Virus record (IMG/VR): IMGVR_UViG_3300025617_001208
Location: 12,885 to 76,884 of that record
Direction: 5' to 3' (one strand)
Source: a virus
DNA length: 64,000 bases
Both the position numbers and the translations under genes were made by a program. Position 1 is the first letter of the stretch. The number at the start of each line of letters is the position of its first letter. The notes below the pieces were generated by a model, which was not told where the DNA came from, did not search any database, and saw only the letters and a list, made by a program, of their open reading frames with translations. Below, piece after piece: positions 1 through 64,000 of this stretch.

Positions 1-240
1 ATGCTCGCAGCCCCAGCCATCGCTTGGCCAATTTCCTTTGAGCATTTTTTCTCTATGTTCTACCCACTTAGGTTCATTGTGAAAATCAAAATTCTCACCT
101 ATCGGAGACATGCCATTTCTATGACAACTACTACTAGTATTATCCCACAAACTTAATGTAACCTGACTCCATTTAAGTAAACAAGCCTTATTGCCTTGAG
201 CCGGAAACCAATCTGGATTTTTCCATTCTTTTTTACTCAT
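1..240 (-). CDS. N-terminal twitch-domain radical SAM protein (5' part only; runs off the window edge)
   Basis: Not in the ORF track. Manual translation from ATG 240: MSKKEWKNPDWFPAQGNKACLLKWSQVTLSLWDNTSSSCHRNG...FHNEPKWVEHREKMLKGNWPSDGWGCEH. This is the same C..KW / SCH / R..ML.G...GC pattern as the N-terminus of 25434..26807. ATGA overlap with the stop of 237..1403. Confidence 0.8.
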   Translation of the reverse strand, partial: MSKKEWKNPDWFPAQGNKACLLKWSQVTLSLWDNTSSSCHRNGMSPIGENFDFHNEPKWVEHREKMLKGNWPSDGWGCEH

Positions 241-1403
241 ATATACTCTCTTAACTTTAATAGTTTTTCATCTTTTTTCTGTGCAGCAATTTTAATAATC
301 CAATTATCTAATTCTAGATTATTTTGCTGTTGTGTTCCTATACGTGCTTGTAATTGTTCAAGCCATTTATATGTGTGATTGTACTGTCCTTGATCTAAAA
401 ACAAGTCTTTATTTTTACGTATTAATTTTAAACATTTTTTAACATGTTTTTTATAAGAGTTATCTAATCGACTTGGGTCAAGTTCGTTTGGCCAATTTAC
501 CCAGTTTCCAAAAATTGCCAGTTTGGTATTTGTTTTTCGTAGTTCAGTAATAGTCCAATCAAAATAATCATACATATGCCTAACTGTAAAAATATTAGGA
601 GTAGGTGCAAGAGTAACATTTACTAATCTTGGATGATTGATATAATCTATAAAATTATTTTGAAAACGTTTCCAATCTAATCCGTATCTCACCGATTCTG
701 CTACAATTCCAGTTGCCTCGTTGCTTATTCCTAAACTTATTCCCCATTTCTCAGGCAAACTATCAAATAAATCAAGTAGTTTTTTTTGATTTTTAGCTGT
801 TGCATTACCGTTAGTGAGTACACTAAAATTTATTCTACTATCGTAAATAGATTCTTTTTGTAATATAAGTTGCATAAACTTATAAAAGTTTTTGCTGTAA
901 CTTATTTCTCCTCCTAAGAAACTTAAAGGTATAAATTCTTGTTTTAATGCTACAGATTCAAACCAGTTAATAAATGTTTGCATGTGTTCTTCATTAGGAA
1001 CATTCATTACATGCTTGTGGCCCAGCTCTTGTGCAATACGACTACTACTAGTTGCATCACAGTATACACATGCCATATCACAAATATTATCAAGTGTAAT
1101 TTCTATGTTGTTGATATTTGTGTTTATACTACTGTTATCAACCCATTTGTTTTTAAAATCTCTATATGCAGTTCCGGTTTCTTTGTAACTATTCCAACAA
1201 AACTTACAAGCAGGATTTTCTACCCCGGACATTAAGTCTTTCCTAAGAGATTGTATGTGTGTGCTATTGTTAAAAAAGTCTATTGTAACATTCTCAGGAA
1301 ATGGTTCACGCTCACTTTTACAACAATGACTTAAAGTCTTTGCACCAAAGTCTACGTTTATATCATACCATGCAGCACTGCACAATGTTTTATTTAATGC
1401 CAT
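237..1403 (-). CDS. radical SAM protein with N-terminal twitch (half-SPASM) domain
   Basis: CxxxCxxC motif CDMACVYC and LGGE motif; N-terminal C..AW...HCC...CKFCW auxiliary-cluster cysteines. Confidence 0.9.
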   Translation of the reverse strand: MALNKTLCSAAWYDINVDFGAKTLSHCCKSEREPFPENVTIDFFNNSTHIQSLRKDLMSGVENPACKFCWNSYKETGTAYRDFKNKWVDNSSINTNINNIEITLDNICDMACVYCDATSSSRIAQELGHKHVMNVPNEEHMQTFINWFESVALKQEFIPLSFLGGEISYSKNFYKFMQLILQKESIYDSRINFSVLTNGNATAKNQKKLLDLFDSLPEKWGISLGISNEATGIVAESVRYGLDWKRFQNNFIDYINHPRLVNVTLAPTPNIFTVRHMYDYFDWTITELRKTNTKLAIFGNWVNWPNELDPSRLDNSYKKHVKKCLKLIRKNKDLFLDQGQYNHTYKWLEQLQARIGTQQQNNLELDNWIIKIAAQKKDEKLLKLREYI

Positions 1404-2380
1404 ATTATGTATGACCCTATATTTTCTTGATTTGATTTGTGATAACTATTATCAGCAGGAATATCTTTTTGATCTTGTATCCTTGGATCAAAATAACTTG
1501 TTGCATCTTCGTCTTTATAACCTAACCCTAATAGTACTTGTACTTTATGCCCTGGACGGCCTAACGATTCGCTTATGTTAGTAGGTTCTTGTATACATGC
1601 ACAATATCCAGTACTTAAACCTCTAGCTTGTGCATTCCATATAATAAAACTGCTTGCAATACCTATTTCTATCATCGATTCCTGCACAGCATTATCATCT
1701 GGATTGTGCGAAATACGAGGAGTAAATGCAAACAAATACGGTGCAAGAACCTGAGGATTTCCAAAATCTGTTTTTGCATCGTGTTTAGGTTCTCTCCAGC
1801 ACCATTCAAATATATCATGACGTAAATCTTTATTTTTCCAATCTAGTACATCTAAATAATAAGGTGCCCTGTTCTGTTTACTTGGAGCATACATATGCAA
1901 ATCTAATAAAATGTCTTCTACTGTCTCTTGAGATACTTTTTTATTACTCCAGGTAAATGTTGTCTTACGTTCCTTTATTAAATCACTAAAGTTTCTAGTA
2001 TAATTTGCTTCTTCAAGTTTTACAAAATTATCTTTTAGTAATTGCATTGCTTCTATCATAATTTCAACATCTGTTCTATGATGTTTTAGTAGCTTGTATA
2101 ATTCGCCTTCGATATAGGCATAGGTAGCCAGTTCTACTTTGTGATCATATAATACTAACTTTTTATTTTTTACAAATTTATGAGAAATCTCTTTAATACA
2201 ATTTGCATCTTCGTGCAAAATACATCTAGCAAGTCCCCACAAAATATATTTTAAATCACGTTTGCATCTATAATGATCTCTAGTTCGCTGCATTGGAAAT
2301 TTTGTCTTTACAAAATTCATTCCCCATTCAGAGATTTCATCTATTCGTTTGTGTAATATATGGTAACCAACTAAGCTCAT
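1394..2380 (-). CDS. nitroreductase-family flavoprotein with N-terminal globin/phycobiliprotein-like helical domain
   Basis: The C-terminal ~200 aa carry nitroreductase motifs (IKERKT, APSKQN, EIGIAS...AQARGLSTGYCAC, LLGLGY). The N-terminus contains CKRDLKYIL. GGAG RBS upstream. Confidence 0.8.
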   Translation of the reverse strand: MSLVGYHILHKRIDEISEWGMNFVKTKFPMQRTRDHYRCKRDLKYILWGLARCILHEDANCIKEISHKFVKNKKLVLYDHKVELATYAYIEGELYKLLKHHRTDVEIMIEAMQLLKDNFVKLEEANYTRNFSDLIKERKTTFTWSNKKVSQETVEDILLDLHMYAPSKQNRAPYYLDVLDWKNKDLRHDIFEWCWREPKHDAKTDFGNPQVLAPYLFAFTPRISHNPDDNAVQESMIEIGIASSFIIWNAQARGLSTGYCACIQEPTNISESLGRPGHKVQVLLGLGYKDEDATSYFDPRIQDQKDIPADNSYHKSNQENIGSYIIWH

Positions 2381-2398
2381 ATTTTTATATCTCCAAAG

Positions 2399-2414
2399 TA
2401 TTTAGCACTAAATA
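2399..2414. promoter_or_regulatory. back-to-back T4-type late promoter cores (TATTTA-gcac-TAAATA)
   Basis: Inverted TAAATA pair in the 63-bp gap between divergent genes 2380(-) and 2444(+). Confidence 0.6.
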
Positions 2415-2443
2415 TACGCATATAATGAAGAAAAGGATTCGAC

Positions 2444-3178
2444 ATGTATACAGTTACAGAATGGGGTGTAAGCAACGAACCACCTGAAATATTTGCAGAT
2501 AGAAATAAGTATCCAGCAAAGCCAAAATACCCACAAGATTTAAAAAGCTCACGTGATATACACATGAGTGACCAATTAGATTATTTGCCTATTGTAGGAT
2601 TTGAAGATGCCGAATGGGAGAAGATGTTACAAGAAGCAAAAAATTTAGAAAAACATTATGTTCCGCATAGACATCACGAAAGTCATAGTGGCTGGAGTAG
2701 TTTATGCATACATGGGTTAAGCAGTGTACATACCGAATCTCATCATACATACGGATATACAGATAGAAAGGACGCTCCTTACAAATGGACCGATGTTGCA
2801 GACTGGTGTCCTACAATAAGAGATTTTTTTGAAAACCGGTTTGATTACAATCAATATGACAGAATACGTATTATGAAACTATCTCCAGGAGGATGGATTA
2901 TACCACATAGAGATAGTGTAACACTTGACGAAAATCATATAGGTCCTACTAATATTGCATTAAACAACCCAGAAGACTGTCACTTTTATATGGATAACAT
3001 TGGATATTTGCCATGGGAACAAGGACGCATTATTAAATTAAATTTGTATAATTTGCATTGTGTATACAACTGGAGCAACGAAGATAGATATCATATTATT
3101 GCTCACGGCAGACTAGGAGACGGCTGGAACAAACGTATTGAAGATAGTTATCATCACTGGAGAAAAATTTATGTATAA
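2444..3178 (+). CDS. aspartyl/asparaginyl beta-hydroxylase-like Fe(II)/2OG oxygenase
   Basis: RIRIMKLSPGGWIIPHRD (HxD) ... HCVYNWSNEDRYHII (distal His plus 2OG-binding Arg). Confidence 0.85.
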   Translation: MYTVTEWGVSNEPPEIFADRNKYPAKPKYPQDLKSSRDIHMSDQLDYLPIVGFEDAEWEKMLQEAKNLEKHYVPHRHHESHSGWSSLCIHGLSSVHTESHHTYGYTDRKDAPYKWTDVADWCPTIRDFFENRFDYNQYDRIRIMKLSPGGWIIPHRDSVTLDENHIGPTNIALNNPEDCHFYMDNIGYLPWEQGRIIKLNLYNLHCVYNWSNEDRYHIIAHGRLGDGWNKRIEDSYHHWRKIYV

Positions 3179-4460
3179 CATACAACATGCCGTTGTTGTA
3201 CCAAAAAATGTAAAAGAAAACATTAATCGAGATTTATATCAAAGTTGGATGTTGTATTATCAACGTGGACACTATGTAAAACAAAGCGTTGAACAGCATC
3301 CATTTGTGTGGGCAGAAACAGTTGACGATATATTATCAATTGTTTCTCCTAAAAAAACTGAATATTTAATTGTAACTTGGTTTGGGATATATAATCACGA
3401 CTTTTGGAATGTTCATACACTGTGTATAAAAGACATACAAGATCAAAAAACAGAGTGGAACGTATTGCACAGCAATAACACACCAACAATACAAATTGTT
3501 AATTTAAAAAGATGGAGAGAACAAGGCCAGCCGGCATTTGCAGATTACATAAAAACAAATAGTAAAAAAATTAATCCTGCTATTTCTACAAGTTTACTAG
3601 ATTCCGAAGCAACACAAAATCCACAAGCATGGAGCGACGAATTAAATCATTTTACCAAACTACCTATTATCAATACAAATCTTACTGAGCTACTTGTTAA
3701 ACTTCTTACAACACGAAATCCAAGGCATGCTAACAACCACGACAAGGGTGTGTTTTTCTTATATAATACAGAAGCTATATGTACGGATAAACAACGTCTA
3801 AGGGCGGTACAGGGCGCTATAAACACGGTTATAGGCCCTTGTAGTATGTTTAAAGCATTTATATTAGGTAGTAAATATATAGACAATGTTGATAACTATT
3901 TACACTTTGATATATTTGATCGTAATTTACAATGGAAAAAACTTATTACTGAAAATTGGGACGGTACTAAAAAAGGATTAACTAAAACACTATCACTTTG
4001 TGCAGATGAAGGAGATGGCGATTTTAGCTTTTGGAATAATAGCAATGAAAACATTATTGAAAAGCAGTGGAATGTACTATTAAACGAATTAGGAAGTAAG
4101 GAACAAATACTTAGAGCATGGAATATTTACAAAACAAAAAATCATGCATATGCATTAAGTAATATGTTGTTTGACGATAACGAAATTATAAACAAGTTAG
4201 AACAATTTAATATTACAGGAATATATCATGCAATAGGAGATATACCCGGTTTTAGAAGTAATGCATTACAGTTTGGATTACAACAAATAAATCAATTAAC
4301 TAAAAGTCATCTAACTAGAGTTGCTAAAATAAATAACAATCTTTATGCAGATATAAAAGTTCCTGCGTCAGATTTACAAAAGTTTAAAAAATACAACGAA
4401 ATCATTGACGATTTACAAAACGATTATAACGAATTTTCGTTCGAAGAGTATTCAGAATAA
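3171..4460 (+). CDS. hypothetical protein, paralog of 12165..13526
   Basis: 429-aa ORF; ATG 3171 overlaps the upstream stop (ATGTATAA). Shares FxxYNT[ED] and D...WDG motifs with 12165..13526. Confidence 0.75.
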   Translation: MYNIQHAVVVPKNVKENINRDLYQSWMLYYQRGHYVKQSVEQHPFVWAETVDDILSIVSPKKTEYLIVTWFGIYNHDFWNVHTLCIKDIQDQKTEWNVLHSNNTPTIQIVNLKRWREQGQPAFADYIKTNSKKINPAISTSLLDSEATQNPQAWSDELNHFTKLPIINTNLTELLVKLLTTRNPRHANNHDKGVFFLYNTEAICTDKQRLRAVQGAINTVIGPCSMFKAFILGSKYIDNVDNYLHFDIFDRNLQWKKLITENWDGTKKGLTKTLSLCADEGDGDFSFWNNSNENIIEKQWNVLLNELGSKEQILRAWNIYKTKNHAYALSNMLFDDNEIINKLEQFNITGIYHAIGDIPGFRSNALQFGLQQINQLTKSHLTRVAKINNNLYADIKVPASDLQKFKKYNEIIDDLQNDYNEFSFEEYSE

Positions 4461-5665
4461 TTATCAAACAAATTAGTGCCGTGATAGTTATCTAATGCGG
4501 CACTATAATCTAAAAATATCTGCCACTTATTGTTTCTATCTTCACTGTTCATATAATTTAGTGTATTAGTAGCAAATTTTTTAATTCTATCTAATTGTTT
4601 TTGAGGTTTTACCTTATTACTTACACTTTTTATATATTCTTCAGCTTCGTTATTGTACCATACCCAAAATTCTTCTGTAATTGAGTCCTTTAAATGCTGA
4701 GGTAATAGTTTAATGTTTAATGCTTCAGGATATTGTACTAAACTTGAATGAAAATATACATCCAAACTACAAAAATACTTTACAATATTGGTAAATCTAG
4801 TTATATTATATAAATTTACTGTGCAGGTTGCACTAATATCAGTATTTGTTAATGTACTATTTAAAATTTTAATATTTTCTTCTACTTTGTCTAAGTTTCC
4901 TGCGGCTCGTACATACTCATAGCAACTTGGATCGCCGTCTATACTTACACGCAACCATATTTCTTTAAAATTTTTCCATAAATCTAATACACTTTTACCT
5001 TTGTATTCTAAAATATTTAAATTTGTATTATAACTTAATCTAATATTTTTTGCATAAGGTTGCATATCTTCTAAGAATTTGTAATGTTTGTCATGATACA
5101 ACGGCTCGCCACCAGCAATCATTATTTCTTCTAAGTTTGGAGCAAGTTCATTTGCTATTTCGTCTACCATTTCTTGTGTTAAACTAACATGTTTAATATC
5201 TTTTCTGTATGTACCGTATTCTACCATTTTATCAAGTAGTGCCGAATCACGTTTTACAGCTTGTTCCCATACACTACTAAAGTCTGGACTACAATGTCTA
5301 CACATAAGATTACATATATTATCAAATCGTATTTCTACACTTCTAATATATTTTGTAGGAAAACTGTAATCACTTCCGACGTTTTCTTTAACAAACTTTT
5401 CGTTAACATAAGGAAAAGTTTGACTACATTGCTGTCTAGTACTAACACTACCACTTTTTTCCATATCCCAGCAACTACGACAACCGTTATTTTGTACTCC
5501 ATTTAACAAGTCATTTCTAACTTGTTTTACTTCATTACCGTTCCATATGTCTTGTAATTTTTGTGTACGATAATCACCAAGTTTGTCAGGAAATCTCCAA
5601 CAAGCACTAACTTTGCCTTCTTGTTTAATATTAAGATGTGTAAAAGGCATGGGACAAAATGTCAT
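4424..5665 (-). CDS. radical SAM protein with N-terminal twitch domain
   Basis: CNLMCRHC, AGGEP, YNTN, VSIDG; N-terminal FCPMPF...ACW...GCRSCW. Confidence 0.92.
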   Translation of the reverse strand: MTFCPMPFTHLNIKQEGKVSACWRFPDKLGDYRTQKLQDIWNGNEVKQVRNDLLNGVQNNGCRSCWDMEKSGSVSTRQQCSQTFPYVNEKFVKENVGSDYSFPTKYIRSVEIRFDNICNLMCRHCSPDFSSVWEQAVKRDSALLDKMVEYGTYRKDIKHVSLTQEMVDEIANELAPNLEEIMIAGGEPLYHDKHYKFLEDMQPYAKNIRLSYNTNLNILEYKGKSVLDLWKNFKEIWLRVSIDGDPSCYEYVRAAGNLDKVEENIKILNSTLTNTDISATCTVNLYNITRFTNIVKYFCSLDVYFHSSLVQYPEALNIKLLPQHLKDSITEEFWVWYNNEAEEYIKSVSNKVKPQKQLDRIKKFATNTLNYMNSEDRNNKWQIFLDYSAALDNYHGTNLFDNYSEYSSNENSL

Positions 5666-7026
5666 TGTATTTTTCCTTTATAATCTACGTAATCCTTTAT
5701 TTGTTCCCAAAGCTCGGGCAAAGATTCTTGTATTTTTTGATTGCGCAGTTTATCAACATCGGCACTATATTCAACAAAGTCTTGTAAACTATTATTTGTA
5801 TTTTTTGAAAAACTACTTATAATATGTTTAATCATGTATCTAAAACGTACAAATATTTCATACTCGTCTAGATTATCAACACGTTTAGAATGCTTTTTAA
5901 TAATTTCTTCTAGCTGATCAATAACTTCTTGCTTTTGCGGTAACATTGTACTTGTTAAATAATTAGGTGTTTGCAACATTGTAGGACTAAATCTTGCTAT
6001 TTCATATATGTAACTAATGTCTGTACCGTGTTTGTTTTTGCGAATATACTTAGAATATAAATCATTGTCTACAATAAATTTTTTACCGTATAATTCTTCT
6101 TGTAAATTTTCCCACCAGTTCCACATTTTTGGTAATTGTAAAATATTATACAAACTAATAGTTGGAGAAAATACAATATCAAAGTTTTTATATTCTTTTG
6201 CTAAACTTAGCCATTTTTTAGCACTTTCTTCAACAGTATGCCATTTACTCGGATAACGTATATAATCATTAACTTCATCTAATCCGTCAATACTTAAATA
6301 AATTTGTACTAACCCAAATTGTTTTAACCTATCAATTATTTTTGACTTAGGAACCCAACTACAATTAGTATATATTTGTAGCATAATATTATCTGTATGT
6401 CCACTTTCAATAACCTTGTCTATAAAAGGAATAAATGTAGGAACAATCATAGGCTCGCCGCCGGTCATTTTTATTAACTGTGTTTCTTTAAAATCATCCG
6501 CAGTAAAGTTCAAATCTAACACTTGCGGACGTTTACTAAAATCAAACCTATCTTTGTAATGTTCTGCTAATACTTTGTCATCTGCATCCCACGTTGTACT
6601 TAAATCACTACTACACATTCTACATGCAAGATTGCAGTATCTACCTGTTGTTAGTTCTAAGTATTTAAAACTGAGCTGTTGATTAACATCGATAGGCCTA
6701 AATTCGTTTTGCTCATTCCATGCATTATTAGCATTAAACCTCATACTAAATTTGTCGCCGGCGTCTTCTTTGTCGCACTTGTAACACCCAGGAATTGTTT
6801 TTCCTTTAAGCATATCGGTACGTAAGTCATTCCAAAAATCACTTTCCATTATTTCTTTAAATGATTTTTCTTTTACATTATACTGAGACATTATAGGATT
6901 GCCTTTTTCGTCTCTGTATGCTTCATTCATATGATCAAACCGACAACAAGGCTTTGCTTGCCCATTGGGTTTTAGTTGCATGTGTATCCATGGATATATG
7001 CAAAAACTATTTTTTACTACTGTCAT
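5662..7026 (-). CDS. radical SAM protein with N-terminal twitch domain
   Basis: CNLACRMC, TGGEP, LSIDG, YIRYP; N-terminal FCIYPW...PCC...GCYKC. Confidence 0.92.
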   Translation of the reverse strand: MTVVKNSFCIYPWIHMQLKPNGQAKPCCRFDHMNEAYRDEKGNPIMSQYNVKEKSFKEIMESDFWNDLRTDMLKGKTIPGCYKCDKEDAGDKFSMRFNANNAWNEQNEFRPIDVNQQLSFKYLELTTGRYCNLACRMCSSDLSTTWDADDKVLAEHYKDRFDFSKRPQVLDLNFTADDFKETQLIKMTGGEPMIVPTFIPFIDKVIESGHTDNIMLQIYTNCSWVPKSKIIDRLKQFGLVQIYLSIDGLDEVNDYIRYPSKWHTVEESAKKWLSLAKEYKNFDIVFSPTISLYNILQLPKMWNWWENLQEELYGKKFIVDNDLYSKYIRKNKHGTDISYIYEIARFSPTMLQTPNYLTSTMLPQKQEVIDQLEEIIKKHSKRVDNLDEYEIFVRFRYMIKHIISSFSKNTNNSLQDFVEYSADVDKLRNQKIQESLPELWEQIKDYVDYKGKIQ

Positions 7027-8047
7027 TTACATAAACCGTTTTATTTTGAAATTTTTTGCCACATGTTCTTGCACAAGTTAATAATTTTCCTTCAGCAATA
7101 CTTTTTAGTTTAAAGCGTCTTTCTATATCATATAAATTTTCAATTGCTTGTTCAGGAGTTACTTTATGCAAATCAACTCCGTTCATATCAAACTCTTGAT
7201 TAAATTGAAATGCTCCGGGGCTATCATGATGTAATGTTCCTAAGAAACAACAAGGCATTAAGTGACCTGTATGTGCTAAAAATAATTCTTTCCAATCTTG
7301 TATTTGACATTCAATTTCTACATTGTCAAATGGAGTAGGCTTTTTGTAATCAAATTTAAAAGTTGCAGGACCAGGAACATGATTTTGTTCGCCTACATTT
7401 GGGTGCCTATATTCTTTAGTTTCAGGCGGTTCTAAATCATAAAGCCTATTTCCATCTTCCATTACTGCCCAGTTCTTATGTCCTCTAAACTTTTGTGTAA
7501 CTTTAAGTCTAAAATCCATGCCTAAATTTGCAGCTAATTCTTTTGCTTCTTCAACTTGATGCTCATTGTGTTTAAAAACAATAAACGTCCATGCACCGTT
7601 TCCGCCTGCTTCTTGAAATGCCTTTACATTGTTCCAGACCTTATCCCAAACAACTCCTCTTCTATAAAGATGATTAGTATCTTCAAGTCCGTCGATAGCA
7701 AAGTGTACTCTTGTGTTCATCGAACCAAGTTCTGCCCACCATTTTTTACTACGATATCCTGCATTAGTATCAATAGCAACATCAACATTGTGTTTTTTAA
7801 ACCATTTAACATAGTTAACTAAACTTTTGTTTAAACAAGGATCGCCATAGACACCACTAAAATAAACATGATCTAAATTTTTAGTGCGATTTTCAGTAAA
7901 AAATTTAAAAAACATCTCGTCTTCTAAATCCATAGTATTTAAACCTGGTTGTAAATATCCATCTGTTGTAAATCTACTGCACATTGGACATTTGCTATTA
8001 CATCTACCGCTGGCTTCTATATGTACACGTTTTAGATCAGGGACCAT
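7007..8047 (-). CDS. radical SAM protein with C-terminal twitch/SPASM domain
   Basis: N-terminal CNSKCPMC, SGVYGDP, FAIDG; C-terminal C...PCCF...CARTC. Confidence 0.92.
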   Translation of the reverse strand: MVPDLKRVHIEASGRCNSKCPMCSRFTTDGYLQPGLNTMDLEDEMFFKFFTENRTKNLDHVYFSGVYGDPCLNKSLVNYVKWFKKHNVDVAIDTNAGYRSKKWWAELGSMNTRVHFAIDGLEDTNHLYRRGVVWDKVWNNVKAFQEAGGNGAWTFIVFKHNEHQVEEAKELAANLGMDFRLKVTQKFRGHKNWAVMEDGNRLYDLEPPETKEYRHPNVGEQNHVPGPATFKFDYKKPTPFDNVEIECQIQDWKELFLAHTGHLMPCCFLGTLHHDSPGAFQFNQEFDMNGVDLHKVTPEQAIENLYDIERRFKLKSIAEGKLLTCARTCGKKFQNKTVYVNDSSKK

Positions 8048-8871
8048 TAAATTTTCCTTGTAGTCATTAGGCTTAAGCCTGCTTTCATTGTAACATTATA
8101 TTTTGGAAAATCCATACCGCTATGTGCCTGACATCTATCAAAAGCAATAATACTGCCTCTGTCCCAATTATACATTGCTTCAAAATCAAAACCTTCTAGC
8201 CAACGTGCAGGAAAATGGCTTAAATATTTTTCTCTTACTTCTGGATCAAACGGTTTATTCCAATTAACATCTTTAACTGTTCCGTCTTTGTTATAACAAG
8301 TCAATCCATCGTAATTACGTACCGTATAAAAAACATCTGTGTCGTATTTGTTATCACTTTTTGCAAAGTTAGTTCCAAATTTAATAAATCTGTTATCAAA
8401 TAAACAAGTACCCGCAGGAGGAATTTTATCAGTGCCTTTGTATGTTTTGTTTGTATGCCCAACCCATAAAGGAATAATGATTTGCCTGCCCGGTACAAGC
8501 CCCCTGTCCATTAAATACTCTGGACGACCTGTGTCAATATGTAAATTGTAAGGACTAGCAGTCATTACAAAATTGCCTTCCCACATACCTGTTTGTTCTA
8601 ATTCAGGAACATATTTTTTCCATTTATCAAAAAATTTGTCTTCGATGGCAGTATTGTCGCTAAAGAAATGTAATGTTCCTGTTTCCTTAACACGCATTTT
8701 GTTATAGCGTTTGAGCATATGCTCCTTTAACCATTCTAATTCATCTTCGTCCATTACATCTTGTACTTGAAAACTGTCAGTCCAGGTTTCTTTCCATGCG
8801 TTATGATATTCTTCTGCTACCTCAAAATCAATCTTGGTATCAGGATCGGTATCTAATTTTGCTATACTCAT
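8047..8871 (-). CDS. putative Fe(II)/2OG oxygenase-like protein
   Basis: LHIDT (HxD) ... WDRGSIIAFDRCQAHSG (distal His). Start placed at ATG 8871 (ATGA overlap); the ORF track extends to 8883. Confidence 0.6.
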   Translation of the reverse strand: MSIAKLDTDPDTKIDFEVAEEYHNAWKETWTDSFQVQDVMDEDELEWLKEHMLKRYNKMRVKETGTLHFFSDNTAIEDKFFDKWKKYVPELEQTGMWEGNFVMTASPYNLHIDTGRPEYLMDRGLVPGRQIIIPLWVGHTNKTYKGTDKIPPAGTCLFDNRFIKFGTNFAKSDNKYDTDVFYTVRNYDGLTCYNKDGTVKDVNWNKPFDPEVREKYLSHFPARWLEGFDFEAMYNWDRGSIIAFDRCQAHSGMDFPKYNVTMKAGLSLMTTRKI

Positions 8872-9425
8872 TGTTCGTTCCAATACTTATCTTGCATAGG
8901 ATCAATACTAATCTCATTTATTCCTATGTCTTTAGGCTGATCAACAATCCATTTGATATATTGTGCTGCCCTATCAATGTCTAAACATATTCGTTGTGGA
9001 TGCTTCATTGTATTATTACTTAGCGTTCCAAAACTTATGTAAGTAATTTTTGGACTTGTTCCCCATACTCCACTTATACCAAGTGTGTTACTATAATCAC
9101 GCAATGCTTTCTTTTCTGCATTATAACGCCATGCTTTTCCATTTTTTACACGATCGGTAGTGCTACCTATGTTTATAATATGCGGCCTATGTTTGTGTTC
9201 TACACATAATTTATAAACTTCATCTAATAAATTTGTTTGATGAAATTTAAATAATGCTGCACAATTTATAAAAACGTCATGTTCTAACACCAATTTTGCA
9301 ACACGAACTTGATCTTCTCTTAAACTTAAATCGTACCCAGTATTTCTACTACAAAACTGTGCATTAGGATAAATTTTTTCTAATGCGCCTGCAACACCAA
9401 CATCCTTGTTACCTGTAATAATCAT
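8868..9425 (-). CDS. short-chain dehydrogenase/reductase (SDR)
   Basis: IITG...GVAG Rossmann start, FINCA, IINIGS, catalytic YNAEK (YxxxK). Confidence 0.85.
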   Translation of the reverse strand: MIITGNKDVGVAGALEKIYPNAQFCSRNTGYDLSLREDQVRVAKLVLEHDVFINCAALFKFHQTNLLDEVYKLCVEHKHRPHIINIGSTTDRVKNGKAWRYNAEKKALRDYSNTLGISGVWGTSPKITYISFGTLSNNTMKHPQRICLDIDRAAQYIKWIVDQPKDIGINEISIDPMQDKYWNEQ

Positions 9426-10735
9426 ATATACTCCGAAAACATTGGCTCAACATCGAGCAAATTTTCATTTCTTATGCAATCTAAATCTTGTGTATATTTT
9501 AAAAATTCGTTCCAATGTGTTTCATAATAACTATCGCTATTCATATATCTAATAACACTGTTTTTAATTTCAATTGCTTTATTAAAAGTATTTTCAGAAA
9601 AATCTTGCGATTCGCACCATACTATAAAATTATCAAAATTTTGCACAATTTGATTTTTCATTTCATCTGGCAATACTCTAATATTTAAATGCTTAGGATG
9701 ATGTGCAACGTGATGAGTGATAATTGGACGCTTTTTAGTGCTATTAATTTTTTTAAATTTGCTTTCAGTTAATTTCCACTTCATAAAATCAATCATATGA
9801 TTTACGTTGTATGCGGTAACTGTAAATGCTAACCAACCCATTATATTTGGCGAAGTGTTATCTAATATTTGTAAATTTTTATAAATTTTATTCCATTTTG
9901 CAGGATGACGTTGATATTCTAAAACTTCGTTCATACCATCTACACTAGCACCTACACGCACTTGTTTAAAACTTTCCCATAATTTTACAACTCTAGGAGG
10001 CAATGTACTCATGTTAGTATTGTATTCTACGATCATATTTTTGGCACTACCGTTTTCTATGCAACGTTCTAAAAAGTCGTAGTGTCTTTCAATTAGCATT
10101 GGCTCACCGCCTGCAAAGTAAACATGTTTAATGTTGTGTGCATTGGCTTCAAGTTGCTCCCAAAACGGTTCGTGGCTTGGCCAATCAAATTCAGTTGCAC
10201 AAAGTTTATTACCTATTTGTTTAATTTCTACTTCGCCGCTAGTATCTTTAAATGTATTTTTTCCTGTTAGTTTAATCCAGTCATCATACCATGCATCGCT
10301 GTCAGTTGGTCCACACATACGACATTTTAAATTACAAAAATTACCAAAACGTAAATCATAATATTCAACAGGAGTTTCTTCTATATCAATACTTCCGTCT
10401 AACTCAGTTTGCTCCTGTGCTTTTTGTAAGGTAAAATTAGGCCAATTTTGTTGTTCATACTGACGTCTGCTATTAAGTCCGTTTTCTTCTTCACTACGAC
10501 ATCTTCCGCACTCTTCGCTCCAGTTTCCTATGAGCATATTAGTACGAATAGTTTTCATAAAATCTGCATTGCGAGCATCTTGTAATACGTCAGCACCTGC
10601 GTTATACGCAGCACCGTCTTCCTTACGTATTACACCTTTGTTTTTTGTTACATTTGCTTGACAACATACTCGTATATCTCCGTTTGCTCTTACAGCTTGA
10701 AATATCCACGGTATTGGACAAAATGTATTAGACAT
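9422..10735 (-). CDS. radical SAM protein with N-terminal twitch domain
   Basis: CNLKCRMC, AGGEP, YNTN, SVDG; N-terminal FCPIPW...VCC...CGRC. Confidence 0.92.
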   Translation of the reverse strand: MSNTFCPIPWIFQAVRANGDIRVCCQANVTKNKGVIRKEDGAAYNAGADVLQDARNADFMKTIRTNMLIGNWSEECGRCRSEEENGLNSRRQYEQQNWPNFTLQKAQEQTELDGSIDIEETPVEYYDLRFGNFCNLKCRMCGPTDSDAWYDDWIKLTGKNTFKDTSGEVEIKQIGNKLCATEFDWPSHEPFWEQLEANAHNIKHVYFAGGEPMLIERHYDFLERCIENGSAKNMIVEYNTNMSTLPPRVVKLWESFKQVRVGASVDGMNEVLEYQRHPAKWNKIYKNLQILDNTSPNIMGWLAFTVTAYNVNHMIDFMKWKLTESKFKKINSTKKRPIITHHVAHHPKHLNIRVLPDEMKNQIVQNFDNFIVWCESQDFSENTFNKAIEIKNSVIRYMNSDSYYETHWNEFLKYTQDLDCIRNENLLDVEPMFSEYI

Positions 10736-12137
10736 TGTTGAAAATATCCTTCATTTCAGGAAATACTTCCTGCCAATTTAAATTACGTTGTTTATCGCAT
10801 AATTCAATGAACTCGCGCATTTCGGGTAAACGTACACTCCAGTCTTCGCTTTCCATAAACTTGAGCATACCTTCCAAACGTTTTAGCCCATAAGGTGCAT
10901 TATCAAACATTGCTTTTGTAACTTTGCCCTTGTGCCAACTTGGAACACCTAGTTCCCAGTTTTCTTCCCACCATGGATAAAACTCCTCATACTTTTTGCG
11001 TACTTCTGCTTTGAACCATTCTGGCAATACTTTAACATTTAGGTGCGGTGGATGGTATACAAAGTGATAGTTTACGCCGCCGGCGCCAAATGGCCACATA
11101 TTAATCTTTTTAAATTTTTGTTCTAGTTTCCAACGAATAAAATCTGGTATGTAATATATGTTTAATGCTTGTACTGCACATGCTACAGTGATTTCTACAT
11201 TGTTACTTGTTTCGTTGTCAAGTATATGAAATACTTCTTCTTGACGTTTCCATTTACTTGGATAACGAATATAGTCGTTCATTTCGTGTATGCTGTCTAC
11301 CGAATAGTGAAACCGTACCAGCTTAAATTCTCGCCATAAATCAAATAAATCCTCTCGCCATTCAACTCCGTTTGAGTTATAACGTAGTTCGAGATCTTTT
11401 GCATAACCCATTTTAATTGCATGTTCAAGTATTTCATAATGTTCCTCGATAATAAGACTTTCGCCACCTGCAAAATATATCTGCTGCATACTAGGCATTT
11501 GTTCGTAAAACTGTTTCCAGAATGTGTCATTTTGTTTATGCCAATTATAACTGCTACCGTTGTAACTGCCTTTGTCTTGCCATTGCATAGTCTCTTTAAG
11601 ACTGTCGTTTTCAACTGCTGGAAATATTTTTTTGTAGTCTTTGATCCATCCACTACTATCGTGCGGGCTACACATTACACAAGCAAGCTGACATTTGGTA
11701 CCAAACCGTAAATCGATATATGCTAACTGCGGTGGAACACTGCCATCTTCTTCTGTATTAGCAATTAGTTGATCTACATCTGTTCGTTGGCTCCAGTATG
11801 CTGTTTCCCACATACGTTTACTGTTATGCCCTGCTGCTTCTTCTTTGTAACATTTTAAACAGCTAGGCGGCTTTTCACCAGCTAACATTTGCTTACGAAC
11901 ATTTCGCATATAGTTGCTATTCCAAGCAGTTTCGAAATCTGTAACGTTTAAGTTATTAGGTTTACCGTCATCGGTTTTAAGAATACCGACTTGACCGCCG
12001 TGCTCTTTATCATTAGTAGCGCCTACACTACTAGCGTTTGCTGTACAGCATACTCGCATGCTGCCATCTGGTCTTGTGCTTAAATGCACCCATGGCAATA
12101 TGCAAAATGTTTCGGAAGGGGCTTTTCTATCTGTCAT
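10728..12137 (-). CDS. radical SAM protein with N-terminal twitch domain
   Basis: CQLACVMC, AGGES, YNSN, YIRYP; N-terminal FCILPW...VCC...CLKC. Confidence 0.92.
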   Translation of the reverse strand: MTDRKAPSETFCILPWVHLSTRPDGSMRVCCTANASSVGATNDKEHGGQVGILKTDDGKPNNLNVTDFETAWNSNYMRNVRKQMLAGEKPPSCLKCYKEEAAGHNSKRMWETAYWSQRTDVDQLIANTEEDGSVPPQLAYIDLRFGTKCQLACVMCSPHDSSGWIKDYKKIFPAVENDSLKETMQWQDKGSYNGSSYNWHKQNDTFWKQFYEQMPSMQQIYFAGGESLIIEEHYEILEHAIKMGYAKDLELRYNSNGVEWREDLFDLWREFKLVRFHYSVDSIHEMNDYIRYPSKWKRQEEVFHILDNETSNNVEITVACAVQALNIYYIPDFIRWKLEQKFKKINMWPFGAGGVNYHFVYHPPHLNVKVLPEWFKAEVRKKYEEFYPWWEENWELGVPSWHKGKVTKAMFDNAPYGLKRLEGMLKFMESEDWSVRLPEMREFIELCDKQRNLNWQEVFPEMKDIFNNV

Positions 12138-12141
12138 ACTA

Positions 12142-12147
12142 TATTTA
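12142..12147 (-). promoter_or_regulatory. T4-type late promoter core TAAATA, 4 nt upstream of ATG (leaderless?)
   Basis: Minus strand reads ATAAATA-tagt-ATG in the 27-bp intergenic gap; no SD sequence. Confidence 0.55.
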
Positions 12148-12164
12148 TTCCGTTAACTACGTAC

Positions 12165-13526
12165 TTAATTATTTTCTGTTTGATTTAAAAACTGTTGTGC
12201 AATTTTTTCAATTTTTATATATTTGTTGCTAGTAAACCCTGGTGTACCATAAGGCATTGCAAAATCACCAAATATGTGTACAGTGTTAGGTATTCTACTA
12301 ATTAAATAATCTTGTGCTCTAGCTCTGTCAATTAAACTGTGAAACATGCTTGTAGGTTTGTAATGGTATACGTTACTTAGCCACAATATTTTGTTTCCGT
12401 CAACATTTAAAAAATCATGTATTTTATCTGCTTGATCTGTTTGTTGTCTTACTAACAAGTAATTTACTCTTTCAAACCGAACCTTTATATTGTTTCTAAA
12501 TTCATTCCACCATATACACCATTCATCAACTCCGCCAAAGTGTTCAATAAATTCAGAATTAAAATCACCAAAATTTTCAGCAACAAAGTTTCCATTGTGT
12601 ATGCGTGTGTCAATACTTTGAATAAATTGTTTATAATCTCTGCCGTCCCAAGTTTCATACATCTTACGCATTACGTACAAACTAAACTTGTCATAATCAG
12701 CAAACATTAATTCAAAGTTATCTGCATATCCTATTTCGTGTATTGTTTTTAAATGATTAAGACCTGCTGCTACTGTAACCATACGTGTTAGTGGCTGTTG
12801 TGTAGTACAGCTTTTTACAAATCTAGGATTTGTATTATTTGTATCTGTATTATATACATAAAACTTACTAATACATTGCTTTTCTGTAAGTTGAGTTAAT
12901 TTATCATTAGCATCGTCAGTATCAGGGTATAAATAGAATTTACTTTTGCGTACAAAGTCGTCAAAACTTCTTATAGTATATCCAGCAGTTAAAATGTCAT
13001 GTACTATTTTATATCCAGGTTTACAATTTTCATATGTACTTGTAAACATACTTGGAGCAATCCAATGCGGAGTATATTCGTCATGATGATTTTCTTCACT
13101 TCTAGCAGGTTGTATTAGATCTACAGATTGTTTACATCTATCAAAGTTGCAAGAACTTACTTGTTTTAATTTCTTAATGTTTAAATAAAATGCTTGATCG
13201 TGTATTTCTATATAACGTTCTTGTCTATCTAGAATGTGTCCAACTAATATATCGTCATCAATAAGAAAACTATCTAATGTTTCTAAAAATCTGCCATGTA
13301 CTTCAAGATCATTGCCCATATTAATACAGACCAAATGCTCGATGTTTTTTTCAACAGAATAATTAATAGCTGATTGATGACTGTCAAACTTTTTAATATT
13401 TTTTAGTCCTAGCTGAGCTCCCAATTCGACCCACCAAAACTCGGTTAGATTTTTACTAACTCCTTTTGTAATATTGCTTTTTGATAAATTCATATTATCA
13501 ATAAATGCTATAAAGAAATTTCTCAT
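12165..13526 (-). CDS. hypothetical protein, paralog of 3171..4460
   Basis: 453 aa from ATG 13526 (ATGA overlap). Motifs GHILD, HDQAFYLN, FYVYNTD, AAGLN, ETWDG, WLSNVYHY. Confidence 0.75.
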   Translation of the reverse strand: MRNFFIAFIDNMNLSKSNITKGVSKNLTEFWWVELGAQLGLKNIKKFDSHQSAINYSVEKNIEHLVCINMGNDLEVHGRFLETLDSFLIDDDILVGHILDRQERYIEIHDQAFYLNIKKLKQVSSCNFDRCKQSVDLIQPARSEENHHDEYTPHWIAPSMFTSTYENCKPGYKIVHDILTAGYTIRSFDDFVRKSKFYLYPDTDDANDKLTQLTEKQCISKFYVYNTDTNNTNPRFVKSCTTQQPLTRMVTVAAGLNHLKTIHEIGYADNFELMFADYDKFSLYVMRKMYETWDGRDYKQFIQSIDTRIHNGNFVAENFGDFNSEFIEHFGGVDEWCIWWNEFRNNIKVRFERVNYLLVRQQTDQADKIHDFLNVDGNKILWLSNVYHYKPTSMFHSLIDRARAQDYLISRIPNTVHIFGDFAMPYGTPGFTSNKYIKIEKIAQQFLNQTENN

Positions 13527-14539
13527 ATTTTTGTTAACCTTTTTACTGTACAAGTATCTGCACATCTTTTTATTTTTCCGCACTTGCCTTCGCCTACTGG
13601 ATTGTTAAAACTTTCTATCAGATCATTTGCAAAAAACTCGTGTTTGATAATGTCATCAACACTATGATGCTCTAAACTATTAAATGTTTCACCGTAGTTT
13701 TTATTGATACGTGCAGTCATATGATCATACATTCCGTGACGCATAAAATATCCATTGTGTAAAAAACAACAAGGCCATATTTTACTATCATAACTCATAA
13801 AATACATTTTGCGTTCTAAGCTATGACAGTTGATAGGCAACTTTTCTTTTTCACTGTAATCCTTAGGCGGCAAATCAATATTAGGCACAGGACGATTTGC
13901 TGTTTTTTTCTTAACAATACTTAGTTGTGTTTCTTGTTCGGTTATGTGAGATAAGTCGTATCGTTTGTGAAAACTTTTAAATCCCATTTTATAAGCAAGT
14001 TCTTCAGCTTCATCTACTTGATGTTCATTCCACGGAAATATCAAATATTGCCAAATAACAGTGGCACCTGTACCAATTGCTGCTTTTGCATTTTCAATAA
14101 TTTTATTGTAGTTTGTCTTTTGTCTATAAATGTGATTAGTGTTTGCCAACCCATCAATACTAAAATGTAAACTGTGATTAGGAAACTTTAGTAGTTCTTT
14201 ACCTATTTTTTCAAAATATTCTGGTGAACGCAAACTTCCATTTGTGTGTATACTTGGAACTAGTTTATTATTAATATTACTTGCAATTGATAAAAATTTA
14301 TCAAACTCAGGATGCATAAAAGGATCGTCTACAGTGCCACAAAACTCCAAGTCTGTTAGTGTACTCATAGTATCCGATTTTAGTAGTTTTTCAAATGTTT
14401 CTAGTTTTACTAATTTCTTTTTTGGTATAATTTTTTTAGTTTCGTTATAGTTAAATTGTTCAGTTCTATGACAACCCAAGCATAATGCATTACACATACT
14501 AGACAATTCCATTTGTAATATACTAGCCTGACTAAACAT
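13523..14539 (-). CDS. radical SAM protein with C-terminal twitch/SPASM domain
   Basis: CNALCLGC, CGTVDDP, HTNG, FSIDG; C-terminal C...PCCF...CADTC. Start refined to ATG 14539. Confidence 0.9.
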   Translation of the reverse strand: MFSQASILQMELSSMCNALCLGCHRTEQFNYNETKKIIPKKKLVKLETFEKLLKSDTMSTLTDLEFCGTVDDPFMHPEFDKFLSIASNINNKLVPSIHTNGSLRSPEYFEKIGKELLKFPNHSLHFSIDGLANTNHIYRQKTNYNKIIENAKAAIGTGATVIWQYLIFPWNEHQVDEAEELAYKMGFKSFHKRYDLSHITEQETQLSIVKKKTANRPVPNIDLPPKDYSEKEKLPINCHSLERKMYFMSYDSKIWPCCFLHNGYFMRHGMYDHMTARINKNYGETFNSLEHHSVDDIIKHEFFANDLIESFNNPVGEGKCGKIKRCADTCTVKRLTKI

Positions 14540-14828
14540 TAACCTTTTCCTTAATTTTGCGAGAGCCGTTTTTAGGACAATGTCTAACACATCCTATATA
14601 AGGATTTTTAGTTCTCCATGTATTATAAATTTTATCCCAAAGTTTTACAATTTTTTTTGGATGATTATTTTGCAACTTTAACATTTCGTAATCTTTACCA
14701 AATAAATCTCTTAGCTCGTGTTCGTGATTAGAATGTGTAGTTAAATAGCAGCATGGCAAAAATAAACCATTAATTTCTACAAAAGGATGTAAATTTTCCA
14801 TGCACATTGGTTTAATTTTTTTATACAT
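14532..14828 (-). CDS. stand-alone twitch/SPASM Fe-S domain protein
   Basis: 98 aa with PMC...GLFLPCCY...GCVRHC, the same Cys spacing as the C-terminal domains of neighbouring radical SAMs. Confidence 0.8.
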   Translation of the reverse strand: MYKKIKPMCMENLHPFVEINGLFLPCCYLTTHSNHEHELRDLFGKDYEMLKLQNNHPKKIVKLWDKIYNTWRTKNPYIGCVRHCPKNGSRKIKEKVNV

Positions 14829-15546
14829 TTAACGAGCTCACTATTGTATCGGTATTATTTTTTGGATAACTGAAATTATAGCCGCCTAGTTTTAAAACTT
14901 TCCAAGCCCAACGTGCAGAAAAGTCAGGACGTAACCATTCATGCTGGCCTACATGCGGCCAATCAAATCTAATATAATCAAACTTAGCGTTAATTGCTTC
15001 TTTTACTATATCAACTAATTTCCATTTGTTATAAGAAAAACAGATTGTTTTTTGAATTATTGTTGGTTTATTTTCAACTTGCAATAAAGACTGAATTCCT
15101 ATATCTATACTTTGAATATCCCCATTTACTCTATATTTTGTAAAATTTTCTCTAGTGCCATCAATTGAAAAATATATACAATCAGTTGGCTTCATTACAT
15201 TACCTAATTCTTTCCAAAACTTTTTATCTCTGTAACTTCCGTTTGTGTGCATTTGTATTGTAATTGGCGAGCCAGTTTCAATTTCTCTTTCTCTAATAAA
15301 TTGCACAAGCGGTATTAAATCAGGATAGTAAATTGGATCTCCCCAATTTCCACAAAACTCAATTCCAGAAGGGTTAGTTTTATTGATTAATTTTGTATAA
15401 TTTTTATAATTAACATGAACGGTGTTTGTTATATCAGGAATTGTGTTTTTAGGAGCAGTAGTTCGAGCACACGCCAAGCATCCTAGTGTGCATTTATATG
15501 TTAGTCCTAAATGTAAAGAATCAATTTCTCTACCTTTCCAATTCAT
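14821..15546 (-). CDS. radical SAM core domain protein (lacks its own twitch domain)
   Basis: CTLGCLAC, CGNWGDP, HTNG, FSIDG; only 241 aa and no C-terminal Cys cluster. Confidence 0.88.
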   Translation of the reverse strand: MNWKGREIDSLHLGLTYKCTLGCLACARTTAPKNTIPDITNTVHVNYKNYTKLINKTNPSGIEFCGNWGDPIYYPDLIPLVQFIREREIETGSPITIQMHTNGSYRDKKFWKELGNVMKPTDCIYFSIDGTRENFTKYRVNGDIQSIDIGIQSLLQVENKPTIIQKTICFSYNKWKLVDIVKEAINAKFDYIRFDWPHVGQHEWLRPDFSARWAWKVLKLGGYNFSYPKNNTDTIVSSLNV

Positions 15547-16628
15547 TTAAATTGCTCCGCAAACGGATCAAACTCAGTACCGCACTTTTGCGCACATACT
15601 CCTAACTTACCTTCTTTAACACTAGACAAATTCCAACTGTTTTTAATATCAGACAACAAAGATCCGTTCATAACATCTTGCAAGTCGTTGTCAATTACAT
15701 CAATGCCTTCTTTGCCGCCTGCACGGTCAATAAAATCCCAAACTTGTTCTACGCGAGGATCTGGATGCCACCATTTGTACATACGTCCAGCAGTCCAACA
15801 ACAGGGCATCATCAGCCCTTCTGCTGTAATAAAAATATTACCTTCTTCTGCAACTTTACATTTAATACTACATGTATCGTAGTAATCCTTCATACTACCA
15901 TATTCTTTGGTAATTTGTTTTTCTTTTAACAATGCAATATTAATGTTTTCTTTTTTCTTAGGCTTTGCTAAGTTTTGTGTATCCTCGCCTTTGCGGTTTT
16001 TTGCTTGGTGTGTTTCTTTACCTGTTAACTTAGCAGTACTGTAGAATCTGCCGGTCTTCTTTTTAATAAATTTTTCACATCCCCAAGAATTAGCAAGTGC
16101 TTCTGCTTCATCTACTTGGTGTTCGTTATGCGCAAAAATAATGTAATCCCAACGAGCTCTGCCGCCGGCGTCAATAAACGCTCGCATGTTGCGTTCTACA
16201 TTGTCCCATACTACTCCTTGTCGATACAAATGATTCGTATTGCTAAGACCGTCCACACTAAAAATAACAGCGCCCATTCTTCCAAAGACATGGGCTAACT
16301 CGGTCCACCATTTAACATCTTTCGCTCCTGCGTTTGTATTCATGCTTAACCACATGTTTGGATTGTGCTCTCTAAAGTAACGAAATATTTCTAGTGTGTC
16401 TCTTGCAACAATAGGATCACCTAAATTACCACACATAAACATTGTTTTTAATTGTGCAATAAATTCTGGTTTAAATATACGTTTACAATCTTCTAAACTT
16501 AATTCTGCATTAGTAATATGAGGATTATCAGCACCGCCATTCATATTACGATCGCACATAGGACACGCTGCTTGGCAGCGTTGTGTTACTTCTAGGTGTA
16601 CTGTTTTAATATCTTCATATCTATACAT
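15543..16628 (-). CDS. radical SAM protein with C-terminal twitch/SPASM domain
   Basis: CQAACPMC, CGNLGDP, FSVDG; C-terminal C...PCCW...CAQKC. Start refined to ATG 16628 (TAATG overlap). Confidence 0.92.
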   Translation of the reverse strand: MYRYEDIKTVHLEVTQRCQAACPMCDRNMNGGADNPHITNAELSLEDCKRIFKPEFIAQLKTMFMCGNLGDPIVARDTLEIFRYFREHNPNMWLSMNTNAGAKDVKWWTELAHVFGRMGAVIFSVDGLSNTNHLYRQGVVWDNVERNMRAFIDAGGRARWDYIIFAHNEHQVDEAEALANSWGCEKFIKKKTGRFYSTAKLTGKETHQAKNRKGEDTQNLAKPKKKENINIALLKEKQITKEYGSMKDYYDTCSIKCKVAEEGNIFITAEGLMMPCCWTAGRMYKWWHPDPRVEQVWDFIDRAGGKEGIDVIDNDLQDVMNGSLLSDIKNSWNLSSVKEGKLGVCAQKCGTEFDPFAEQFK

Positions 16629-16981
16629 TATTCGTCCCAATACATTTTGTTATTTTTTTGATAAAAATATTCTTTTTCTAATTCTAACATATCATCATAT
16701 GTTAGTCTATGATGAAATGTACTCCATCCTATACTTACACTAAAACGCACATAAGGATTAACTTTACGTTCAGGACGTGGGCCGTGTTTTTTGTATTCAA
16801 CAAAAATGTATCCACCTTCAAAGGCAAATTCGATTCCTGTTTTCCACTTTTGTAAAATAGATTCAAACTCATTTTGTTTAAAACGATATCCGTTTACAAG
16901 TGTGTCATTTACTTTAATGCTAACATCTACTCTATCTTGATTTTTAAATAGATAAGTTTTTATAGGTTTTGTAAATTTCAT
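16628..16981 (-). CDS. hypothetical protein
   Basis: 117-aa ORF overlapping the start/stop codons of both neighbours. Confidence 0.7.
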   Translation of the reverse strand: MKFTKPIKTYLFKNQDRVDVSIKVNDTLVNGYRFKQNEFESILQKWKTGIEFAFEGGYIFVEYKKHGPRPERKVNPYVRFSVSIGWSTFHHRLTYDDMLELEKEYFYQKNNKMYWDE

Positions 16982-17199
16982 TCCATAACCAACTTTACTT
17001 TTTTACCAGGGCCTGTTTGACTAGGTAAATCTCCGTATTCATCAATATACCATTGTATAACTGCTTTGTACCATTGCTGGCTGTTGTGGTGTGCTTGTTT
17101 GTTAAACTGCCAAATGTTATTATTAGTGGCTTGCATTGTACTCAATGCTCTTGCACTTTCTTTTTGCAGTTGTCTTAAACTTAAATCATCTAAATCCAT
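16978..17199 (-). CDS. small hypothetical protein
   Basis: 73-aa ORF with TAATG and ATGA overlaps to its neighbours. Confidence 0.7.
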   Translation of the reverse strand: MDLDDLSLRQLQKESARALSTMQATNNNIWQFNKQAHHNSQQWYKAVIQWYIDEYGDLPSQTGPGKKVKLVME

Positions 17200-18086
17200 T
17201 AAGGTCTTCCAATTACCATAAAACGTTTGTATCCAAATAGTTCTTGTTCACCTGCATATTCAAGTCTACTCATTGGAAACTTTTTAATCATATGATCAAT
17301 ACTGTGTACACAGTTTACATGTTCTTCTACATCAAACAAGTTGTTGCTTTGAATTACAAACAATGGGTCACTTTCCATTGGGCGATTTGCAAACTTTTGA
17401 TACCACGTACTAGGCATGTGTTCGGCACTTGTATTAAACACTAAACTTGGTTGTGTTTTTTCAAATATTTCTTTGTCAGTTGTATAATTTTTAACATTAT
17501 AAGTACACCCTGTTCTGCTGACCCATTCCATGTTTTTATCTAAATCGCTGCTACTTGCCATTGGTAGTTTCATTTCAACAGATTTTACTTTATAGCCTTC
17601 AATGCGCTGTGCGTTAAAAATCTTATCACTAACGTAACATGCCTCAGGATCAACGTCAAACACTCTCATTTTATTATATTGTATAACTTGCTCAAGGAAC
17701 AACCGTATCTGTCCGTACCATCCACCAAGTACGTACACAGTATCAAATTCTTTTTGTATTTTTGCAAGTTCTTCCATTGCCCATATTTTACTATTTACTT
17801 GCCCTCTACTAAATGCATCTTGTAGGAAAATAGGATTATAGTTATTTCTATAATACTTGTCAAATATATCAAAAATATCATTAGTTGTTTGTTTCTTTAA
17901 AAAATGCAAAAATTCTGCAATGTTAAGATCCAATGATAAATTTATCATATTGTCCTTTGAGTACACCATTGATAAGAAAAAGTCAACAAGCATTTTTGAT
18001 TCTTTATCGTTGACAAAATCAAAATATTCTTGTAAGCCGTGCAACCAGCTTATATTATCTACTGCAATTTCATTATTTACATTCAT
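17199..18086 (-). CDS. putative class I SAM-dependent methyltransferase
   Basis: VYVLGGWYG glycine motif I followed by VFDVD (acidic motif II); NTSAEHM. ATG at 18086. Confidence 0.65.
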   Translation of the reverse strand: MNVNNEIAVDNISWLHGLQEYFDFVNDKESKMLVDFFLSMVYSKDNMINLSLDLNIAEFLHFLKKQTTNDIFDIFDKYYRNNYNPIFLQDAFSRGQVNSKIWAMEELAKIQKEFDTVYVLGGWYGQIRLFLEQVIQYNKMRVFDVDPEACYVSDKIFNAQRIEGYKVKSVEMKLPMASSSDLDKNMEWVSRTGCTYNVKNYTTDKEIFEKTQPSLVFNTSAEHMPSTWYQKFANRPMESDPLFVIQSNNLFDVEEHVNCVHSIDHMIKKFPMSRLEYAGEQELFGYKRFMVIGRP

Positions 18087-19104
18087 TAGCAAATCTCTCT
18101 TCTAACCAATCAAAGTCATTAATATTTCTTAATTGTTCACTGTTGTGTTTATTACGAGCACCAAACATTGCTCCTGACTTTGCACCCTGGAATGCATAAT
18201 CAGCAAAGTCTCCTGTACCTTTTGTACACCAAGTAACAAGACGTTGTTGTGTTTCGTTGTCTTTTTGTCTGTCTATTACACGACTACTTAGCTTTGCACA
18301 TTCTCTAAATGCACTTTTCCATGTATTAAAAGGATCAGTGTTAAATCCAGTAATGTTGCTTACTTGCATCATTGCTACAAATTTGTTACTAATACTTGTG
18401 GTCATATCAGGTTTACTTGTGTCCATATTAATTGTTTCTTCTCTTGGAAACAACTTTACTCCGCCGTATCCATATTCAAGACCGTTTACCGGGTTAATAC
18501 TGCGCCAAACGTGTACTGCTTTACTATTCCACCATTCAGGTACATAGTCAAAATTAAAGTTATCAACTATTTCAGCATCACCGTCAACTATCCAGACTCT
18601 GTCAGTTGTGCAAAGTTTTGCAGCTTCGATGTGTGCCTGGTGTATTCCTTTTACTCCGTGTACACGTTTAGCTCGTGGAAATCTCTTTAACAAACTTTGA
18701 TAATTTTCATCAGCATTGGGCTCTTGATAACTGATAAAAACTATATCACTTGTTTCACTTAAAGGTGTACTTGCACAAATATCTGTAAACTTTTTGTTAA
18801 TATAAAATCTAGCAGCAAGTTCTCCTGGTCCGTGATGACTTTCTTTTGGCATAAGTGCTATACCATCGTAATTGCTACTATTTAAAAATACATGTGTATA
18901 CTGCATATCAGCCGGCTTAGATTTATATGTAAAGTCCCAATCGCTATTAAGTTCCAGTTCTGGATATACAATCCACAACATCTTTGTGTTTGCTTGGGAC
19001 TTTGCCGAAACAACGGATTCTGCTGTTTTAGCAGTTATAAATTCTTCTTTCAATTTTAGGTATTGGGGGTGATCTTTTGATCCAATAAAATAAATATCAT
19101 ACAT
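18073..19104 (-). CDS. GT-A fold (GT2-like) glycosyltransferase
   Basis: DIVFISYQEPNA, HGVKGIHQAHIEAA, WIVDGD (DxD), YGYGGVKLFP, AFRE; paralog of 26804..27724. Confidence 0.7.
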   Translation of the reverse strand: MYDIYFIGSKDHPQYLKLKEEFITAKTAESVVSAKSQANTKMLWIVYPELELNSDWDFTYKSKPADMQYTHVFLNSSNYDGIALMPKESHHGPGELAARFYINKKFTDICASTPLSETSDIVFISYQEPNADENYQSLLKRFPRAKRVHGVKGIHQAHIEAAKLCTTDRVWIVDGDAEIVDNFNFDYVPEWWNSKAVHVWRSINPVNGLEYGYGGVKLFPREETINMDTSKPDMTTSISNKFVAMMQVSNITGFNTDPFNTWKSAFRECAKLSSRVIDRQKDNETQQRLVTWCTKGTGDFADYAFQGAKSGAMFGARNKHNSEQLRNINDFDWLEERFANECK

Positions 19105-19110
19105 AGTTTA

Positions 19111-19139
19111 ATTATTACACATATTTGTGTTCCTGTCAA
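19111..19139 (-). promoter_or_regulatory. sigma70-type promoter TTGACA-N17-AATAAT for the 19104 gene block
   Basis: Perfect -35, 5/6 match at -10; the ATG is only 6 nt downstream of -10. Confidence 0.55.
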
Positions 19140-19140
19140 C

Positions 19141-19156
19141 TATTTAATGATAAATA
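19141..19156. promoter_or_regulatory. back-to-back late promoter cores (TATTTA-atga-TAAATA)
   Basis: Inverted TAAATA pair at a divergent junction, with the same 4-nt spacer as at 2399-2414. Confidence 0.6.
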
Positions 19157-19192
19157 TCCTGTGTTCAACTATAATTGACAAATACAAAATTT

Positions 19193-20797
19193 ATGCCAGA
19201 AATTATTATTTTTAATGATTGCAACGGGCCTTTAGGATTTGGAAGATATGCCGGCCCTTATCGTATTGCAACAGAACTTCGCGACAACGGATTTACTGTA
19301 CAAGTAATCGAATTCTTTGGAGACATGAGTCCCAGCGAAGTCGAATCTGTGATTGATGCTAAGGTTACAAAAGAAACACTTTGGGTAGGATTTGCTAGTA
19401 CATTACTAAGCCAACATCTGTCTCACAAAGAAGAACTTGAAATGTGGCTTACTCCACCTATGGGCAATCCAGGGCAATTATCCGAAATTTGGGTAACTTT
19501 ATTTCCGCATACCGACAAACAGATGACTGGATTTTTAGACAAAATAAAAACAATAAATCCTAAATGTAAAATTGTGGTAGGTGGATACAAAGCACTTGTT
19601 AAAGAATTTACTGGGGTAGATTATTGGATTTTAGGACAAGGCGAAGAAGCTGCTATTGCTGTATCTAAACATTTAAAATACGGAACTGAACTTAACACTT
19701 TGCAAATTGAAGGCAGTAATGTTATTACAGATAAGATGTACGAATACAAAGATTTTAATAATAGCAAAATTAAATGGCATAAATCAGACTTATTAACACC
19801 CGGAGAACATTTACCAATTGAAACTGCAAGAGGTTGCATTTTTAAATGTGCGTTTTGTGCATATAATTTAAACGGTAAAAAATTTGGTGATTACACTAAA
19901 AATGCATATACCCTTAGAGAAGAATTATTGTATAACTACGAACATTTCGGAACTACAGATTATATGGTATCTGATGACACCATAAACGATTCTTTAACAA
20001 AAGTACAGTACTTACACAATGTAATAACAAGTTTGCCTTTTAAAATTAGTATTAGTGGATATCTACGTGTAGATATTATTGCTGCACAAACTGAAATGAT
20101 TAGATTATTATACGAAATGGGATTATCATCTGCAAATTTTGGTATTGAAACATTTAATAAAAAAGCAGGATCGTTAATCGGTAAAGGTGCAGATCCAGGA
20201 TTAATTAAAGAAACATTATTTAGATTGCAGGACGAATGGGGAGATGATGTCTTTACGTCTGGTAACTTTATTGTAGGATTACCTAGCGAAAGCAAAGAAA
20301 GTGTAAAAGAAACATTTGAGTGGTTACATAGACCGGACCTTCCGTTGCATGCAATAGGAGTAACTAGATTGTATGTAAAACAATATAATAGAAGCATTAC
20401 GCCTGTTAACATTTCAGACGAGAATATGATAAAATACGGATTTAGAAAACTCGACGATGGATGGATGTATAATAATTCGTCAAAGATATTAGATGATTCA
20501 AAAAAATACGATATAGATATAAATTATTTAGACGGCATGACATGGTCGTCTAACCATATGACAGCACAAGAGGCCGAACAACTAGTTAGCGATTTTTATA
20601 AAGATCCAAGAAATTCTCATAAAAAATTTAGTTTAACAGGATTCGTTGTTTATAATAGAATGCGAAATTTAGGATACACAAAAGAAAAAATAGCACACAT
20701 GTGTAGTGATGATCCAAAAGTTGTAGTCGAAGCTGTAAATCTAAGGAGAAATTTAAAATCAGAATATATGCGAAAACTTCTGATAAATAAAGTGTAG
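19193..20797 (+). CDS. cobalamin (B12)-binding radical SAM protein (class B methyltransferase-like)
   Basis: N-terminal B12-binding-type segment (GPYRIATELR...VGFAST...IVVGG...GQGE), ETARGCIFKCAFC, SDDTIND, FGIETF, FIVGLP. First ATG is at 19193. Confidence 0.88.
   Translation: MPEIIIFNDCNGPLGFGRYAGPYRIATELRDNGFTVQVIEFFGDMSPSEVESVIDAKVTKETLWVGFASTLLSQHLSHKEELEMWLTPPMGNPGQLSEIWVTLFPHTDKQMTGFLDKIKTINPKCKIVVGGYKALVKEFTGVDYWILGQGEEAAIAVSKHLKYGTELNTLQIEGSNVITDKMYEYKDFNNSKIKWHKSDLLTPGEHLPIETARGCIFKCAFCAYNLNGKKFGDYTKNAYTLREELLYNYEHFGTTDYMVSDDTINDSLTKVQYLHNVITSLPFKISISGYLRVDIIAAQTEMIRLLYEMGLSSANFGIETFNKKAGSLIGKGADPGLIKETLFRLQDEWGDDVFTSGNFIVGLPSESKESVKETFEWLHRPDLPLHAIGVTRLYVKQYNRSITPVNISDENMIKYGFRKLDDGWMYNNSSKILDDSKKYDIDINYLDGMTWSSNHMTAQEAEQLVSDFYKDPRNSHKKFSLTGFVVYNRMRNLGYTKEKIAHMCSDDPKVVVEAVNLRRNLKSEYMRKLLINKV
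20784..20789 (+). promoter_or_regulatory. T4-type late promoter core TAAATA
   Basis: ATAAATA 17 nt upstream of ATG 20807, followed by an AGGAG RBS. Confidence 0.5.
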
Positions 20798-20806
20798 GAG
20801 AAAAGA

Positions 20807-22135
20807 ATGAGTGATATTTTACCCGGTGATACAGTTAGATTAACTATTACAGGAAACGATAGTTCTATTTTGGTTGATAGTTGGAACAGTGCAATTAGAG
20901 GCCCTGTTGTAGGAAGTAATGGCACTACTTTAGTAGATACTGTTAGCAATTTACTATTGGGTAAATTAGAAGGCGAACTAGCTGGTAATGTGTTATCATC
21001 AAACGGAAGCATTGTTTTAAATCCAGGTATTAATGGAACTGACGCTGTTTTTATTGGAGATGTTACAGGCGATCTAGTTGGCGAAGTGTTTGGAGATGTA
21101 ACTGGTAATATCATCGGAGATGTTTTAGACGAAAACGAAAACATAATACTAGATGCTACAAATAGAACTCTTACAGTAAACACAATTACTACAGAAAATA
21201 TTGTGTTATCAAATGATTTAACAGTAAATTCATTAGTTGCAGGCGAGATTACAACTGGTAATCTTATTGGAAGTCTATTAGGCGATTCTGTTGGAATGCA
21301 CACCGGCGAAGTGTTTGGAGATGTAACTGGTAATGTAACTGGAGATATTACAGGAAACGTTTTAGATGGCGATGGTATAATCGTTGTAGACACTGGTGAT
21401 GATGTTGCAGTTTTTACAGGCGATCTAGTTGGCACAGTGTTTGGAGATGTAACCGGTAATCTCAATGGTAACGTGACTGGTGAGGTATATGGCAACGTAA
21501 CAGGTAACGTGACTGGCGATCTAATAGGAAATCTAAAAGGTAGAGTTTGGAATCAAGATGGCACAAAGATAGGATTGGATGTGCAAGAAGATGGTGCTGT
21601 TTCAATTGCTAGTAACAACAACGGTACTTTAGTATTTGGCAATAACAACGACACTTTAACTATTACATCTAATTATAGAGAATCTAACGATTTTGTGGTT
21701 GTTCCTCATCCAAGCGCAAAGGCATCATCTCGTATGCATTATCATAGATTAGACGATAACGGAAGAGCATCAGTAAATCCAGGTGATATATTAGATTTTA
21801 AATCAATTATTGCATACAACGGAAGCGATTATAAAACAGCAGGACATTGGGGATATGCAGTTGATCCAGAATGGACTGTAACAGATACATCGCAAAGTAT
21901 CAGAACAATATTTGGAATTAGTGTTGCAGACGGTACAAATCAACCAGATGTACTAGGTCCTAAAAAACTAAGTGTAAATCACGAAGGTATTGTAGGCGGA
22001 TACGGATTCAAAGCAAATCCAATAAGTAGTACCGAACGTAATAATCTAACTGCCACAGCAGGAATGATTATCTTTAACAGTAGTACAAATAAGTTTCAAG
22101 GATATAATGGCAGTTCTTGGGTTGACTTAGGATAA
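20807..22135 (+). CDS. fibre-like virion protein with G[DN]xxG tetrapeptide repeats
   Basis: Many GDVTG/GNVTG/GDLVG repeats; C-terminal RNNLTATAGMIIFNSSTNKFQGYNGSSWVDL motif typical of phage fibre proteins. The GDVTGNVTG motif also occurs in tail fibre 36709..38709. Confidence 0.65.
   Translation: MSDILPGDTVRLTITGNDSSILVDSWNSAIRGPVVGSNGTTLVDTVSNLLLGKLEGELAGNVLSSNGSIVLNPGINGTDAVFIGDVTGDLVGEVFGDVTGNIIGDVLDENENIILDATNRTLTVNTITTENIVLSNDLTVNSLVAGEITTGNLIGSLLGDSVGMHTGEVFGDVTGNVTGDITGNVLDGDGIIVVDTGDDVAVFTGDLVGTVFGDVTGNLNGNVTGEVYGNVTGNVTGDLIGNLKGRVWNQDGTKIGLDVQEDGAVSIASNNNGTLVFGNNNDTLTITSNYRESNDFVVVPHPSAKASSRMHYHRLDDNGRASVNPGDILDFKSIIAYNGSDYKTAGHWGYAVDPEWTVTDTSQSIRTIFGISVADGTNQPDVLGPKKLSVNHEGIVGGYGFKANPISSTERNNLTATAGMIIFNSSTNKFQGYNGSSWVDLG
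21063..21450 (+). repeat. intragenic direct repeats
   Basis: Exact 30-bp GGCGAAGTGTTTGGAGATGTAACTGGTAAT at 21080-21109 and 21305-21334; exact 20-bp TTACAGGCGATCTAGTTGGC at 21063-21082 and 21414-21433. Confidence 0.85.
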
Positions 22136-22150
22136 TTTTCATGCTATAGT
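22122..22150 (+). promoter_or_regulatory. sigma70-type promoter TTGACT-N17-TATAGT with extended -10 (TGc)
   Basis: -35 at 22122-22127, -10 at 22145-22150, ATG 22157 six nt later; no SD. Confidence 0.6.
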
Positions 22151-22156
22151 AAAAGC

Positions 22157-22804
22157 ATGAGTAAATTATATTTTGGTGTCGTTCCTTATGGCACATTAGC
22201 AGATGTTTTTATCAACACACTAGCAGGCTGGAGCGACAGATGGTTGCAACCATGTACTCCTATAATTAATACAAATGGCCACCTAATACATAAAAATCAC
22301 GAAAAGTATGTGTTAGATCTTACTAATAACAATCCTATGACATTTAGAGATATTGACTGGTCAAATAAGTTAGACAAAATTGAACAAGTTTTAGATAACG
22401 CCGGTGATCGTAAAGTTTGGATTGGAAACTTTGATAGTACCCAAGCAGATATTATTAAAAAACATTTTGATACAGATGTAACTACTATTGGCTTAACATA
22501 TAATTTAGATAGCAGAGATACAATACTAGAAAACGTTTTAACATACTACGGAATTTCTGAAATAACTGATAAAGAAACATACTGCGTACAAATGCAGACT
22601 AGATACTACACAGATAAGGAAAAATGGAATAAACTTGTACCTAAAGAATTTTTTCCTTTTACCGACATTAGTATCAACATCAATAGTTTTTTTCATCCTG
22701 AAAACTATATACAACAGTTAGAGAGTCTAGACGGCAAACGTAATGAAAAACAACTAGAATATTATTTTACATGGTTATATAGAACAAAGGAGAGATGCAA
22801 ATGA
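22157..22804 (+). CDS. hypothetical protein
   Basis: 215-aa ORF, no recognisable motif. Confidence 0.7.
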   Translation: MSKLYFGVVPYGTLADVFINTLAGWSDRWLQPCTPIINTNGHLIHKNHEKYVLDLTNNNPMTFRDIDWSNKLDKIEQVLDNAGDRKVWIGNFDSTQADIIKKHFDTDVTTIGLTYNLDSRDTILENVLTYYGISEITDKETYCVQMQTRYYTDKEKWNKLVPKEFFPFTDISININSFFHPENYIQQLESLDGKRNEKQLEYYFTWLYRTKERCK

Positions 22805-23862
22805 AAATAAGTAAAATACCAGGATGCGGAAGATTTGGCGTTTTTGTCGACGGCATCGACTTTAACAATATTACCGAAGAAGAATGGATAGAGATAGGAA
22901 AGTTACATGTTAAAGAACTTGTTACTATCATTAGGGATACTAAATTAGATCTAAACACATATCACCACTGGATTAAAAAATGGGGAAGAGACAGACTAAC
23001 CATCCAAGGCATGTATTTTGAAAAATACAAAGGATGGGACGGCAAAATCGAAACTGCGTTAGCTAGTCCTGACTGGTCTGACGAAGATAAGCAAAGTATT
23101 ATAAATTATGTTCGTATGCGCGAAGGTACTAGTAAAGAATCTGGTAACATTCTTCGTGTAAGTGGAAAAAAAGATAAAGATGGTAATCCAATAGGTATGT
23201 TTGCAGAAGGCGAGCTGCTATGGCACAGTAACGAAAGTGGCAATATTGCTTTTGCGCCAGGAGTTGCTCTTTTAGGATACCAAGGAACCACTGCGAGTGC
23301 TACAGGATTTTTAACTACAGTAGATTATTATGAAAGTGTGAGCGAAAGTTTTCGTAGCGAACTAAACGAAATGATTCTCATACATAATTTTATTCCGGGA
23401 CGTATTAATCCTGGACTACGAAACTGGCAAGACTCTCTTATGTATAAAAATATGGCACCAGAACCAAACGCTGAAATTCCAATGGTTATACAAAGCCCAG
23501 GCGGTCATATAGGATTGCACTACAGTTTTAACACAGTAACCGGTATCAAAGGTATGAGTAAAGACGAAAGTGATAAACTACTTGCTCGTATTAGAAAAGA
23601 ACTAGAAGTCGACAAATACATATACGATCATTGGTACAAACAGGATGGCGATTTGTGTTTGTTTGACAACAGTATTACACAGCATAGGCGATTAGGCAGC
23701 ACAGACAATAGATTGTGCTACAGATATCAATACGATTATACACACTTGCAAGAATCTCCGTGGATGCCTTATTTGCAAGAACCATATAAAACACAGTATA
23801 CTAACAGAGTTGCACAAGTAGTTAACGCACTACAAATAAATGACTTTAAACTACCGGTATGA
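22795..23862 (+). CDS. TauD/TfdA-family Fe(II)/2OG dioxygenase
   Basis: G.FG..V.GID N-terminus, LWHSNE, HWYKQDGDLCLFDNSITQHRR (distal His/Arg); AAGGAG RBS. Confidence 0.85.
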   Translation: MQMKISKIPGCGRFGVFVDGIDFNNITEEEWIEIGKLHVKELVTIIRDTKLDLNTYHHWIKKWGRDRLTIQGMYFEKYKGWDGKIETALASPDWSDEDKQSIINYVRMREGTSKESGNILRVSGKKDKDGNPIGMFAEGELLWHSNESGNIAFAPGVALLGYQGTTASATGFLTTVDYYESVSESFRSELNEMILIHNFIPGRINPGLRNWQDSLMYKNMAPEPNAEIPMVIQSPGGHIGLHYSFNTVTGIKGMSKDESDKLLARIRKELEVDKYIYDHWYKQDGDLCLFDNSITQHRRLGSTDNRLCYRYQYDYTHLQESPWMPYLQEPYKTQYTNRVAQVVNALQINDFKLPV

Positions 23863-24158
23863 AAAAATATATAGTTACATCCTGGATGATTTTTTTATGG
23901 ATACTGATTTTTCCAGTTCCGATGCTAACAAAATATAGCAATTGTTGGTATTGGGCTTTATGGAAAAAAATTACCAAAGGTGGGCGCATGATTCCATATG
24001 CTAGTAAACGCTGGAGTGGACACCACTGGGTATGGAAAGATAAAGATGGCAAAACTTGGGAGTTTACAACAAAAAGAAAACTCCCAAAGTTTTCTCCATG
24101 GTGGACTTTGGTAGTTTATGACGGATACAGCAGACAGTTTAGGACTATAAACAAATGA
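23859..24158 (+). CDS. small Trp/Lys-rich protein with N-terminal hydrophobic segment
   Basis: 99 aa, ATGA overlaps on both sides, hydrophobic stretch WMIFLWILIFPVPML. Confidence 0.65.
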   Translation: MKKYIVTSWMIFLWILIFPVPMLTKYSNCWYWALWKKITKGGRMIPYASKRWSGHHWVWKDKDGKTWEFTTKRKLPKFSPWWTLVVYDGYSRQFRTINK

Positions 24159-24763
24159 CAACGTGGAATCTCGAAATATACAACAAATCACAAGATTTAA
24201 CAGAATTTTTTCTAGCAGCAAAAGAAAAAGGATTTTACAATAATAGCAGTATCAATATGCTGCACGATTACATTGACAAATCCGAAGAAACAAAAATGTG
24301 GTTATTAAGCAACAACAACAGATATGTAGGCACTATTGTAAGCCATAGTTTAAATGAATTAGGAATTTTAGGCAACGGTGCTTGGAGGATTTGTGCTAGA
24401 ATATGCGTTCTAAGTCATTTAATCGAAGGACCTAGAAAACATTTGACGCTACGCAATGAATTACGAAATAAAACTCCACATGACCATGTAGGTGGACAAT
24501 TTTTAATTCCTGCTTGTATAGAATATATAGGAAGAGATAAGCCTATGTACATTAGCACAAATGACAGTGTAGTAGGAAAACAACGAGCTGTTCACACAAG
24601 ATGGGCGCCTGCTTGGAACAAATTAGGGTTTTTAGGCGACCCATTTGAAATCGAATATCGCGGTAAATTTCAAAAGTTTTGGAAGTTTAATGTAGATGCT
24701 TACTATAAACAAATGGCAACTGAACGCTGGCCCGAAGCAGAAGCAATATTACCTCTGTTTTAA
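24155..24763 (+). CDS. hypothetical protein (possibly GNAT-like fold)
   Basis: 202 aa; the pattern WLL..NN..VG....H...WRI..R.C..L resembles a GNAT core, but weakly. Confidence 0.55.
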   Translation: MTTWNLEIYNKSQDLTEFFLAAKEKGFYNNSSINMLHDYIDKSEETKMWLLSNNNRYVGTIVSHSLNELGILGNGAWRICARICVLSHLIEGPRKHLTLRNELRNKTPHDHVGGQFLIPACIEYIGRDKPMYISTNDSVVGKQRAVHTRWAPAWNKLGFLGDPFEIEYRGKFQKFWKFNVDAYYKQMATERWPEAEAILPLF

Positions 24764-25441
24764 AAACATTTTGTGAGCTTTTTCTCTAAAGGTGTATTTT
24801 TCTTCAAACAGATCTTCCCAGTTATCTGGTAAGTCGAAATTTACACCTAAGTAATAATCTTTATATTTTTTATAACTTTTGTCTAGTAAGCCAACGTAAT
24901 TTTTATCGTTATAATTACCATCCCACGGTGCGCCTAGTGCAAGTGTAAATTTAGTATCACCCGAGGTGTTGTGCATTTCGTGAGGCCATTTACCGCTCAT
25001 CATAAACGGTTTGTCTACAGTAGTAGGACGTACACTTGTGTCTTTACCAATAAAATCTAAGTCGTCGACATTACCTTGTAGAACATATCTAAACTTGTGC
25101 TGAGGAGTATCAAACATTTCTGGACTACAATCAATATGCAAAGGATTTTTTGTACCGTTAGGAGTAGTAATAATCATTATCCTACTACGTTCTTTTGTAA
25201 TTTGAAATAACACATCCTCGCACCATTGTTTTAACTTGGGCATTTGGAATGCCCACGGCATCCACTGGAATTCGTCTTTTTTAGTTGGATTATACATAAT
25301 AGGAACATGATAACAGTTCCTATAGTCGTCTTGATATATTTTACTAACATCCAAACTATTTAAATAATCCATGTGATCCAATGGAGGATTTTCAATGTCT
25401 AGAGGCAAATATAATAAGTTGTCAAATTGATTTTTATCCAT
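24749..25441 (-). CDS. Asp/Asn beta-hydroxylase-like Fe(II)/2OG oxygenase
   Basis: SRIMIITTPNGTKNPLHIDC (HxD) ... WPHEMHN..GDTKFTL. Start refined to ATG 25441. Confidence 0.7.
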   Translation of the reverse strand: MDKNQFDNLLYLPLDIENPPLDHMDYLNSLDVSKIYQDDYRNCYHVPIMYNPTKKDEFQWMPWAFQMPKLKQWCEDVLFQITKERSRIMIITTPNGTKNPLHIDCSPEMFDTPQHKFRYVLQGNVDDLDFIGKDTSVRPTTVDKPFMMSGKWPHEMHNTSGDTKFTLALGAPWDGNYNDKNYVGLLDKSYKKYKDYYLGVNFDLPDNWEDLFEEKYTFREKAHKMFLKQR

Positions 25442-26807
25442 CTGTATCTTTACAAGTTTCAAAGAAGTTTGCCATTTCCGGAAATGCTTCTTTAAAATTT
25501 GTATTCCTTCTTTTGTCCTGTTCGTTAAAGAAACGCCAAAAATCAATACGTCCTTGCATTACTTTTGCAGGATCATATGTTGTACTATCCATATAATCAA
25601 CTACTCTTCTAAAACGTTCGTACTCCATTGTTGTAAATGCATCTTTACGTTTGTCATCTAAATTATCTTTTATAAACTGTAAGTGGCTGTGCATATACTT
25701 CATATACTCTTGCGGTAAAATGTTAATATCATACTGCAACGGTTCTTTTAAGTAAGGAGTATCGAAACTCAATCGATTCCATCTATATGTTTCTACATTG
25801 TTGTATTTACGGCGCCATTCAAGTATTTTTTCTAATAATGTTTGAAATGTTGTTACACTGAAAATATTAAATGTAATCATAATAGTTACAGGTGCATTAG
25901 TATTAGTCATGAAGTAATCTAAGTTACGCTCAAAAGTTTCAATGTCTAATCCATTACGGATATACTCGGCTCTTTCGCCCCATGTATCAATACTAGTAAA
26001 CAATTTAAATCTACGTATTTTGTTTTGACTAAGCAGGCTGTTTACAGAATCAGTAAACTTTTCTAATTGTTTAGGTTTGCCGCCTAAATTGCTGTTTACA
26101 TTTAATTCTAAGTTTGGCTTAGGATCATTTTCAAGCAAATCAAATAACTTGTATGTGCTTTTTTGTATAGTAGGTTCTCCGCCTGTAATACGTAAAATTG
26201 TTAGATCTTTACTAAGTTCTGGCCACCAACGCCAAAATGCATCTAAATATGGATTATTGTCTTCTTCGTAAATCTGAAACCAATCAATGTCGCAACGATG
26301 ATTACGTACAGTTGTATAAGGACCGTACTGTTTAATTTCGTTGTAATATCTACTACTAGCTTTTGGATGACAATATCCACAACGAAAGTTGCACTCGTTA
26401 CCAAATGAAACTTCTAAGTATTCTGGATTAACATTAAACTCTGCGCCGCCTGTTTTAACTGCATCAAGTCTTTCTTCGTTGTAAATACTGCTACTACGGG
26501 TTTTACGATCGCTAATATAATCTTCGCCCATATTTTCAATATTCCAACAATACTGGCATCCCTTAGGTTGTTCTCCACGCATCATTGCAGCACGTTCTTG
26601 TTTCTTTTGTGCTGTATTGTGTATAGCACTAGGATTAGTTAATAACGGTGCTGTGTCAATCTTGTGAGGAGCCGGATGATAACAACTGTGTGTTTCACCT
26701 GTTTGAAAATAGATGTTTGCGTGATACCATTTTGCAAAACAAAAAGTAGGAGATATTTCTTTGTCTGTATATTTTGTTATACGGACTGCTTCATCCCTTT
26801 CACTCAT
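25434..26807 (-). CDS. radical SAM protein with N-terminal twitch domain
   Basis: CNFRCGYC, TGGEP, NSN, TSID, EYIR; N-terminal FCFAKW...HSCYHP...GCQYCW. Confidence 0.92.
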   Translation of the reverse strand: MSERDEAVRITKYTDKEISPTFCFAKWYHANIYFQTGETHSCYHPAPHKIDTAPLLTNPSAIHNTAQKKQERAAMMRGEQPKGCQYCWNIENMGEDYISDRKTRSSSIYNEERLDAVKTGGAEFNVNPEYLEVSFGNECNFRCGYCHPKASSRYYNEIKQYGPYTTVRNHRCDIDWFQIYEEDNNPYLDAFWRWWPELSKDLTILRITGGEPTIQKSTYKLFDLLENDPKPNLELNVNSNLGGKPKQLEKFTDSVNSLLSQNKIRRFKLFTSIDTWGERAEYIRNGLDIETFERNLDYFMTNTNAPVTIMITFNIFSVTTFQTLLEKILEWRRKYNNVETYRWNRLSFDTPYLKEPLQYDINILPQEYMKYMHSHLQFIKDNLDDKRKDAFTTMEYERFRRVVDYMDSTTYDPAKVMQGRIDFWRFFNEQDKRRNTNFKEAFPEMANFFETCKDTDG

Positions 26808-27724
26808 TTAAGTTCCTTGTCAATAAACTTAGGATTACGCACAGGATTTTGATACACTGTTTTAAAAAATTTACTTTGATCTGCATTTAAACATTCAACA
26901 GAAATAGGCGCTTGTAATTCATGCATTAATGTATCTCCAATTTCCTCGCTTTCGGTATCCATTTCAGATTCTGACATGTCGTTGCTGTTCCAGTAATTAT
27001 TAAGCCACTCAAAGTCTCGAACGTTGATAAAGTCCCAATCGGTTAGCATAGTTTTATACAACCCTTCTCTAGCACCGTAAATAGCCCAACGACCATTTTC
27101 TGCATCAGCGCCTACCATTAGCCAGATCCAAAGTCTATGCAAGTTTTTCCAATGATTACGTTTAAAATCTTCAATGTTTGGCCTAATACCTTGATCTAGT
27201 GCCATTTTAACACCTTCACGAAATCCAGCACGCCACGCTTGTTGCGGTGTTGCATTATTGTAGATATCACTAAATGTTCCATTCATTTGAATGTATTGTA
27301 AATCCCAACAAAAGTCTACTTGCGCATGTAGGTTGTCTGGATCAGCATTTTCATGTGTACGCATGTTTAACACTTTTTCTTTAGGCCAGCACTTGATACC
27401 GCCATTGCCATATGCTAGACCGTTGATCTGATTTAGTGCAGTCCAACTAATAACTTTATCAGTTAAATCATACTCGCTTAAATCTGCTTCTTGGCTTAAG
27501 AATGTTTCTCGAATTCTATTATCACCATCGATAGTAATAAAGCGATCGGTCTCACTGGCATTAGCAGCAGCTTTGTGTGCAGCATCGCTGCCCTTAACAC
27601 CATGCACACGTTTAGCCCAAGGAACTTTAGTAAGCAAATCTGCATAATTTTGTTCTGCATTAGGTTCGTCATAACTTAAATAAATTATGTCATGATCAAC
27701 TACTCTAAAAATATTATCAGTCAT
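26804..27724 (-). CDS. GT-A fold (GT2-like) glycosyltransferase
   Basis: DIIYLSYDEPNA, HGVKGSDAAHKAAA, ITIDGD (DxD), YGNGGIKCWP, AGFREGVK. Confidence 0.7.
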   Translation of the reverse strand: MTDNIFRVVDHDIIYLSYDEPNAEQNYADLLTKVPWAKRVHGVKGSDAAHKAAANASETDRFITIDGDNRIRETFLSQEADLSEYDLTDKVISWTALNQINGLAYGNGGIKCWPKEKVLNMRTHENADPDNLHAQVDFCWDLQYIQMNGTFSDIYNNATPQQAWRAGFREGVKMALDQGIRPNIEDFKRNHWKNLHRLWIWLMVGADAENGRWAIYGAREGLYKTMLTDWDFINVRDFEWLNNYWNSNDMSESEMDTESEEIGDTLMHELQAPISVECLNADQSKFFKTVYQNPVRNPKFIDKELK

Positions 27725-28292
27725 TTATTACCTCGTGTGAATATGATCCAAACTTTTTAATAGTATAAACGCTTATAGGCATTTTGTCAAACTTAAAATT
27801 ACTTGGGTAATCTACATAAAAATTGTTGCTCTTACTATCAGCTACAAAATTTAAAATGTAATGAAGATTATAAGGATTATCTTTATCTGTTATGCTAAAA
27901 CCGCTAATTGCATTTGTTAAATTTACTTTGTGTTCTTGAATATTACTTTCTAGTTCATTATTAAATTTTAATTCCCAGCGCTTTTTAACATTGTTTTGTA
28001 TTAGTGTAACATCAGGATCTTCATCAGATTCTATTTTATATAAAAAACTTTTAGATGTACGTGCTTGTTCCCATTCTTTATTATGTTTAAGCATGTAGCC
28101 TTTTGTTGGCAAATCATACTCAACTGTATATTCGTGAATAGGAACAATTCCTTTTATAATGTCTTCAATTTCATTTATGTTTACTTTAATAAAATTTAAA
28201 CTATCATCGTGCTGGCTTTTAATAGATACTATAGTACCATTATTGTCAAACATAATATATTTTTTTGCATTAGAACTAATTTTAATAGGCAT
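27717..28292 (-). CDS. hypothetical protein
   Basis: 191-aa ORF in a tightly packed operon. Confidence 0.7.
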   Translation of the reverse strand: MPIKISSNAKKYIMFDNNGTIVSIKSQHDDSLNFIKVNINEIEDIIKGIVPIHEYTVEYDLPTKGYMLKHNKEWEQARTSKSFLYKIESDEDPDVTLIQNNVKKRWELKFNNELESNIQEHKVNLTNAISGFSITDKDNPYNLHYILNFVADSKSNNFYVDYPSNFKFDKMPISVYTIKKFGSYSHEVIND

Positions 28293-28294
28293 TA

Positions 28295-29137
28295 TTATAT
28301 TCCTAATTTATTTTCATATTTTTTGATTATATCAGAACTTAAAAAGTCCTTTTCAGTATAATGAAATATACCGCTTTGTTTATAGTTACCTACAAATAAT
28401 TCTAGATCATCACTTAGATAAACGCTTAAACGAGATTGCCAACTTTGATCTTTATACTTATTCCAATGTTGGACTTTTGGTTTCATATGTGTAAACGTAG
28501 GAAAATTATGTTTTGTAGTTATATTGTGTTCACAATCCATAATTTTAGCTGCAATTGCCGCAGTTAAATCCATACTACATGTTTTTTGAAAGGTTTTACC
28601 ACCTGCATGATGTTTATAGAAAAGTTGCCAATTATTTGTTATCATTTCCATCCATGCATAAAATTCTTTAGCTAACGGACGTTCTTTAAAATAATGAAAT
28701 CCGCTATACAAATTTGGTAGGTTATATGTAGTAAACGCTCTTCGATAATAATCGTTTGTTACTAACTCTCCCCTATATGTATAAACATTGTTAGTGTAAA
28801 ACAAATCATAATTTTTTAATAAATCAAACCATTTGGTTAAGTCTTGCAAAACTAACATGTCTGTATCAAGTACTACAGTTTCGTTAAACGGAGTTGCGTG
28901 ATATAATTTCCAACGATTACTGATTTTCCAATCTTCGTCTTCGGCATGATCGCCCCATGGAATTTCTATAATATATTCAAATAGATGTTTATACTTTTCT
29001 GGTACTGTATCGTTAGTTATAAGTGCTATTTTACTATTAGAATTTGTAGCATGAATACTCATTGCACAAACACATGCTTGTAAAACATAATCATCTGTGT
29101 TGTTATTTTGGGCAAGTAACGTAAAGTTTTTATTCAT
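28295..29137 (-). CDS. GT-A fold glycosyltransferase (GT8/nucleotide-diphospho-sugar transferase-like)
   Basis: Y...A...A.SI, TPFNETVVLDTDML (DxD), YSG..YFK, FTHMK. Confidence 0.72.
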   Translation of the reverse strand: MNKNFTLLAQNNNTDDYVLQACVCAMSIHATNSNSKIALITNDTVPEKYKHLFEYIIEIPWGDHAEDEDWKISNRWKLYHATPFNETVVLDTDMLVLQDLTKWFDLLKNYDLFYTNNVYTYRGELVTNDYYRRAFTTYNLPNLYSGFHYFKERPLAKEFYAWMEMITNNWQLFYKHHAGGKTFQKTCSMDLTAAIAAKIMDCEHNITTKHNFPTFTHMKPKVQHWNKYKDQSWQSRLSVYLSDDLELFVGNYKQSGIFHYTEKDFLSSDIIKKYENKLGI

Positions 29138-29954
29138 CTATCATTCTTTCCAAACTAAATTTATTCATAACATGTACATTTTGATTTTTAGTTTTAACAC
29201 CTGTATATTCACCTAAGTGCTGCTCTTTTTCTAAAAGAAACAAAAGTTCGTCATTGTTTATTTTTTCTAAAATATCCCTATCAGTAATAAAATATTTTTT
29301 ACCAGGCAAATTTGAAATTTGAGAATCTCCGGTAAACCCATTTAAAATATGTGCAGCAATACTAAATGCAAAATCGTTTCTATACAAAGGATTTACAATT
29401 TGATAAAGACTTGTATAGTGCGAGTAGTTTTCTTTTACATGTTTTATTAAATCAAAAAATATTTTATTTTTATTACACTTTTTAAAGTATACAACTGTAG
29501 CCCAATAAAAGTTAATACCAGTATCATTAATTTTATCAAATTCTATAAGATTTCGCCAATGACACAAATCAACTGCATCACTATACATCATTAGATCTTG
29601 ATTGCTATCAAAACAACTTTTTAAATGATCGTTACAAATTACATAATCGGTATCCATAACAATTGTTTCTTCAAACGGTGATAAATCATATGCATTGCAT
29701 CTATCCAAGTTGTTAAAATTTGCTAATTTTGTAGCCATATTACCATCGCGAAACTTTCTGGAATTTGCATTATTACTAGGTTCCAATTTAATAACATGAT
29801 CAAAAAAATCAAGTCTGTTGTCATTGATCTTGTCAGTTGCTATGGCAACAGGAACATTTAAATGTTTTTTTACCCGTTTAGCACAAAATATAGCTTGTTT
29901 GATATAATCTAATGCTTTGTTGTCTTTAGCAAAAAGTAATACGCCTTTGCTCAT
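29130..29954 (-). CDS. GT-A fold glycosyltransferase, paralog of 28295..29137
   Basis: SPFEETIVMDTDYV (DxD), WATVVYFKK, RNDFAFSIA, HVMNK. Confidence 0.72.
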   Translation of the reverse strand: MSKGVLLFAKDNKALDYIKQAIFCAKRVKKHLNVPVAIATDKINDNRLDFFDHVIKLEPSNNANSRKFRDGNMATKLANFNNLDRCNAYDLSPFEETIVMDTDYVICNDHLKSCFDSNQDLMMYSDAVDLCHWRNLIEFDKINDTGINFYWATVVYFKKCNKNKIFFDLIKHVKENYSHYTSLYQIVNPLYRNDFAFSIAAHILNGFTGDSQISNLPGKKYFITDRDILEKINNDELLFLLEKEQHLGEYTGVKTKNQNVHVMNKFSLERMIDE

Positions 29955-30298
29955 AAATCTAGTATACCTTTAACACTTCTATTCTTTTTTATTTTACTGT
30001 ATTCTACAAAATATTCATTTGATGCTGTAAAGTATACATCGAGTATGCTGTTGTAAAATTCTTCTATGTTTGAAATTTCAATTGGAATATCATTATCGTC
30101 GCTGATAATTACTGACTGTTGATCACTGTCAATTAAACCTTTAATAAAATTAATTAGCTCTCGCGAAACTGTAAAAGTTGCGCCGTTAAAATAATATACA
30201 AGATTTTCGTGATATTTTTCTTTTAAAATACGTGTTTGATTGTTTAATGTAACCATATAGTTACTAATATCTAATGCTTTTTCTAGACGCTCGTCCAT
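29951..30298 (-). CDS. hypothetical protein (first gene of the glycosyltransferase operon)
   Basis: 115 aa, AGGAG RBS, ATGA overlap with the next gene. Confidence 0.75.
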   Translation of the reverse strand: MDERLEKALDISNYMVTLNNQTRILKEKYHENLVYYFNGATFTVSRELINFIKGLIDSDQQSVIISDDNDIPIEISNIEEFYNSILDVYFTASNEYFVEYSKIKKNRSVKGILDL

Positions 30299-30326
30299 AG
30301 TTAACTCCTACATGTAGTATATATCT

Positions 30327-30355
30327 ATTATACACGCAGTTAATAAAAAAGTCAA
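30327..30355 (-). promoter_or_regulatory. sigma70-type promoter TTGACT-N17-TATAAT
   Basis: -35 at 30355-30350 and perfect -10 at 30332-30327, in the gap upstream of ATG 30298. Confidence 0.7.
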
Positions 30356-30360
30356 ATAAT

Positions 30361-31413
30361 TTATGCTACACTAGGTTGATTTTCACTTGCACCCGGTCTC
30401 ATTAGATTACCACCTAATGTAAAGTCAGTATCTGTAGTACCATCATTTAGTGTAATAGTACTATCAGGGTAATACTGAGTACCCGAAATAGTTACATTAG
30501 CAGTTACAGGTTCATCTATTGGAGTACTTTGAGGACCGTCAGCAGGATTGCCTGTGCCTGTATCGTTATCAAGCAGTCTTACTTGTAAAGTTACACGACT
30601 AAATCCGTTAATAACTGCTAATCGTACTTGAATTTCGTTATCATTATAAATGCTTCCTGCACCAATTTTTGTGTACTTAGTGGTCATAGCTATACCTGTA
30701 GTAAGAGTAGGAATGGCTGTAACCGAGCCTGTTCCGCTACTATTTAAACTTTCCACTACCCATTCCCAACCAGTACCTGCAGTATCAGGACGAGCATATA
30801 GTCTTACTGTACCCATATTTGATGCCATTGTTTGCCAGTTTAAGTTTTTTTCATAACTAGCCTGTCCCGGACTACCAATGGCATCAATATCAACATTAAT
30901 ACGTAGTTCGCCGCCAGCTGTAAAATATTCTTCAAATGACTGATCAGAGGGAAATGTGTAAACAACACTACCGGATATAACATTCCATTGAGCAGTAACT
31001 TCATCTAGTGTATTCACAACAGTACTAAAATCTCCACCAAATTCTGTTGTACGTCTGTCAAATCCTGCACAAGTATTTGCTAAATCATATAAACCTTGTA
31101 CATTAGCAGCATCTCCCCAGTCTGCCCATTCAATTACTTCGCCAACTTGTAAATCGGAATATGTAGTGCCACTTGCTAATGTTTTAACTGCACCTGTTTG
31201 ATGGTAGTGTATTAACTGACCAATACTAAACAGTTTTTCAACATCTGCTGATAACACTGTATCACTAGTATTTGGGTCGCTTCCTCCAACAACAGCACTA
31301 GGAATTGCATCATTAACTGTTCCAAACCCATATTTGCCCGGCCCAAAATTATTTTCCAATATACTTCTAATATTGTTAAAGTCAGTTGCTGATATTGCGC
31401 TGCCTACAGCCAT
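30361..31413 (-). CDS. virion structural protein (tail/fibre associated), paralog of 32414..33310
   Basis: Shares F..GG.., K...W..M..N.GTV, G.G.IY..N and P.DE.V motifs with 32414..33310; GGAG RBS and upstream TAAATA. Confidence 0.65.
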   Translation of the reverse strand: MAVGSAISATDFNNIRSILENNFGPGKYGFGTVNDAIPSAVVGGSDPNTSDTVLSADVEKLFSIGQLIHYHQTGAVKTLASGTTYSDLQVGEVIEWADWGDAANVQGLYDLANTCAGFDRRTTEFGGDFSTVVNTLDEVTAQWNVISGSVVYTFPSDQSFEEYFTAGGELRINVDIDAIGSPGQASYEKNLNWQTMASNMGTVRLYARPDTAGTGWEWVVESLNSSGTGSVTAIPTLTTGIAMTTKYTKIGAGSIYNDNEIQVRLAVINGFSRVTLQVRLLDNDTGTGNPADGPQSTPIDEPVTANVTISGTQYYPDSTITLNDGTTDTDFTLGGNLMRPGASENQPSVA

Positions 31414-31447
31414 GCGAGATCTCCATGTTTATTATAATACTATACTT

Positions 31448-31479
31448 TATTTATCAGTGTTTTGTCAACCGATTAAATA
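31448..31479. promoter_or_regulatory. divergent late promoter cores: TAAATA on minus (31448-31453) and on plus (31474-31479)
   Basis: Both lie in the 70-bp gap between 31413(-) and 31484(+); the plus copy is 4 nt from the ATG. Confidence 0.55.
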
Positions 31480-31483
31480 CTAC

Positions 31484-32449
31484 ATGGAACGTTTTAATTA
31501 TGCAGAACAACGAAATTATGTTTACATAGATTGGGATATGAGTAGTAGGTGCAATTATGCATGTGCATATTGCGAACCTGCTGCACACGACGGAAAGTTT
31601 GATTTTCCTACTATAGAAAATGCAAAACTATTAGTAGATAAAATTTCAAAAACATATACTGATAAGTTTGCAGTTTTTAATTTATTTGGAGGAGAGCCTA
31701 CTATATGGAGAGAAATTCCTGCATTTTTTAAATATGTTAAAAAATCAAATCCAAACAACAAAGTACAGTTATTAACAAATGGTAACAAAACAAAACGCTG
31801 GTGGCAAAAAAATCAAAACAATATAGATAGCGTTGTTGTCAGTGTACATGTAGCACAAGTAGATATTGTAGATCTTGTTGAAAAATTTAATGCGTGTGCA
31901 GGAAGTTTTGACATACACTTTCAAATTTGTATTGATATAAATCACTTTGAAACTGCTATGCAACAATACGATTACTGTTTAAAAAATTTAGACAAACATA
32001 TTAGATTAGATTACAAGCCTTTACGAATTAGCTTGGATAAACCAGAATCTATGCCTTACACAAATTTTCAAATTAATACAATGAAAAAATTAAAAAAACT
32101 GCCTGGTATTAAAAAAGACCATTACGGAAGTAGTATGGTTGATGAAAATAATAACCTAGTGGATCTGCAAAAATTATTATTAGAGAAAAATAATAAATTT
32201 AAAAATTGGGCATGTTGGATAGGAATAGACACATTAAATATTACACGTGAAGGAAATGTTACAATAGGTAGTCAGTGTTTTCCTAATTTTGTATTAGGCA
32301 ATATTCACACGTTAGATTTTGAAATTCCATACAAGCCTGTAAAATGTCAATACGAATACTGTAGCTGTTTAACTGATCTTACAACTAAAAAAATAAAAAA
32401 TTATTCTGGAGATTTATTGGAAGACTTGAATATTTTGGTAAGCCGGTGA
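31484..32449 (+). CDS. radical SAM protein with C-terminal Cys-rich twitch domain
   Basis: CNYACAYC, FGGEPT, TNG, SVH; C-terminal CWIG...SQC...CQYEYCSCLTD. Start refined to ATG 31484. Confidence 0.9.
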   Translation: MERFNYAEQRNYVYIDWDMSSRCNYACAYCEPAAHDGKFDFPTIENAKLLVDKISKTYTDKFAVFNLFGGEPTIWREIPAFFKYVKKSNPNNKVQLLTNGNKTKRWWQKNQNNIDSVVVSVHVAQVDIVDLVEKFNACAGSFDIHFQICIDINHFETAMQQYDYCLKNLDKHIRLDYKPLRISLDKPESMPYTNFQINTMKKLKKLPGIKKDHYGSSMVDENNNLVDLQKLLLEKNNKFKNWACWIGIDTLNITREGNVTIGSQCFPNFVLGNIHTLDFEIPYKPVKCQYEYCSCLTDLTTKKIKNYSGDLLEDLNILVSR

Positions 32450-33310
32450 AGGTAACTCGACATATACGCCAACTGGCCTATTTTGTTTTACAAGACTAGT
32501 AATTGTTCCAACTACAACTTCGTCAACCGGGCCTGCGTTTTGCGGATCTGATCCAATGCTTGCGTCATCAAGTACTGTTTTAATATATACTACGTTGTTG
32601 TCTTTTCTAGCATATATAAATAAGTCGTTATTACTGTAAATTCCACTACCTAACTTTTCATAAATTTTTGTATAGGATGTTGTTAAATCATATATTCCAA
32701 TATTATTTTGTGCTAATCCAGACCCGGTAACTTGTGTACCTGTATAATCAATTGTTACAGTTCCAATATTGTTTATCATTTCTGCCCAGCCTTGGGATTT
32801 ATCATCGCTACCGGCTCCGACCATTGTAAAAGAAAGTTCTATATTTCCGCCAGCATTAAAGAATCCTAAAAAATTGTTATTGTTACTAAAGGTTGCTTTC
32901 CATTCGTGTGTAATGCTTTGCGGAGTTCCAGAACCTCCCCATGTACTAGCACGTACAGAATCTATACCAGCAGATTCCTTGTCAATATATTGTGCATCTA
33001 CATCAAACCTATTAGCAAATAAAAGAGGATATAATGTTTCATATGCTTGATATAAACTTTCAGTTATTTCATTTTGATTAGTAACATTGCTAATAGTGGC
33101 AGGCAAATTACCATTCTGATGTGCATATACAGATACATAATCGTCATACAATTTATTCATATCTTCGGCATATACAATCCTAGTTTTTGGCAGTCTTTGA
33201 CTTTTAACTGTTTGATTATATCCAGTATCGCCTGATGGTATTCCTAATATGTTTTCAATTGCTTCAAATAGAACATTATATCTATATGCAGAAATAATCT
33301 GGTTTGCCAT
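32414..33310 (-). CDS. virion structural protein, paralog of 30361..31413
   Basis: FFNAGG motif, Ser/Thr/Gly-rich, immediately downstream of the tail-fibre genes; GAGG RBS. Confidence 0.65.
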   Translation of the reverse strand: MANQIISAYRYNVLFEAIENILGIPSGDTGYNQTVKSQRLPKTRIVYAEDMNKLYDDYVSVYAHQNGNLPATISNVTNQNEITESLYQAYETLYPLLFANRFDVDAQYIDKESAGIDSVRASTWGGSGTPQSITHEWKATFSNNNNFLGFFNAGGNIELSFTMVGAGSDDKSQGWAEMINNIGTVTIDYTGTQVTGSGLAQNNIGIYDLTTSYTKIYEKLGSGIYSNNDLFIYARKDNNVVYIKTVLDDASIGSDPQNAGPVDEVVVGTITSLVKQNRPVGVYVELPSPAYQNIQVFQ

Positions 33311-33331
33311 TATCAAGTCCTCTTTATATAC

Positions 33332-34843
33332 TTATACTTTTAGTACGCATTCTACTAATTTTTCTTTTTCGTTATCATTAGACTCTAATGCAATTCCTAC
33401 TAATGCAGTAGTAGATATAGTTCTGCAAACTCCGTCGTTCCATGCGTATACTGCTTGGCCTTTTTTAACTGGGCCGTGTACTCTTACTGGAAGACGACCT
33501 TTTAACCCAATGTATTGCCCTTCGGCTTCACTGTTCATCATATATGCAGGATCAGTTGATACTACGCCGATGCATAAGTCGCTTGCACTTGCTGGTGCAA
33601 CTTCAAACCCGTCATGGACGCTTACTGCTACTGCTGTGCCTGCTGGTAATTCTTCTGCTGTAGTATATTTTTCTGCTAAGTCGGCGTAACGTGCTCTACT
33701 TGCAACACCAACAAATTCTACTGCATAAACTTTTTGATCAGCATCTCTAGCTACTACTGTATTTGCTGTACTTGCAGTCGTAGCACTTACATAACTAGTA
33801 CCTAATTTTACTGTATCTGACTTATCAGCAGTACCTCTAAAATTGTTTGCATGAACACTAGCCCATTTTGCGGTCGAAATACCTAAATTATATGTTTCTG
33901 TTTCGCCAGGTAATATACCTTTTCTTTCGTTATTGTTTATAAACTTTGCGATTACTTCTGCAGAACCATCTGTGTTTAATTTTGCACCAATACGTACTTC
34001 TTCGCCAACGGTATTTTCAATGTATCCAACATTTTCGTCAACAATTCTAACTGCTAAATCGTTACTATCGCCTACTCTAAACCCAAGATCTGAAAAACGT
34101 ACAAGTTGATTAAATTCTGTGTTATTAACTGTTAAATAATCAGCGGCAGGTATTCCTCCTAATCTAAGAGCATCACTTGATGTTGCCCAAAGCACTGGTT
34201 CGTCTGTTTGACCAGCGTTAGCTGTGATACCGTCAGCATCGGTATTAATTAGTGTAATACCCTTTTTAATTTTAGGAAAATTTGAACTATTAATGCCAAC
34301 TGGTACGTTTGAGTTTTGTGTAGATTTTAGTGTAAATTCTTCGTCGCTAATTATAAATTGAACATTGTCGTTAACTAGTGCAACAATAACAGCTTTGTTT
34401 GTGTTTCCGGTATCAACAACATCAATACTGCGCATCTGTGTTTGCCCATCGCCAGCTGCTTGCGGGCCTACTAATACAAAGTCGTCTTGTGAAGTTCTAG
34501 CATATACTTGGTTAGTGGCATTGTTAAACCAAAAATCGCCAACTGTTAAACCAGTTGGTGCGCTACTACTTACTTCGGCGCCGCCTGTGTTTTTCCACTG
34601 CGACCCGGTATAAAATTTTAGTTTGTTTAACGAAGCATCAAACCAAATCTGTCCGCTAATTGCCTTTGTTGGTGATGCTGTACCAGCAAAATTTTCCAAC
34701 AAAAACAAATAGTTTTCATTTTGTATTTCTCCGTATCCACTGTAATTTTTACCAACAAACTTAATATCTGTGGTATTATCAACTGTGCCATCTTCAACTG
34801 ATAACAGTTGAGTGCCGTTAAATTTATTAATTATGTATGCCAT
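33332..34843 (-). CDS. tail fibre protein with C-terminal peptidase G2-like intramolecular chaperone/autocleavage domain
   Basis: Shared N-terminal module (GKNYSGYGE..NEN...LLENFA...GQIWFD); C-terminal YADLAEKY...GVVSTDPAYMMN...GLKGRLPVRVHG. Confidence 0.75.
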   Translation of the reverse strand: MAYIINKFNGTQLLSVEDGTVDNTTDIKFVGKNYSGYGEIQNENYLFLLENFAGTASPTKAISGQIWFDASLNKLKFYTGSQWKNTGGAEVSSSAPTGLTVGDFWFNNATNQVYARTSQDDFVLVGPQAAGDGQTQMRSIDVVDTGNTNKAVIVALVNDNVQFIISDEEFTLKSTQNSNVPVGINSSNFPKIKKGITLINTDADGITANAGQTDEPVLWATSSDALRLGGIPAADYLTVNNTEFNQLVRFSDLGFRVGDSNDLAVRIVDENVGYIENTVGEEVRIGAKLNTDGSAEVIAKFINNNERKGILPGETETYNLGISTAKWASVHANNFRGTADKSDTVKLGTSYVSATTASTANTVVARDADQKVYAVEFVGVASRARYADLAEKYTTAEELPAGTAVAVSVHDGFEVAPASASDLCIGVVSTDPAYMMNSEAEGQYIGLKGRLPVRVHGPVKKGQAVYAWNDGVCRTISTTALVGIALESNDNEKEKLVECVLKV

Positions 34844-34867
34844 TGACGATTTCCTTAATCTACACTG

Positions 34868-34873
34868 TATTTA
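34868..34873 (-). promoter_or_regulatory. T4-type late promoter core TAAATA
   Basis: ATAAATA in the 33-bp gap upstream of ATG 34843, followed by an AAGGA RBS. Confidence 0.6.
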
Positions 34874-34876
34874 TGC

Positions 34877-36709
34877 TTATACTGCCGAAGTTACTGTTGA
34901 AGAATATGTCCAGACATTACTACTGTTTACACTATAAGACATGATAGTCCTAGTATAAGTTGTTGTAACCGATGTTGAAACATCTGCAATACTAAAGTCT
35001 GCAACAACACTTTGGTTTTGTACACCGTTACTATCAACGTTTGTAAACGTTTTGTTTACTGCACTATTAACATCAATAGGATCTGTACTAGAACTACTTG
35101 CAACAGCATAAATTTTTGCAATTGTTCCTGCTGGTAATCCAGCTGCTGGTGCTAATTCATTTAGTACTGTAGCAACATTTGACTGTAATGTTACACCTAT
35201 GCCCATTCCATCTATTACTAAACTAAAAAATAACGGCGATGCATTTACTTTATTATCAACATAACCTTTTGTTGCAACATCAGTAGATGTTGTAGGTTCT
35301 GCTACGTTTGCAATTTTTTGTTGCGTTACTAATTGTATAGTACTCGAACTTTCAAGTTGTAATCCACTAATTCTACTAGTAATTCTATTACCGTCGATAT
35401 CTATATTATCAACTGTTAAATCATTTAGAACACCAATATTTGTAATACCTGGTGCATTAATAATACTATTTGACAAAGAAGTTTCTGTGAGAATATCTCT
35501 GCCATTAATTTTATAAGCAGTGTTTTTTGGAATATCGATACTATTACTACTTGTCCAACTATTAGTATCAAGCTCCCAGGTCCAATATTTGTCGTCACCT
35601 GATACTCTAATAACAATACCAGATCCGTCTACGTCCGCTTCTTCTAATAATGTACTATCACTTGTAATTGCAAGTTCGATTAATTTATCTTCAACTCTTA
35701 GATTGCTTACATCTAAGTTAGTTGTATCGCCTTCGACTCTTAAATTACCAGTAATTCTAGCGTCACCTGTAACATCTAAATTAAATTCAGGATCTGTTTT
35801 AAATATGCCTACTCTTTGATTTAAAGTATCAATATGTATTGCATCTAAAACATTAGGTACGTTATCTGCATCAGTATCGGTTTGTACTTGAATTTTAATA
35901 TCAGTGTCTTCGGTTTCTGCTTTAATTAGTATATCGGATCCTGTTGCAATTCTTAGTAAAGGACTTTGTCCAATTACAATACCGTTATTATTGTAAAAAT
36001 TAATTTCTGCACTAGTAGTATCTTGTCCTTGACCCGATTGTGTTGTTAAAAAGTCATTTTGTGTATACTCTATTCCGTCAACGTCTGTAAGTTTTAAACT
36101 ATTTGATGCTGTTCCGTAAAATTGAAAATTAAATATTGAACTTACATTTGTTCCAATCTTAATACTTGTAAATCCATTAATTGGAATAGCAGGAGTGAAT
36201 GCAGTTTTACTGTGTATTAATACCAAGCTACCGTTGATATATTCTTGAGTAATTGTTTGGTTAGTACCAGTTGTATCTCTTATTGTTTCTATAAACTGTC
36301 CTGATTTTAATTGACTTGCTGAATATGTAGGACCAACTAGTTGTAACCCAGTTGATGTTGCAAAATACATCTGCTCATTTGCACTATCTATCCAAATGTC
36401 TCCTTCAACTAAACTCGACGGCTGAACTGCTGTATATGTACTGTTATCTGTACTTCTAAACGTGCTACCATCATAAACTTTTAATCTGTTTTCGCTTGTA
36501 TCAAACCACAGTTGTCCTTTAATTGGCTTGCTTGGTGGAGCTGTATTTGCAAAAGTTTCTAGTAGTTTTATAAAGTTTTCATTTAAGAACTCGCCAAACC
36601 CTTTGTAATTTCTACCAATAAAAATTAAGTTTGTGCTGTTTTCGTCAATTTTGCCATCTACTATTTCAGTTAGCAAAGATCCGTCTGTTTTATTTAATTG
36701 ATACGCCAT
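34877..36709 (-). CDS. tail fibre-like virion protein
   Basis: Same N-terminal module (GRNYKGFGE..NENF..LLETFA...GQLWFD); VGIF..DP...LDVTGD and DVATKGYVD fibre motifs. Confidence 0.72.
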   Translation of the reverse strand: MAYQLNKTDGSLLTEIVDGKIDENSTNLIFIGRNYKGFGEFLNENFIKLLETFANTAPPSKPIKGQLWFDTSENRLKVYDGSTFRSTDNSTYTAVQPSSLVEGDIWIDSANEQMYFATSTGLQLVGPTYSASQLKSGQFIETIRDTTGTNQTITQEYINGSLVLIHSKTAFTPAIPINGFTSIKIGTNVSSIFNFQFYGTASNSLKLTDVDGIEYTQNDFLTTQSGQGQDTTSAEINFYNNNGIVIGQSPLLRIATGSDILIKAETEDTDIKIQVQTDTDADNVPNVLDAIHIDTLNQRVGIFKTDPEFNLDVTGDARITGNLRVEGDTTNLDVSNLRVEDKLIELAITSDSTLLEEADVDGSGIVIRVSGDDKYWTWELDTNSWTSSNSIDIPKNTAYKINGRDILTETSLSNSIINAPGITNIGVLNDLTVDNIDIDGNRITSRISGLQLESSSTIQLVTQQKIANVAEPTTSTDVATKGYVDNKVNASPLFFSLVIDGMGIGVTLQSNVATVLNELAPAAGLPAGTIAKIYAVASSSSTDPIDVNSAVNKTFTNVDSNGVQNQSVVADFSIADVSTSVTTTYTRTIMSYSVNSSNVWTYSSTVTSAV

Positions 36710-38709
36710 TACGAAAGTACTCCATGATAAATTATATAATTCAATGCAACATAAGGCGGAGTAATATCAACACCTGAAGCTAGTGGCGAATTGTCAACAC
36801 CGCCGGTTTTTGTTATCCCACTAGCTGCTACTGACGAAACTTGCTGTGTATATGCATCAACATCTGCTTCACTACTATTATCAACTTTACTTACAGCATA
36901 ATAAGTGTCGCCTGACTCGCTTGTTAAATTGTGAGTGTGGTCTGGCAAATTATTAATATCAAGAACAGCACTTTCGCTACCGCCAAGTCCGCCCATTTGT
37001 CCTAATGCAGGATCGCTTATAAGTCTATTTGGTCCTGTTAATCCGCTGGAAATACCAGTTGCTAATCTTCCTCTTAAATCAGGAATGTTAAAGAACAGTG
37101 AAGGGTTACTTGATGTTCCCCAATACCATGTATTATTATCATTTGGGTTATAGCCGAGTGCGTTTGCTAAATCGATATAGTCTAATAAACTTGTTTCACT
37201 ACCGTCACAAATAAACCAACCAGTAGGAGCAATTAAGCCTGCATAAGGAACAAGTGTGCCAAGAGGAATAATAGGAATTGTAGAAACAAGATTAGCCTGT
37301 GTAATTTTTCTTAATCCGGATCCTGGTCTATTAATTATAATTTCGTCAGCTGTGTCCGGTGTTGTAACCGCAGTTTTATCTGCAATAAAAGTTTGATTGA
37401 TTTGTGTAGTAAATTGTTTAGTTAAGCCGCCTGTTTGGCCGTCAAATGCTATACTGTTAGTAGAACTAACTTCTCCGGTCATGCTAAATGTTGTAGCACT
37501 AGTAAGTTTATTTGTACTTCCCGAACTTCCAGTAACATTGCCGGTTACATCGCCTACAAAACTTCCTGTAAACTTTTTAGCAAAAATATTGTTAAATCTA
37601 TCAGCATTTGTACCAATGTTACTTACATTAGGCTCATCTGCAAAAATATTATCAGTAGTTAAAGATCCACTAATAGTTGCACTACCAATTAAACTAATAT
37701 TATCATTAAATGTAGTAGTTCCGCTTACTGTTAAATTGCCTTGAGTTGTTATATTTCCTGTATTAATAATATTACCAGTAATATCTAATGCTTCAACTGG
37801 ATCTGCTGTGAGTATTCCTACATTTCCATTATTTTTTATTCTGATTGGAGTTATTGTAGATCCGTTGTTGTTTGTTCTTAAATCAAAAAATCCTGTACTT
37901 TGGTTTTGACTAATAATTGCATTTGTACCTTCAACTTCAAGTGCAAGTGTACGTGTATTGCCGACTTCTATGCCTTCATTAGTTCTAACTGTAAATGGAA
38001 ATGTTGTTACAGTAGCTTCATCGTTTCTTACAAATCTGTTTCCGTCAACTGGATTGCCATTAACTAGTAATTGCTCGGCTTTGTCGGCAATGCCTTTAAA
38101 TCGTGCAACTGTATTATCAACATTTGAACTAACATTTACACCTGGTGATAATTGTCCAAATCCAGGAATTAATATCTTTGGAGTAAAGGTATTACCTACA
38201 ATTATGCTTACAGCAACATTATCGATATAATTAATAATTGCTTGTCTATCAACATTATCAGTGTCAGTAATAGTTATTGCCTTTGCACCTGTATTAGTAC
38301 CACTTGCAACTTCAGGCCCAACTAAAATCCAGCCAGAACCGCTATACAAATATAATTGCTGTGTGCCTGTGTTTACCCAAAGGTCGCCTAAAACACTGTT
38401 AGATATATCCGGTTCATCTGTACCCTTTTTTAATCCTCCAGCACTAACCCAATTAGTTCCATCATAAACTTTTAAAGTATCATTTTGAGAAGTATTGTCG
38501 TACCAAAGTTGTCCTTCAACAGGGTTGCTAGGCGGATTGTTATCTGCAAAGTTTTCTAATAAATGCAAAAAATTAGTTAAAACAGATTCACCAAAGTTTG
38601 TAGCACCGCGTCCTGGTAATCGCAAACTTGTATCAGTATTAATATCGTTATCTACAACTTCTATACTACCTTTGTTTACACTGTCAGTAAAGTTAATTTG
38701 GTATGCCAT
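36709..38709 (-). CDS. tail fibre protein with phage tail collar domain
   Basis: Same N-terminal module; C-terminal PLGTLVPYAG..APTGWFICDGS...FNIPDLRGR...PPYVALNYII collar signature. Confidence 0.82.
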   Translation of the reverse strand: MAYQINFTDSVNKGSIEVVDNDINTDTSLRLPGRGATNFGESVLTNFLHLLENFADNNPPSNPVEGQLWYDNTSQNDTLKVYDGTNWVSAGGLKKGTDEPDISNSVLGDLWVNTGTQQLYLYSGSGWILVGPEVASGTNTGAKAITITDTDNVDRQAIINYIDNVAVSIIVGNTFTPKILIPGFGQLSPGVNVSSNVDNTVARFKGIADKAEQLLVNGNPVDGNRFVRNDEATVTTFPFTVRTNEGIEVGNTRTLALEVEGTNAIISQNQSTGFFDLRTNNNGSTITPIRIKNNGNVGILTADPVEALDITGNIINTGNITTQGNLTVSGTTTFNDNISLIGSATISGSLTTDNIFADEPNVSNIGTNADRFNNIFAKKFTGSFVGDVTGNVTGSSGSTNKLTSATTFSMTGEVSSTNSIAFDGQTGGLTKQFTTQINQTFIADKTAVTTPDTADEIIINRPGSGLRKITQANLVSTIPIIPLGTLVPYAGLIAPTGWFICDGSETSLLDYIDLANALGYNPNDNNTWYWGTSSNPSLFFNIPDLRGRLATGISSGLTGPNRLISDPALGQMGGLGGSESAVLDINNLPDHTHNLTSESGDTYYAVSKVDNSSEADVDAYTQQVSSVAASGITKTGGVDNSPLASGVDITPPYVALNYIIYHGVLS

Positions 38710-39314
38710 TAGCTATTACCTCCACTTAAACTTTGGATTCGTACAGTATAATCAATCTGGATAAGTCTGTTTAATGACTTTTGTACTGGGTGGAAGATAA
38801 CGTGGGTAAGCAATTTTCCAGTACCGTCTGCACTATAGCTTCTCAAGCCTAATTCGTCAAATACAAATTGATTTTCGCTATCGCCACTGGTGTCAAATGC
38901 ATCCTGACCATTTGGCTCGCTATAATCTAATAAGCAGTTTACAAACAAATCAGTATAATTTTGTCCGCTAACATGTCTAATTTCCATTTTGTTTCTAGTT
39001 GGGTCTGTGTTGTTAACACTGTTTTCATCAACTACTTTACTGTATGTTTGATTGTAAAGGCTTGCAGTAGTTCCTGTACTGTTTGGTGTTAAATAAGTTA
39101 TAACACCAGTAGGATCTACACTAGTTCCGCCATTACCAAAGCTCATTTCATAAACAAAGCCGTTGCCCTGATTACCTAAACTTTCTGCCAGTGCAATACT
39201 CATATTTTCATAATGTATTGCATTTCTTTTATTAATTAAAACTTCGCCAGTCTTAGGATCATGTATTTTAATATGACCTTGAATGTTAAGTTTATTTGAA
39301 TCATTATATTGCAT
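38709..39314 (-). CDS. conserved virion/baseplate-associated protein
   Basis: 201 aa between the giant baseplate gene and the fibres; FGNGG, FDELGL, THVIFHPVQKS motifs. Confidence 0.6.
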   Translation of the reverse strand: MQYNDSNKLNIQGHIKIHDPKTGEVLINKRNAIHYENMSIALAESLGNQGNGFVYEMSFGNGGTSVDPTGVITYLTPNSTGTTASLYNQTYSKVVDENSVNNTDPTRNKMEIRHVSGQNYTDLFVNCLLDYSEPNGQDAFDTSGDSENQFVFDELGLRSYSADGTGKLLTHVIFHPVQKSLNRLIQIDYTVRIQSLSGGNS

Positions 39315-39340
39315 TTGTTTGCTTACCTTTACTTATACTG

Positions 39341-39346
39341 TATTTA
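39341..39346 (-). promoter_or_regulatory. T4-type late promoter core TAAATA
   Basis: Overlaps the stop codon of the giant gene, 26 nt upstream of ATG 39314. Confidence 0.5.
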
Positions 39347-42300
39347 TTTGCTTAACTTAATTGTTCCGGCTCTTATAAACCTTGCAATTTTTGAATCGCT
39401 TGTTGATAGATCATCTGTCCAAATTTTACCCTGTTTACGCTGTATTACAATTCTTACACCTGTTGGAACATCGTCTCTAAGTATAATAGTATCGTTGTCT
39501 GCGTCAATAGTAAACTCTGGCTGTACTACATTATCACCTTCGGGACTATCTTGGTCAATTAGTGGATCAAAAACTGTAAACTCTTGTGTAGCAGGCTTTC
39601 TAAGTTTCTTACCTCCTACTATAACCTCAACTTCGTTATAATTTAAAATATCAAAATCTAAATTGTATATATTTGTGCTTCCATCGGATACAAATATTTG
39701 TTGTAGATCTTTATCTTTATAAGGAATAGTTTCAGTTTCGCCCTGCTCTTGCATTTTAGTTCCTGCTGCATACTGGGTTTTAACACCTGTTCCTAATGTA
39801 CCTCTGCGTATTTGTCTTAATAAATTTCCTTCTATAGCATAGTACTCAATACGTTCTCCTTCAATAAACAATACTCCAGGCTTGCCGTTTGTTCTATTTG
39901 GAATTGGAATACCTGTTGTATCTTCTAAAGTTATATATTGGTCAAAATAGTTCAAAGGTTGACCTAATTTAAATACACTTGCTTCGTTTAAACGTTTGTA
40001 ATGAACACGATTTAACATGTCTTTAAAAATTCTAAATCCGTATTTTTCACTTGTAACATTTGCAGCAAATTGTATTATTTCTACTACTTCATTATCTGCA
40101 GGTTTATTAAACAAATTAACAACAGTGTTATTGCTCATTAAATTATAATCAACACTAGGTCTTAACAATTTATTATCTTGTATTACCCATACATAATTAA
40201 CACCAGCGGCTGGCTGATTAAGTTTTATTCGACCATTTGTTAGCTGAATAGCTGTATTGTACTCGTCACTACTTGAAGAAATAACCGGAGTATATAATAC
40301 TTCAAAACTCAATCTATCAAAATTGTTAACATCATGTTCGCTAAATGTAATTATTTCAACTCGTTCGCCTTCTTCAGGAACTTTTTTAAATGTTAAATTT
40401 TCACTTTCAACAAATGTTACATTGTCTATTCTAACAGCTAGTGGATAACTTGCAGACTTGACGCCGGTTAATTCTAACGGAATATCATTTTCTGCTGATT
40501 TAACTTTTAATTCTTTAAAATAACCATTGAGTGTTAAACGAACACCGTTATCAGTTTCTTCAGATGACTTTACAGTTGCAAAAATTTGAGTACTATCTTC
40601 CATCACAAAAGATATTAAATCGCCTTCGTCGTGCAATACTCCAAGTTTAGTACTATCATCCATGTCAACTAAATCAACAACAGTGTCTATAAAATAATAT
40701 TCGCCGTTACCTAAAATATAAATTTCTAAAATATCACCTACGTTACCTATAGTAGGATTTAAAAATTCAATTCTACTGTTAATAGCATCCCATCTATAAT
40801 CCTTTGTATCAGTAATTACTCTATTATTTAAAATTACAACAACATCATCGTTTGATATTTTTGAAGGTTTCTCAAACTGCCATTGTTGTATGCCGTATAC
40901 TCGATCATTGGTTACAATGTGTCTAATATTGTAGCCTGCATTTAAAAATTTATCACCTTGTTTAACAAGCATTTTATGAGTAAACGGTTTTGCTGTATAA
41001 GTCATGTTGTTTTTGTCAAACTTGTAAACATAATTTACACCGTCTCCAACAAAACTCTTATCTACCATAATTTCACTAAACGATTTTGTATCATTATTAT
41101 AAAGACTAAATCCAATAAGTTCGCCGGCTGATGGAGCTCTACTAAATCTTAAAGCGGCGCAATTTTCTTGTTTGTAACTACTATCAGTTTCAAAAATTTC
41201 ATAATTTAATCCTACTTGCTGAACAACTCCGTTTATTGTTACAAAACTACTAATCGGATTGGTAAACTTAATACCAGTAACAAATATTTTAGTATTTCCA
41301 TCGCCAATAAATGTGTCGCTTTCTAATATATCATTGCCGTTATTGCCAACAACAATAATATGCAAGTCTTGATCATCTTGTATTGTGCTATCATCTTCGA
41401 ATACTAGCAGATTATTTTCATAATCTACAGTATACGAATCAATATCAACTTTATTTCCATTTAAGTTAACAATTATAGCTTGCTGACTTTGAGGTAACAT
41501 GTCTATTGAATACGACAATGTGTTGCCTTTGGTTTTATAGATATAACTGGTTTTTATACCTTGACCGTCAGCTGGCTTGTGTTTGACTTGTATATCTAAG
41601 GTATCTACAATTTGACCCGGTACTACTTCTTCTGGACCTGCACTTGTAATAGGTGTAACAAATCCGTCGCCATCAACTGTAATTTCTCCACTATTTAATC
41701 CTTTGGCTGTATTATTAAATCCGCCTCCAGTAAGTTCTGTATCAAGCACATTATCAGCTGGTTCAAAACTGCCATCGCTGGTTTCTTTTCGTACAATAAA
41801 GATATCGCCAGCAGCAGTCGGCACCTCGTTGCTAATTAATATTTCGTCAGTAACACCGTCTCCGTATACAGTATTTAATAATGCATTTTTATTAGTAATT
41901 GCACTACTGCCATCAAAATTAGGATCGTCTATACGCACATTATTTTTATAAATGTTGTATGCAACACCGTCTTCTAACGGCTTACTTAACGTTAGTACTA
42001 ATGTACTTCCATCTAATGTAAAAATTTCATCTTCAGTTTGACTAAAGATATCCCACGGTATAGTACCAAACCCGCCAATATCAAAGCCTTGCTCGGTTGC
42101 AAAGTCGACACTTTCTAAATTTACACCATCATAGTTAATACCAGTCATAAGCTGACCTAAATTTGTAGTGCCATCTTCGTTTTTTGTAATACCTGGCATG
42201 CCATTAGTTGGGTTATAATACGCATTAATTCTGTCGGCTGCTGACAACATTGCAGAATCTTTGTAATATGTTATTTCAATTACTGCGTTATTTGCAGGAG

Positions 42301-45300
42301 CAGTTTCAAATACAATTTGACCTAGTGTTCTTTCATACGTTTTAGATGTATTTTTTATATTACTAGTTTCAAAATCTGTATATAAAACATCGTTGCCATT
42401 TACTGTAATGCTAATTCTGCTTTTACGTAAATCTAATGGCCATTTGGTATTAAATGTTTTTTGTGCACCTGTGCCTGTAAATGTTTCAACTGTTTTTAAA
42501 TCTGTAAACACAAAATTACCCGACACACGATCAAACTTCATAATCATGTGTGTGCTTCTTACCGGACTATCTCCTAGTACTGCTATAATTCTTGGAATTT
42601 CATAATCGTCATCATAGCTACCATTAATTTCAATACTTGGTTGACTTGTATACAATGCATCGCTATAATCAATATCAATAGAAGTTAATTTATCACCTGT
42701 TCTATAGCCTTTGCCTATTATAGTCGGTCCATTGCCTCCAGATATTGTAATAACCGGTTGAGAATTTAAACCATGTCCTTGATTATAAATTACCAATTCT
42801 TGTATTTTAAACTTGTAATTGTCTAACCAATTTTTTTGAGGATAAGTTTCAATAAACTCTCTATCACCTACAACACGTTCGTTGTAAAATTTAACAGTTT
42901 CGGTTACAATTTTATTTTGTATATTGTCGTATCTCGGGGGCAAATCAAAATCACTAATCATAGTTTGAGAATTTTCAAGGCTTTCGTACGCACTAATGTA
43001 TTCTCTAATTTTACTACTATAAGGTTTTACTTCACTAATAAAATCTTTATAACTATCAAGATTGTCTGATTTAAAATTAATGCGCTGATCTAAAACTCCT
43101 AAGTTGTGTTTTGCTGTTAAGAAACTTGTTTTAAAAATCCAATCAACTGTTTGCTGTTCGTAAAGTGCATATCTAATACCTGTAAACAATATATCGTTGA
43201 ATTTAATTTCTAAATCTTCAACAAATATTTTATTTTTTATAGTTTCAAGTATAATTCGTCTTTCGTTAACTGGTTCTGTATCGTAAACTAAATTATCAAA
43301 TCCAATTTTATCAAATCCAAAATTAGTGTTTTGATATAATTTACTATTAAACTTAATTGTGCCGTTTTGTCTACCAATTGTTTTGTAGTTTACAGTATAA
43401 TCGACTTCGGGCTGTACATCAATTTTTTGTAATAGTAGCCAGCCTCCTGCTCCAACATCTTTAATTTTAACAACATCGCCAATACGATCATTCAAACTGT
43501 TCAATTGATAGCTGCCGTCAATTAAATAATCAATTGCAGTATTTTCATCGTAGTCGGTGTCATACCAATCAATATATGACCAGAAATTTTCAACATTCCA
43601 TTTTTGATACTTTACTCTTTCAAAATTGCCAGCATAATCGTATTCGTAAATTGCCCATTTACCATTAAGTTCGGCATCAGCTTCAACTAGCAAACTAAAC
43701 GGACGTACTTGTAAGTCAATCAGACTATAATTTTTACCAGAATCAACAATAGTAACCGAGTTGACTCTGCCGAAATTATCAATAGTAGTTGTAACTTCTG
43801 CATCTGTTCCTGTACCAGTAATAGTAACAATTGGAGCAGATTTGTATCCATATCCTTGATTTTGAATTTCAACGGAAATTAATTTTCCGTTGTCAATAGT
43901 AGGATTTAGAACTGCACGTTTAGCGTTAGCAACGCCAACAGTTTGTATATCGTTAATTGTGTCAACACTAATATCAAATTTACCTTCAAGTATTCTTGGC
44001 TGTTGATCTTGCTTTGACAAATCTGTAATATCTTTAAAATCTGTTATTATTTGTTGTTTTAAAATTAAATTAGTTCTCTCAATTGTTTGCTTAAGAGCTT
44101 CTAATCCGTTTCTAAATAAGCCTTGTCTAGGACGAGTTTCAATTCCATACTTCTTAGTTTCACCTAATTCTGTATCAGGTACAGGTCTTAAATTTTCATC
44201 GTAGCCAACTAAACTATCAATCCATTTTTCAATAAACGATGCAGGTGGGTTACTTCCTGCTAGTCCTTCGCTTAGTAACTTGTATTCAGTATGTATATTT
44301 CTGTCGTTTATTTCGCCTTTGTATACATCAATATGCAATGCAATATCTTTGTCTTTTATAAAAGATCCGACATTGTGTAATGCAAACTTGTTTGTACTCA
44401 ATGCACTCATAAACACGTATCCTGCGCTTTGCGGATCTTTTATTAATTGTTCTGCATCATTTGAACTTATTTTTTTATTTTCATTAGATAACAATTTTTT
44501 ATTACGTACCCAGAAATAATATTTGGTTTCAAATGTTTCTGTTATTGCATTATATTTACGACCGACACTATATTTAAAGTCGCCGTATTTGCTGAGACCG
44601 CTAATACCTTCAATAATACCGTCGTTTGTATCAGCTAATTCGTCCCACTCACTCGGTAAGTAATCACTTTCAACCCATTCAAAAACTTCTGTTTTACTAC
44701 TAGGAACAAGTTTATTCCAAAAACTTGTTTGATTTTCTGCATTTCCTTGATAAGGATTATACCACTTTGTAGATTCTGTATTCCACCAGTACTGTCCTAC
44801 ATATTCAGCTGCCCAGTAATCGCCTTTGTTATTAGTAGTTACATCAACTGAATAACTTGCAGGATCAAACGCTAATTTTAAATCAATAACTTCATCTGCC
44901 GGGCCTGCAATTTTACCTTGAATAGGATCAATTACATCTAAGAACGTTAGTATATCATTTGTTTTCTTATCAAATAAGAATGCACGTTTGATTTTATTAA
45001 TATTAGGTGTGTCTATTTGTTCTGATAGTTTTTTCCAACTGTATGTACCCTTTTCACGTTTTAAATTAATTACAACACCAAAGTCTGCTGTATATTCTAA
45101 TCTTGGATAACTGATATATATGTGATTAAAGTTTGTAAGAATAATAGGTTTTGAACTTAAAGATGTATCGTAATTCCAATCAAGTTCTTCAGCATACAAG
45201 TAGTTGTTATTAAAGTTTTGGAATATATAGATAGTTCCGCTATCTTCAAACTTGTTAAAAAACTTTGTTGTATTATTATCAAACGATGTATCATTAACAC

Positions 45301-48300
45301 GTATTAGCGTCTGATCAAACAATGTCGGGACTGCTCTATCACCATTTGCACTAGCAACAATTAAATTGTCTTCGCTAAAGTTTAAATCAATACCAAACAG
45401 TTCACCTTCGGCACCGGTTGGAGGATACAACGTTTGATTTAACGCATACTCGTTACCTGTATATCTGTAAACATAAACTGATCCAAACGATGTACCTTTA
45501 TCGTTGTTTCTAATAGCACTTACAGCAATAGCATTTCCGTTGGCACTGATAGCAATATTACTGCCAAATTCTTCGCTTAAATCAGTAGTTTCAATTGTTT
45601 CGTAATATGTATATCTATTATTCTCACGTCTGTATACACTTACTTTATTTGTATTGAGAGTATCTTCACCATTTAAAATTAGTACTTCTCCGTTTGTACT
45701 AAGATCAAAATCAGTAGCAATGTTATATCCGCCAGCAACTCCTAAATTATCGCTTTCTTCATTTAATAATTCATTTTGAGGAGGAACATAACCTTTATAA
45801 TCAACAAACTGATCTAGTAGCTCCCAATTGTTTAAATTAAATGCTTGTGCTGACATGTCTTTTTTTGCACGATATAAATTGCTATCACCTGTATCACCGG
45901 CTGTATTATTGTAGTATACTATTTCACCCTGAATATAACTCTCTGCTGCCGAGAATGTTCCTCGAAAATTGTCATCTCTGCTAAACTTCCAAGTACCATC
46001 GTCTGTATCGTTATCAAAGAAATAAATTCTACCGCTTGCAGCATCACTAGCAACATACAATCTTAAAATGCCATCGATGTCTTTTCTGCATTTTACAATT
46101 CTGCCAAATCTTTCACTTGTTGTTGGAATTGGACTTAATATTGTTGTTTCTAATTCGTATGTTGTACCAACTTCTGCTTTTTTATAAACGCAAACTGCGC
46201 CTCTAATAGAAGCAGTTGGCGAACCGTCTTCATCTACTGATATTATATTAGCACGTTCCCAGTCTTGGCTTTGTTTGTTAACTGTGCTAGTATCCGACCC
46301 GTCTATGTCAACCTTAGCTCTCCAAAGAGTGCCTCTGTCATTAACAATTTCTCCTGCGCTATAACTAGTGCCTAGTACAATATTGCCTTTATATCTTGTT
46401 AATAGATTAGCTGCGTTAGGAGCGCCAACAAACAAATATTCTCCGTTTGGAGACATACTTACACTATATCCAAATTCGCTATTATTACCAATAATAGAAG
46501 TTTCGGCTCCGTAATTTTCTGTAGATGAAAAATCACCGTTTTCACCTATACGGTTGTAAACAATAACTCTGCCATTAGAATTTGGATCTCCAATTGCAAG
46601 TCTAGTGTTTGTTTGATCTACTGCTATTGCATCGCCAAAATTTGTTTTTAATCCTGTTTGCGGATTAACTATAATATCTTCAACATCGTATACAGGAGTA
46701 TTTTCAAGAACCGACCATTTGTCATTTCCTAAATTATCTATCCAAGCTCTGTTACCAACAGAAACATCATTGACGTTTAAAACATTATTATATGCGTCAA
46801 TGTTTTCAAATCTTCGCGGCGCAACTTTTATAACTATTCCTCTGCTACTATCTGATAAATCAATGCCTTCTTCTGAAATGTTATCTTCAGTATAAAATTC
46901 AACTTCTTTATATCCAGTATAGATTACCTGTCTAAACCCGTCTAATTCGTTTGCGACATTGGTTAACCCAATAATGTCACCGCTTTGTAAATCGTGATTA
47001 ATGTCAAAAATTGCTTTAAAACCTGTAATTGTTTTTTCTATTTTTTCAACTTGGTATTCTTTTTTAGCAAACTCATATACATTCCAATCTAGTCCGTCGT
47101 CTGTAACCCAAACAAACTGTCCTTGTTTAACTAAGTTAATATCAAACCCTAACAACTGACTTACATTAGGAGTTATAAAATCAATTTGCGCAGGCGCTAC
47201 ATAGCCCGCGGTTTTTGTTATTTCTTCATAGTTTTCAAATTCAAAAATTTGTTGGTTGTAATTTGCTGGTTTAACTTGTAAATCAGTAGATGGAACTTGA
47301 TATATAAAATCAGTTCTAGTATTATCAACTGATTTAACTAATTCAAAAGGCTGAGGTGTTAGTTTATATTTTGATTCGTCAATGGTAATTTCATATTCGT
47401 CAAAACTATCAGTTGCACCATATTGACCTGCTCTGATTGCCCATTCCTCGAAAAATTCAATACTGTCTTTGTCTGCACTACTAAGTTTATCAAATAATTT
47501 AGTTAGCACATTTTTAGTACCTTTGTCTTGTATCATTCCTTGATAAAATTTATACTGACTAATATCGTCGTTAATGATATTTTTTAAATATTCTCTTTTT
47601 TGATATCCAATTAAGTGCTGTGCAAGTCTTTGCTGCTCAGTATCAAAATTATCAGTATCTAAGTCATAAAAATCTGCAAATTGAGCAGCTCTATAATCAA
47701 AGTTAGGAATTAATTGATTAACCGGCTTTTCTACTAATGTTGACCAATTTATGTTGTTAAAAAATTCACCACTTGTATGACTAACTATCGAAGTATAATA
47801 TTTGTCTTTATATTGTACTACATCGCCAATTATATAATCTTTATAACTTTTCCATTTTGTAACTTTAGGTTCGTCGAACACAAATCCTGGTATGTTTAAA
47901 GTACCGCTCCAGTTAGCAGTTCTATAGCCAGTTACTTTAATTCGTTCTTGTCTGTATCCACTGGTTTCATTGTAAATTGTATCTGCAAAAACAGTATCAT
48001 TATCAATCACAATGCAATGTTCTTTTTGCACTAAGAATAAACGAATAAAATAAACACCAACATTATCGTCGTTACTTGCAAGACTAAAACTGTTATCTGT
48101 ATCTCTTACTAAATTAACAAATTCATTTGATAATAATTTACCGTCTTGATCTAAAACTTCGTAATCAAAAATACTGTCATACAAACTATCTGGCAAATAG
48201 AAATCTCTTTTAAACTGTATTTTGTTTGCACTAGGAGACAAACTTATTATACTGTTTTCTCCCCAGTTTTGTGTTGTCCAGAATAAAAATTCTTTAGCAC

Positions 48301-51300
48301 TTAATCTAAAGTTTTCAACTATTCCGTACTTTGCATTATTATAATCAAATATAAATCCAACAGATTTTAAATATCGGTCATATCCTAACAGAAAATCAAT
48401 TACTTGCTGATATGAAGTAAACACAGTTCCGTACTGAAGGTAAGATAATTGCGATGAAAACCGTTTACTAAATCTTGCTGTACGACCGCCGACTGTAGGA
48501 AGAGTTCCTAATTTTGAAAATTTAGTAGTATCAAAGATATTATTGCTTGTATGAGTTTCTGTCACTCTATAATAGTTATTATCATATCTTACAATGCCGC
48601 CTGCAACGTAAAGTTTTTCTTCGTTCCAAGTACTAAAAGTTTCGCTTATACCGCCAACTGTAACAAACGGATCGCTATTAGTTTCTGTTGCACTATAATA
48701 AGGAAACGTTGGATTATATCTATCATATCCATTTATTTTATACCCAGTTGGAACTTTTTCAATTACAACACCGCTATATGTAACTACTTCATAAGGACTA
48801 CTAGTTTTTAAGAAAAGATTATAATTTTCTTGCGGAGTAAATATATCGCCCGAACTATTTGGTGTTTTACTGTCCAATACAAGATTTATTTTATCTTTAT
48901 CACTAAATCCTGCTAATCTAAAACTTAGATTAAAGTTAATTGATTTTACATATTCTACATATGTTTCGTATGACATATTATTATAATCTATATAACCTTT
49001 AATATAGTTTAAAAGTCCTGCACTTTTATTATTAAAATCAATGTTAGTTGTTGATATTGATGTTTTATGATCATATATAATATTTCCAGCTAAGTTTTTA
49101 GAAATTTTACTATAGTCGTAAGTTAACCCAAATATCTGTGCAGGACGTAACAATAACATTGCATTTAGTAAACTAAATGGATATTCTGAACTTCGGCGCC
49201 ATGCAGTTTCAGCAGGACCTTGATCTCCGAACTCAAAACTATATCCAATCTGATTTGCAAAACTAAAATCTTTTGAAAATCCTGTTTGGAAAGGACTTCT
49301 TATTCTTCCATATTCGTCAACTGGTATTTGTTTTAATAAATTTGGTCTAGCAAATCTAACATCTTTTACAACAGACGTATTAGGTTCTCTAATAATTCCA
49401 GCTTCTAAATCTTTCCATAACGGCAAGTTATTACTTGTGTAAGGTGCTGGGCCGTATACTTCTTCCCACCATGTTGGCTGTATGCTGAATCCCAACATTT
49501 CCCAAGGAGTTAAATTTGGTGTATCTGTATCGTAAGCATTTTTATAAACAGCTCTCCAAAATCCTTCTAATTTTGTTCCATTAATATCGCTAGACGATTT
49601 ATAATTGTAAGTAAACGAATCATTTATATCACTGTATTTGTTGACATTGAAATCATAAACTTGAGCTACATTAGTCCAATTTATAAAATCTGCAATCATT
49701 ATGTTATTAACATCTTTTTGATTTAACCCTGTGTCTCTATAACGCCCGGGTATAAAATTAAATAAGTCAAAATTATCAGGATTATAACGTGTTTTAACAT
49801 TATTAAAAATACGTTTTTCTAGCTCTAGTAACAAGTCATCACGGAAATCGTTAAACGCAATTGTTCTGCTTCCGTCATGTCCTATAACTACTTTAGTTGG
49901 AGTGCTGTATGTATTATCAATATAAATTTTTGGTTCGTATAACGGATACAAACCTAGCTTACTAGGAGTTGGCGGAACAAAACACCCGTCAGTTGTTTCG
50001 TACTCGTGTATTTCAATTTTGTCGTCAATTTCAACAGAATAAATATATACAAATCCTTCTTCGGTGAATGTATATTCGTTTTCGTAAATTAACTGTGTAC
50101 CGTTTTTGTATATTAAAACAGATTTACTTGTTAGTTTATTTAAATTAAATGCACTAGTTAATGGATAATAAGGATTTCCAGAATCTAAAACAGTATACTC
50201 AATTATATTTTTGCCGCCAAATGGCACCGTATCACTATTATAAAATGCATCGTTTCTTGTTTTATTTAAAGCAAATTGTTCTAACAAATAATCTACATGC
50301 TTTACATCTGTGTTATTGTATCCGTCATATGTAGCAATTCTTAAGAACTCTCTTTTAAATTTGCTGTATTCTTTTAAAGCAAATTTTAAAGAATTAACAA
50401 CATTATAATCTTTTGATGTTAAATGATACAGTGCTAACCCTATAGGCCCTGAATGCTGTACAAACCTATCTCCATAAATTTCAATATTTCCTAAGTCTCG
50501 TAAATTACCAACTCCTGGATGTATTCCATTAAAGTTGTCATTGTTTTCGACTATAGTCTGTACATGATCGTTAACTTCACCGATTGTAAATTCAGTTACA
50601 TCTAAGTTGTTAGGATTTCTTTCTAAATTATATGCAGTTTCATAATATCCGTTTTCATTTTTACTAGACGTTGAATAACATTTAATAATTAATCTATCGT
50701 TTTCAGAAATATCATTGTTTAAAACAATTAAAACTTGTTGTTTAGAATTTGTTGTTAAAGTATAATCAATGTTTTCTTTTAAGAAACTTCTGTTAGTAAA
50801 TAACTTAATTTTTAAATCACTTATTGTTGCACTCTTATCAAAACAGTTTACAACAAAATTATTAGTTTGTTGCGATCCTTGAAAGTCAAGTATTACTGCT
50901 TGATTGCTTTTTTCAAAATGTTTCTTCCATGCATTTTCAAAAGAAATTTCTCCAGTATAACTATCTGTAATTTTTACAAATCCTTGATTACTAGGAATAT
51001 CTATAGTTTCGTCGTTAATAATATATGTATTGCTTTGTTTTAGTAAATCAAATTCAAAAACAATGTCGCCTACATTATTAATATTCTTATAAGAAATTGG
51101 AAATCCTAATTCTGTATCGTTTGTGCCTGTGCCTTGCTTATATGCAAATATTTTATTTCCAAAGAAATTACTGCTTTCATAGTAAATATCGCCATAAGAA
51201 ATATTGTTTTTATCAAAAAGATCAAATAATGGCGCTTGGTTTATTGCAGTTTTATCTTGTGATTTTTTCCAACTTGTTCCATCAAAGAAATATTGCTTGC

Positions 51301-52933
51301 CGGCATTGAGTTTGCCTTCTTTTACCAACACAATTTCATTTTCGTTTGGCTCTGCATCAAGTTCTTCTTTGAGTGTAATTTGTGTGCTATTTTGAAACTT
51401 AATAAATTCTACTTTATAAATTTTATTATTTACTAAAGGATCGTTATCATTTACAAATAGAATACGCATTCCATCTACAACATCTACGTTATCAATATTG
51501 TATCCTTGTGACCCTTCAATAACTGAAAAAATATCATTTGTCCAGTCGTCAACTAAATCAATTGCGTCTTTACAAATTGTACCGTTGTGCCACATTTTAA
51601 TGCCTGGTGCAAATTCAATAATAGGTCTTTTACCTCTACTATTTTCTGGCAAGATATAATCTTGTTTGTTAATTTCTGCTGATTTTGTAATTACATCAAT
51701 ATGAAACCATCTATTATATCTTGCCCAAGGGTTTTTATCTTTACTAGATCTATTTGATATAATGTAATCCTTTGTTGCAGGATAACCGATACTTGTACTC
51801 CACGGGAGTCTATCAAAACCAAATGCATCAAACGGAATCTGTTCATCTTCTGCTAATAGATCCGAAGTTGTTAAATCTTCAACAGATATTAGTACAATTT
51901 CTTTTCCAACACCTTCAACATAGAATTCTCCGCTGCTGTATTTTTCTGGAGTAATATTTCCAACAAAAGAAATTTTCATACCATTACTTAGACTCCAGCC
52001 TTCTGCGGTAGTATAATTTCTTTTGCCTAATAATTCGTTTTCGACATCTAAAATAGAATTTTCTTCAGCATCTGCAATATTAAATAATCCGCTTGTATTA
52101 ATATCTTCTTTACTAATATAATAAAGCTCATTAGGTGCATTAGCTGGAACTGTAAACTCAATTACGCCAGTTTCTACATATCCGTCGCTATCTTCATTTG
52201 TAGTTGTTACACCTTCGTTATAAAGTGTACTAACATTTGTAACACTATCTTCAAATGTTAATCCTGGTAAAAATTTTCTACTAATAGCAAGTGCAAAAGG
52301 ATGCCCTGGCGTGTTAATTTCAAATCTATAAGTTTGACCTCTATAAAGAGTAATTAAAGGATTTCTTGTTAATTTGTTAGGTGTAAACAAATAAGCAAAA
52401 TTATCACCGTCGTCTACTACTTCAACTTTGTATGTACTTGAAACACCTTGCTGATTGCCAAATACAGTAACAGTTTGCGGGCCGTTTGGTAACCAATAAT
52501 ATTCACGGAAATTAGTAAACTTATCAAAATCAATATGCGGGTTCCAAGAATAAATTTCTTGCTCATTTAGACGACTATGGTTAAGAGTATTACTATTAAA
52601 AGTGTTAAGTTGACCAATGTAGTCAACATAATCTTTATGAAATACAACATTATCCAAATCATCTTTGATGTTTATACTAGGATCTAATTGATAATTTGAT
52701 CTTACGGAGTTTATTTCAGTAAGATATGTACTGTTATTAATATTAGCTTTAGCATTTTTTCTGCCAATAAAAGCATTAATCTTTTCAACTGCACCAGTCG
52801 AAAATAACTGATCTACAGTAGAACTTACAAGTTTTTCATTTGTACTAGTTCTAAAATAGCGAGGTAAAAATCTACTACTTTTTTTACTATTGTCACCAAC
52901 TGGAAATTCTGGTTGCTGATCTTCATATGCCAT
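39344..52933 (-). CDS. giant (4,529 aa) baseplate wedge/receptor-binding structural protein (gp7-like position)
   Basis: Uninterrupted 13.6-kb ORF directly after the gp6-like gene; FLPRYFRT start, FG-GAP-like propeller repeats, W..Y..GD.V.Y repeats, F.GDG repeats. Confidence 0.75.
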   Translation of the reverse strand: MAYEDQQPEFPVGDNSKKSSRFLPRYFRTSTNEKLVSSTVDQLFSTGAVEKINAFIGRKNAKANINNSTYLTEINSVRSNYQLDPSINIKDDLDNVVFHKDYVDYIGQLNTFNSNTLNHSRLNEQEIYSWNPHIDFDKFTNFREYYWLPNGPQTVTVFGNQQGVSSTYKVEVVDDGDNFAYLFTPNKLTRNPLITLYRGQTYRFEINTPGHPFALAISRKFLPGLTFEDSVTNVSTLYNEGVTTTNEDSDGYVETGVIEFTVPANAPNELYYISKEDINTSGLFNIADAEENSILDVENELLGKRNYTTAEGWSLSNGMKISFVGNITPEKYSSGEFYVEGVGKEIVLISVEDLTTSDLLAEDEQIPFDAFGFDRLPWSTSIGYPATKDYIISNRSSKDKNPWARYNRWFHIDVITKSAEINKQDYILPENSRGKRPIIEFAPGIKMWHNGTICKDAIDLVDDWTNDIFSVIEGSQGYNIDNVDVVDGMRILFVNDNDPLVNNKIYKVEFIKFQNSTQITLKEELDAEPNENEIVLVKEGKLNAGKQYFFDGTSWKKSQDKTAINQAPLFDLFDKNNISYGDIYYESSNFFGNKIFAYKQGTGTNDTELGFPISYKNINNVGDIVFEFDLLKQSNTYIINDETIDIPSNQGFVKITDSYTGEISFENAWKKHFEKSNQAVILDFQGSQQTNNFVVNCFDKSATISDLKIKLFTNRSFLKENIDYTLTTNSKQQVLIVLNNDISENDRLIIKCYSTSSKNENGYYETAYNLERNPNNLDVTEFTIGEVNDHVQTIVENNDNFNGIHPGVGNLRDLGNIEIYGDRFVQHSGPIGLALYHLTSKDYNVVNSLKFALKEYSKFKREFLRIATYDGYNNTDVKHVDYLLEQFALNKTRNDAFYNSDTVPFGGKNIIEYTVLDSGNPYYPLTSAFNLNKLTSKSVLIYKNGTQLIYENEYTFTEEGFVYIYSVEIDDKIEIHEYETTDGCFVPPTPSKLGLYPLYEPKIYIDNTYSTPTKVVIGHDGSRTIAFNDFRDDLLLELEKRIFNNVKTRYNPDNFDLFNFIPGRYRDTGLNQKDVNNIMIADFINWTNVAQVYDFNVNKYSDINDSFTYNYKSSSDINGTKLEGFWRAVYKNAYDTDTPNLTPWEMLGFSIQPTWWEEVYGPAPYTSNNLPLWKDLEAGIIREPNTSVVKDVRFARPNLLKQIPVDEYGRIRSPFQTGFSKDFSFANQIGYSFEFGDQGPAETAWRRSSEYPFSLLNAMLLLRPAQIFGLTYDYSKISKNLAGNIIYDHKTSISTTNIDFNNKSAGLLNYIKGYIDYNNMSYETYVEYVKSINFNLSFRLAGFSDKDKINLVLDSKTPNSSGDIFTPQENYNLFLKTSSPYEVVTYSGVVIEKVPTGYKINGYDRYNPTFPYYSATETNSDPFVTVGGISETFSTWNEEKLYVAGGIVRYDNNYYRVTETHTSNNIFDTTKFSKLGTLPTVGGRTARFSKRFSSQLSYLQYGTVFTSYQQVIDFLLGYDRYLKSVGFIFDYNNAKYGIVENFRLSAKEFLFWTTQNWGENSIISLSPSANKIQFKRDFYLPDSLYDSIFDYEVLDQDGKLLSNEFVNLVRDTDNSFSLASNDDNVGVYFIRLFLVQKEHCIVIDNDTVFADTIYNETSGYRQERIKVTGYRTANWSGTLNIPGFVFDEPKVTKWKSYKDYIIGDVVQYKDKYYTSIVSHTSGEFFNNINWSTLVEKPVNQLIPNFDYRAAQFADFYDLDTDNFDTEQQRLAQHLIGYQKREYLKNIINDDISQYKFYQGMIQDKGTKNVLTKLFDKLSSADKDSIEFFEEWAIRAGQYGATDSFDEYEITIDESKYKLTPQPFELVKSVDNTRTDFIYQVPSTDLQVKPANYNQQIFEFENYEEITKTAGYVAPAQIDFITPNVSQLLGFDINLVKQGQFVWVTDDGLDWNVYEFAKKEYQVEKIEKTITGFKAIFDINHDLQSGDIIGLTNVANELDGFRQVIYTGYKEVEFYTEDNISEEGIDLSDSSRGIVIKVAPRRFENIDAYNNVLNVNDVSVGNRAWIDNLGNDKWSVLENTPVYDVEDIIVNPQTGLKTNFGDAIAVDQTNTRLAIGDPNSNGRVIVYNRIGENGDFSSTENYGAETSIIGNNSEFGYSVSMSPNGEYLFVGAPNAANLLTRYKGNIVLGTSYSAGEIVNDRGTLWRAKVDIDGSDTSTVNKQSQDWERANIISVDEDGSPTASIRGAVCVYKKAEVGTTYELETTILSPIPTTSERFGRIVKCRKDIDGILRLYVASDAASGRIYFFDNDTDDGTWKFSRDDNFRGTFSAAESYIQGEIVYYNNTAGDTGDSNLYRAKKDMSAQAFNLNNWELLDQFVDYKGYVPPQNELLNEESDNLGVAGGYNIATDFDLSTNGEVLILNGEDTLNTNKVSVYRRENNRYTYYETIETTDLSEEFGSNIAISANGNAIAVSAIRNNDKGTSFGSVYVYRYTGNEYALNQTLYPPTGAEGELFGIDLNFSEDNLIVASANGDRAVPTLFDQTLIRVNDTSFDNNTTKFFNKFEDSGTIYIFQNFNNNYLYAEELDWNYDTSLSSKPIILTNFNHIYISYPRLEYTADFGVVINLKREKGTYSWKKLSEQIDTPNINKIKRAFLFDKKTNDILTFLDVIDPIQGKIAGPADEVIDLKLAFDPASYSVDVTTNNKGDYWAAEYVGQYWWNTESTKWYNPYQGNAENQTSFWNKLVPSSKTEVFEWVESDYLPSEWDELADTNDGIIEGISGLSKYGDFKYSVGRKYNAITETFETKYYFWVRNKKLLSNENKKISSNDAEQLIKDPQSAGYVFMSALSTNKFALHNVGSFIKDKDIALHIDVYKGEINDRNIHTEYKLLSEGLAGSNPPASFIEKWIDSLVGYDENLRPVPDTELGETKKYGIETRPRQGLFRNGLEALKQTIERTNLILKQQIITDFKDITDLSKQDQQPRILEGKFDISVDTINDIQTVGVANAKRAVLNPTIDNGKLISVEIQNQGYGYKSAPIVTITGTGTDAEVTTTIDNFGRVNSVTIVDSGKNYSLIDLQVRPFSLLVEADAELNGKWAIYEYDYAGNFERVKYQKWNVENFWSYIDWYDTDYDENTAIDYLIDGSYQLNSLNDRIGDVVKIKDVGAGGWLLLQKIDVQPEVDYTVNYKTIGRQNGTIKFNSKLYQNTNFGFDKIGFDNLVYDTEPVNERRIILETIKNKIFVEDLEIKFNDILFTGIRYALYEQQTVDWIFKTSFLTAKHNLGVLDQRINFKSDNLDSYKDFISEVKPYSSKIREYISAYESLENSQTMISDFDLPPRYDNIQNKIVTETVKFYNERVVGDREFIETYPQKNWLDNYKFKIQELVIYNQGHGLNSQPVITISGGNGPTIIGKGYRTGDKLTSIDIDYSDALYTSQPSIEINGSYDDDYEIPRIIAVLGDSPVRSTHMIMKFDRVSGNFVFTDLKTVETFTGTGAQKTFNTKWPLDLRKSRISITVNGNDVLYTDFETSNIKNTSKTYERTLGQIVFETAPANNAVIEITYYKDSAMLSAADRINAYYNPTNGMPGITKNEDGTTNLGQLMTGINYDGVNLESVDFATEQGFDIGGFGTIPWDIFSQTEDEIFTLDGSTLVLTLSKPLEDGVAYNIYKNNVRIDDPNFDGSSAITNKNALLNTVYGDGVTDEILISNEVPTAAGDIFIVRKETSDGSFEPADNVLDTELTGGGFNNTAKGLNSGEITVDGDGFVTPITSAGPEEVVPGQIVDTLDIQVKHKPADGQGIKTSYIYKTKGNTLSYSIDMLPQSQQAIIVNLNGNKVDIDSYTVDYENNLLVFEDDSTIQDDQDLHIIVVGNNGNDILESDTFIGDGNTKIFVTGIKFTNPISSFVTINGVVQQVGLNYEIFETDSSYKQENCAALRFSRAPSAGELIGFSLYNNDTKSFSEIMVDKSFVGDGVNYVYKFDKNNMTYTAKPFTHKMLVKQGDKFLNAGYNIRHIVTNDRVYGIQQWQFEKPSKISNDDVVVILNNRVITDTKDYRWDAINSRIEFLNPTIGNVGDILEIYILGNGEYYFIDTVVDLVDMDDSTKLGVLHDEGDLISFVMEDSTQIFATVKSSEETDNGVRLTLNGYFKELKVKSAENDIPLELTGVKSASYPLAVRIDNVTFVESENLTFKKVPEEGERVEIITFSEHDVNNFDRLSFEVLYTPVISSSSDEYNTAIQLTNGRIKLNQPAAGVNYVWVIQDNKLLRPSVDYNLMSNNTVVNLFNKPADNEVVEIIQFAANVTSEKYGFRIFKDMLNRVHYKRLNEASVFKLGQPLNYFDQYITLEDTTGIPIPNRTNGKPGVLFIEGERIEYYAIEGNLLRQIRRGTLGTGVKTQYAAGTKMQEQGETETIPYKDKDLQQIFVSDGSTNIYNLDFDILNYNEVEVIVGGKKLRKPATQEFTVFDPLIDQDSPEGDNVVQPEFTIDADNDTIILRDDVPTGVRIVIQRKQGKIWTDDLSTSDSKIARFIRAGTIKLSK

Positions 52934-52949
52934 ACTGTGTAATCCTCTA

Positions 52950-55900
52950 TTATTCGCTTAATGTGCTACTTTGTATATTAACGTTTTGAGTATTTGTTGA
53001 TGTAACTACACTACCACTTGCTTTTAATCTAGTAGCAGTAATCGCATCAATAATTTCAATATCGTTAACTGTTGCAGCACTTACAAATATTTCATCGCTT
53101 TCTGCTTTTATTTCGTATAAACTACCAAAACTTTGATTTTCTTGTATCGGTACTAAAACTATACTTGCAATATCCGGTGTTAATGTAGAAACAATATAAG
53201 TTGCTAATTCACTAAAATAAAATGTTTCTCCAAAGTCCCAGTTTTCTAAACTAAAAAATGTATTAATAGCTGATACTACTCTAGCTTTAATATCATTATC
53301 ATTTAAAACTTGTTCATTATTTTTTACTATTTTAATCTTTGCTTGTAAATCTACTGATGCTTTACTGCCAAATAACGGTTTGTATTTTACAGGATGATAT
53401 ATTACTTCGTCACTAATACTTTTACGCTGATTAATTTCTTGTCCGTATTGAATAAACAATTCGTCGCTGCTTGGAGGTAACGGTTTTTCAACAATTTCAT
53501 TTATTAACCATTTTCTATACTGAGTATCGTAGGATCTAGTTAACAAGAATGTATCTATCATATTTGAAACACTAGGATCTAATCTACGATTTTCATTTGC
53601 TGCATGATAATATCTAAATTTAATATTATCTCTTCCAACAAATGCACGATACATATCAGTGATTAATAAACGATTATTTTTTAGTTGTTTGAAAATGTCT
53701 GTTGCTCTAAAATAGAAAACAGCACCTTCGTTGTATTGGCTTAGAGCACCAATATTTTGTTCTAGTTCAAATGTATCTATAATACCTTCAACGGTATTAT
53801 CAACTGCATAAAAGGCTTCTCCGTCGCCGGTAGACATCTTTTTTTCGTAAACATAACTAGAATTTTCTATTGCAACAAAATCCGTAAAAATATCAGGATT
53901 ATCAACAACTCCGTCGTCGTCACTATCATAAAAATCTATTTCAACTTTGGTACTATCAACATAATTGTCAATGTTAATATAATCAGAAACAATTTGCCAG
54001 TCAATGTCTGTAGTAAAATAATCTAAAGCAAGAGGCTTATTGTTAATGTTTAATAGTTGTATTCTATCTTTAACTATTTTTTGTGTTCTACTATCATAAA
54101 TTTTATCAACTTTATCAAAATAAAATCTAATTTCATCTAAGCTGCTGAATACATAACGAAGTCCTCGATATGTAACAGTGTAATAAACTCCGTTTGTTTC
54201 AAATAATATTAGCCAACTTCCATCTAAATTTCTGCCAGAAATATCTCCGGTACTACTTAAACTAAACTCTTGCGAAGAACTTAAATCTTTATCTAGTATA
54301 ACGTTCCACTGACTCTTTTCAAAATCGTATCTTAACCCAAAGCGTTTAAATGCAAACATTTGCTCAACAAATAAGTTGATAGTATCTTCGGTTAATATTT
54401 TATTTAAAACAGGTACAATTTCTACAAGTTTACTACCTGTTTCAATGTTGTCATTTAAAATTACAGGACCTAAAGTAGTGTCAGGATCGTTGCTGGTTCC
54501 ATTTTCAAAGACACTTATAACTTTAACCCATTTATAAGTAATAGCACCTTTTACTGTTGCTGTACCAAGTTTTAATTTATTATTGTCAGTACTATCAAAA
54601 TAGTAACCCAACGGTGCTTCAAATTTAAGATATGCACCAGGCTTTACATATGTTAGCAATCCACTTGTAAATGTTCCAAGTGTAGCAATAATAGAATCAT
54701 TATCAATTAATTTACCACTACATCTGTTTAAATCAAATGTTTCTTTATTCCAAGATAATTGAAAATTTGCAATAGACTGGTTACGTGGATACTTATCCAA
54801 ATAATAGTTGCGCATTTTACTATTTTTAATTAATTCAACAATTGAATTTCTAGCAAAAAATTCAATATCTGTTTGATTTGTGAATTCAAAATTGATCTTT
54901 TCTTTTAAATATTCTCTGTAAATTATTCCATCATTGCCATACATGTTAGTGTTGCTATATTTTCCAGTTGAATCTCTTAAATCAAAATACCTACTAACAC
55001 CACTACTAGTTCTATTAACACTTTTAGTTTTAACTATTTCTTGACTAACACTTAACGGTCCTACATTATAATCTTCGCCTGTAATTAAGCGATCCTGTGT
55101 GTAGTAATTAGAAGGAGCATTTTGCTTAATACTTGCATTTGTTTCACTAATGCTTGCATTAGTTATTGTATTTTGCAACTCTAAAACTAGAGATATTTTT
55201 TCAACTTTTCCTGCTTTACTAATATAAGGAACAACAACATTAACACCGGTAAATTCAGAAGGTACAATACGCAAGGATCTATTAGAACTTTGTCTATAAT
55301 ATATCCTAAATTGCCCTTTTGGAATATTGCCAAATAATCCGTCACTAAATACCAAACTAATTGTATCATTTAATTTTGTTAAAACTGTGTAAATGTTCTT
55401 AACATTTTTTTCAAGACTATTATATACAATATTGTTGCCTTCGACAGCATCAACTTTTGTCCACAAATCAGATTCGTTTCCGTCAGCATTTAAACCATAA
55501 AGCCATACATCGTCATTGTTAATATTTGCAGTATTAACATCTACAGATTCATGGGGTGCAGCAACATCTAATTGGAACTGATTATTTAAAAGTTTACCTT
55601 GTCTAAAATGTAAAAAATAACCGCTGTTTGAACTACCAGGGCCTTGGCCGTTATCTCTATACAAGAAAGCTAAATTGTTTCCTGGTAACGGAGCTTCTTC
55701 GTAAATGTTGTTTTCATTAAAATTAGTGCTTACAACTTCAAAATTTTCTTTTTTATTGTCAACAGATTTAGAAAATTCGTAAACTGGAACAGTATTACTT
55801 GTACCATTAAATCTATATAACTGAGTTGTTATACCACTTATATTTCCGTTTTTTAATGGCTTACCAATACCGTTTTGAGATGGAAGTGCAGCATTTAAAA

Positions 55901-56375
55901 TCCTTGTAAACTGTTCTCTCCAATTTGAGTTAGTGGTATCATTCCATAAAATACTTTGATTGGTAAGGTTTAAATTGTTGCTATCAACAATTGTTTCAGT
56001 TGTACTTAAACTTACAATCTTTAATAATCCATTTGCCGGCTTATTTCTTTTTGGATTGTAACTTAGTAACCTAGCATGTCTTAGCACACTTTCTCTACGT
56101 TCGGCTAACTCTAAGAAGTTATCTCTGGCATTTAAATCAACACGATAGCTAATGTTTTGTCCTAAGAACGCAATTAAGTCTATAAGAGCAATATATTCAC
56201 TACTTTCAATATAGTCGTTAAAATCTTCAGGATAATTTTCACGCAGGTAATTGATCATTGTTCTGCGTAGATTGTCAAAATCATAGCTCTTAAAGTCTGC
56301 GTTTTTAAAAGTTTGGTAGATACGCTTCCAATCTTCCGACTTTAGTAGTTTGTTTTGTCTATCAGTTATAGCCAT
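52950..56375 (-). CDS. gp6: baseplate wedge subunit (T4 gp6-like)
   Basis: DFDNLRRTMINYL...FNDY.ESS...LIDLIA, FLELAERRESV...ARLLSYNP, IKQNAP..YYTQDRLITGEDY. Confidence 0.82.
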   Translation of the reverse strand: MAITDRQNKLLKSEDWKRIYQTFKNADFKSYDFDNLRRTMINYLRENYPEDFNDYIESSEYIALIDLIAFLGQNISYRVDLNARDNFLELAERRESVLRHARLLSYNPKRNKPANGLLKIVSLSTTETIVDSNNLNLTNQSILWNDTTNSNWREQFTRILNAALPSQNGIGKPLKNGNISGITTQLYRFNGTSNTVPVYEFSKSVDNKKENFEVVSTNFNENNIYEEAPLPGNNLAFLYRDNGQGPGSSNSGYFLHFRQGKLLNNQFQLDVAAPHESVDVNTANINNDDVWLYGLNADGNESDLWTKVDAVEGNNIVYNSLEKNVKNIYTVLTKLNDTISLVFSDGLFGNIPKGQFRIYYRQSSNRSLRIVPSEFTGVNVVVPYISKAGKVEKISLVLELQNTITNASISETNASIKQNAPSNYYTQDRLITGEDYNVGPLSVSQEIVKTKSVNRTSSGVSRYFDLRDSTGKYSNTNMYGNDGIIYREYLKEKINFEFTNQTDIEFFARNSIVELIKNSKMRNYYLDKYPRNQSIANFQLSWNKETFDLNRCSGKLIDNDSIIATLGTFTSGLLTYVKPGAYLKFEAPLGYYFDSTDNNKLKLGTATVKGAITYKWVKVISVFENGTSNDPDTTLGPVILNDNIETGSKLVEIVPVLNKILTEDTINLFVEQMFAFKRFGLRYDFEKSQWNVILDKDLSSSQEFSLSSTGDISGRNLDGSWLILFETNGVYYTVTYRGLRYVFSSLDEIRFYFDKVDKIYDSRTQKIVKDRIQLLNINNKPLALDYFTTDIDWQIVSDYINIDNYVDSTKVEIDFYDSDDDGVVDNPDIFTDFVAIENSSYVYEKKMSTGDGEAFYAVDNTVEGIIDTFELEQNIGALSQYNEGAVFYFRATDIFKQLKNNRLLITDMYRAFVGRDNIKFRYYHAANENRRLDPSVSNMIDTFLLTRSYDTQYRKWLINEIVEKPLPPSSDELFIQYGQEINQRKSISDEVIYHPVKYKPLFGSKASVDLQAKIKIVKNNEQVLNDNDIKARVVSAINTFFSLENWDFGETFYFSELATYIVSTLTPDIASIVLVPIQENQSFGSLYEIKAESDEIFVSAATVNDIEIIDAITATRLKASGSVVTSTNTQNVNIQSSTLSE

Positions 56376-56399
56376 AGAGATATTCCTTTAATACAATAA

Positions 56400-56405
56400 T
56401 ATTTA
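56400..56405 (-). promoter_or_regulatory. T4-type late promoter core TAAATA
   Basis: ATAAATA upstream of an AAGGA RBS and ATG 56375. Confidence 0.6.
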
Positions 56406-56427
56406 TCGCATTGAATAATATGCGCAG

Positions 56428-56856
56428 TTAAATTAAACCTGCATTCTGATCAAATCTAAGTTGTAATTTTTCACTGATACTGTAAGTTAAATATGTTAGC
56501 TGCACTTCAATTTGAATGCCATGTTCGTAACTGTCAATTGCAACTTTATCAACACTTACTCTTGGGTCATAATTGATAATTTCTGTAACATTTTTTTCAA
56601 CAGCTAATTTTAAATCGTCGGTTAGTGGTTCAAATAATATGTCCCAAATAATAGTTCCAAATGTTGGATTTTCTAGCTTTTCGCCTTGACGAATATGGAA
56701 ATGATTTAATATATCTTGTTTTATAAGATCTAAATCATAAATTTTAAATTTTTTAGGACGTCCAACTGTACTCACGCCCCTATAAGATTTACTAGTTACA
56801 GGCGATTGCTTTGTATTTGTGCCAACAGATGTATTTTTATATATTCTTTGTACCAT
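56428..56856 (-). CDS. gp25: baseplate wedge protein gp25-like (GPW/gp25 family)
   Basis: IKQDILNHFHIRQGEKLENPTFGT.IWD.LFEP...I.NYDPRV signature. Confidence 0.88.
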   Translation of the reverse strand: MVQRIYKNTSVGTNTKQSPVTSKSYRGVSTVGRPKKFKIYDLDLIKQDILNHFHIRQGEKLENPTFGTIIWDILFEPLTDDLKLAVEKNVTEIINYDPRVSVDKVAIDSYEHGIQIEVQLTYLTYSISEKLQLRFDQNAGLI

Positions 56857-56860
56857 AACG

Positions 56861-56866
56861 TATTTA
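56861..56866 (-). promoter_or_regulatory. T4-type late promoter core TAAATA, 4 nt upstream of ATG (leaderless?)
   Basis: Minus strand reads TAAATA-cgtt-ATG in a 12-bp intergenic gap. Confidence 0.6.
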
Positions 56867-56868
56867 CC

Positions 56869-58386
56869 TTAGGAAATTGTACCCAAATTAGGGTCTATTA
56901 GATATCCGTTTCTATCTAATACTATTGGATTATTAGAATTTGTACCTATTCTACCATTAGACATAATATTGTTACCAGCTATTACATTAAATCCTTGCGC
57001 TGCACTTGTTAAAGAAAGCAAATTTTCTGTATTAGTAATGTTATTATTAGATGCTGCATTTACTAAAGCTCTTGTTGCAGAACCCATATCAACTGCTAAT
57101 TGGCCTATAGGAGTATCAAATTGTAATCCAGCAAGTATTTCTCCTCTTTCGTTATTTGTTAAAGTAATAGGGTTACCTGTTAATTTTTGTGCAAATGCAC
57201 TAGCAACAATCGTTTGAACTTCTATAGGAGCACTTAAAATTGCATCACCAACTTCGCCAACAAATTCGCCAATTCCTCTACCAAACCCAGTTAGGACAGG
57301 GCCTATGCCTGGAATTTGATTAAGTGCATCTCCTAAGCCGGTTCCAAAGTCTCCAACTATATCACCGATACTACCGCCAATTTTTCCTAATGCATCTCCT
57401 AAAGGTCCAGCTAATCCGCCAACTTGTTTTAACAGGTCTCCTGCAATACTTGAAAGCAATGCTGCACCAGCTACTGAGCCTAATAGTCCTTGTACTAATC
57501 CTCCAAGACCAGCGGCGCCGCCGCTACCTTTTAAAAATGTATCAATTGTAATTTCAACAGGGCTTTCGCCCGGATTAGTTACTTGTGTTGGATTTTCTTT
57601 TTGATATCTGTCAATTGCACCAGTTCCGTTGCCTCCAACTGTATGTGGTCCGCCACCGCCAAAGCCAAAATAACTACCTCCTAATCCTAAAGAAAATCCA
57701 CCAGCACCAATACTAAAATTAAGACCGCCAATTGATCCGCCAATGCCAAAACCATCTGGTCCAAAACCAGCAGTTATGCCGCCAGCACTAAACGAACCGC
57801 TTGTAATGCCTTGAGGACCAAATTCAAAATTCAAAGGACCGTTATTAAATCCACCGCTAAGACCGCCTTCGGTTAAACTTAGACTTAGCGGGCCTGCAGA
57901 AATATTTCCGCCTGAAATGTTTCCATTTCCATCAAATCCAAGACTCAAAGGACCTGCTGTAATTCCTTGTATTTTTCCATCTTGAAACCCAATACCGGCG
58001 TTTCCTACTCGAAACCCACCCAGTTGTCCATCTTGAATAACTACGCCTGCACTGCCATTATCAAATCCGAAACTTGAATTATTTTGTGTTACTCTAGCAA
58101 ACAATCCATTTGCATTTATATTAATAGCGCCATTAGATCCTAATGTATCTGTAACAAGTTGCTGTGCGTTTCGAGAAAAACTTTGAGGAGCACGAAAGTC
58201 TCTAATCTGTGTATTAATGCTTTGTCCTAACGAACTTAGTGTAGACGAAATTGGACGAATAATCTCTCCAATTGGATTTGTACTTACAGAACCATTATTA
58301 ACTCCGAAAACTTGCGGAATACTACTAATAGCATTTCCCCTGCTGTCTCTTACTATATTACCATTTCTATCTCTAACAATGGACAT
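56869..58386 (-). CDS. glycine-rich repeat protein in the baseplate module
   Basis: 505 aa; approximately 18-aa G-rich repeats (AGPLSLG/GPLNF) followed by GxxxG-rich amphipathic segments; GAGG RBS. Confidence 0.65.
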   Translation of the reverse strand: MSIVRDRNGNIVRDSRGNAISSIPQVFGVNNGSVSTNPIGEIIRPISSTLSSLGQSINTQIRDFRAPQSFSRNAQQLVTDTLGSNGAININANGLFARVTQNNSSFGFDNGSAGVVIQDGQLGGFRVGNAGIGFQDGKIQGITAGPLSLGFDGNGNISGGNISAGPLSLSLTEGGLSGGFNNGPLNFEFGPQGITSGSFSAGGITAGFGPDGFGIGGSIGGLNFSIGAGGFSLGLGGSYFGFGGGGPHTVGGNGTGAIDRYQKENPTQVTNPGESPVEITIDTFLKGSGGAAGLGGLVQGLLGSVAGAALLSSIAGDLLKQVGGLAGPLGDALGKIGGSIGDIVGDFGTGLGDALNQIPGIGPVLTGFGRGIGEFVGEVGDAILSAPIEVQTIVASAFAQKLTGNPITLTNNERGEILAGLQFDTPIGQLAVDMGSATRALVNAASNNNITNTENLLSLTSAAQGFNVIAGNNIMSNGRIGTNSNNPIVLDRNGYLIDPNLGTIS

Positions 58387-58398
58387 GTATTTTCCCTC

Positions 58399-60240
58399 TT
58401 ATCTTGGCCTTTGCGGTATTTCAGGATATTTAATACCTTCTCCGCTATCCCATACATCACTGATTAGCCCTCTATCAGTGGCAAGTCTCGATTCGTCTTC
58501 AATAGGAATATGAATATCCTGGCTATCTGGCTTGGCTTCTGTTTTATCTGGCGTAACTGCGGCAGGATCCCAATTTTCATGCCCGCTCCACGGTTCGTGT
58601 TGTGGAACTCTGCCTGGAAATAATGCTGCCAATGATACTTCTTGTATAATTGGCGATTCTATAGAAGGTTCTGCTGCTGTTGCTTCTGTTGCGGTAGCTG
58701 CTGTAGGGCCGTTCATATGGATTGGAACAGCAGTTTCGTAGTGTCCTTTTCCACTGCTAATATTACTACTGCCGCCGCTAGTTATTTTAGTATCTTTTCC
58801 AACTAAAATTTCACAGTTTGCACCAACTTGTAGTTTCATATCACCCGAACCCGATATGCCTTCAATTCCTTCTAGTGCAGTATAAAATAAACTCTTATCA
58901 GCTGTTATGTGTGTGTTTTCAAAAGATTTTGAAAATATATTTTTTTCGCTTAAAATATGCATATCTTGGAGAGATGTGATATGAGTTTGCAAATAACTAT
59001 TAAACATATTTCTTTCGCCAGCAGTAACATAATTGTCTTGAACTGCATATAACTCTATGTTAGTTGCAGCACTCGTTTTGTATGTTTCTCCTACACGATT
59101 TTCAATATTTTTACCTACGGTGTGATATTGATTCTGAACAGCATTAGTGTTGATGTTTCTACCTGCTTCTAAATTAATATCTCTATCAGCAACAAAATTA
59201 ATGTCTTGTTCACTATGAACACTTATACTATCCTGTGCGTAGATATCAATTTTACCATTACTAGATAATTCAATCCAGCTTGTTCCTCTTCCGTTTGAAA
59301 TATAAATTAAATCTTCGCTGTTGTGTAATAAGATTTGATGTCCTGTACGTGTTCTTAAACGAACCATTTCGTTGTGCGGAATAGATTTATCGCCGCCGGA
59401 ACTTAATTCTTGATCAATATATTCATAAGGAACGCTATCTGCTGGCCCTTTGCGTAATCTTTTATCATCGCCGTCGTCAATTACAATGCTCTGTCCACCT
59501 AATCTACTTTTTGGAACAGTTGCTTTATTATCTTTTGTGCCTCGTTGTGCCCTTGGTCCTGCTTTGTCCACTGGTCCTGGACTACTCATTCCATAAACCG
59601 AACTAGGTATTTCTCTTCTAGCACTTGTACTTGTTATACCACGAATATCGTCTTCTGCTAATCCTGATTCTTTTAACTTTTCTATAAATTTTAAGTTAAG
59701 AGGCTTTTTGTTTTTTGTAGGATCTTTTTGTTTTTCGCCATCTGTTTTTTTGTTGTATTCTGCTGTTGGTAGTTTTTTACCTTTTACACCTTCTGGAGGT
59801 TTTCCTTTATAGTACTCAGTTGCAGGCTGTCCGCCTGGAACCATAAAGTTCATAAATCTATCTTGAATACAAGCAAACCAATAACCCCTATTAACATCTC
59901 CGTCGACAAAACCACATAATACCCGTGTTCCTACGTCCGGAGGAACTGCCCAAAACCCATAACTTTGCTGTGTATCAGAATATGCTTCACCTGGTGTTAA
60001 ATGTTCAGCAGGAGTAGTTCCATAAAAAACAGGAGCATAATCAACATCGATCGTTTCGCCAACGTCTTCTAGTTCGTTGCCAGCAGTATCAAAGTTAATT
60101 ATTGTAACTTTTAAACCTCCCATATAATGAGGGTCTAAATGACTAACAATACGCCCAACTTTAAAGCCGTATTTTTTAGCACTGTTAGGATCATCCTGTG
60201 TTCTTGTTAACTCATTATTTTTTGTATTATCTTGTGACAT
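58399..60240 (-). CDS. baseplate hub/central spike protein (gp5/VgrG-like, no lysozyme domain seen)
   Basis: N-terminal OB-fold motifs (DP.YMGGLKV, SYGFWAVPPDVGTRV), RTRTGHQI, SWIEL...GKIDI, repetitive beta-helix region, C-terminal RVPQHEPW.GHE. Confidence 0.75.
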   Translation of the reverse strand: MSQDNTKNNELTRTQDDPNSAKKYGFKVGRIVSHLDPHYMGGLKVTIINFDTAGNELEDVGETIDVDYAPVFYGTTPAEHLTPGEAYSDTQQSYGFWAVPPDVGTRVLCGFVDGDVNRGYWFACIQDRFMNFMVPGGQPATEYYKGKPPEGVKGKKLPTAEYNKKTDGEKQKDPTKNKKPLNLKFIEKLKESGLAEDDIRGITSTSARREIPSSVYGMSSPGPVDKAGPRAQRGTKDNKATVPKSRLGGQSIVIDDGDDKRLRKGPADSVPYEYIDQELSSGGDKSIPHNEMVRLRTRTGHQILLHNSEDLIYISNGRGTSWIELSSNGKIDIYAQDSISVHSEQDINFVADRDINLEAGRNINTNAVQNQYHTVGKNIENRVGETYKTSAATNIELYAVQDNYVTAGERNMFNSYLQTHITSLQDMHILSEKNIFSKSFENTHITADKSLFYTALEGIEGISGSGDMKLQVGANCEILVGKDTKITSGGSSNISSGKGHYETAVPIHMNGPTAATATEATAAEPSIESPIIQEVSLAALFPGRVPQHEPWSGHENWDPAAVTPDKTEAKPDSQDIHIPIEDESRLATDRGLISDVWDSGEGIKYPEIPQRPR

Positions 60241-60249
60241 TCTGTTTCC

Positions 60250-62370
60250 TTAAAACGGTGTATATGGACCGGTTGCACCATCTTGAAGAATTGTTGTAGT
60301 TTCTTCTTGAGGCACTTCGTCTTGATTTCTAAGTCTTAATAAGTTTAACCTTTGAGTAAATTTACCACCGCTAATTGTATTAGAAATTGCTAACACTCTA
60401 TATAACCCACTAAACGCATCAACCGCTATAGACTGATCTTCTGGAAAAAACATACCGCCTGTAGCATCATTATAATCAATAGGTGTTCTAAAATTAACAA
60501 TTACACTTGTTTCACTACGTTGATAGTCTAAGCTCCCGTCTGAGTTTACAAATAACGAAGATTCTGGGCTGTTGTAATTTCCCATACCGCTATCTGCCAT
60601 AAAATAAGGATCGCCAAAAATATCTAAATCAAGTTCTAGTAAATCTACATCACTATTAACAATTAAATTATGAAATTGCTGTGCAGCAGATATTTTACTA
60701 TTACTAATACCATTTCCTCCAGCACTGCTAGTATTAGATGATAACAAGTTACCAGTTTTTGCTAAACCGCCGGGATTCTCAACACCACTACTAGTTGAAA
60801 CTTGTACGTATTCAACTGCGGTTTGATTAGTATTATCTTGCGTTGCACCTGTAGCATGATCGTTGTTGATATTTCCTAAGTCTGTTTTTAAACCTACAAA
60901 AAAAGCTGCGTTTAATCTTATATCAAAATTTAAAATATCACTATTTTCTCCAGTATAGATATAATTATATTCTTTTGCAACAGAATTTTGCATCGGGCCA
61001 TACCCTGGGCCGCCTGTGGTTGGTAATTGAATTGTACTCATATGAACTTTGTAAGGAACAACTTCATATACATAAGTCCTAGCAAGTCTGCCACTGTGTC
61101 TTTGCTGAGTTTTATTTCCATCTAATAAAACTTTACTTTGTACTCTAAACCAATCAATATAACCGTTAGTATCTGGCGATATTTCAGTTAATCCTTGTCC
61201 CCATTTACTACTTAAAATAACATCTTCAATAACTTTAGTAATTTTTGTATTCTGACCATAGCTATAAACTCGCAATTCGTTGTCAAGTGTTATATCACTC
61301 CGATTAAAAACATCATTTCTATACTGTTTTAATTCAGTAGGCATAGGAGTTTTACCAGTTTCTTGAAATCCATCAATTATTTTAGCTGCGCCAAAGTCAT
61401 TAAGTCCTAAAGATTCTGCAACTCCAAAATCTTCTTGCTGATCTGCAACAAAATTATCAACATAATTTTTTATTGAAGGATCTACTGTATTTTGTCCTAC
61501 TCCGCTATCTAAAACGCCGGTTTGAAATCCTGATATTACTGCACCAGGCACCCCTTGATTAGCAACATCCATATTTTGCTGTGCTGCATCAATTTGTGTA
61601 GCTTGCAAAGTTCCTAAATTATTAGTAGAAGAGATAGATTGCGGAAAGATAATTGCAATGCTATCAGCTTCAACTTCTTTACCTTCTGCTACTTGTCGTT
61701 GTAAGTTTGCATTTAATACAGTTGACAAGCTAAACGGACCGTCTTGTAATACTTCTGCAACAGTTCTACCAGTAATTTGTATATCGCTATTAGTTCTTTC
61801 TATTTGATCAAAAAATGCACTTTCGTTCCATGGAATTGCTTCAATAGAATATTGACTGCCGCTTGCAGATACATCAAATTGCATGTCAGTTAATTGTATT
61901 GGATAATGTCTAGTTAGATTATCTTGCACTGCAACCGGATATCCGTCGTCGTCGTATCCAATAAACTCAATAGAAAGCAGGTAAGGAGTATCTAAGTAGT
62001 TTACATATTCATTTCCGTATGCTTCTTTGGCTGCAATAGCTATTGTCTGTAAAAATAACCCCATTGAATACGGTTCTATAATATCAAAAGATATTGCAGT
62101 AGCATTAGAGCTACGAGTTGTACTATTATTCATAACTAAACTTTCGATGTTTACATTATCAATAAAATATTCTAACTTTATGCCCAGTCTGTCTTCATAA
62201 TAAGTTGTTGTCTTGTTTACTGCGCCGCCGCCTGATCTCAAAAGAACATGACTAGGTTCTCTAATCTTGTATGTTGAATTAGGAGAATTTATTTCTCCAG
62301 CAGTTAATACAGATAAAGTAAAAATAGTATTAAATGTACTAAATTGATGTAACGGATTGTTTAAAGACAT
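60250..62370 (-). CDS. baseplate hub/tail protein (gp27-like position)
   Basis: 706 aa; IIEPYS, KEYNYIYTGEN, I.GDPY, FSGLYRV..I...ISGGKFTQ.L motifs; lies between the gp53-like and spike genes. Confidence 0.6.
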   Translation of the reverse strand: MSLNNPLHQFSTFNTIFTLSVLTAGEINSPNSTYKIREPSHVLLRSGGGAVNKTTTYYEDRLGIKLEYFIDNVNIESLVMNNSTTRSSNATAISFDIIEPYSMGLFLQTIAIAAKEAYGNEYVNYLDTPYLLSIEFIGYDDDGYPVAVQDNLTRHYPIQLTDMQFDVSASGSQYSIEAIPWNESAFFDQIERTNSDIQITGRTVAEVLQDGPFSLSTVLNANLQRQVAEGKEVEADSIAIIFPQSISSTNNLGTLQATQIDAAQQNMDVANQGVPGAVISGFQTGVLDSGVGQNTVDPSIKNYVDNFVADQQEDFGVAESLGLNDFGAAKIIDGFQETGKTPMPTELKQYRNDVFNRSDITLDNELRVYSYGQNTKITKVIEDVILSSKWGQGLTEISPDTNGYIDWFRVQSKVLLDGNKTQQRHSGRLARTYVYEVVPYKVHMSTIQLPTTGGPGYGPMQNSVAKEYNYIYTGENSDILNFDIRLNAAFFVGLKTDLGNINNDHATGATQDNTNQTAVEYVQVSTSSGVENPGGLAKTGNLLSSNTSSAGGNGISNSKISAAQQFHNLIVNSDVDLLELDLDIFGDPYFMADSGMGNYNSPESSLFVNSDGSLDYQRSETSVIVNFRTPIDYNDATGGMFFPEDQSIAVDAFSGLYRVLAISNTISGGKFTQRLNLLRLRNQDEVPQEETTTILQDGATGPYTPF

Positions 62371-62672
62371 TAAATTCCTAGTACCCTTTTAATATTTGAA
62401 CTCTTTGGCAAGAAAATTTGTATTCCTGCTTTAAAATCATTTATAGGATCTTCAATAGTGTCCATATTTCTTTGTGTAAATATCCACCATAATTTAGTAT
62501 TACCGTATAAGTCGTATGCTAACAAGTCTGGTCTACTTTCGTACTGCGGTTCTATTGTATAAAGTATATCATCATCCTGTGCCGGAACAGGCCTTATACT
62601 GAAATATCCCAATGATCCATCCTTAGCTAGTGGAGTAGAAGCATAAGGGCTTGCATTACTATACTCTGCCAT
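62370..62672 (-). CDS. baseplate wedge protein (gp53/LysM-like)
   Basis: RPDLLAYDLYGNTKLWWIF..RN signature. Confidence 0.8.
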   Translation of the reverse strand: MAEYSNASPYASTPLAKDGSLGYFSIRPVPAQDDDILYTIEPQYESRPDLLAYDLYGNTKLWWIFTQRNMDTIEDPINDFKAGIQIFLPKSSNIKRVLGI

Positions 62673-63481
62673 TATAAATATCCTTGATCAATTAAATTAC
62701 CATTAACAAAACTATCTAAACTAAATTGATTAACTTTGTTTCTGCTGTATGCAACTTTAAACACACACGTAATTGTGCTTAATGTAGGAACCATACCGTT
62801 ATTAGACAGTCCAAATCCGTCAACATCTGCACCTGTAGAAAATTCTGATTTAATATAATCTACATCAGCTGGTAAATCTACAGTAAACGATGTAAGTAAA
62901 ACAGGAATATTTTTTAAAACATAATCTCCATATCCATTTAGTTTCATTAAGGGCGGTGGAGCTCCTTTATTACTAGTTTGACCATATGACATTTTGCTAA
63001 CACTTCGTAAAAAGTGAACTGCGGCTATCCAATACTTTCCATCTTCAGAATTTTGTACTGGAAACTGTCCAGATACTTGAATATCTTCAACTCTGCTACT
63101 TTCATATTGCGGAAAAGCATAATTATTATGTGTATGAGTTAGTTCATTGTAGTTTGCACTTTGACTAAGTAGTACTGTAGGCACGGTTGGCCAAACTAAG
63201 GAGTTATTTGTATTTCTTAATGGAGCAAGAATAGGACTACTAGAAAATGCACCAGTTGAAGGCATCGAGATTCGCACTCTCCAATCGTCAGTGTACTCAT
63301 CAGTGTAACTAAAACTAGCCTGTACAGCGTTAGCTTGTGCTGGTTCTGCTCCGGGTCGAATGTTTCTACTTCTTATACTAGACATTAGGTTGTTGACATT
63401 GCCTAAAAAATCCGATATAGGGGTGTTATTGTTAGATTGATTGCCTGAAAAATTTGAAGGCGAACTTACTCGAGTAGTCAT
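62672..63481 (-). CDS. tail tube initiator/baseplate-tail junction protein (gp48/gp54-like)
   Basis: P..P.V...SANY, H.NY, FLRSVSKM.YG, G.PPP...L.GYG...P....SF...LP.DVDY; AGGAG RBS. Confidence 0.6.
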   Translation of the reverse strand: MTTRVSSPSNFSGNQSNNNTPISDFLGNVNNLMSSIRSRNIRPGAEPAQANAVQASFSYTDEYTDDWRVRISMPSTGAFSSSPILAPLRNTNNSLVWPTVPTVLLSQSANYNELTHTHNNYAFPQYESSRVEDIQVSGQFPVQNSEDGKYWIAAVHFLRSVSKMSYGQTSNKGAPPPLMKLNGYGDYVLKNIPVLLTSFTVDLPADVDYIKSEFSTGADVDGFGLSNNGMVPTLSTITCVFKVAYSRNKVNQFSLDSFVNGNLIDQGYL

Positions 63482-63498
63482 ATTAATCTCCTGTATAG

Positions 63499-63504
63499 TA
63501 TTTA
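63499..63504 (-). promoter_or_regulatory. T4-type late promoter core TAAATA for the tail operon
   Basis: Upstream of the AGGAG RBS and ATG 63481. Confidence 0.6.
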
Positions 63505-63505
63505 G

Positions 63506-63534
63506 TTGACAAAATAAAGTGCGTGTATTATAAT
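63506..63534 (+). promoter_or_regulatory. consensus sigma70 promoter TTGACA-N17-TATAAT
   Basis: Perfect -35 (63506-63511), 17-bp spacer, perfect -10 (63529-63534), upstream of ATG 63557. Confidence 0.85.
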
Positions 63535-63556
63535 TAATTAAAACTAGGATATTTTA

Positions 63557-64000
63557 ATGAAAAGAGTAAATTATTTAAACAACAAAGACATGTTAGCCGA
63601 GATACATAAATCAAAAGCAACATTTTGCAGTTACGTTGCACCAGAATATGCACATTATGATATTATTTTGCCAAGTGTTGACAAAATAAACATTAGAACA
63701 GTAGCAGAAGCTAAAAGAAATAAAGCAAAACTACAAAGTCAACGTGCATACGAGCAGCAAAAAGCTATTAATAAGAAAACAAAAATGGCAGATTGCGAAG
63801 TAGACTACAAAACAATTAAAAAACAAGATCTTGTCTTTCGTATTATGATGTTTGACCACGTGCCAGACGAACCCGGGCGTAAAAAGAACCCAAAAACAAT
63901 GGCAGATACCAAAACAAAACTTAATTTTCCACCATTTCAGCATTATAAGTTTGACGATGACGACAATTTAATTTGTGTAGGAAAAAGTCATTGGAAGGGC
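63557..64000 (+). CDS. gp55-like late transcription sigma factor (5' part; runs off the window edge)
   Basis: Not in the ORF track. Open frame of 148 codons from ATG 63557: MKRVNYLNNKDMLAEIHKSK... The NY.NNK start resembles T4 gp55; AGGA RBS. The diagnostic C-terminal region is outside the window. Confidence 0.6.
   Translation, partial: MKRVNYLNNKDMLAEIHKSKATFCSYVAPEYAHYDIILPSVDKINIRTVAEAKRNKAKLQSQRAYEQQKAINKKTKMADCEVDYKTIKKQDLVFRIMMFDHVPDEPGRKKNPKTMADTKTKLNFPPFQHYKFDDDDNLICVGKSHWKG

Follow-up and report, generated by a model that had tools for sequence, protein, structure and literature searches.

Gene content of the island

The window analysed here, a stretch of 64,000 nucleotides (positions 12,885 to 76,884 of IMG/VR record IMGVR_UViG_3300025617_001208), carries a host-recognition-region accessory enzyme island of an abundant uncultured marine jumbo myovirus of ~350 kb, a genome type like that of Rak2, GAP32 and PA5oct. 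Approximately 40 enzyme genes adjoin the tail-fibre genes, which begin at 32414, and 15 of them encode radical SAM (rSAM) enzymes with intact motifs within 37.8 kb. An earlier note on this DNA had described a densely packed rSAM island open at the left edge, and both points held: the island continues for 5.3 kb past that edge, to contig position 7553, adding two rSAMs, an Asp/Asn hydroxylase, a nitroreductase and a 2OG-like gene, and its only five gaps of more than 30 nt measure 34, 63, 217 (occupied by a 72-aa ORF), 70 and 62 nt. More than 230 IMG/VR contigs bear the island. The features are listed below by window coordinates and strand, with ortholog counts referring to the 80 IMG/VR relatives kept.

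1..240 (-): rSAM N-terminus, 80 aa of a 422-aa N-twitch ORF cut by the window edge; NF033640 257 bits
237..1403 (-): N-twitch-type rSAM, 388 aa; PF04055 31 bits, NF033640 167.9 bits (below cut-off)
1394..2380 (-): nitroreductase-family protein, extra N-terminal domain of ~125 aa; PF00881 E 2.3e-7
2444..3178 (+): Asp/Asn beta-hydroxylase-family Fe/2OG oxygenase; PF05118 (Asp_Arg_Hydrox) E 1.5e-9
3138..4460 (+): 440-aa protein, variable cassette; ortholog in 2/80
4424..7026 (-): two N-twitch rSAMs, 4424-5665 and 5662-7026; NF033640 309 and 296 bits
7007..8047 (-): rSAM, second family; PF04055 47.8 bits, alignment and motifs
8047..8883 (-): probable Fe/2OG oxygenase, DUF6445-like; conserved HxD...H, Atlas lead
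8868..9425 (-): short SDR-like Rossmann protein; Gly-rich N-terminal motif and YxxxK
9422..10735 (-): N-twitch rSAM; NF033640 368 bits
10728..12137 (-): core N-twitch rSAM; NF033640 424 bits
12165..13583 (-): 472-aa protein, variable cassette; 26% identity with one Bdellovibrionales-cluster ORF
13523..14590 (-): rSAM, second family; PF04055 33.4 bits, alignment
14532..15546 (-): split rSAM, catalytic core 14821-15546 (241 aa) and Cys-rich C-terminal domain 14532-14828 (98 aa)
15543..16640 (-): core rSAM, second family; ortholog in 73/80
16628..17198 (-): two small ORFs, 117 aa and 72 aa; ORF list and sequence
17199..18092 (-): core class I SAM-methyltransferase-fold protein; AF2 pLDDT 85
18073..19104 (-): GT2-like GT-A glycosyltransferase candidate, DGD motif; paralog of 26804-27724, 33% identical
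19175..24763 (+): variable cassette, six genes; Pfam, orthologs in 0-9/80
19175..20797 (+): B12-binding rSAM, variable cassette; Pfam
20807..22135 (+): Gly-repeat fibre-like protein; C-terminal similarity to the Mtd_N fibre at L001:6055-7536 (contig coordinates)
22795..23862 (+): TauD-family oxygenase; Pfam cut-off passed
24749..25546 (-): possible Fe/2OG oxygenase, identified by an HxD...H motif only; alignable to the 8047 family
25434..26807 (-): N-twitch rSAM; NF033640 319 bits
26804..27724 (-): GT2-like GT-A glycosyltransferase candidate; AF2 model (pLDDT 69) and Foldseek
27717..28292 (-): 191-aa protein; sequence
28295..29954 (-): GT8-like (glycogenin-like) GT-A candidate pair, 28295-29137 and 29130-29954; weak profile match
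29951..30298 (-): small conserved 115-aa protein; same-position orthologs, 42-53% identical, in relatives G001 and G003
30361..31413 (-): fibre-like structural protein; likeness to 32414-33316 by eye
31334..32449 (+): rSAM, start codon uncertain; PF04055 41.7 bits
32414..39314 (-): tail-fibre module of a 300-aa fibre-like protein, three paralogous fibres and a 201-aa protein; Pfam and paralogy
39344..63481 (-): giant 4529-aa protein (CBM_5_12, FG-GAP) and baseplate genes; Pfam

Motif and profile searches reproduced the earlier count of 13 rSAMs in the window, 12 with an intact CxxxCxxC and one cut by the edge, which extends leftwards as L001:11856-13124 and whose complete ORF carries the motif at residue 132. 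The PF04055 cut-off in Pfam was passed by 10 of the 12 intact genes, with 14821-15546 and the NF033640-matching 25434-26807 falling below it. Eight of the 15 island rSAMs are of the N_Twi type; the 237-1403 score lies slightly below the NF033640 cut-off of 170. An N-terminal SPASM-type domain is present in 4424-5665 and 5662-7026, and 7007-8047 carries a PCC...CxxxC domain at its C-terminus and reads GxxGDP in place of GGE. The two genes of the split rSAM overlap, and the 98-aa ORF aligns with the C...PCC...CxxxC C-terminal domain of the rSAM paralogs. The TTG start listed for 31334-32449 overlaps the divergent neighbour, and no ortholog of this gene was found at ≥50% identity among the 80 relatives.

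The nitroreductase named earlier passed its Pfam cut-off, as did two of the four Fe/2OG oxygenases then claimed (2444-3178 and 22795-23862); the other two are weaker, resting on a motif and an Atlas lead. The HxD is invariant in all seven aligned members of the 8047-8883 family, including 24749-25546 and its relative, and the nearest named Atlas clusters of 8047-8883 are DUF6445/2OG (score 0.93-0.96), with no Pfam match for this gene and no family match for 24749-25546. The SDR assignment was likewise retained in weakened form, on its motifs and a best PDB match to an SDR that is non-significant (E 0.13). No match was found for the 440-aa protein in Pfam, PHROG or PDB, for the 472-aa protein in family or PDB searches, or for the 191-aa protein and the Cys-free 117-aa and 72-aa ORFs in family searches.

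The methyltransferase is supported at the fold level, as its model gave at least 500 Foldseek matches at E<0.001, the top-listed nearly all SAM methyltransferases, and its family gave 84 ORF matches in 88 loci searched. In two relatives (L037 and L042) a single protein of 1077-1127 aa has the arrangement GT-GT-linker-methyltransferase, with 18073-19104 as a fusion partner, tying glycosyl transfer to the conserved core. The four DxD GT-A glycosyltransferases of the earlier note had no Pfam match at E<0.01, leaving two GT2-like enzymes assigned at the fold level and a weak GT8-like pair. Foldseek matches of the 26804-27724 model were exclusively GT-A/GT2 enzymes (E ~1e-4, TM ~0.33; top matches WrtF, TarP, BcsA and SunS), its Atlas lead is a cluster named 'Glycosyltransferase 2-like', and orthologs 70% identical occur in G001 and G003. 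With E up to 1 allowed, profile A2, for the 28295/29130 pair, retrieved 19 PDB sequences, every one a glycogenin (best E 1.4e-3), across the region with the DxD motif, and this pair adjoins fibre genes in G001 and G003 as well. Figures of this order make the glycosyltransferase assignments weak, which speaks against a sugar reading.

Fibre-like genes are interspersed within the island. The variable cassette, for which orthologs were called at ≥50% identity and 70% coverage, runs in the order B12-rSAM, fibre-like protein, unannotated gene, TauD oxygenase, 99-aa membrane protein, unannotated gene, with GATAAATA ~25 nt upstream of each of the first two. The same late-promoter-like motif occurs 41 nt upstream of 30361-31413, whose N-terminus and a later motif resemble fibre-like 32414-33316 by eye, with no BLAST match between them. 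Of the 19 ATAAATA motifs, 10 fall ≤45 nt ahead of the start of a gene on the same strand, and these genes include fibre genes, one baseplate-region gene and four island genes. The tail-fibre module has a Collar domain in one paralogous fibre and a weak Peptidase_G2 match (Pfam), and the baseplate genes include gp25, a gp5/VgrG-like gene and a gp53-like gene.

Conservation in phages and in Bdellovibrionota

The most conserved island gene is rSAM 10728-12137 (dN/dS 0.06), relatives of which are encoded at 232 IMG/VR loci, the 80 kept being 82-92% identical. The island core consists of four rSAMs (L001:10685-11821, 15543-16640, 10728-12137 and 25434-26807), the methyltransferase, both GT2-like candidates and the GT8-like pair, and is under purifying selection (dN/dS 0.06-0.18); around it lie swappable cassettes of further rSAMs, Fe/2OG oxygenases, nitroreductases, SDR and B12-rSAM. 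The synteny survey suggested in the earlier note revealed a linkage between island and tail that is fixed in this lineage: of 35 long relatives, 28 have the core rSAM and a fibre-module gene on a common contig, with a spacing of 16-30 kb in the eight for which it was computed. Among the 35 relatives, 27 have the 201-aa fibre-module gene at 70-81% identity and one further relative has it at 38%, and G001 and G003 keep the order CobS/CobT-like genes, island, glycosyltransferases, fibres, giant protein, baseplate. A CTP_transf_3 gene lies between two core rSAMs in G003 and is rare in phages (3/35 relatives); NeuB was not found in five long phage relatives, nor any nucleotide-sugar synthesis pathway in the phage contigs searched, which cover 11-41% of the genome.

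A new observation is that the phage core is shared with chromosomal rSAM super-clusters of predatory Bdellovibrio-type bacteria. These Bdellovibrionales clusters of 30-40 kb hold homologs of three core rSAMs and the methyltransferase, as well as of the phage SDR (40% identical; ortholog in 30/80 relatives) and Asp/Asn hydroxylase (36-40%). Two core rSAMs reach 61-68% identity, among them 10728-12137 (61%); 9422-10735 has a counterpart 50% identical, homologs of 15543-16640 (44-47%) adjoin that of L001:10685-11821, and the methyltransferase homolog adjoins a core rSAM. Core genes lie next to rpoD-dnaG in Bdellovibrionota chromosomes, and the clusters, varying by genome, contain NeuB, a CMP-sugar synthetase (CTP_transf_3), a NodU/CmcH carbamoyltransferase and GH114, NeuB (in 2/4 clusters) and CTP_transf_3 being variable parts. 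Homologs of the phage glycosyltransferase families are absent from the bacterial clusters. This absence counts against a sugar reading, as do the variable NeuB and CTP_transf_3 and the lack of a nucleotide-sugar synthesis pathway in the phage contigs searched. At the borders of the bacterial clusters lie an M16 (PqqF-like) peptidase and a nitroreductase, which together with the SPASM-type rSAMs fit a peptide substrate and go against a sugar reading. The phage baseplate protein had no match anywhere in four Bdellovibrionota genomes; virion targeting is therefore not intrinsic to the core pathway, and tail linkage by itself cannot prove the target.

Proposed function and rival readings

Tentatively, and with somewhat less than an even chance of being right, the island is best read as performing stepwise carbohydrate tailoring of a nucleotide-activated sugar or growing glycan, with an acceptor that is most plausibly cytoplasmic, such as the phage's own fibres. 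In the chemistry we infer, the rSAMs would epimerise, oxidise, deoxygenate or C-methylate a sugar by hydrogen abstraction, the oxygenases would hydroxylate and the methyltransferase methylate the sugar or glycan, and the GT-A enzymes would move the finished product onto the acceptor. A carbohydrate substrate is leaned towards because of the GT-A folds, the GT-GT-methyltransferase fusion and the bacterial NeuB, CMP-sugar synthetase and carbamoyltransferase. To our knowledge the substrate of no N_Twi-family enzyme has been established, so these rSAMs are assigned a sugar by association only. A cytoplasmic acceptor is suggested by the lack of any flippase, polymerase or transporter in the island, where the one membrane protein is small (99 aa, single-pass), and by fibre neighbours with late-promoter-like motifs. 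The earlier interpretation of a system modifying virion proteins is partly supported: the phage carries an enzyme island of biosynthetic type that is conserved, tail-linked and carbohydrate-leaning, with virion fibres as a plausible candidate acceptor.

SPASM-type rSAMs usually act on peptides, and the Asp/Asn beta-hydroxylase and TauD families, both present in the island, serve in RiPP and NRPS tailoring. RiPP-like modification, in which rSAMs, oxygenases and B12-rSAM would epimerise, C-methylate, cross-link or beta-hydroxylate amino acids in fibres or other proteins of the virion before glycosylation by the glycosyltransferases, is nonetheless unlikely. It would account for the SPASM/twitch-type domains, whose nearest NCBIfam/PDB relatives are mostly peptide maturases (SkfB, PapB, StsB, YhhB), the peptide S-glycosyltransferases SunS and ThuS among the Foldseek matches, the PqqF-like and nitroreductase flanks in bacteria, the fibre-like genes scattered through the island and the B12-rSAM ending 9 nt ahead of a Gly/Val/Asn/Thr-repeat fibre-like gene. 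However, that B12-rSAM/fibre cassette has orthologs in only 2-4/80 relatives and so cannot be the core's target, all frames of the contig lack a Cys-repeat, His-x-Ser or Asn-Cys ladder ORF, PqqD/RRE and leader-peptidase matches are absent among the Pfam-scanned island ORFs, and the core is kept in bacteria lacking a baseplate match, alongside NeuB, CMP-sugar synthetase, carbamoyltransferase and GH114, which point to sugars. Remodelling of host LPS, capsule or glycoprotein sugars, for example in superinfection block or release tuning, seems rather unlikely, even though marine T4-like phages have a hypervariable host-recognition cluster with the same position and mix of fibres, glycosyltransferases and rSAM cassettes, which in pelagimyophages includes LPS-type genes with a proposed envelope role (PMC7029224), and cell-surface glycans are presumably what the homologous bacterial clusters decorate. 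The missing flippase, polymerase, ligase and transporter, the presence of just the one 99-aa membrane protein, the conserved core fixed beside fibre genes and the late-promoter-like motifs on some island genes all argue against it.

A diffusible small molecule or cofactor produced during infection, aminoglycoside- or nucleoside-like, is decidedly improbable: the combination of rSAM, SDR, methyltransferase, oxygenase and carbamoyltransferase is reminiscent of gene clusters for aminoglycoside and nucleoside antibiotics (BtrN, BlsE, TobZ), and BlsE is among the weak matches, but there is neither an exporter nor a resistance gene, fibre linkage is fixed, and the four GT-A candidates and the GT-GT-methyltransferase fusion point to an acceptor that is a polymer or macromolecule. 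Phage DNA hypermodification clusters may also hold rSAMs, glycosyltransferases and oxygenases, and 13 of the 36 records searched (this contig and 35 relatives) gave weak QueC-like matches. Base hypermodification is very improbable here, as this contig has no QueC match, the oxygenases are Asp_Arg_Hydrox and TauD types with none matching TET/JBP-type DNA-base dioxygenases, and the core is common to bacterial loci with sugar genes; in agreement with the earlier note, neither a Que gene nor a kinase or hydroxymethylase was recognised, and DpdA was not recognised either.

The statement that well-studied phages carry one or a few rSAMs was wrong, since Campylobacter phages CP220 and CPt10 have 11-12 (PMC2853527). 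Multi-rSAM phage islands have been known since 2010 (CP220), and rSAM cassettes in the pelagimyophage host-recognition cluster were noted in 2020 (PMC7029224), so the argument from rarity was overstated.

Enzyme content of the radical SAM island

The source contig is linear, 76,884 bp long and has a CheckV completeness of 21%. The radical SAM (rSAM) island extends beyond the left edge of the window to contig position 7553 (plain coordinates are window positions, and those prefixed L001 are positions on the whole contig). The 13 rSAM genes that an earlier note had counted in the window, 12 with an intact CxxxCxxC motif and the thirteenth cut by the left edge, were all recovered by the ORF list, Pfam, NCBIfam and a motif scan. 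The stretch to the left adds two further rSAMs, an Asp/Asn hydroxylase, a nitroreductase and a 2OG-like gene, and across the whole contig the island comprises 15 rSAMs with CxxxCxxC among approximately 41 tightly packed genes over 37.8 kb. Ten of the 12 window rSAM genes scored above the PF04055 gathering score (29.5 bits), with 14821-15546 (25.0 bits) and 25434-26807 (26.1 bits) falling below it.

The island rSAMs sort into four groups: eight N-terminal-twitch proteins (N_Twi, family NF033640), four members of a second family, one B12-binding rSAM and two others. The N-twitch proteins and two other rSAMs have a GGE[PSI] motif. In the rSAMs beginning at 7007, 13523, 14821 and 15543 it is replaced by GxxGDP, and a motif search of the B12-rSAM found no GGE-type motif. 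Six N_Twi paralogs exceed the curated NF033640 cut-off of 170 bits (257-424 bits) and two lie just under it (237-1403, 167.5-167.9 bits; L001:8787-9920, 161 bits). In all eight an N-terminal domain precedes the CxxxCxxC core and C12, C30, C93 and C96 are invariant, and three members have Pfam SPASM matches, at residues 4-97. The second family is characterized by a C-terminal PCC...CxxxC domain; one of its members is naturally split into overlapping genes for a 241-aa catalytic core (14821-15546) and a 98-aa Cys-rich C-terminal domain (14532-14828), parts that are fused in its three paralogs. The listed TTG start of the rSAM at 31334-32449 overlaps both a divergent fibre-like gene (30361-31413) and a promoter-like motif (31448-31455), and the real start probably lies further downstream. 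The sole large gap in the island is occupied by an unlisted 72-aa ORF (16982-17198, minus strand), which overlaps the start of the next gene (ATGGAATGA), contains no Cys and received no family assignment.

The accessory enzymes proposed in the earlier note were upheld in part, as Pfam supports the Asp_Arg_Hydrox, TauD and nitroreductase assignments and gives no match for the four glycosyltransferase (GT) candidates.

Accessory enzymes of the island
1394-2380: nitroreductase (Pfam)
2444-3178: Asp_Arg_Hydrox oxygenase (Pfam)
8047-8883: 2OG-like protein (invariant HxD and an Atlas lead to DUF6445)
8868-9425: predicted SDR, at the level of motifs
22795-23862: TauD oxygenase (Pfam)

The nitroreductase at 1394-2380 carries an extra helical N-terminal domain of approximately 125 aa that is absent from the second nitroreductase (L001:7553-8221).

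Structural and profile comparisons suggest a possible GT-A fold for the four GT candidates. The GT2-like pair 18073-19104 and 26804-27724 had no Pfam match at E<0.01 and no PDB profile match, and DGD (D66, D68) is invariant in a six-sequence alignment of the family. The top Foldseek matches of the AF2 model of 26804-27724 (pLDDT 69) were almost all GT-A/GT2 enzymes (WrtF, TarP, BcsA, SunS), at E 1.6e-4 to 2e-3 and a probability of approximately 1, yet with a TM of only 0.3-0.37. The second pair, 28295-29137 and 29130-29954, likewise had no Pfam match; its DxD aspartates (D91, D93) are invariant in the alignment, and all 19 PDB matches to its profile were to glycogenin (GT8), although these were weak (best E 1.4e-3). 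The gene at 17199-18092 is confidently predicted to adopt a class I methyltransferase fold (AF2 pLDDT 85, pTM 0.86), with at least 500 Foldseek matches at E<0.001, of which the top-listed were nearly all SAM methyltransferases. Spermidine and nicotianamine synthases were also among the fold matches, and the SAM-binding loop of the family reads GGWYG/AGWYG, a variant of the canonical GxGxG.

In two phage relatives, single ORFs (L037:2823-6206, 1127 aa; L042:1234-4467, 1077 aa) read GT-GT-linker-methyltransferase. Their linkers contain three to seven partly overlapping matches to the helical segment at the N-terminus of methyltransferase family proteins. The window counterparts are three separate genes. 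This fusion ties glycosyl transfer to the core that is common to phage and bacteria. A metagenome contig (run X4) appears to join window position 18312 to 26990, linking the GT2-like paralogs, with thin support (24 letters on the shorter side). The skipped 8.7 kb corresponds to the plus-strand cassette and the rSAM 25434-26807, and the joint would agree with the adjacent or fused state of the two GTs in some relatives. A PHROGs search gave nothing useful for 20 unassigned ORFs, and a PDB sequence search gave nothing significant for the GT2-like, methyltransferase and 8047 families or for L001:10685-11821, 12165-13583 and 3138-4460.

Conserved core, tail linkage and bacterial counterparts

Two long relatives, G001 (146 kb) and G003 (106 kb), share one gene order: a MoxR-AAA/DUF2201 module, the island, the GTs, the fibres, a giant protein and the baseplate. 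The module (L001:2041-4511), which pairs a MoxR-type AAA ATPase with a DUF2201 metallopeptidase/VWA protein and is CobS/CobT-like, bounds the island on the left and is conserved in this position among relatives. Downstream of the island lie three paralogous fibres, a 4529-aa protein and the T4-type baseplate genes gp25, gp5-like and gp53-like. The 4529-aa ORF (39344-52933), in which CBM_5_12 and FG-GAP were the only domains found and which is preceded by a conserved 201-aa gene, possibly corresponds to the VrlC-like giant baseplate/fibre protein of marine T4-like phages.

Within this fixed frame a small set of genes is retained and the remainder turns over, most of the other island genes having orthologs in fewer than ten of the 80 relatives.

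Conservation of island genes (orthologs among 80 phage relatives; amino acid identity to bacterial homologs)
10728-12137, rSAM: 80/80; 61%
15543-16640, rSAM: 73/80; 44-47%
18073-19104, GT2-like: 41/80
8868-9425, predicted SDR: 30/80; 40%
L001:10685-11821, rSAM: 28/80; 66-68%
26804-27724, GT2-like: 26/80
9422-10735: identity 50%
2444-3178, Asp/Asn hydroxylase: identity 36-40%

The methyltransferase family gave 84 ORF matches across the 88 loci searched. The core genes have a dN/dS of 0.06-0.18, and metagenome contig depth is highest on them, as expected for co-occurring strains with a common core and differing cassettes. A CTP_transf_3 gene lies between two core rSAMs in G003 and occurs in three of 35 relatives; five long phage relatives gave no NeuB match. 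The core rSAM and the fibre-module gene 38709-39314 share a contig in 28 of 35 long relatives, at a distance of 16-30 kb in the eight measured, and the fixed linkage to tail genes that the earlier note had named as a check on its virion-modification proposal thus holds within this phage lineage.

A promoter-like element precedes both island and fibre genes. Ten of 19 occurrences of ATAAATA lie no more than 45 nt upstream of same-strand gene starts, and in those ten cases GATAAATA, or more broadly NATAAATA, is placed 8-45 nt before the start. The sequence TATAAATA is depleted, with three found against 16 expected.

Positions of the promoter-like motif
Window: 19149, 20782, 31448, 56400
L001: 1069, 6012, 8229

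The starts behind the motif belong to fibre genes, a baseplate-region gene and four island genes, namely the B12-rSAM, a Gly-repeat fibre, 10728-12137 and the left-hand nitroreductase. Judged on this placement, GATAAATA/NATAAATA is probably the late-promoter motif of the lineage.

A scan of species-representative genomes also recovered the core in Bdellovibrionales MAGs of approximately 3 Mb. Four of these contain 13-14 N_Twi matches each, mostly within one 30-40-kb region, and the clusters hold 11-17 rSAM genes in 30-40 kb (e.g. G006:C15:171-213 kb and G008:C80:36-70 kb; loci L106-L111). In the one genome examined for its flanks, the neighbours of the cluster are rpoD, dnaG, yqeY and a deaminase gene. 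None of the four genomes gave a match to the phage baseplate protein. The methyltransferase family also matches in the bacterial clusters (E 1e-51), where its gene lies beside the core rSAM in divergent orientation. Depending on the genome, the clusters contain NeuB, a CTP_transf_3 CMP-sugar synthetase, a NodU/CmcH carbamoyltransferase and GH114, with a large membrane protein, an M16 peptidase and a nitroreductase within or flanking them. In contrast to the phage island, these clusters are chromosomal and contain none of the phage GT families. In the Bdellovibrionales MAGs, flagellin genes were found on contigs other than that of the cluster. More widely, 46 of the 201 Bdellovibrionota genomes sampled carry N_Twi genes, often in at least eight copies, and no paper describing Bdellovibrionota rSAM super-clusters was found. 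In a comparison of eight loci, the single-copy N_Twi genes of Flavobacteriales shared no conserved neighbourhood and gave no functional clue.

Precedents and candidate functions

Viral GTs and sugar-tailoring genes are known to decorate particles in the glycosylation of mycobacteriophage capsids and tails and in the fibril glycans of Mimivirus, the kind of role that the earlier note proposed for this island. Those systems employ conventional nucleotide-sugar enzymes and are not known to include an rSAM array. Among rSAMs with an auxiliary cluster, BtrN, NeoN, AprD4 and BlsE act on sugars or nucleoside sugars and carry the auxiliary domain at the C-terminus. BlsE was among the weak matches to the island rSAMs, although the similarity is marginal and orthology is not supported. 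No paper was found on the substrate or function of the N_Twi family, nor any linking radical SAM enzymes with nonulosonic acid.

Multi-rSAM phage islands are not new in kind, and the N_Twi family is already catalogued in NCBIfam. The T4-like Campylobacter myoviruses CP220 and CPt10 were reported in 2010 by Timms et al. to carry 11-12 rSAM genes, with one five-rSAM block described as an interchangeable module of unknown function (PMC2853527). These belong to another phage lineage with another host, and their similarity to the island is weak, at 23% identity over approximately half of 15543-16640 or L001:10685-11821. The rSAMs of CP220 are scattered through the genome and not described as an island with GTs and fibres (PMC2853527). 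Another parallel is the host recognition cluster (HRC) of pelagimyophages and cyanomyophages, a hypervariable region within the structural genes and beside a giant baseplate protein, in which rSAM cassettes were noted for pelagimyophages in 2020 by Zaragoza-Solas et al. (PMC7029224). The island resembles the HRC in its hypervariability, in its fibres, GTs and rSAM cassettes, and in its position beside a giant protein inside the structural region (PMC7029224). However, the limits of the HRC are VrlC and the neck gene gp14 (PMC7029224), whereas the far boundary of the island is MoxR-AAA/DUF2201, and this phage falls outside the pelagimyophage and cyanomyophage groups and has a far larger rSAM load. 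Set against the NF033640 family as catalogued, this phage shows an expansion to eight copies, alongside the GxxGDP rSAMs. What stands out is the concentration of 15 rSAMs within 38 kb, together with the defined core, the GT-GT-methyltransferase fusion and the bacterial counterpart, the last of which makes the function of the island testable.

On balance, the evidence favours a carbohydrate-tailoring pathway whose product is moved to an acceptor by the GT-A enzymes. The phage island encodes no flippase, polymerase or transporter, and its sole membrane protein is one of 99 aa. Expression would be late, which the placement of the motif fits, and the presumed acceptor would be cytoplasmic, for example the fibres. 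In its fullest form, advanced here tentatively and at a fairly low probability, the proposal is that an uncharacterised class of sugar-acting rSAMs (N-terminal-twitch and GxxGDP) builds a heavily tailored, methylated glycan that the phage attaches to its own tail fibres, with strains swapping tailoring cassettes and so varying the decoration, and that this virion glyco-hypermodification is common to, and exchanged with, predatory Bdellovibrionota. Tail linkage cannot itself prove a virion target, because the bacteria keep the core without sign of phage tail genes.

Direct, RiPP-like modification of proteins is a rather doubtful alternative, suggested by the SPASM-type enzymes in the island, by the B12-rSAM adjoining a repeat fibre gene and by the M16 peptidase at the bacterial clusters, although that peptidase flanks the bacterial clusters only. 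It is further opposed by a six-frame scan of the contig, which found no Cys-repeat, His-x-Ser or Asn-Cys ladder peptide, and by the island ORFs scanned, which gave no RRE/PqqD or leader-peptidase Pfam match at E<0.01. Remodelling of the host envelope, as discussed for the pelagimyophage HRC (PMC7029224), ranks next and appears unlikely, and a small-molecule product is improbable. Modification of DNA is the least likely of the rivals and would be very surprising, as the island oxygenases fall outside the DNA-base dioxygenase families and the contig contains no QueC match. In line with the lack of DNA-modification hallmarks reported in the earlier note, FolE, QueD, QueE and DpdA were absent from the Pfam hits of the ORFs scanned.

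Phage lineage and occurrence

The Gp23-type capsid protein of the relatives shares 70-78% identity with its counterparts in Phosso, Vibrio phage 2.275.O, PA5oct, GAP32, CBB and phages like them, which by sequence places the phage in the Rak2/GAP32-type jumbo group. A genome size of approximately 350 kb follows from the CheckV estimates for this contig and for long relatives, and contigs of 322-353 kb are among those carrying the core gene. The cultured members of the group that were searched contain zero to four rSAMs each, the neighbourhoods of the cultured-phage matches in Vibrio K566 and Ralstonia RsoM2USA carry no annotation beyond hypothetical proteins, and when window 1-20000 was compared with the phage collection by megablast, no match was returned. 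Phage contigs of the lineage (L098, L099 and G010; core rSAM 82-83% identical) were binned in Flavobacteriales MAGs (Arcticimaribacter and Crocinitomicaceae), and in G010 three contigs carry the phage baseplate gene; this binning is a weak host hint or an artefact.

The lineage is common in marine metagenomes, and its largest accessory region encodes chemistry without an assignment. Solving the roles of the N_Twi and GxxGDP rSAMs would bring to light a further group of radical reactions, with sugars as the likeliest substrates, and would explain both a hypervariable region that probably shapes the host range or defence evasion of ocean phages and the clusters of 10-17 rSAMs in Bdellovibrionota, whose homologs matter practically because they may give a culturable route to function. 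A relative of 10728-12137 is encoded at 232 IMG/VR loci, and the same rSAM has more than 3,500 homologs, the 120 listed being 79-88% identical and including Tara records. The genotype itself is tiled by contigs from four other marine runs, with zero to two mismatches per piece and one piece with 41.
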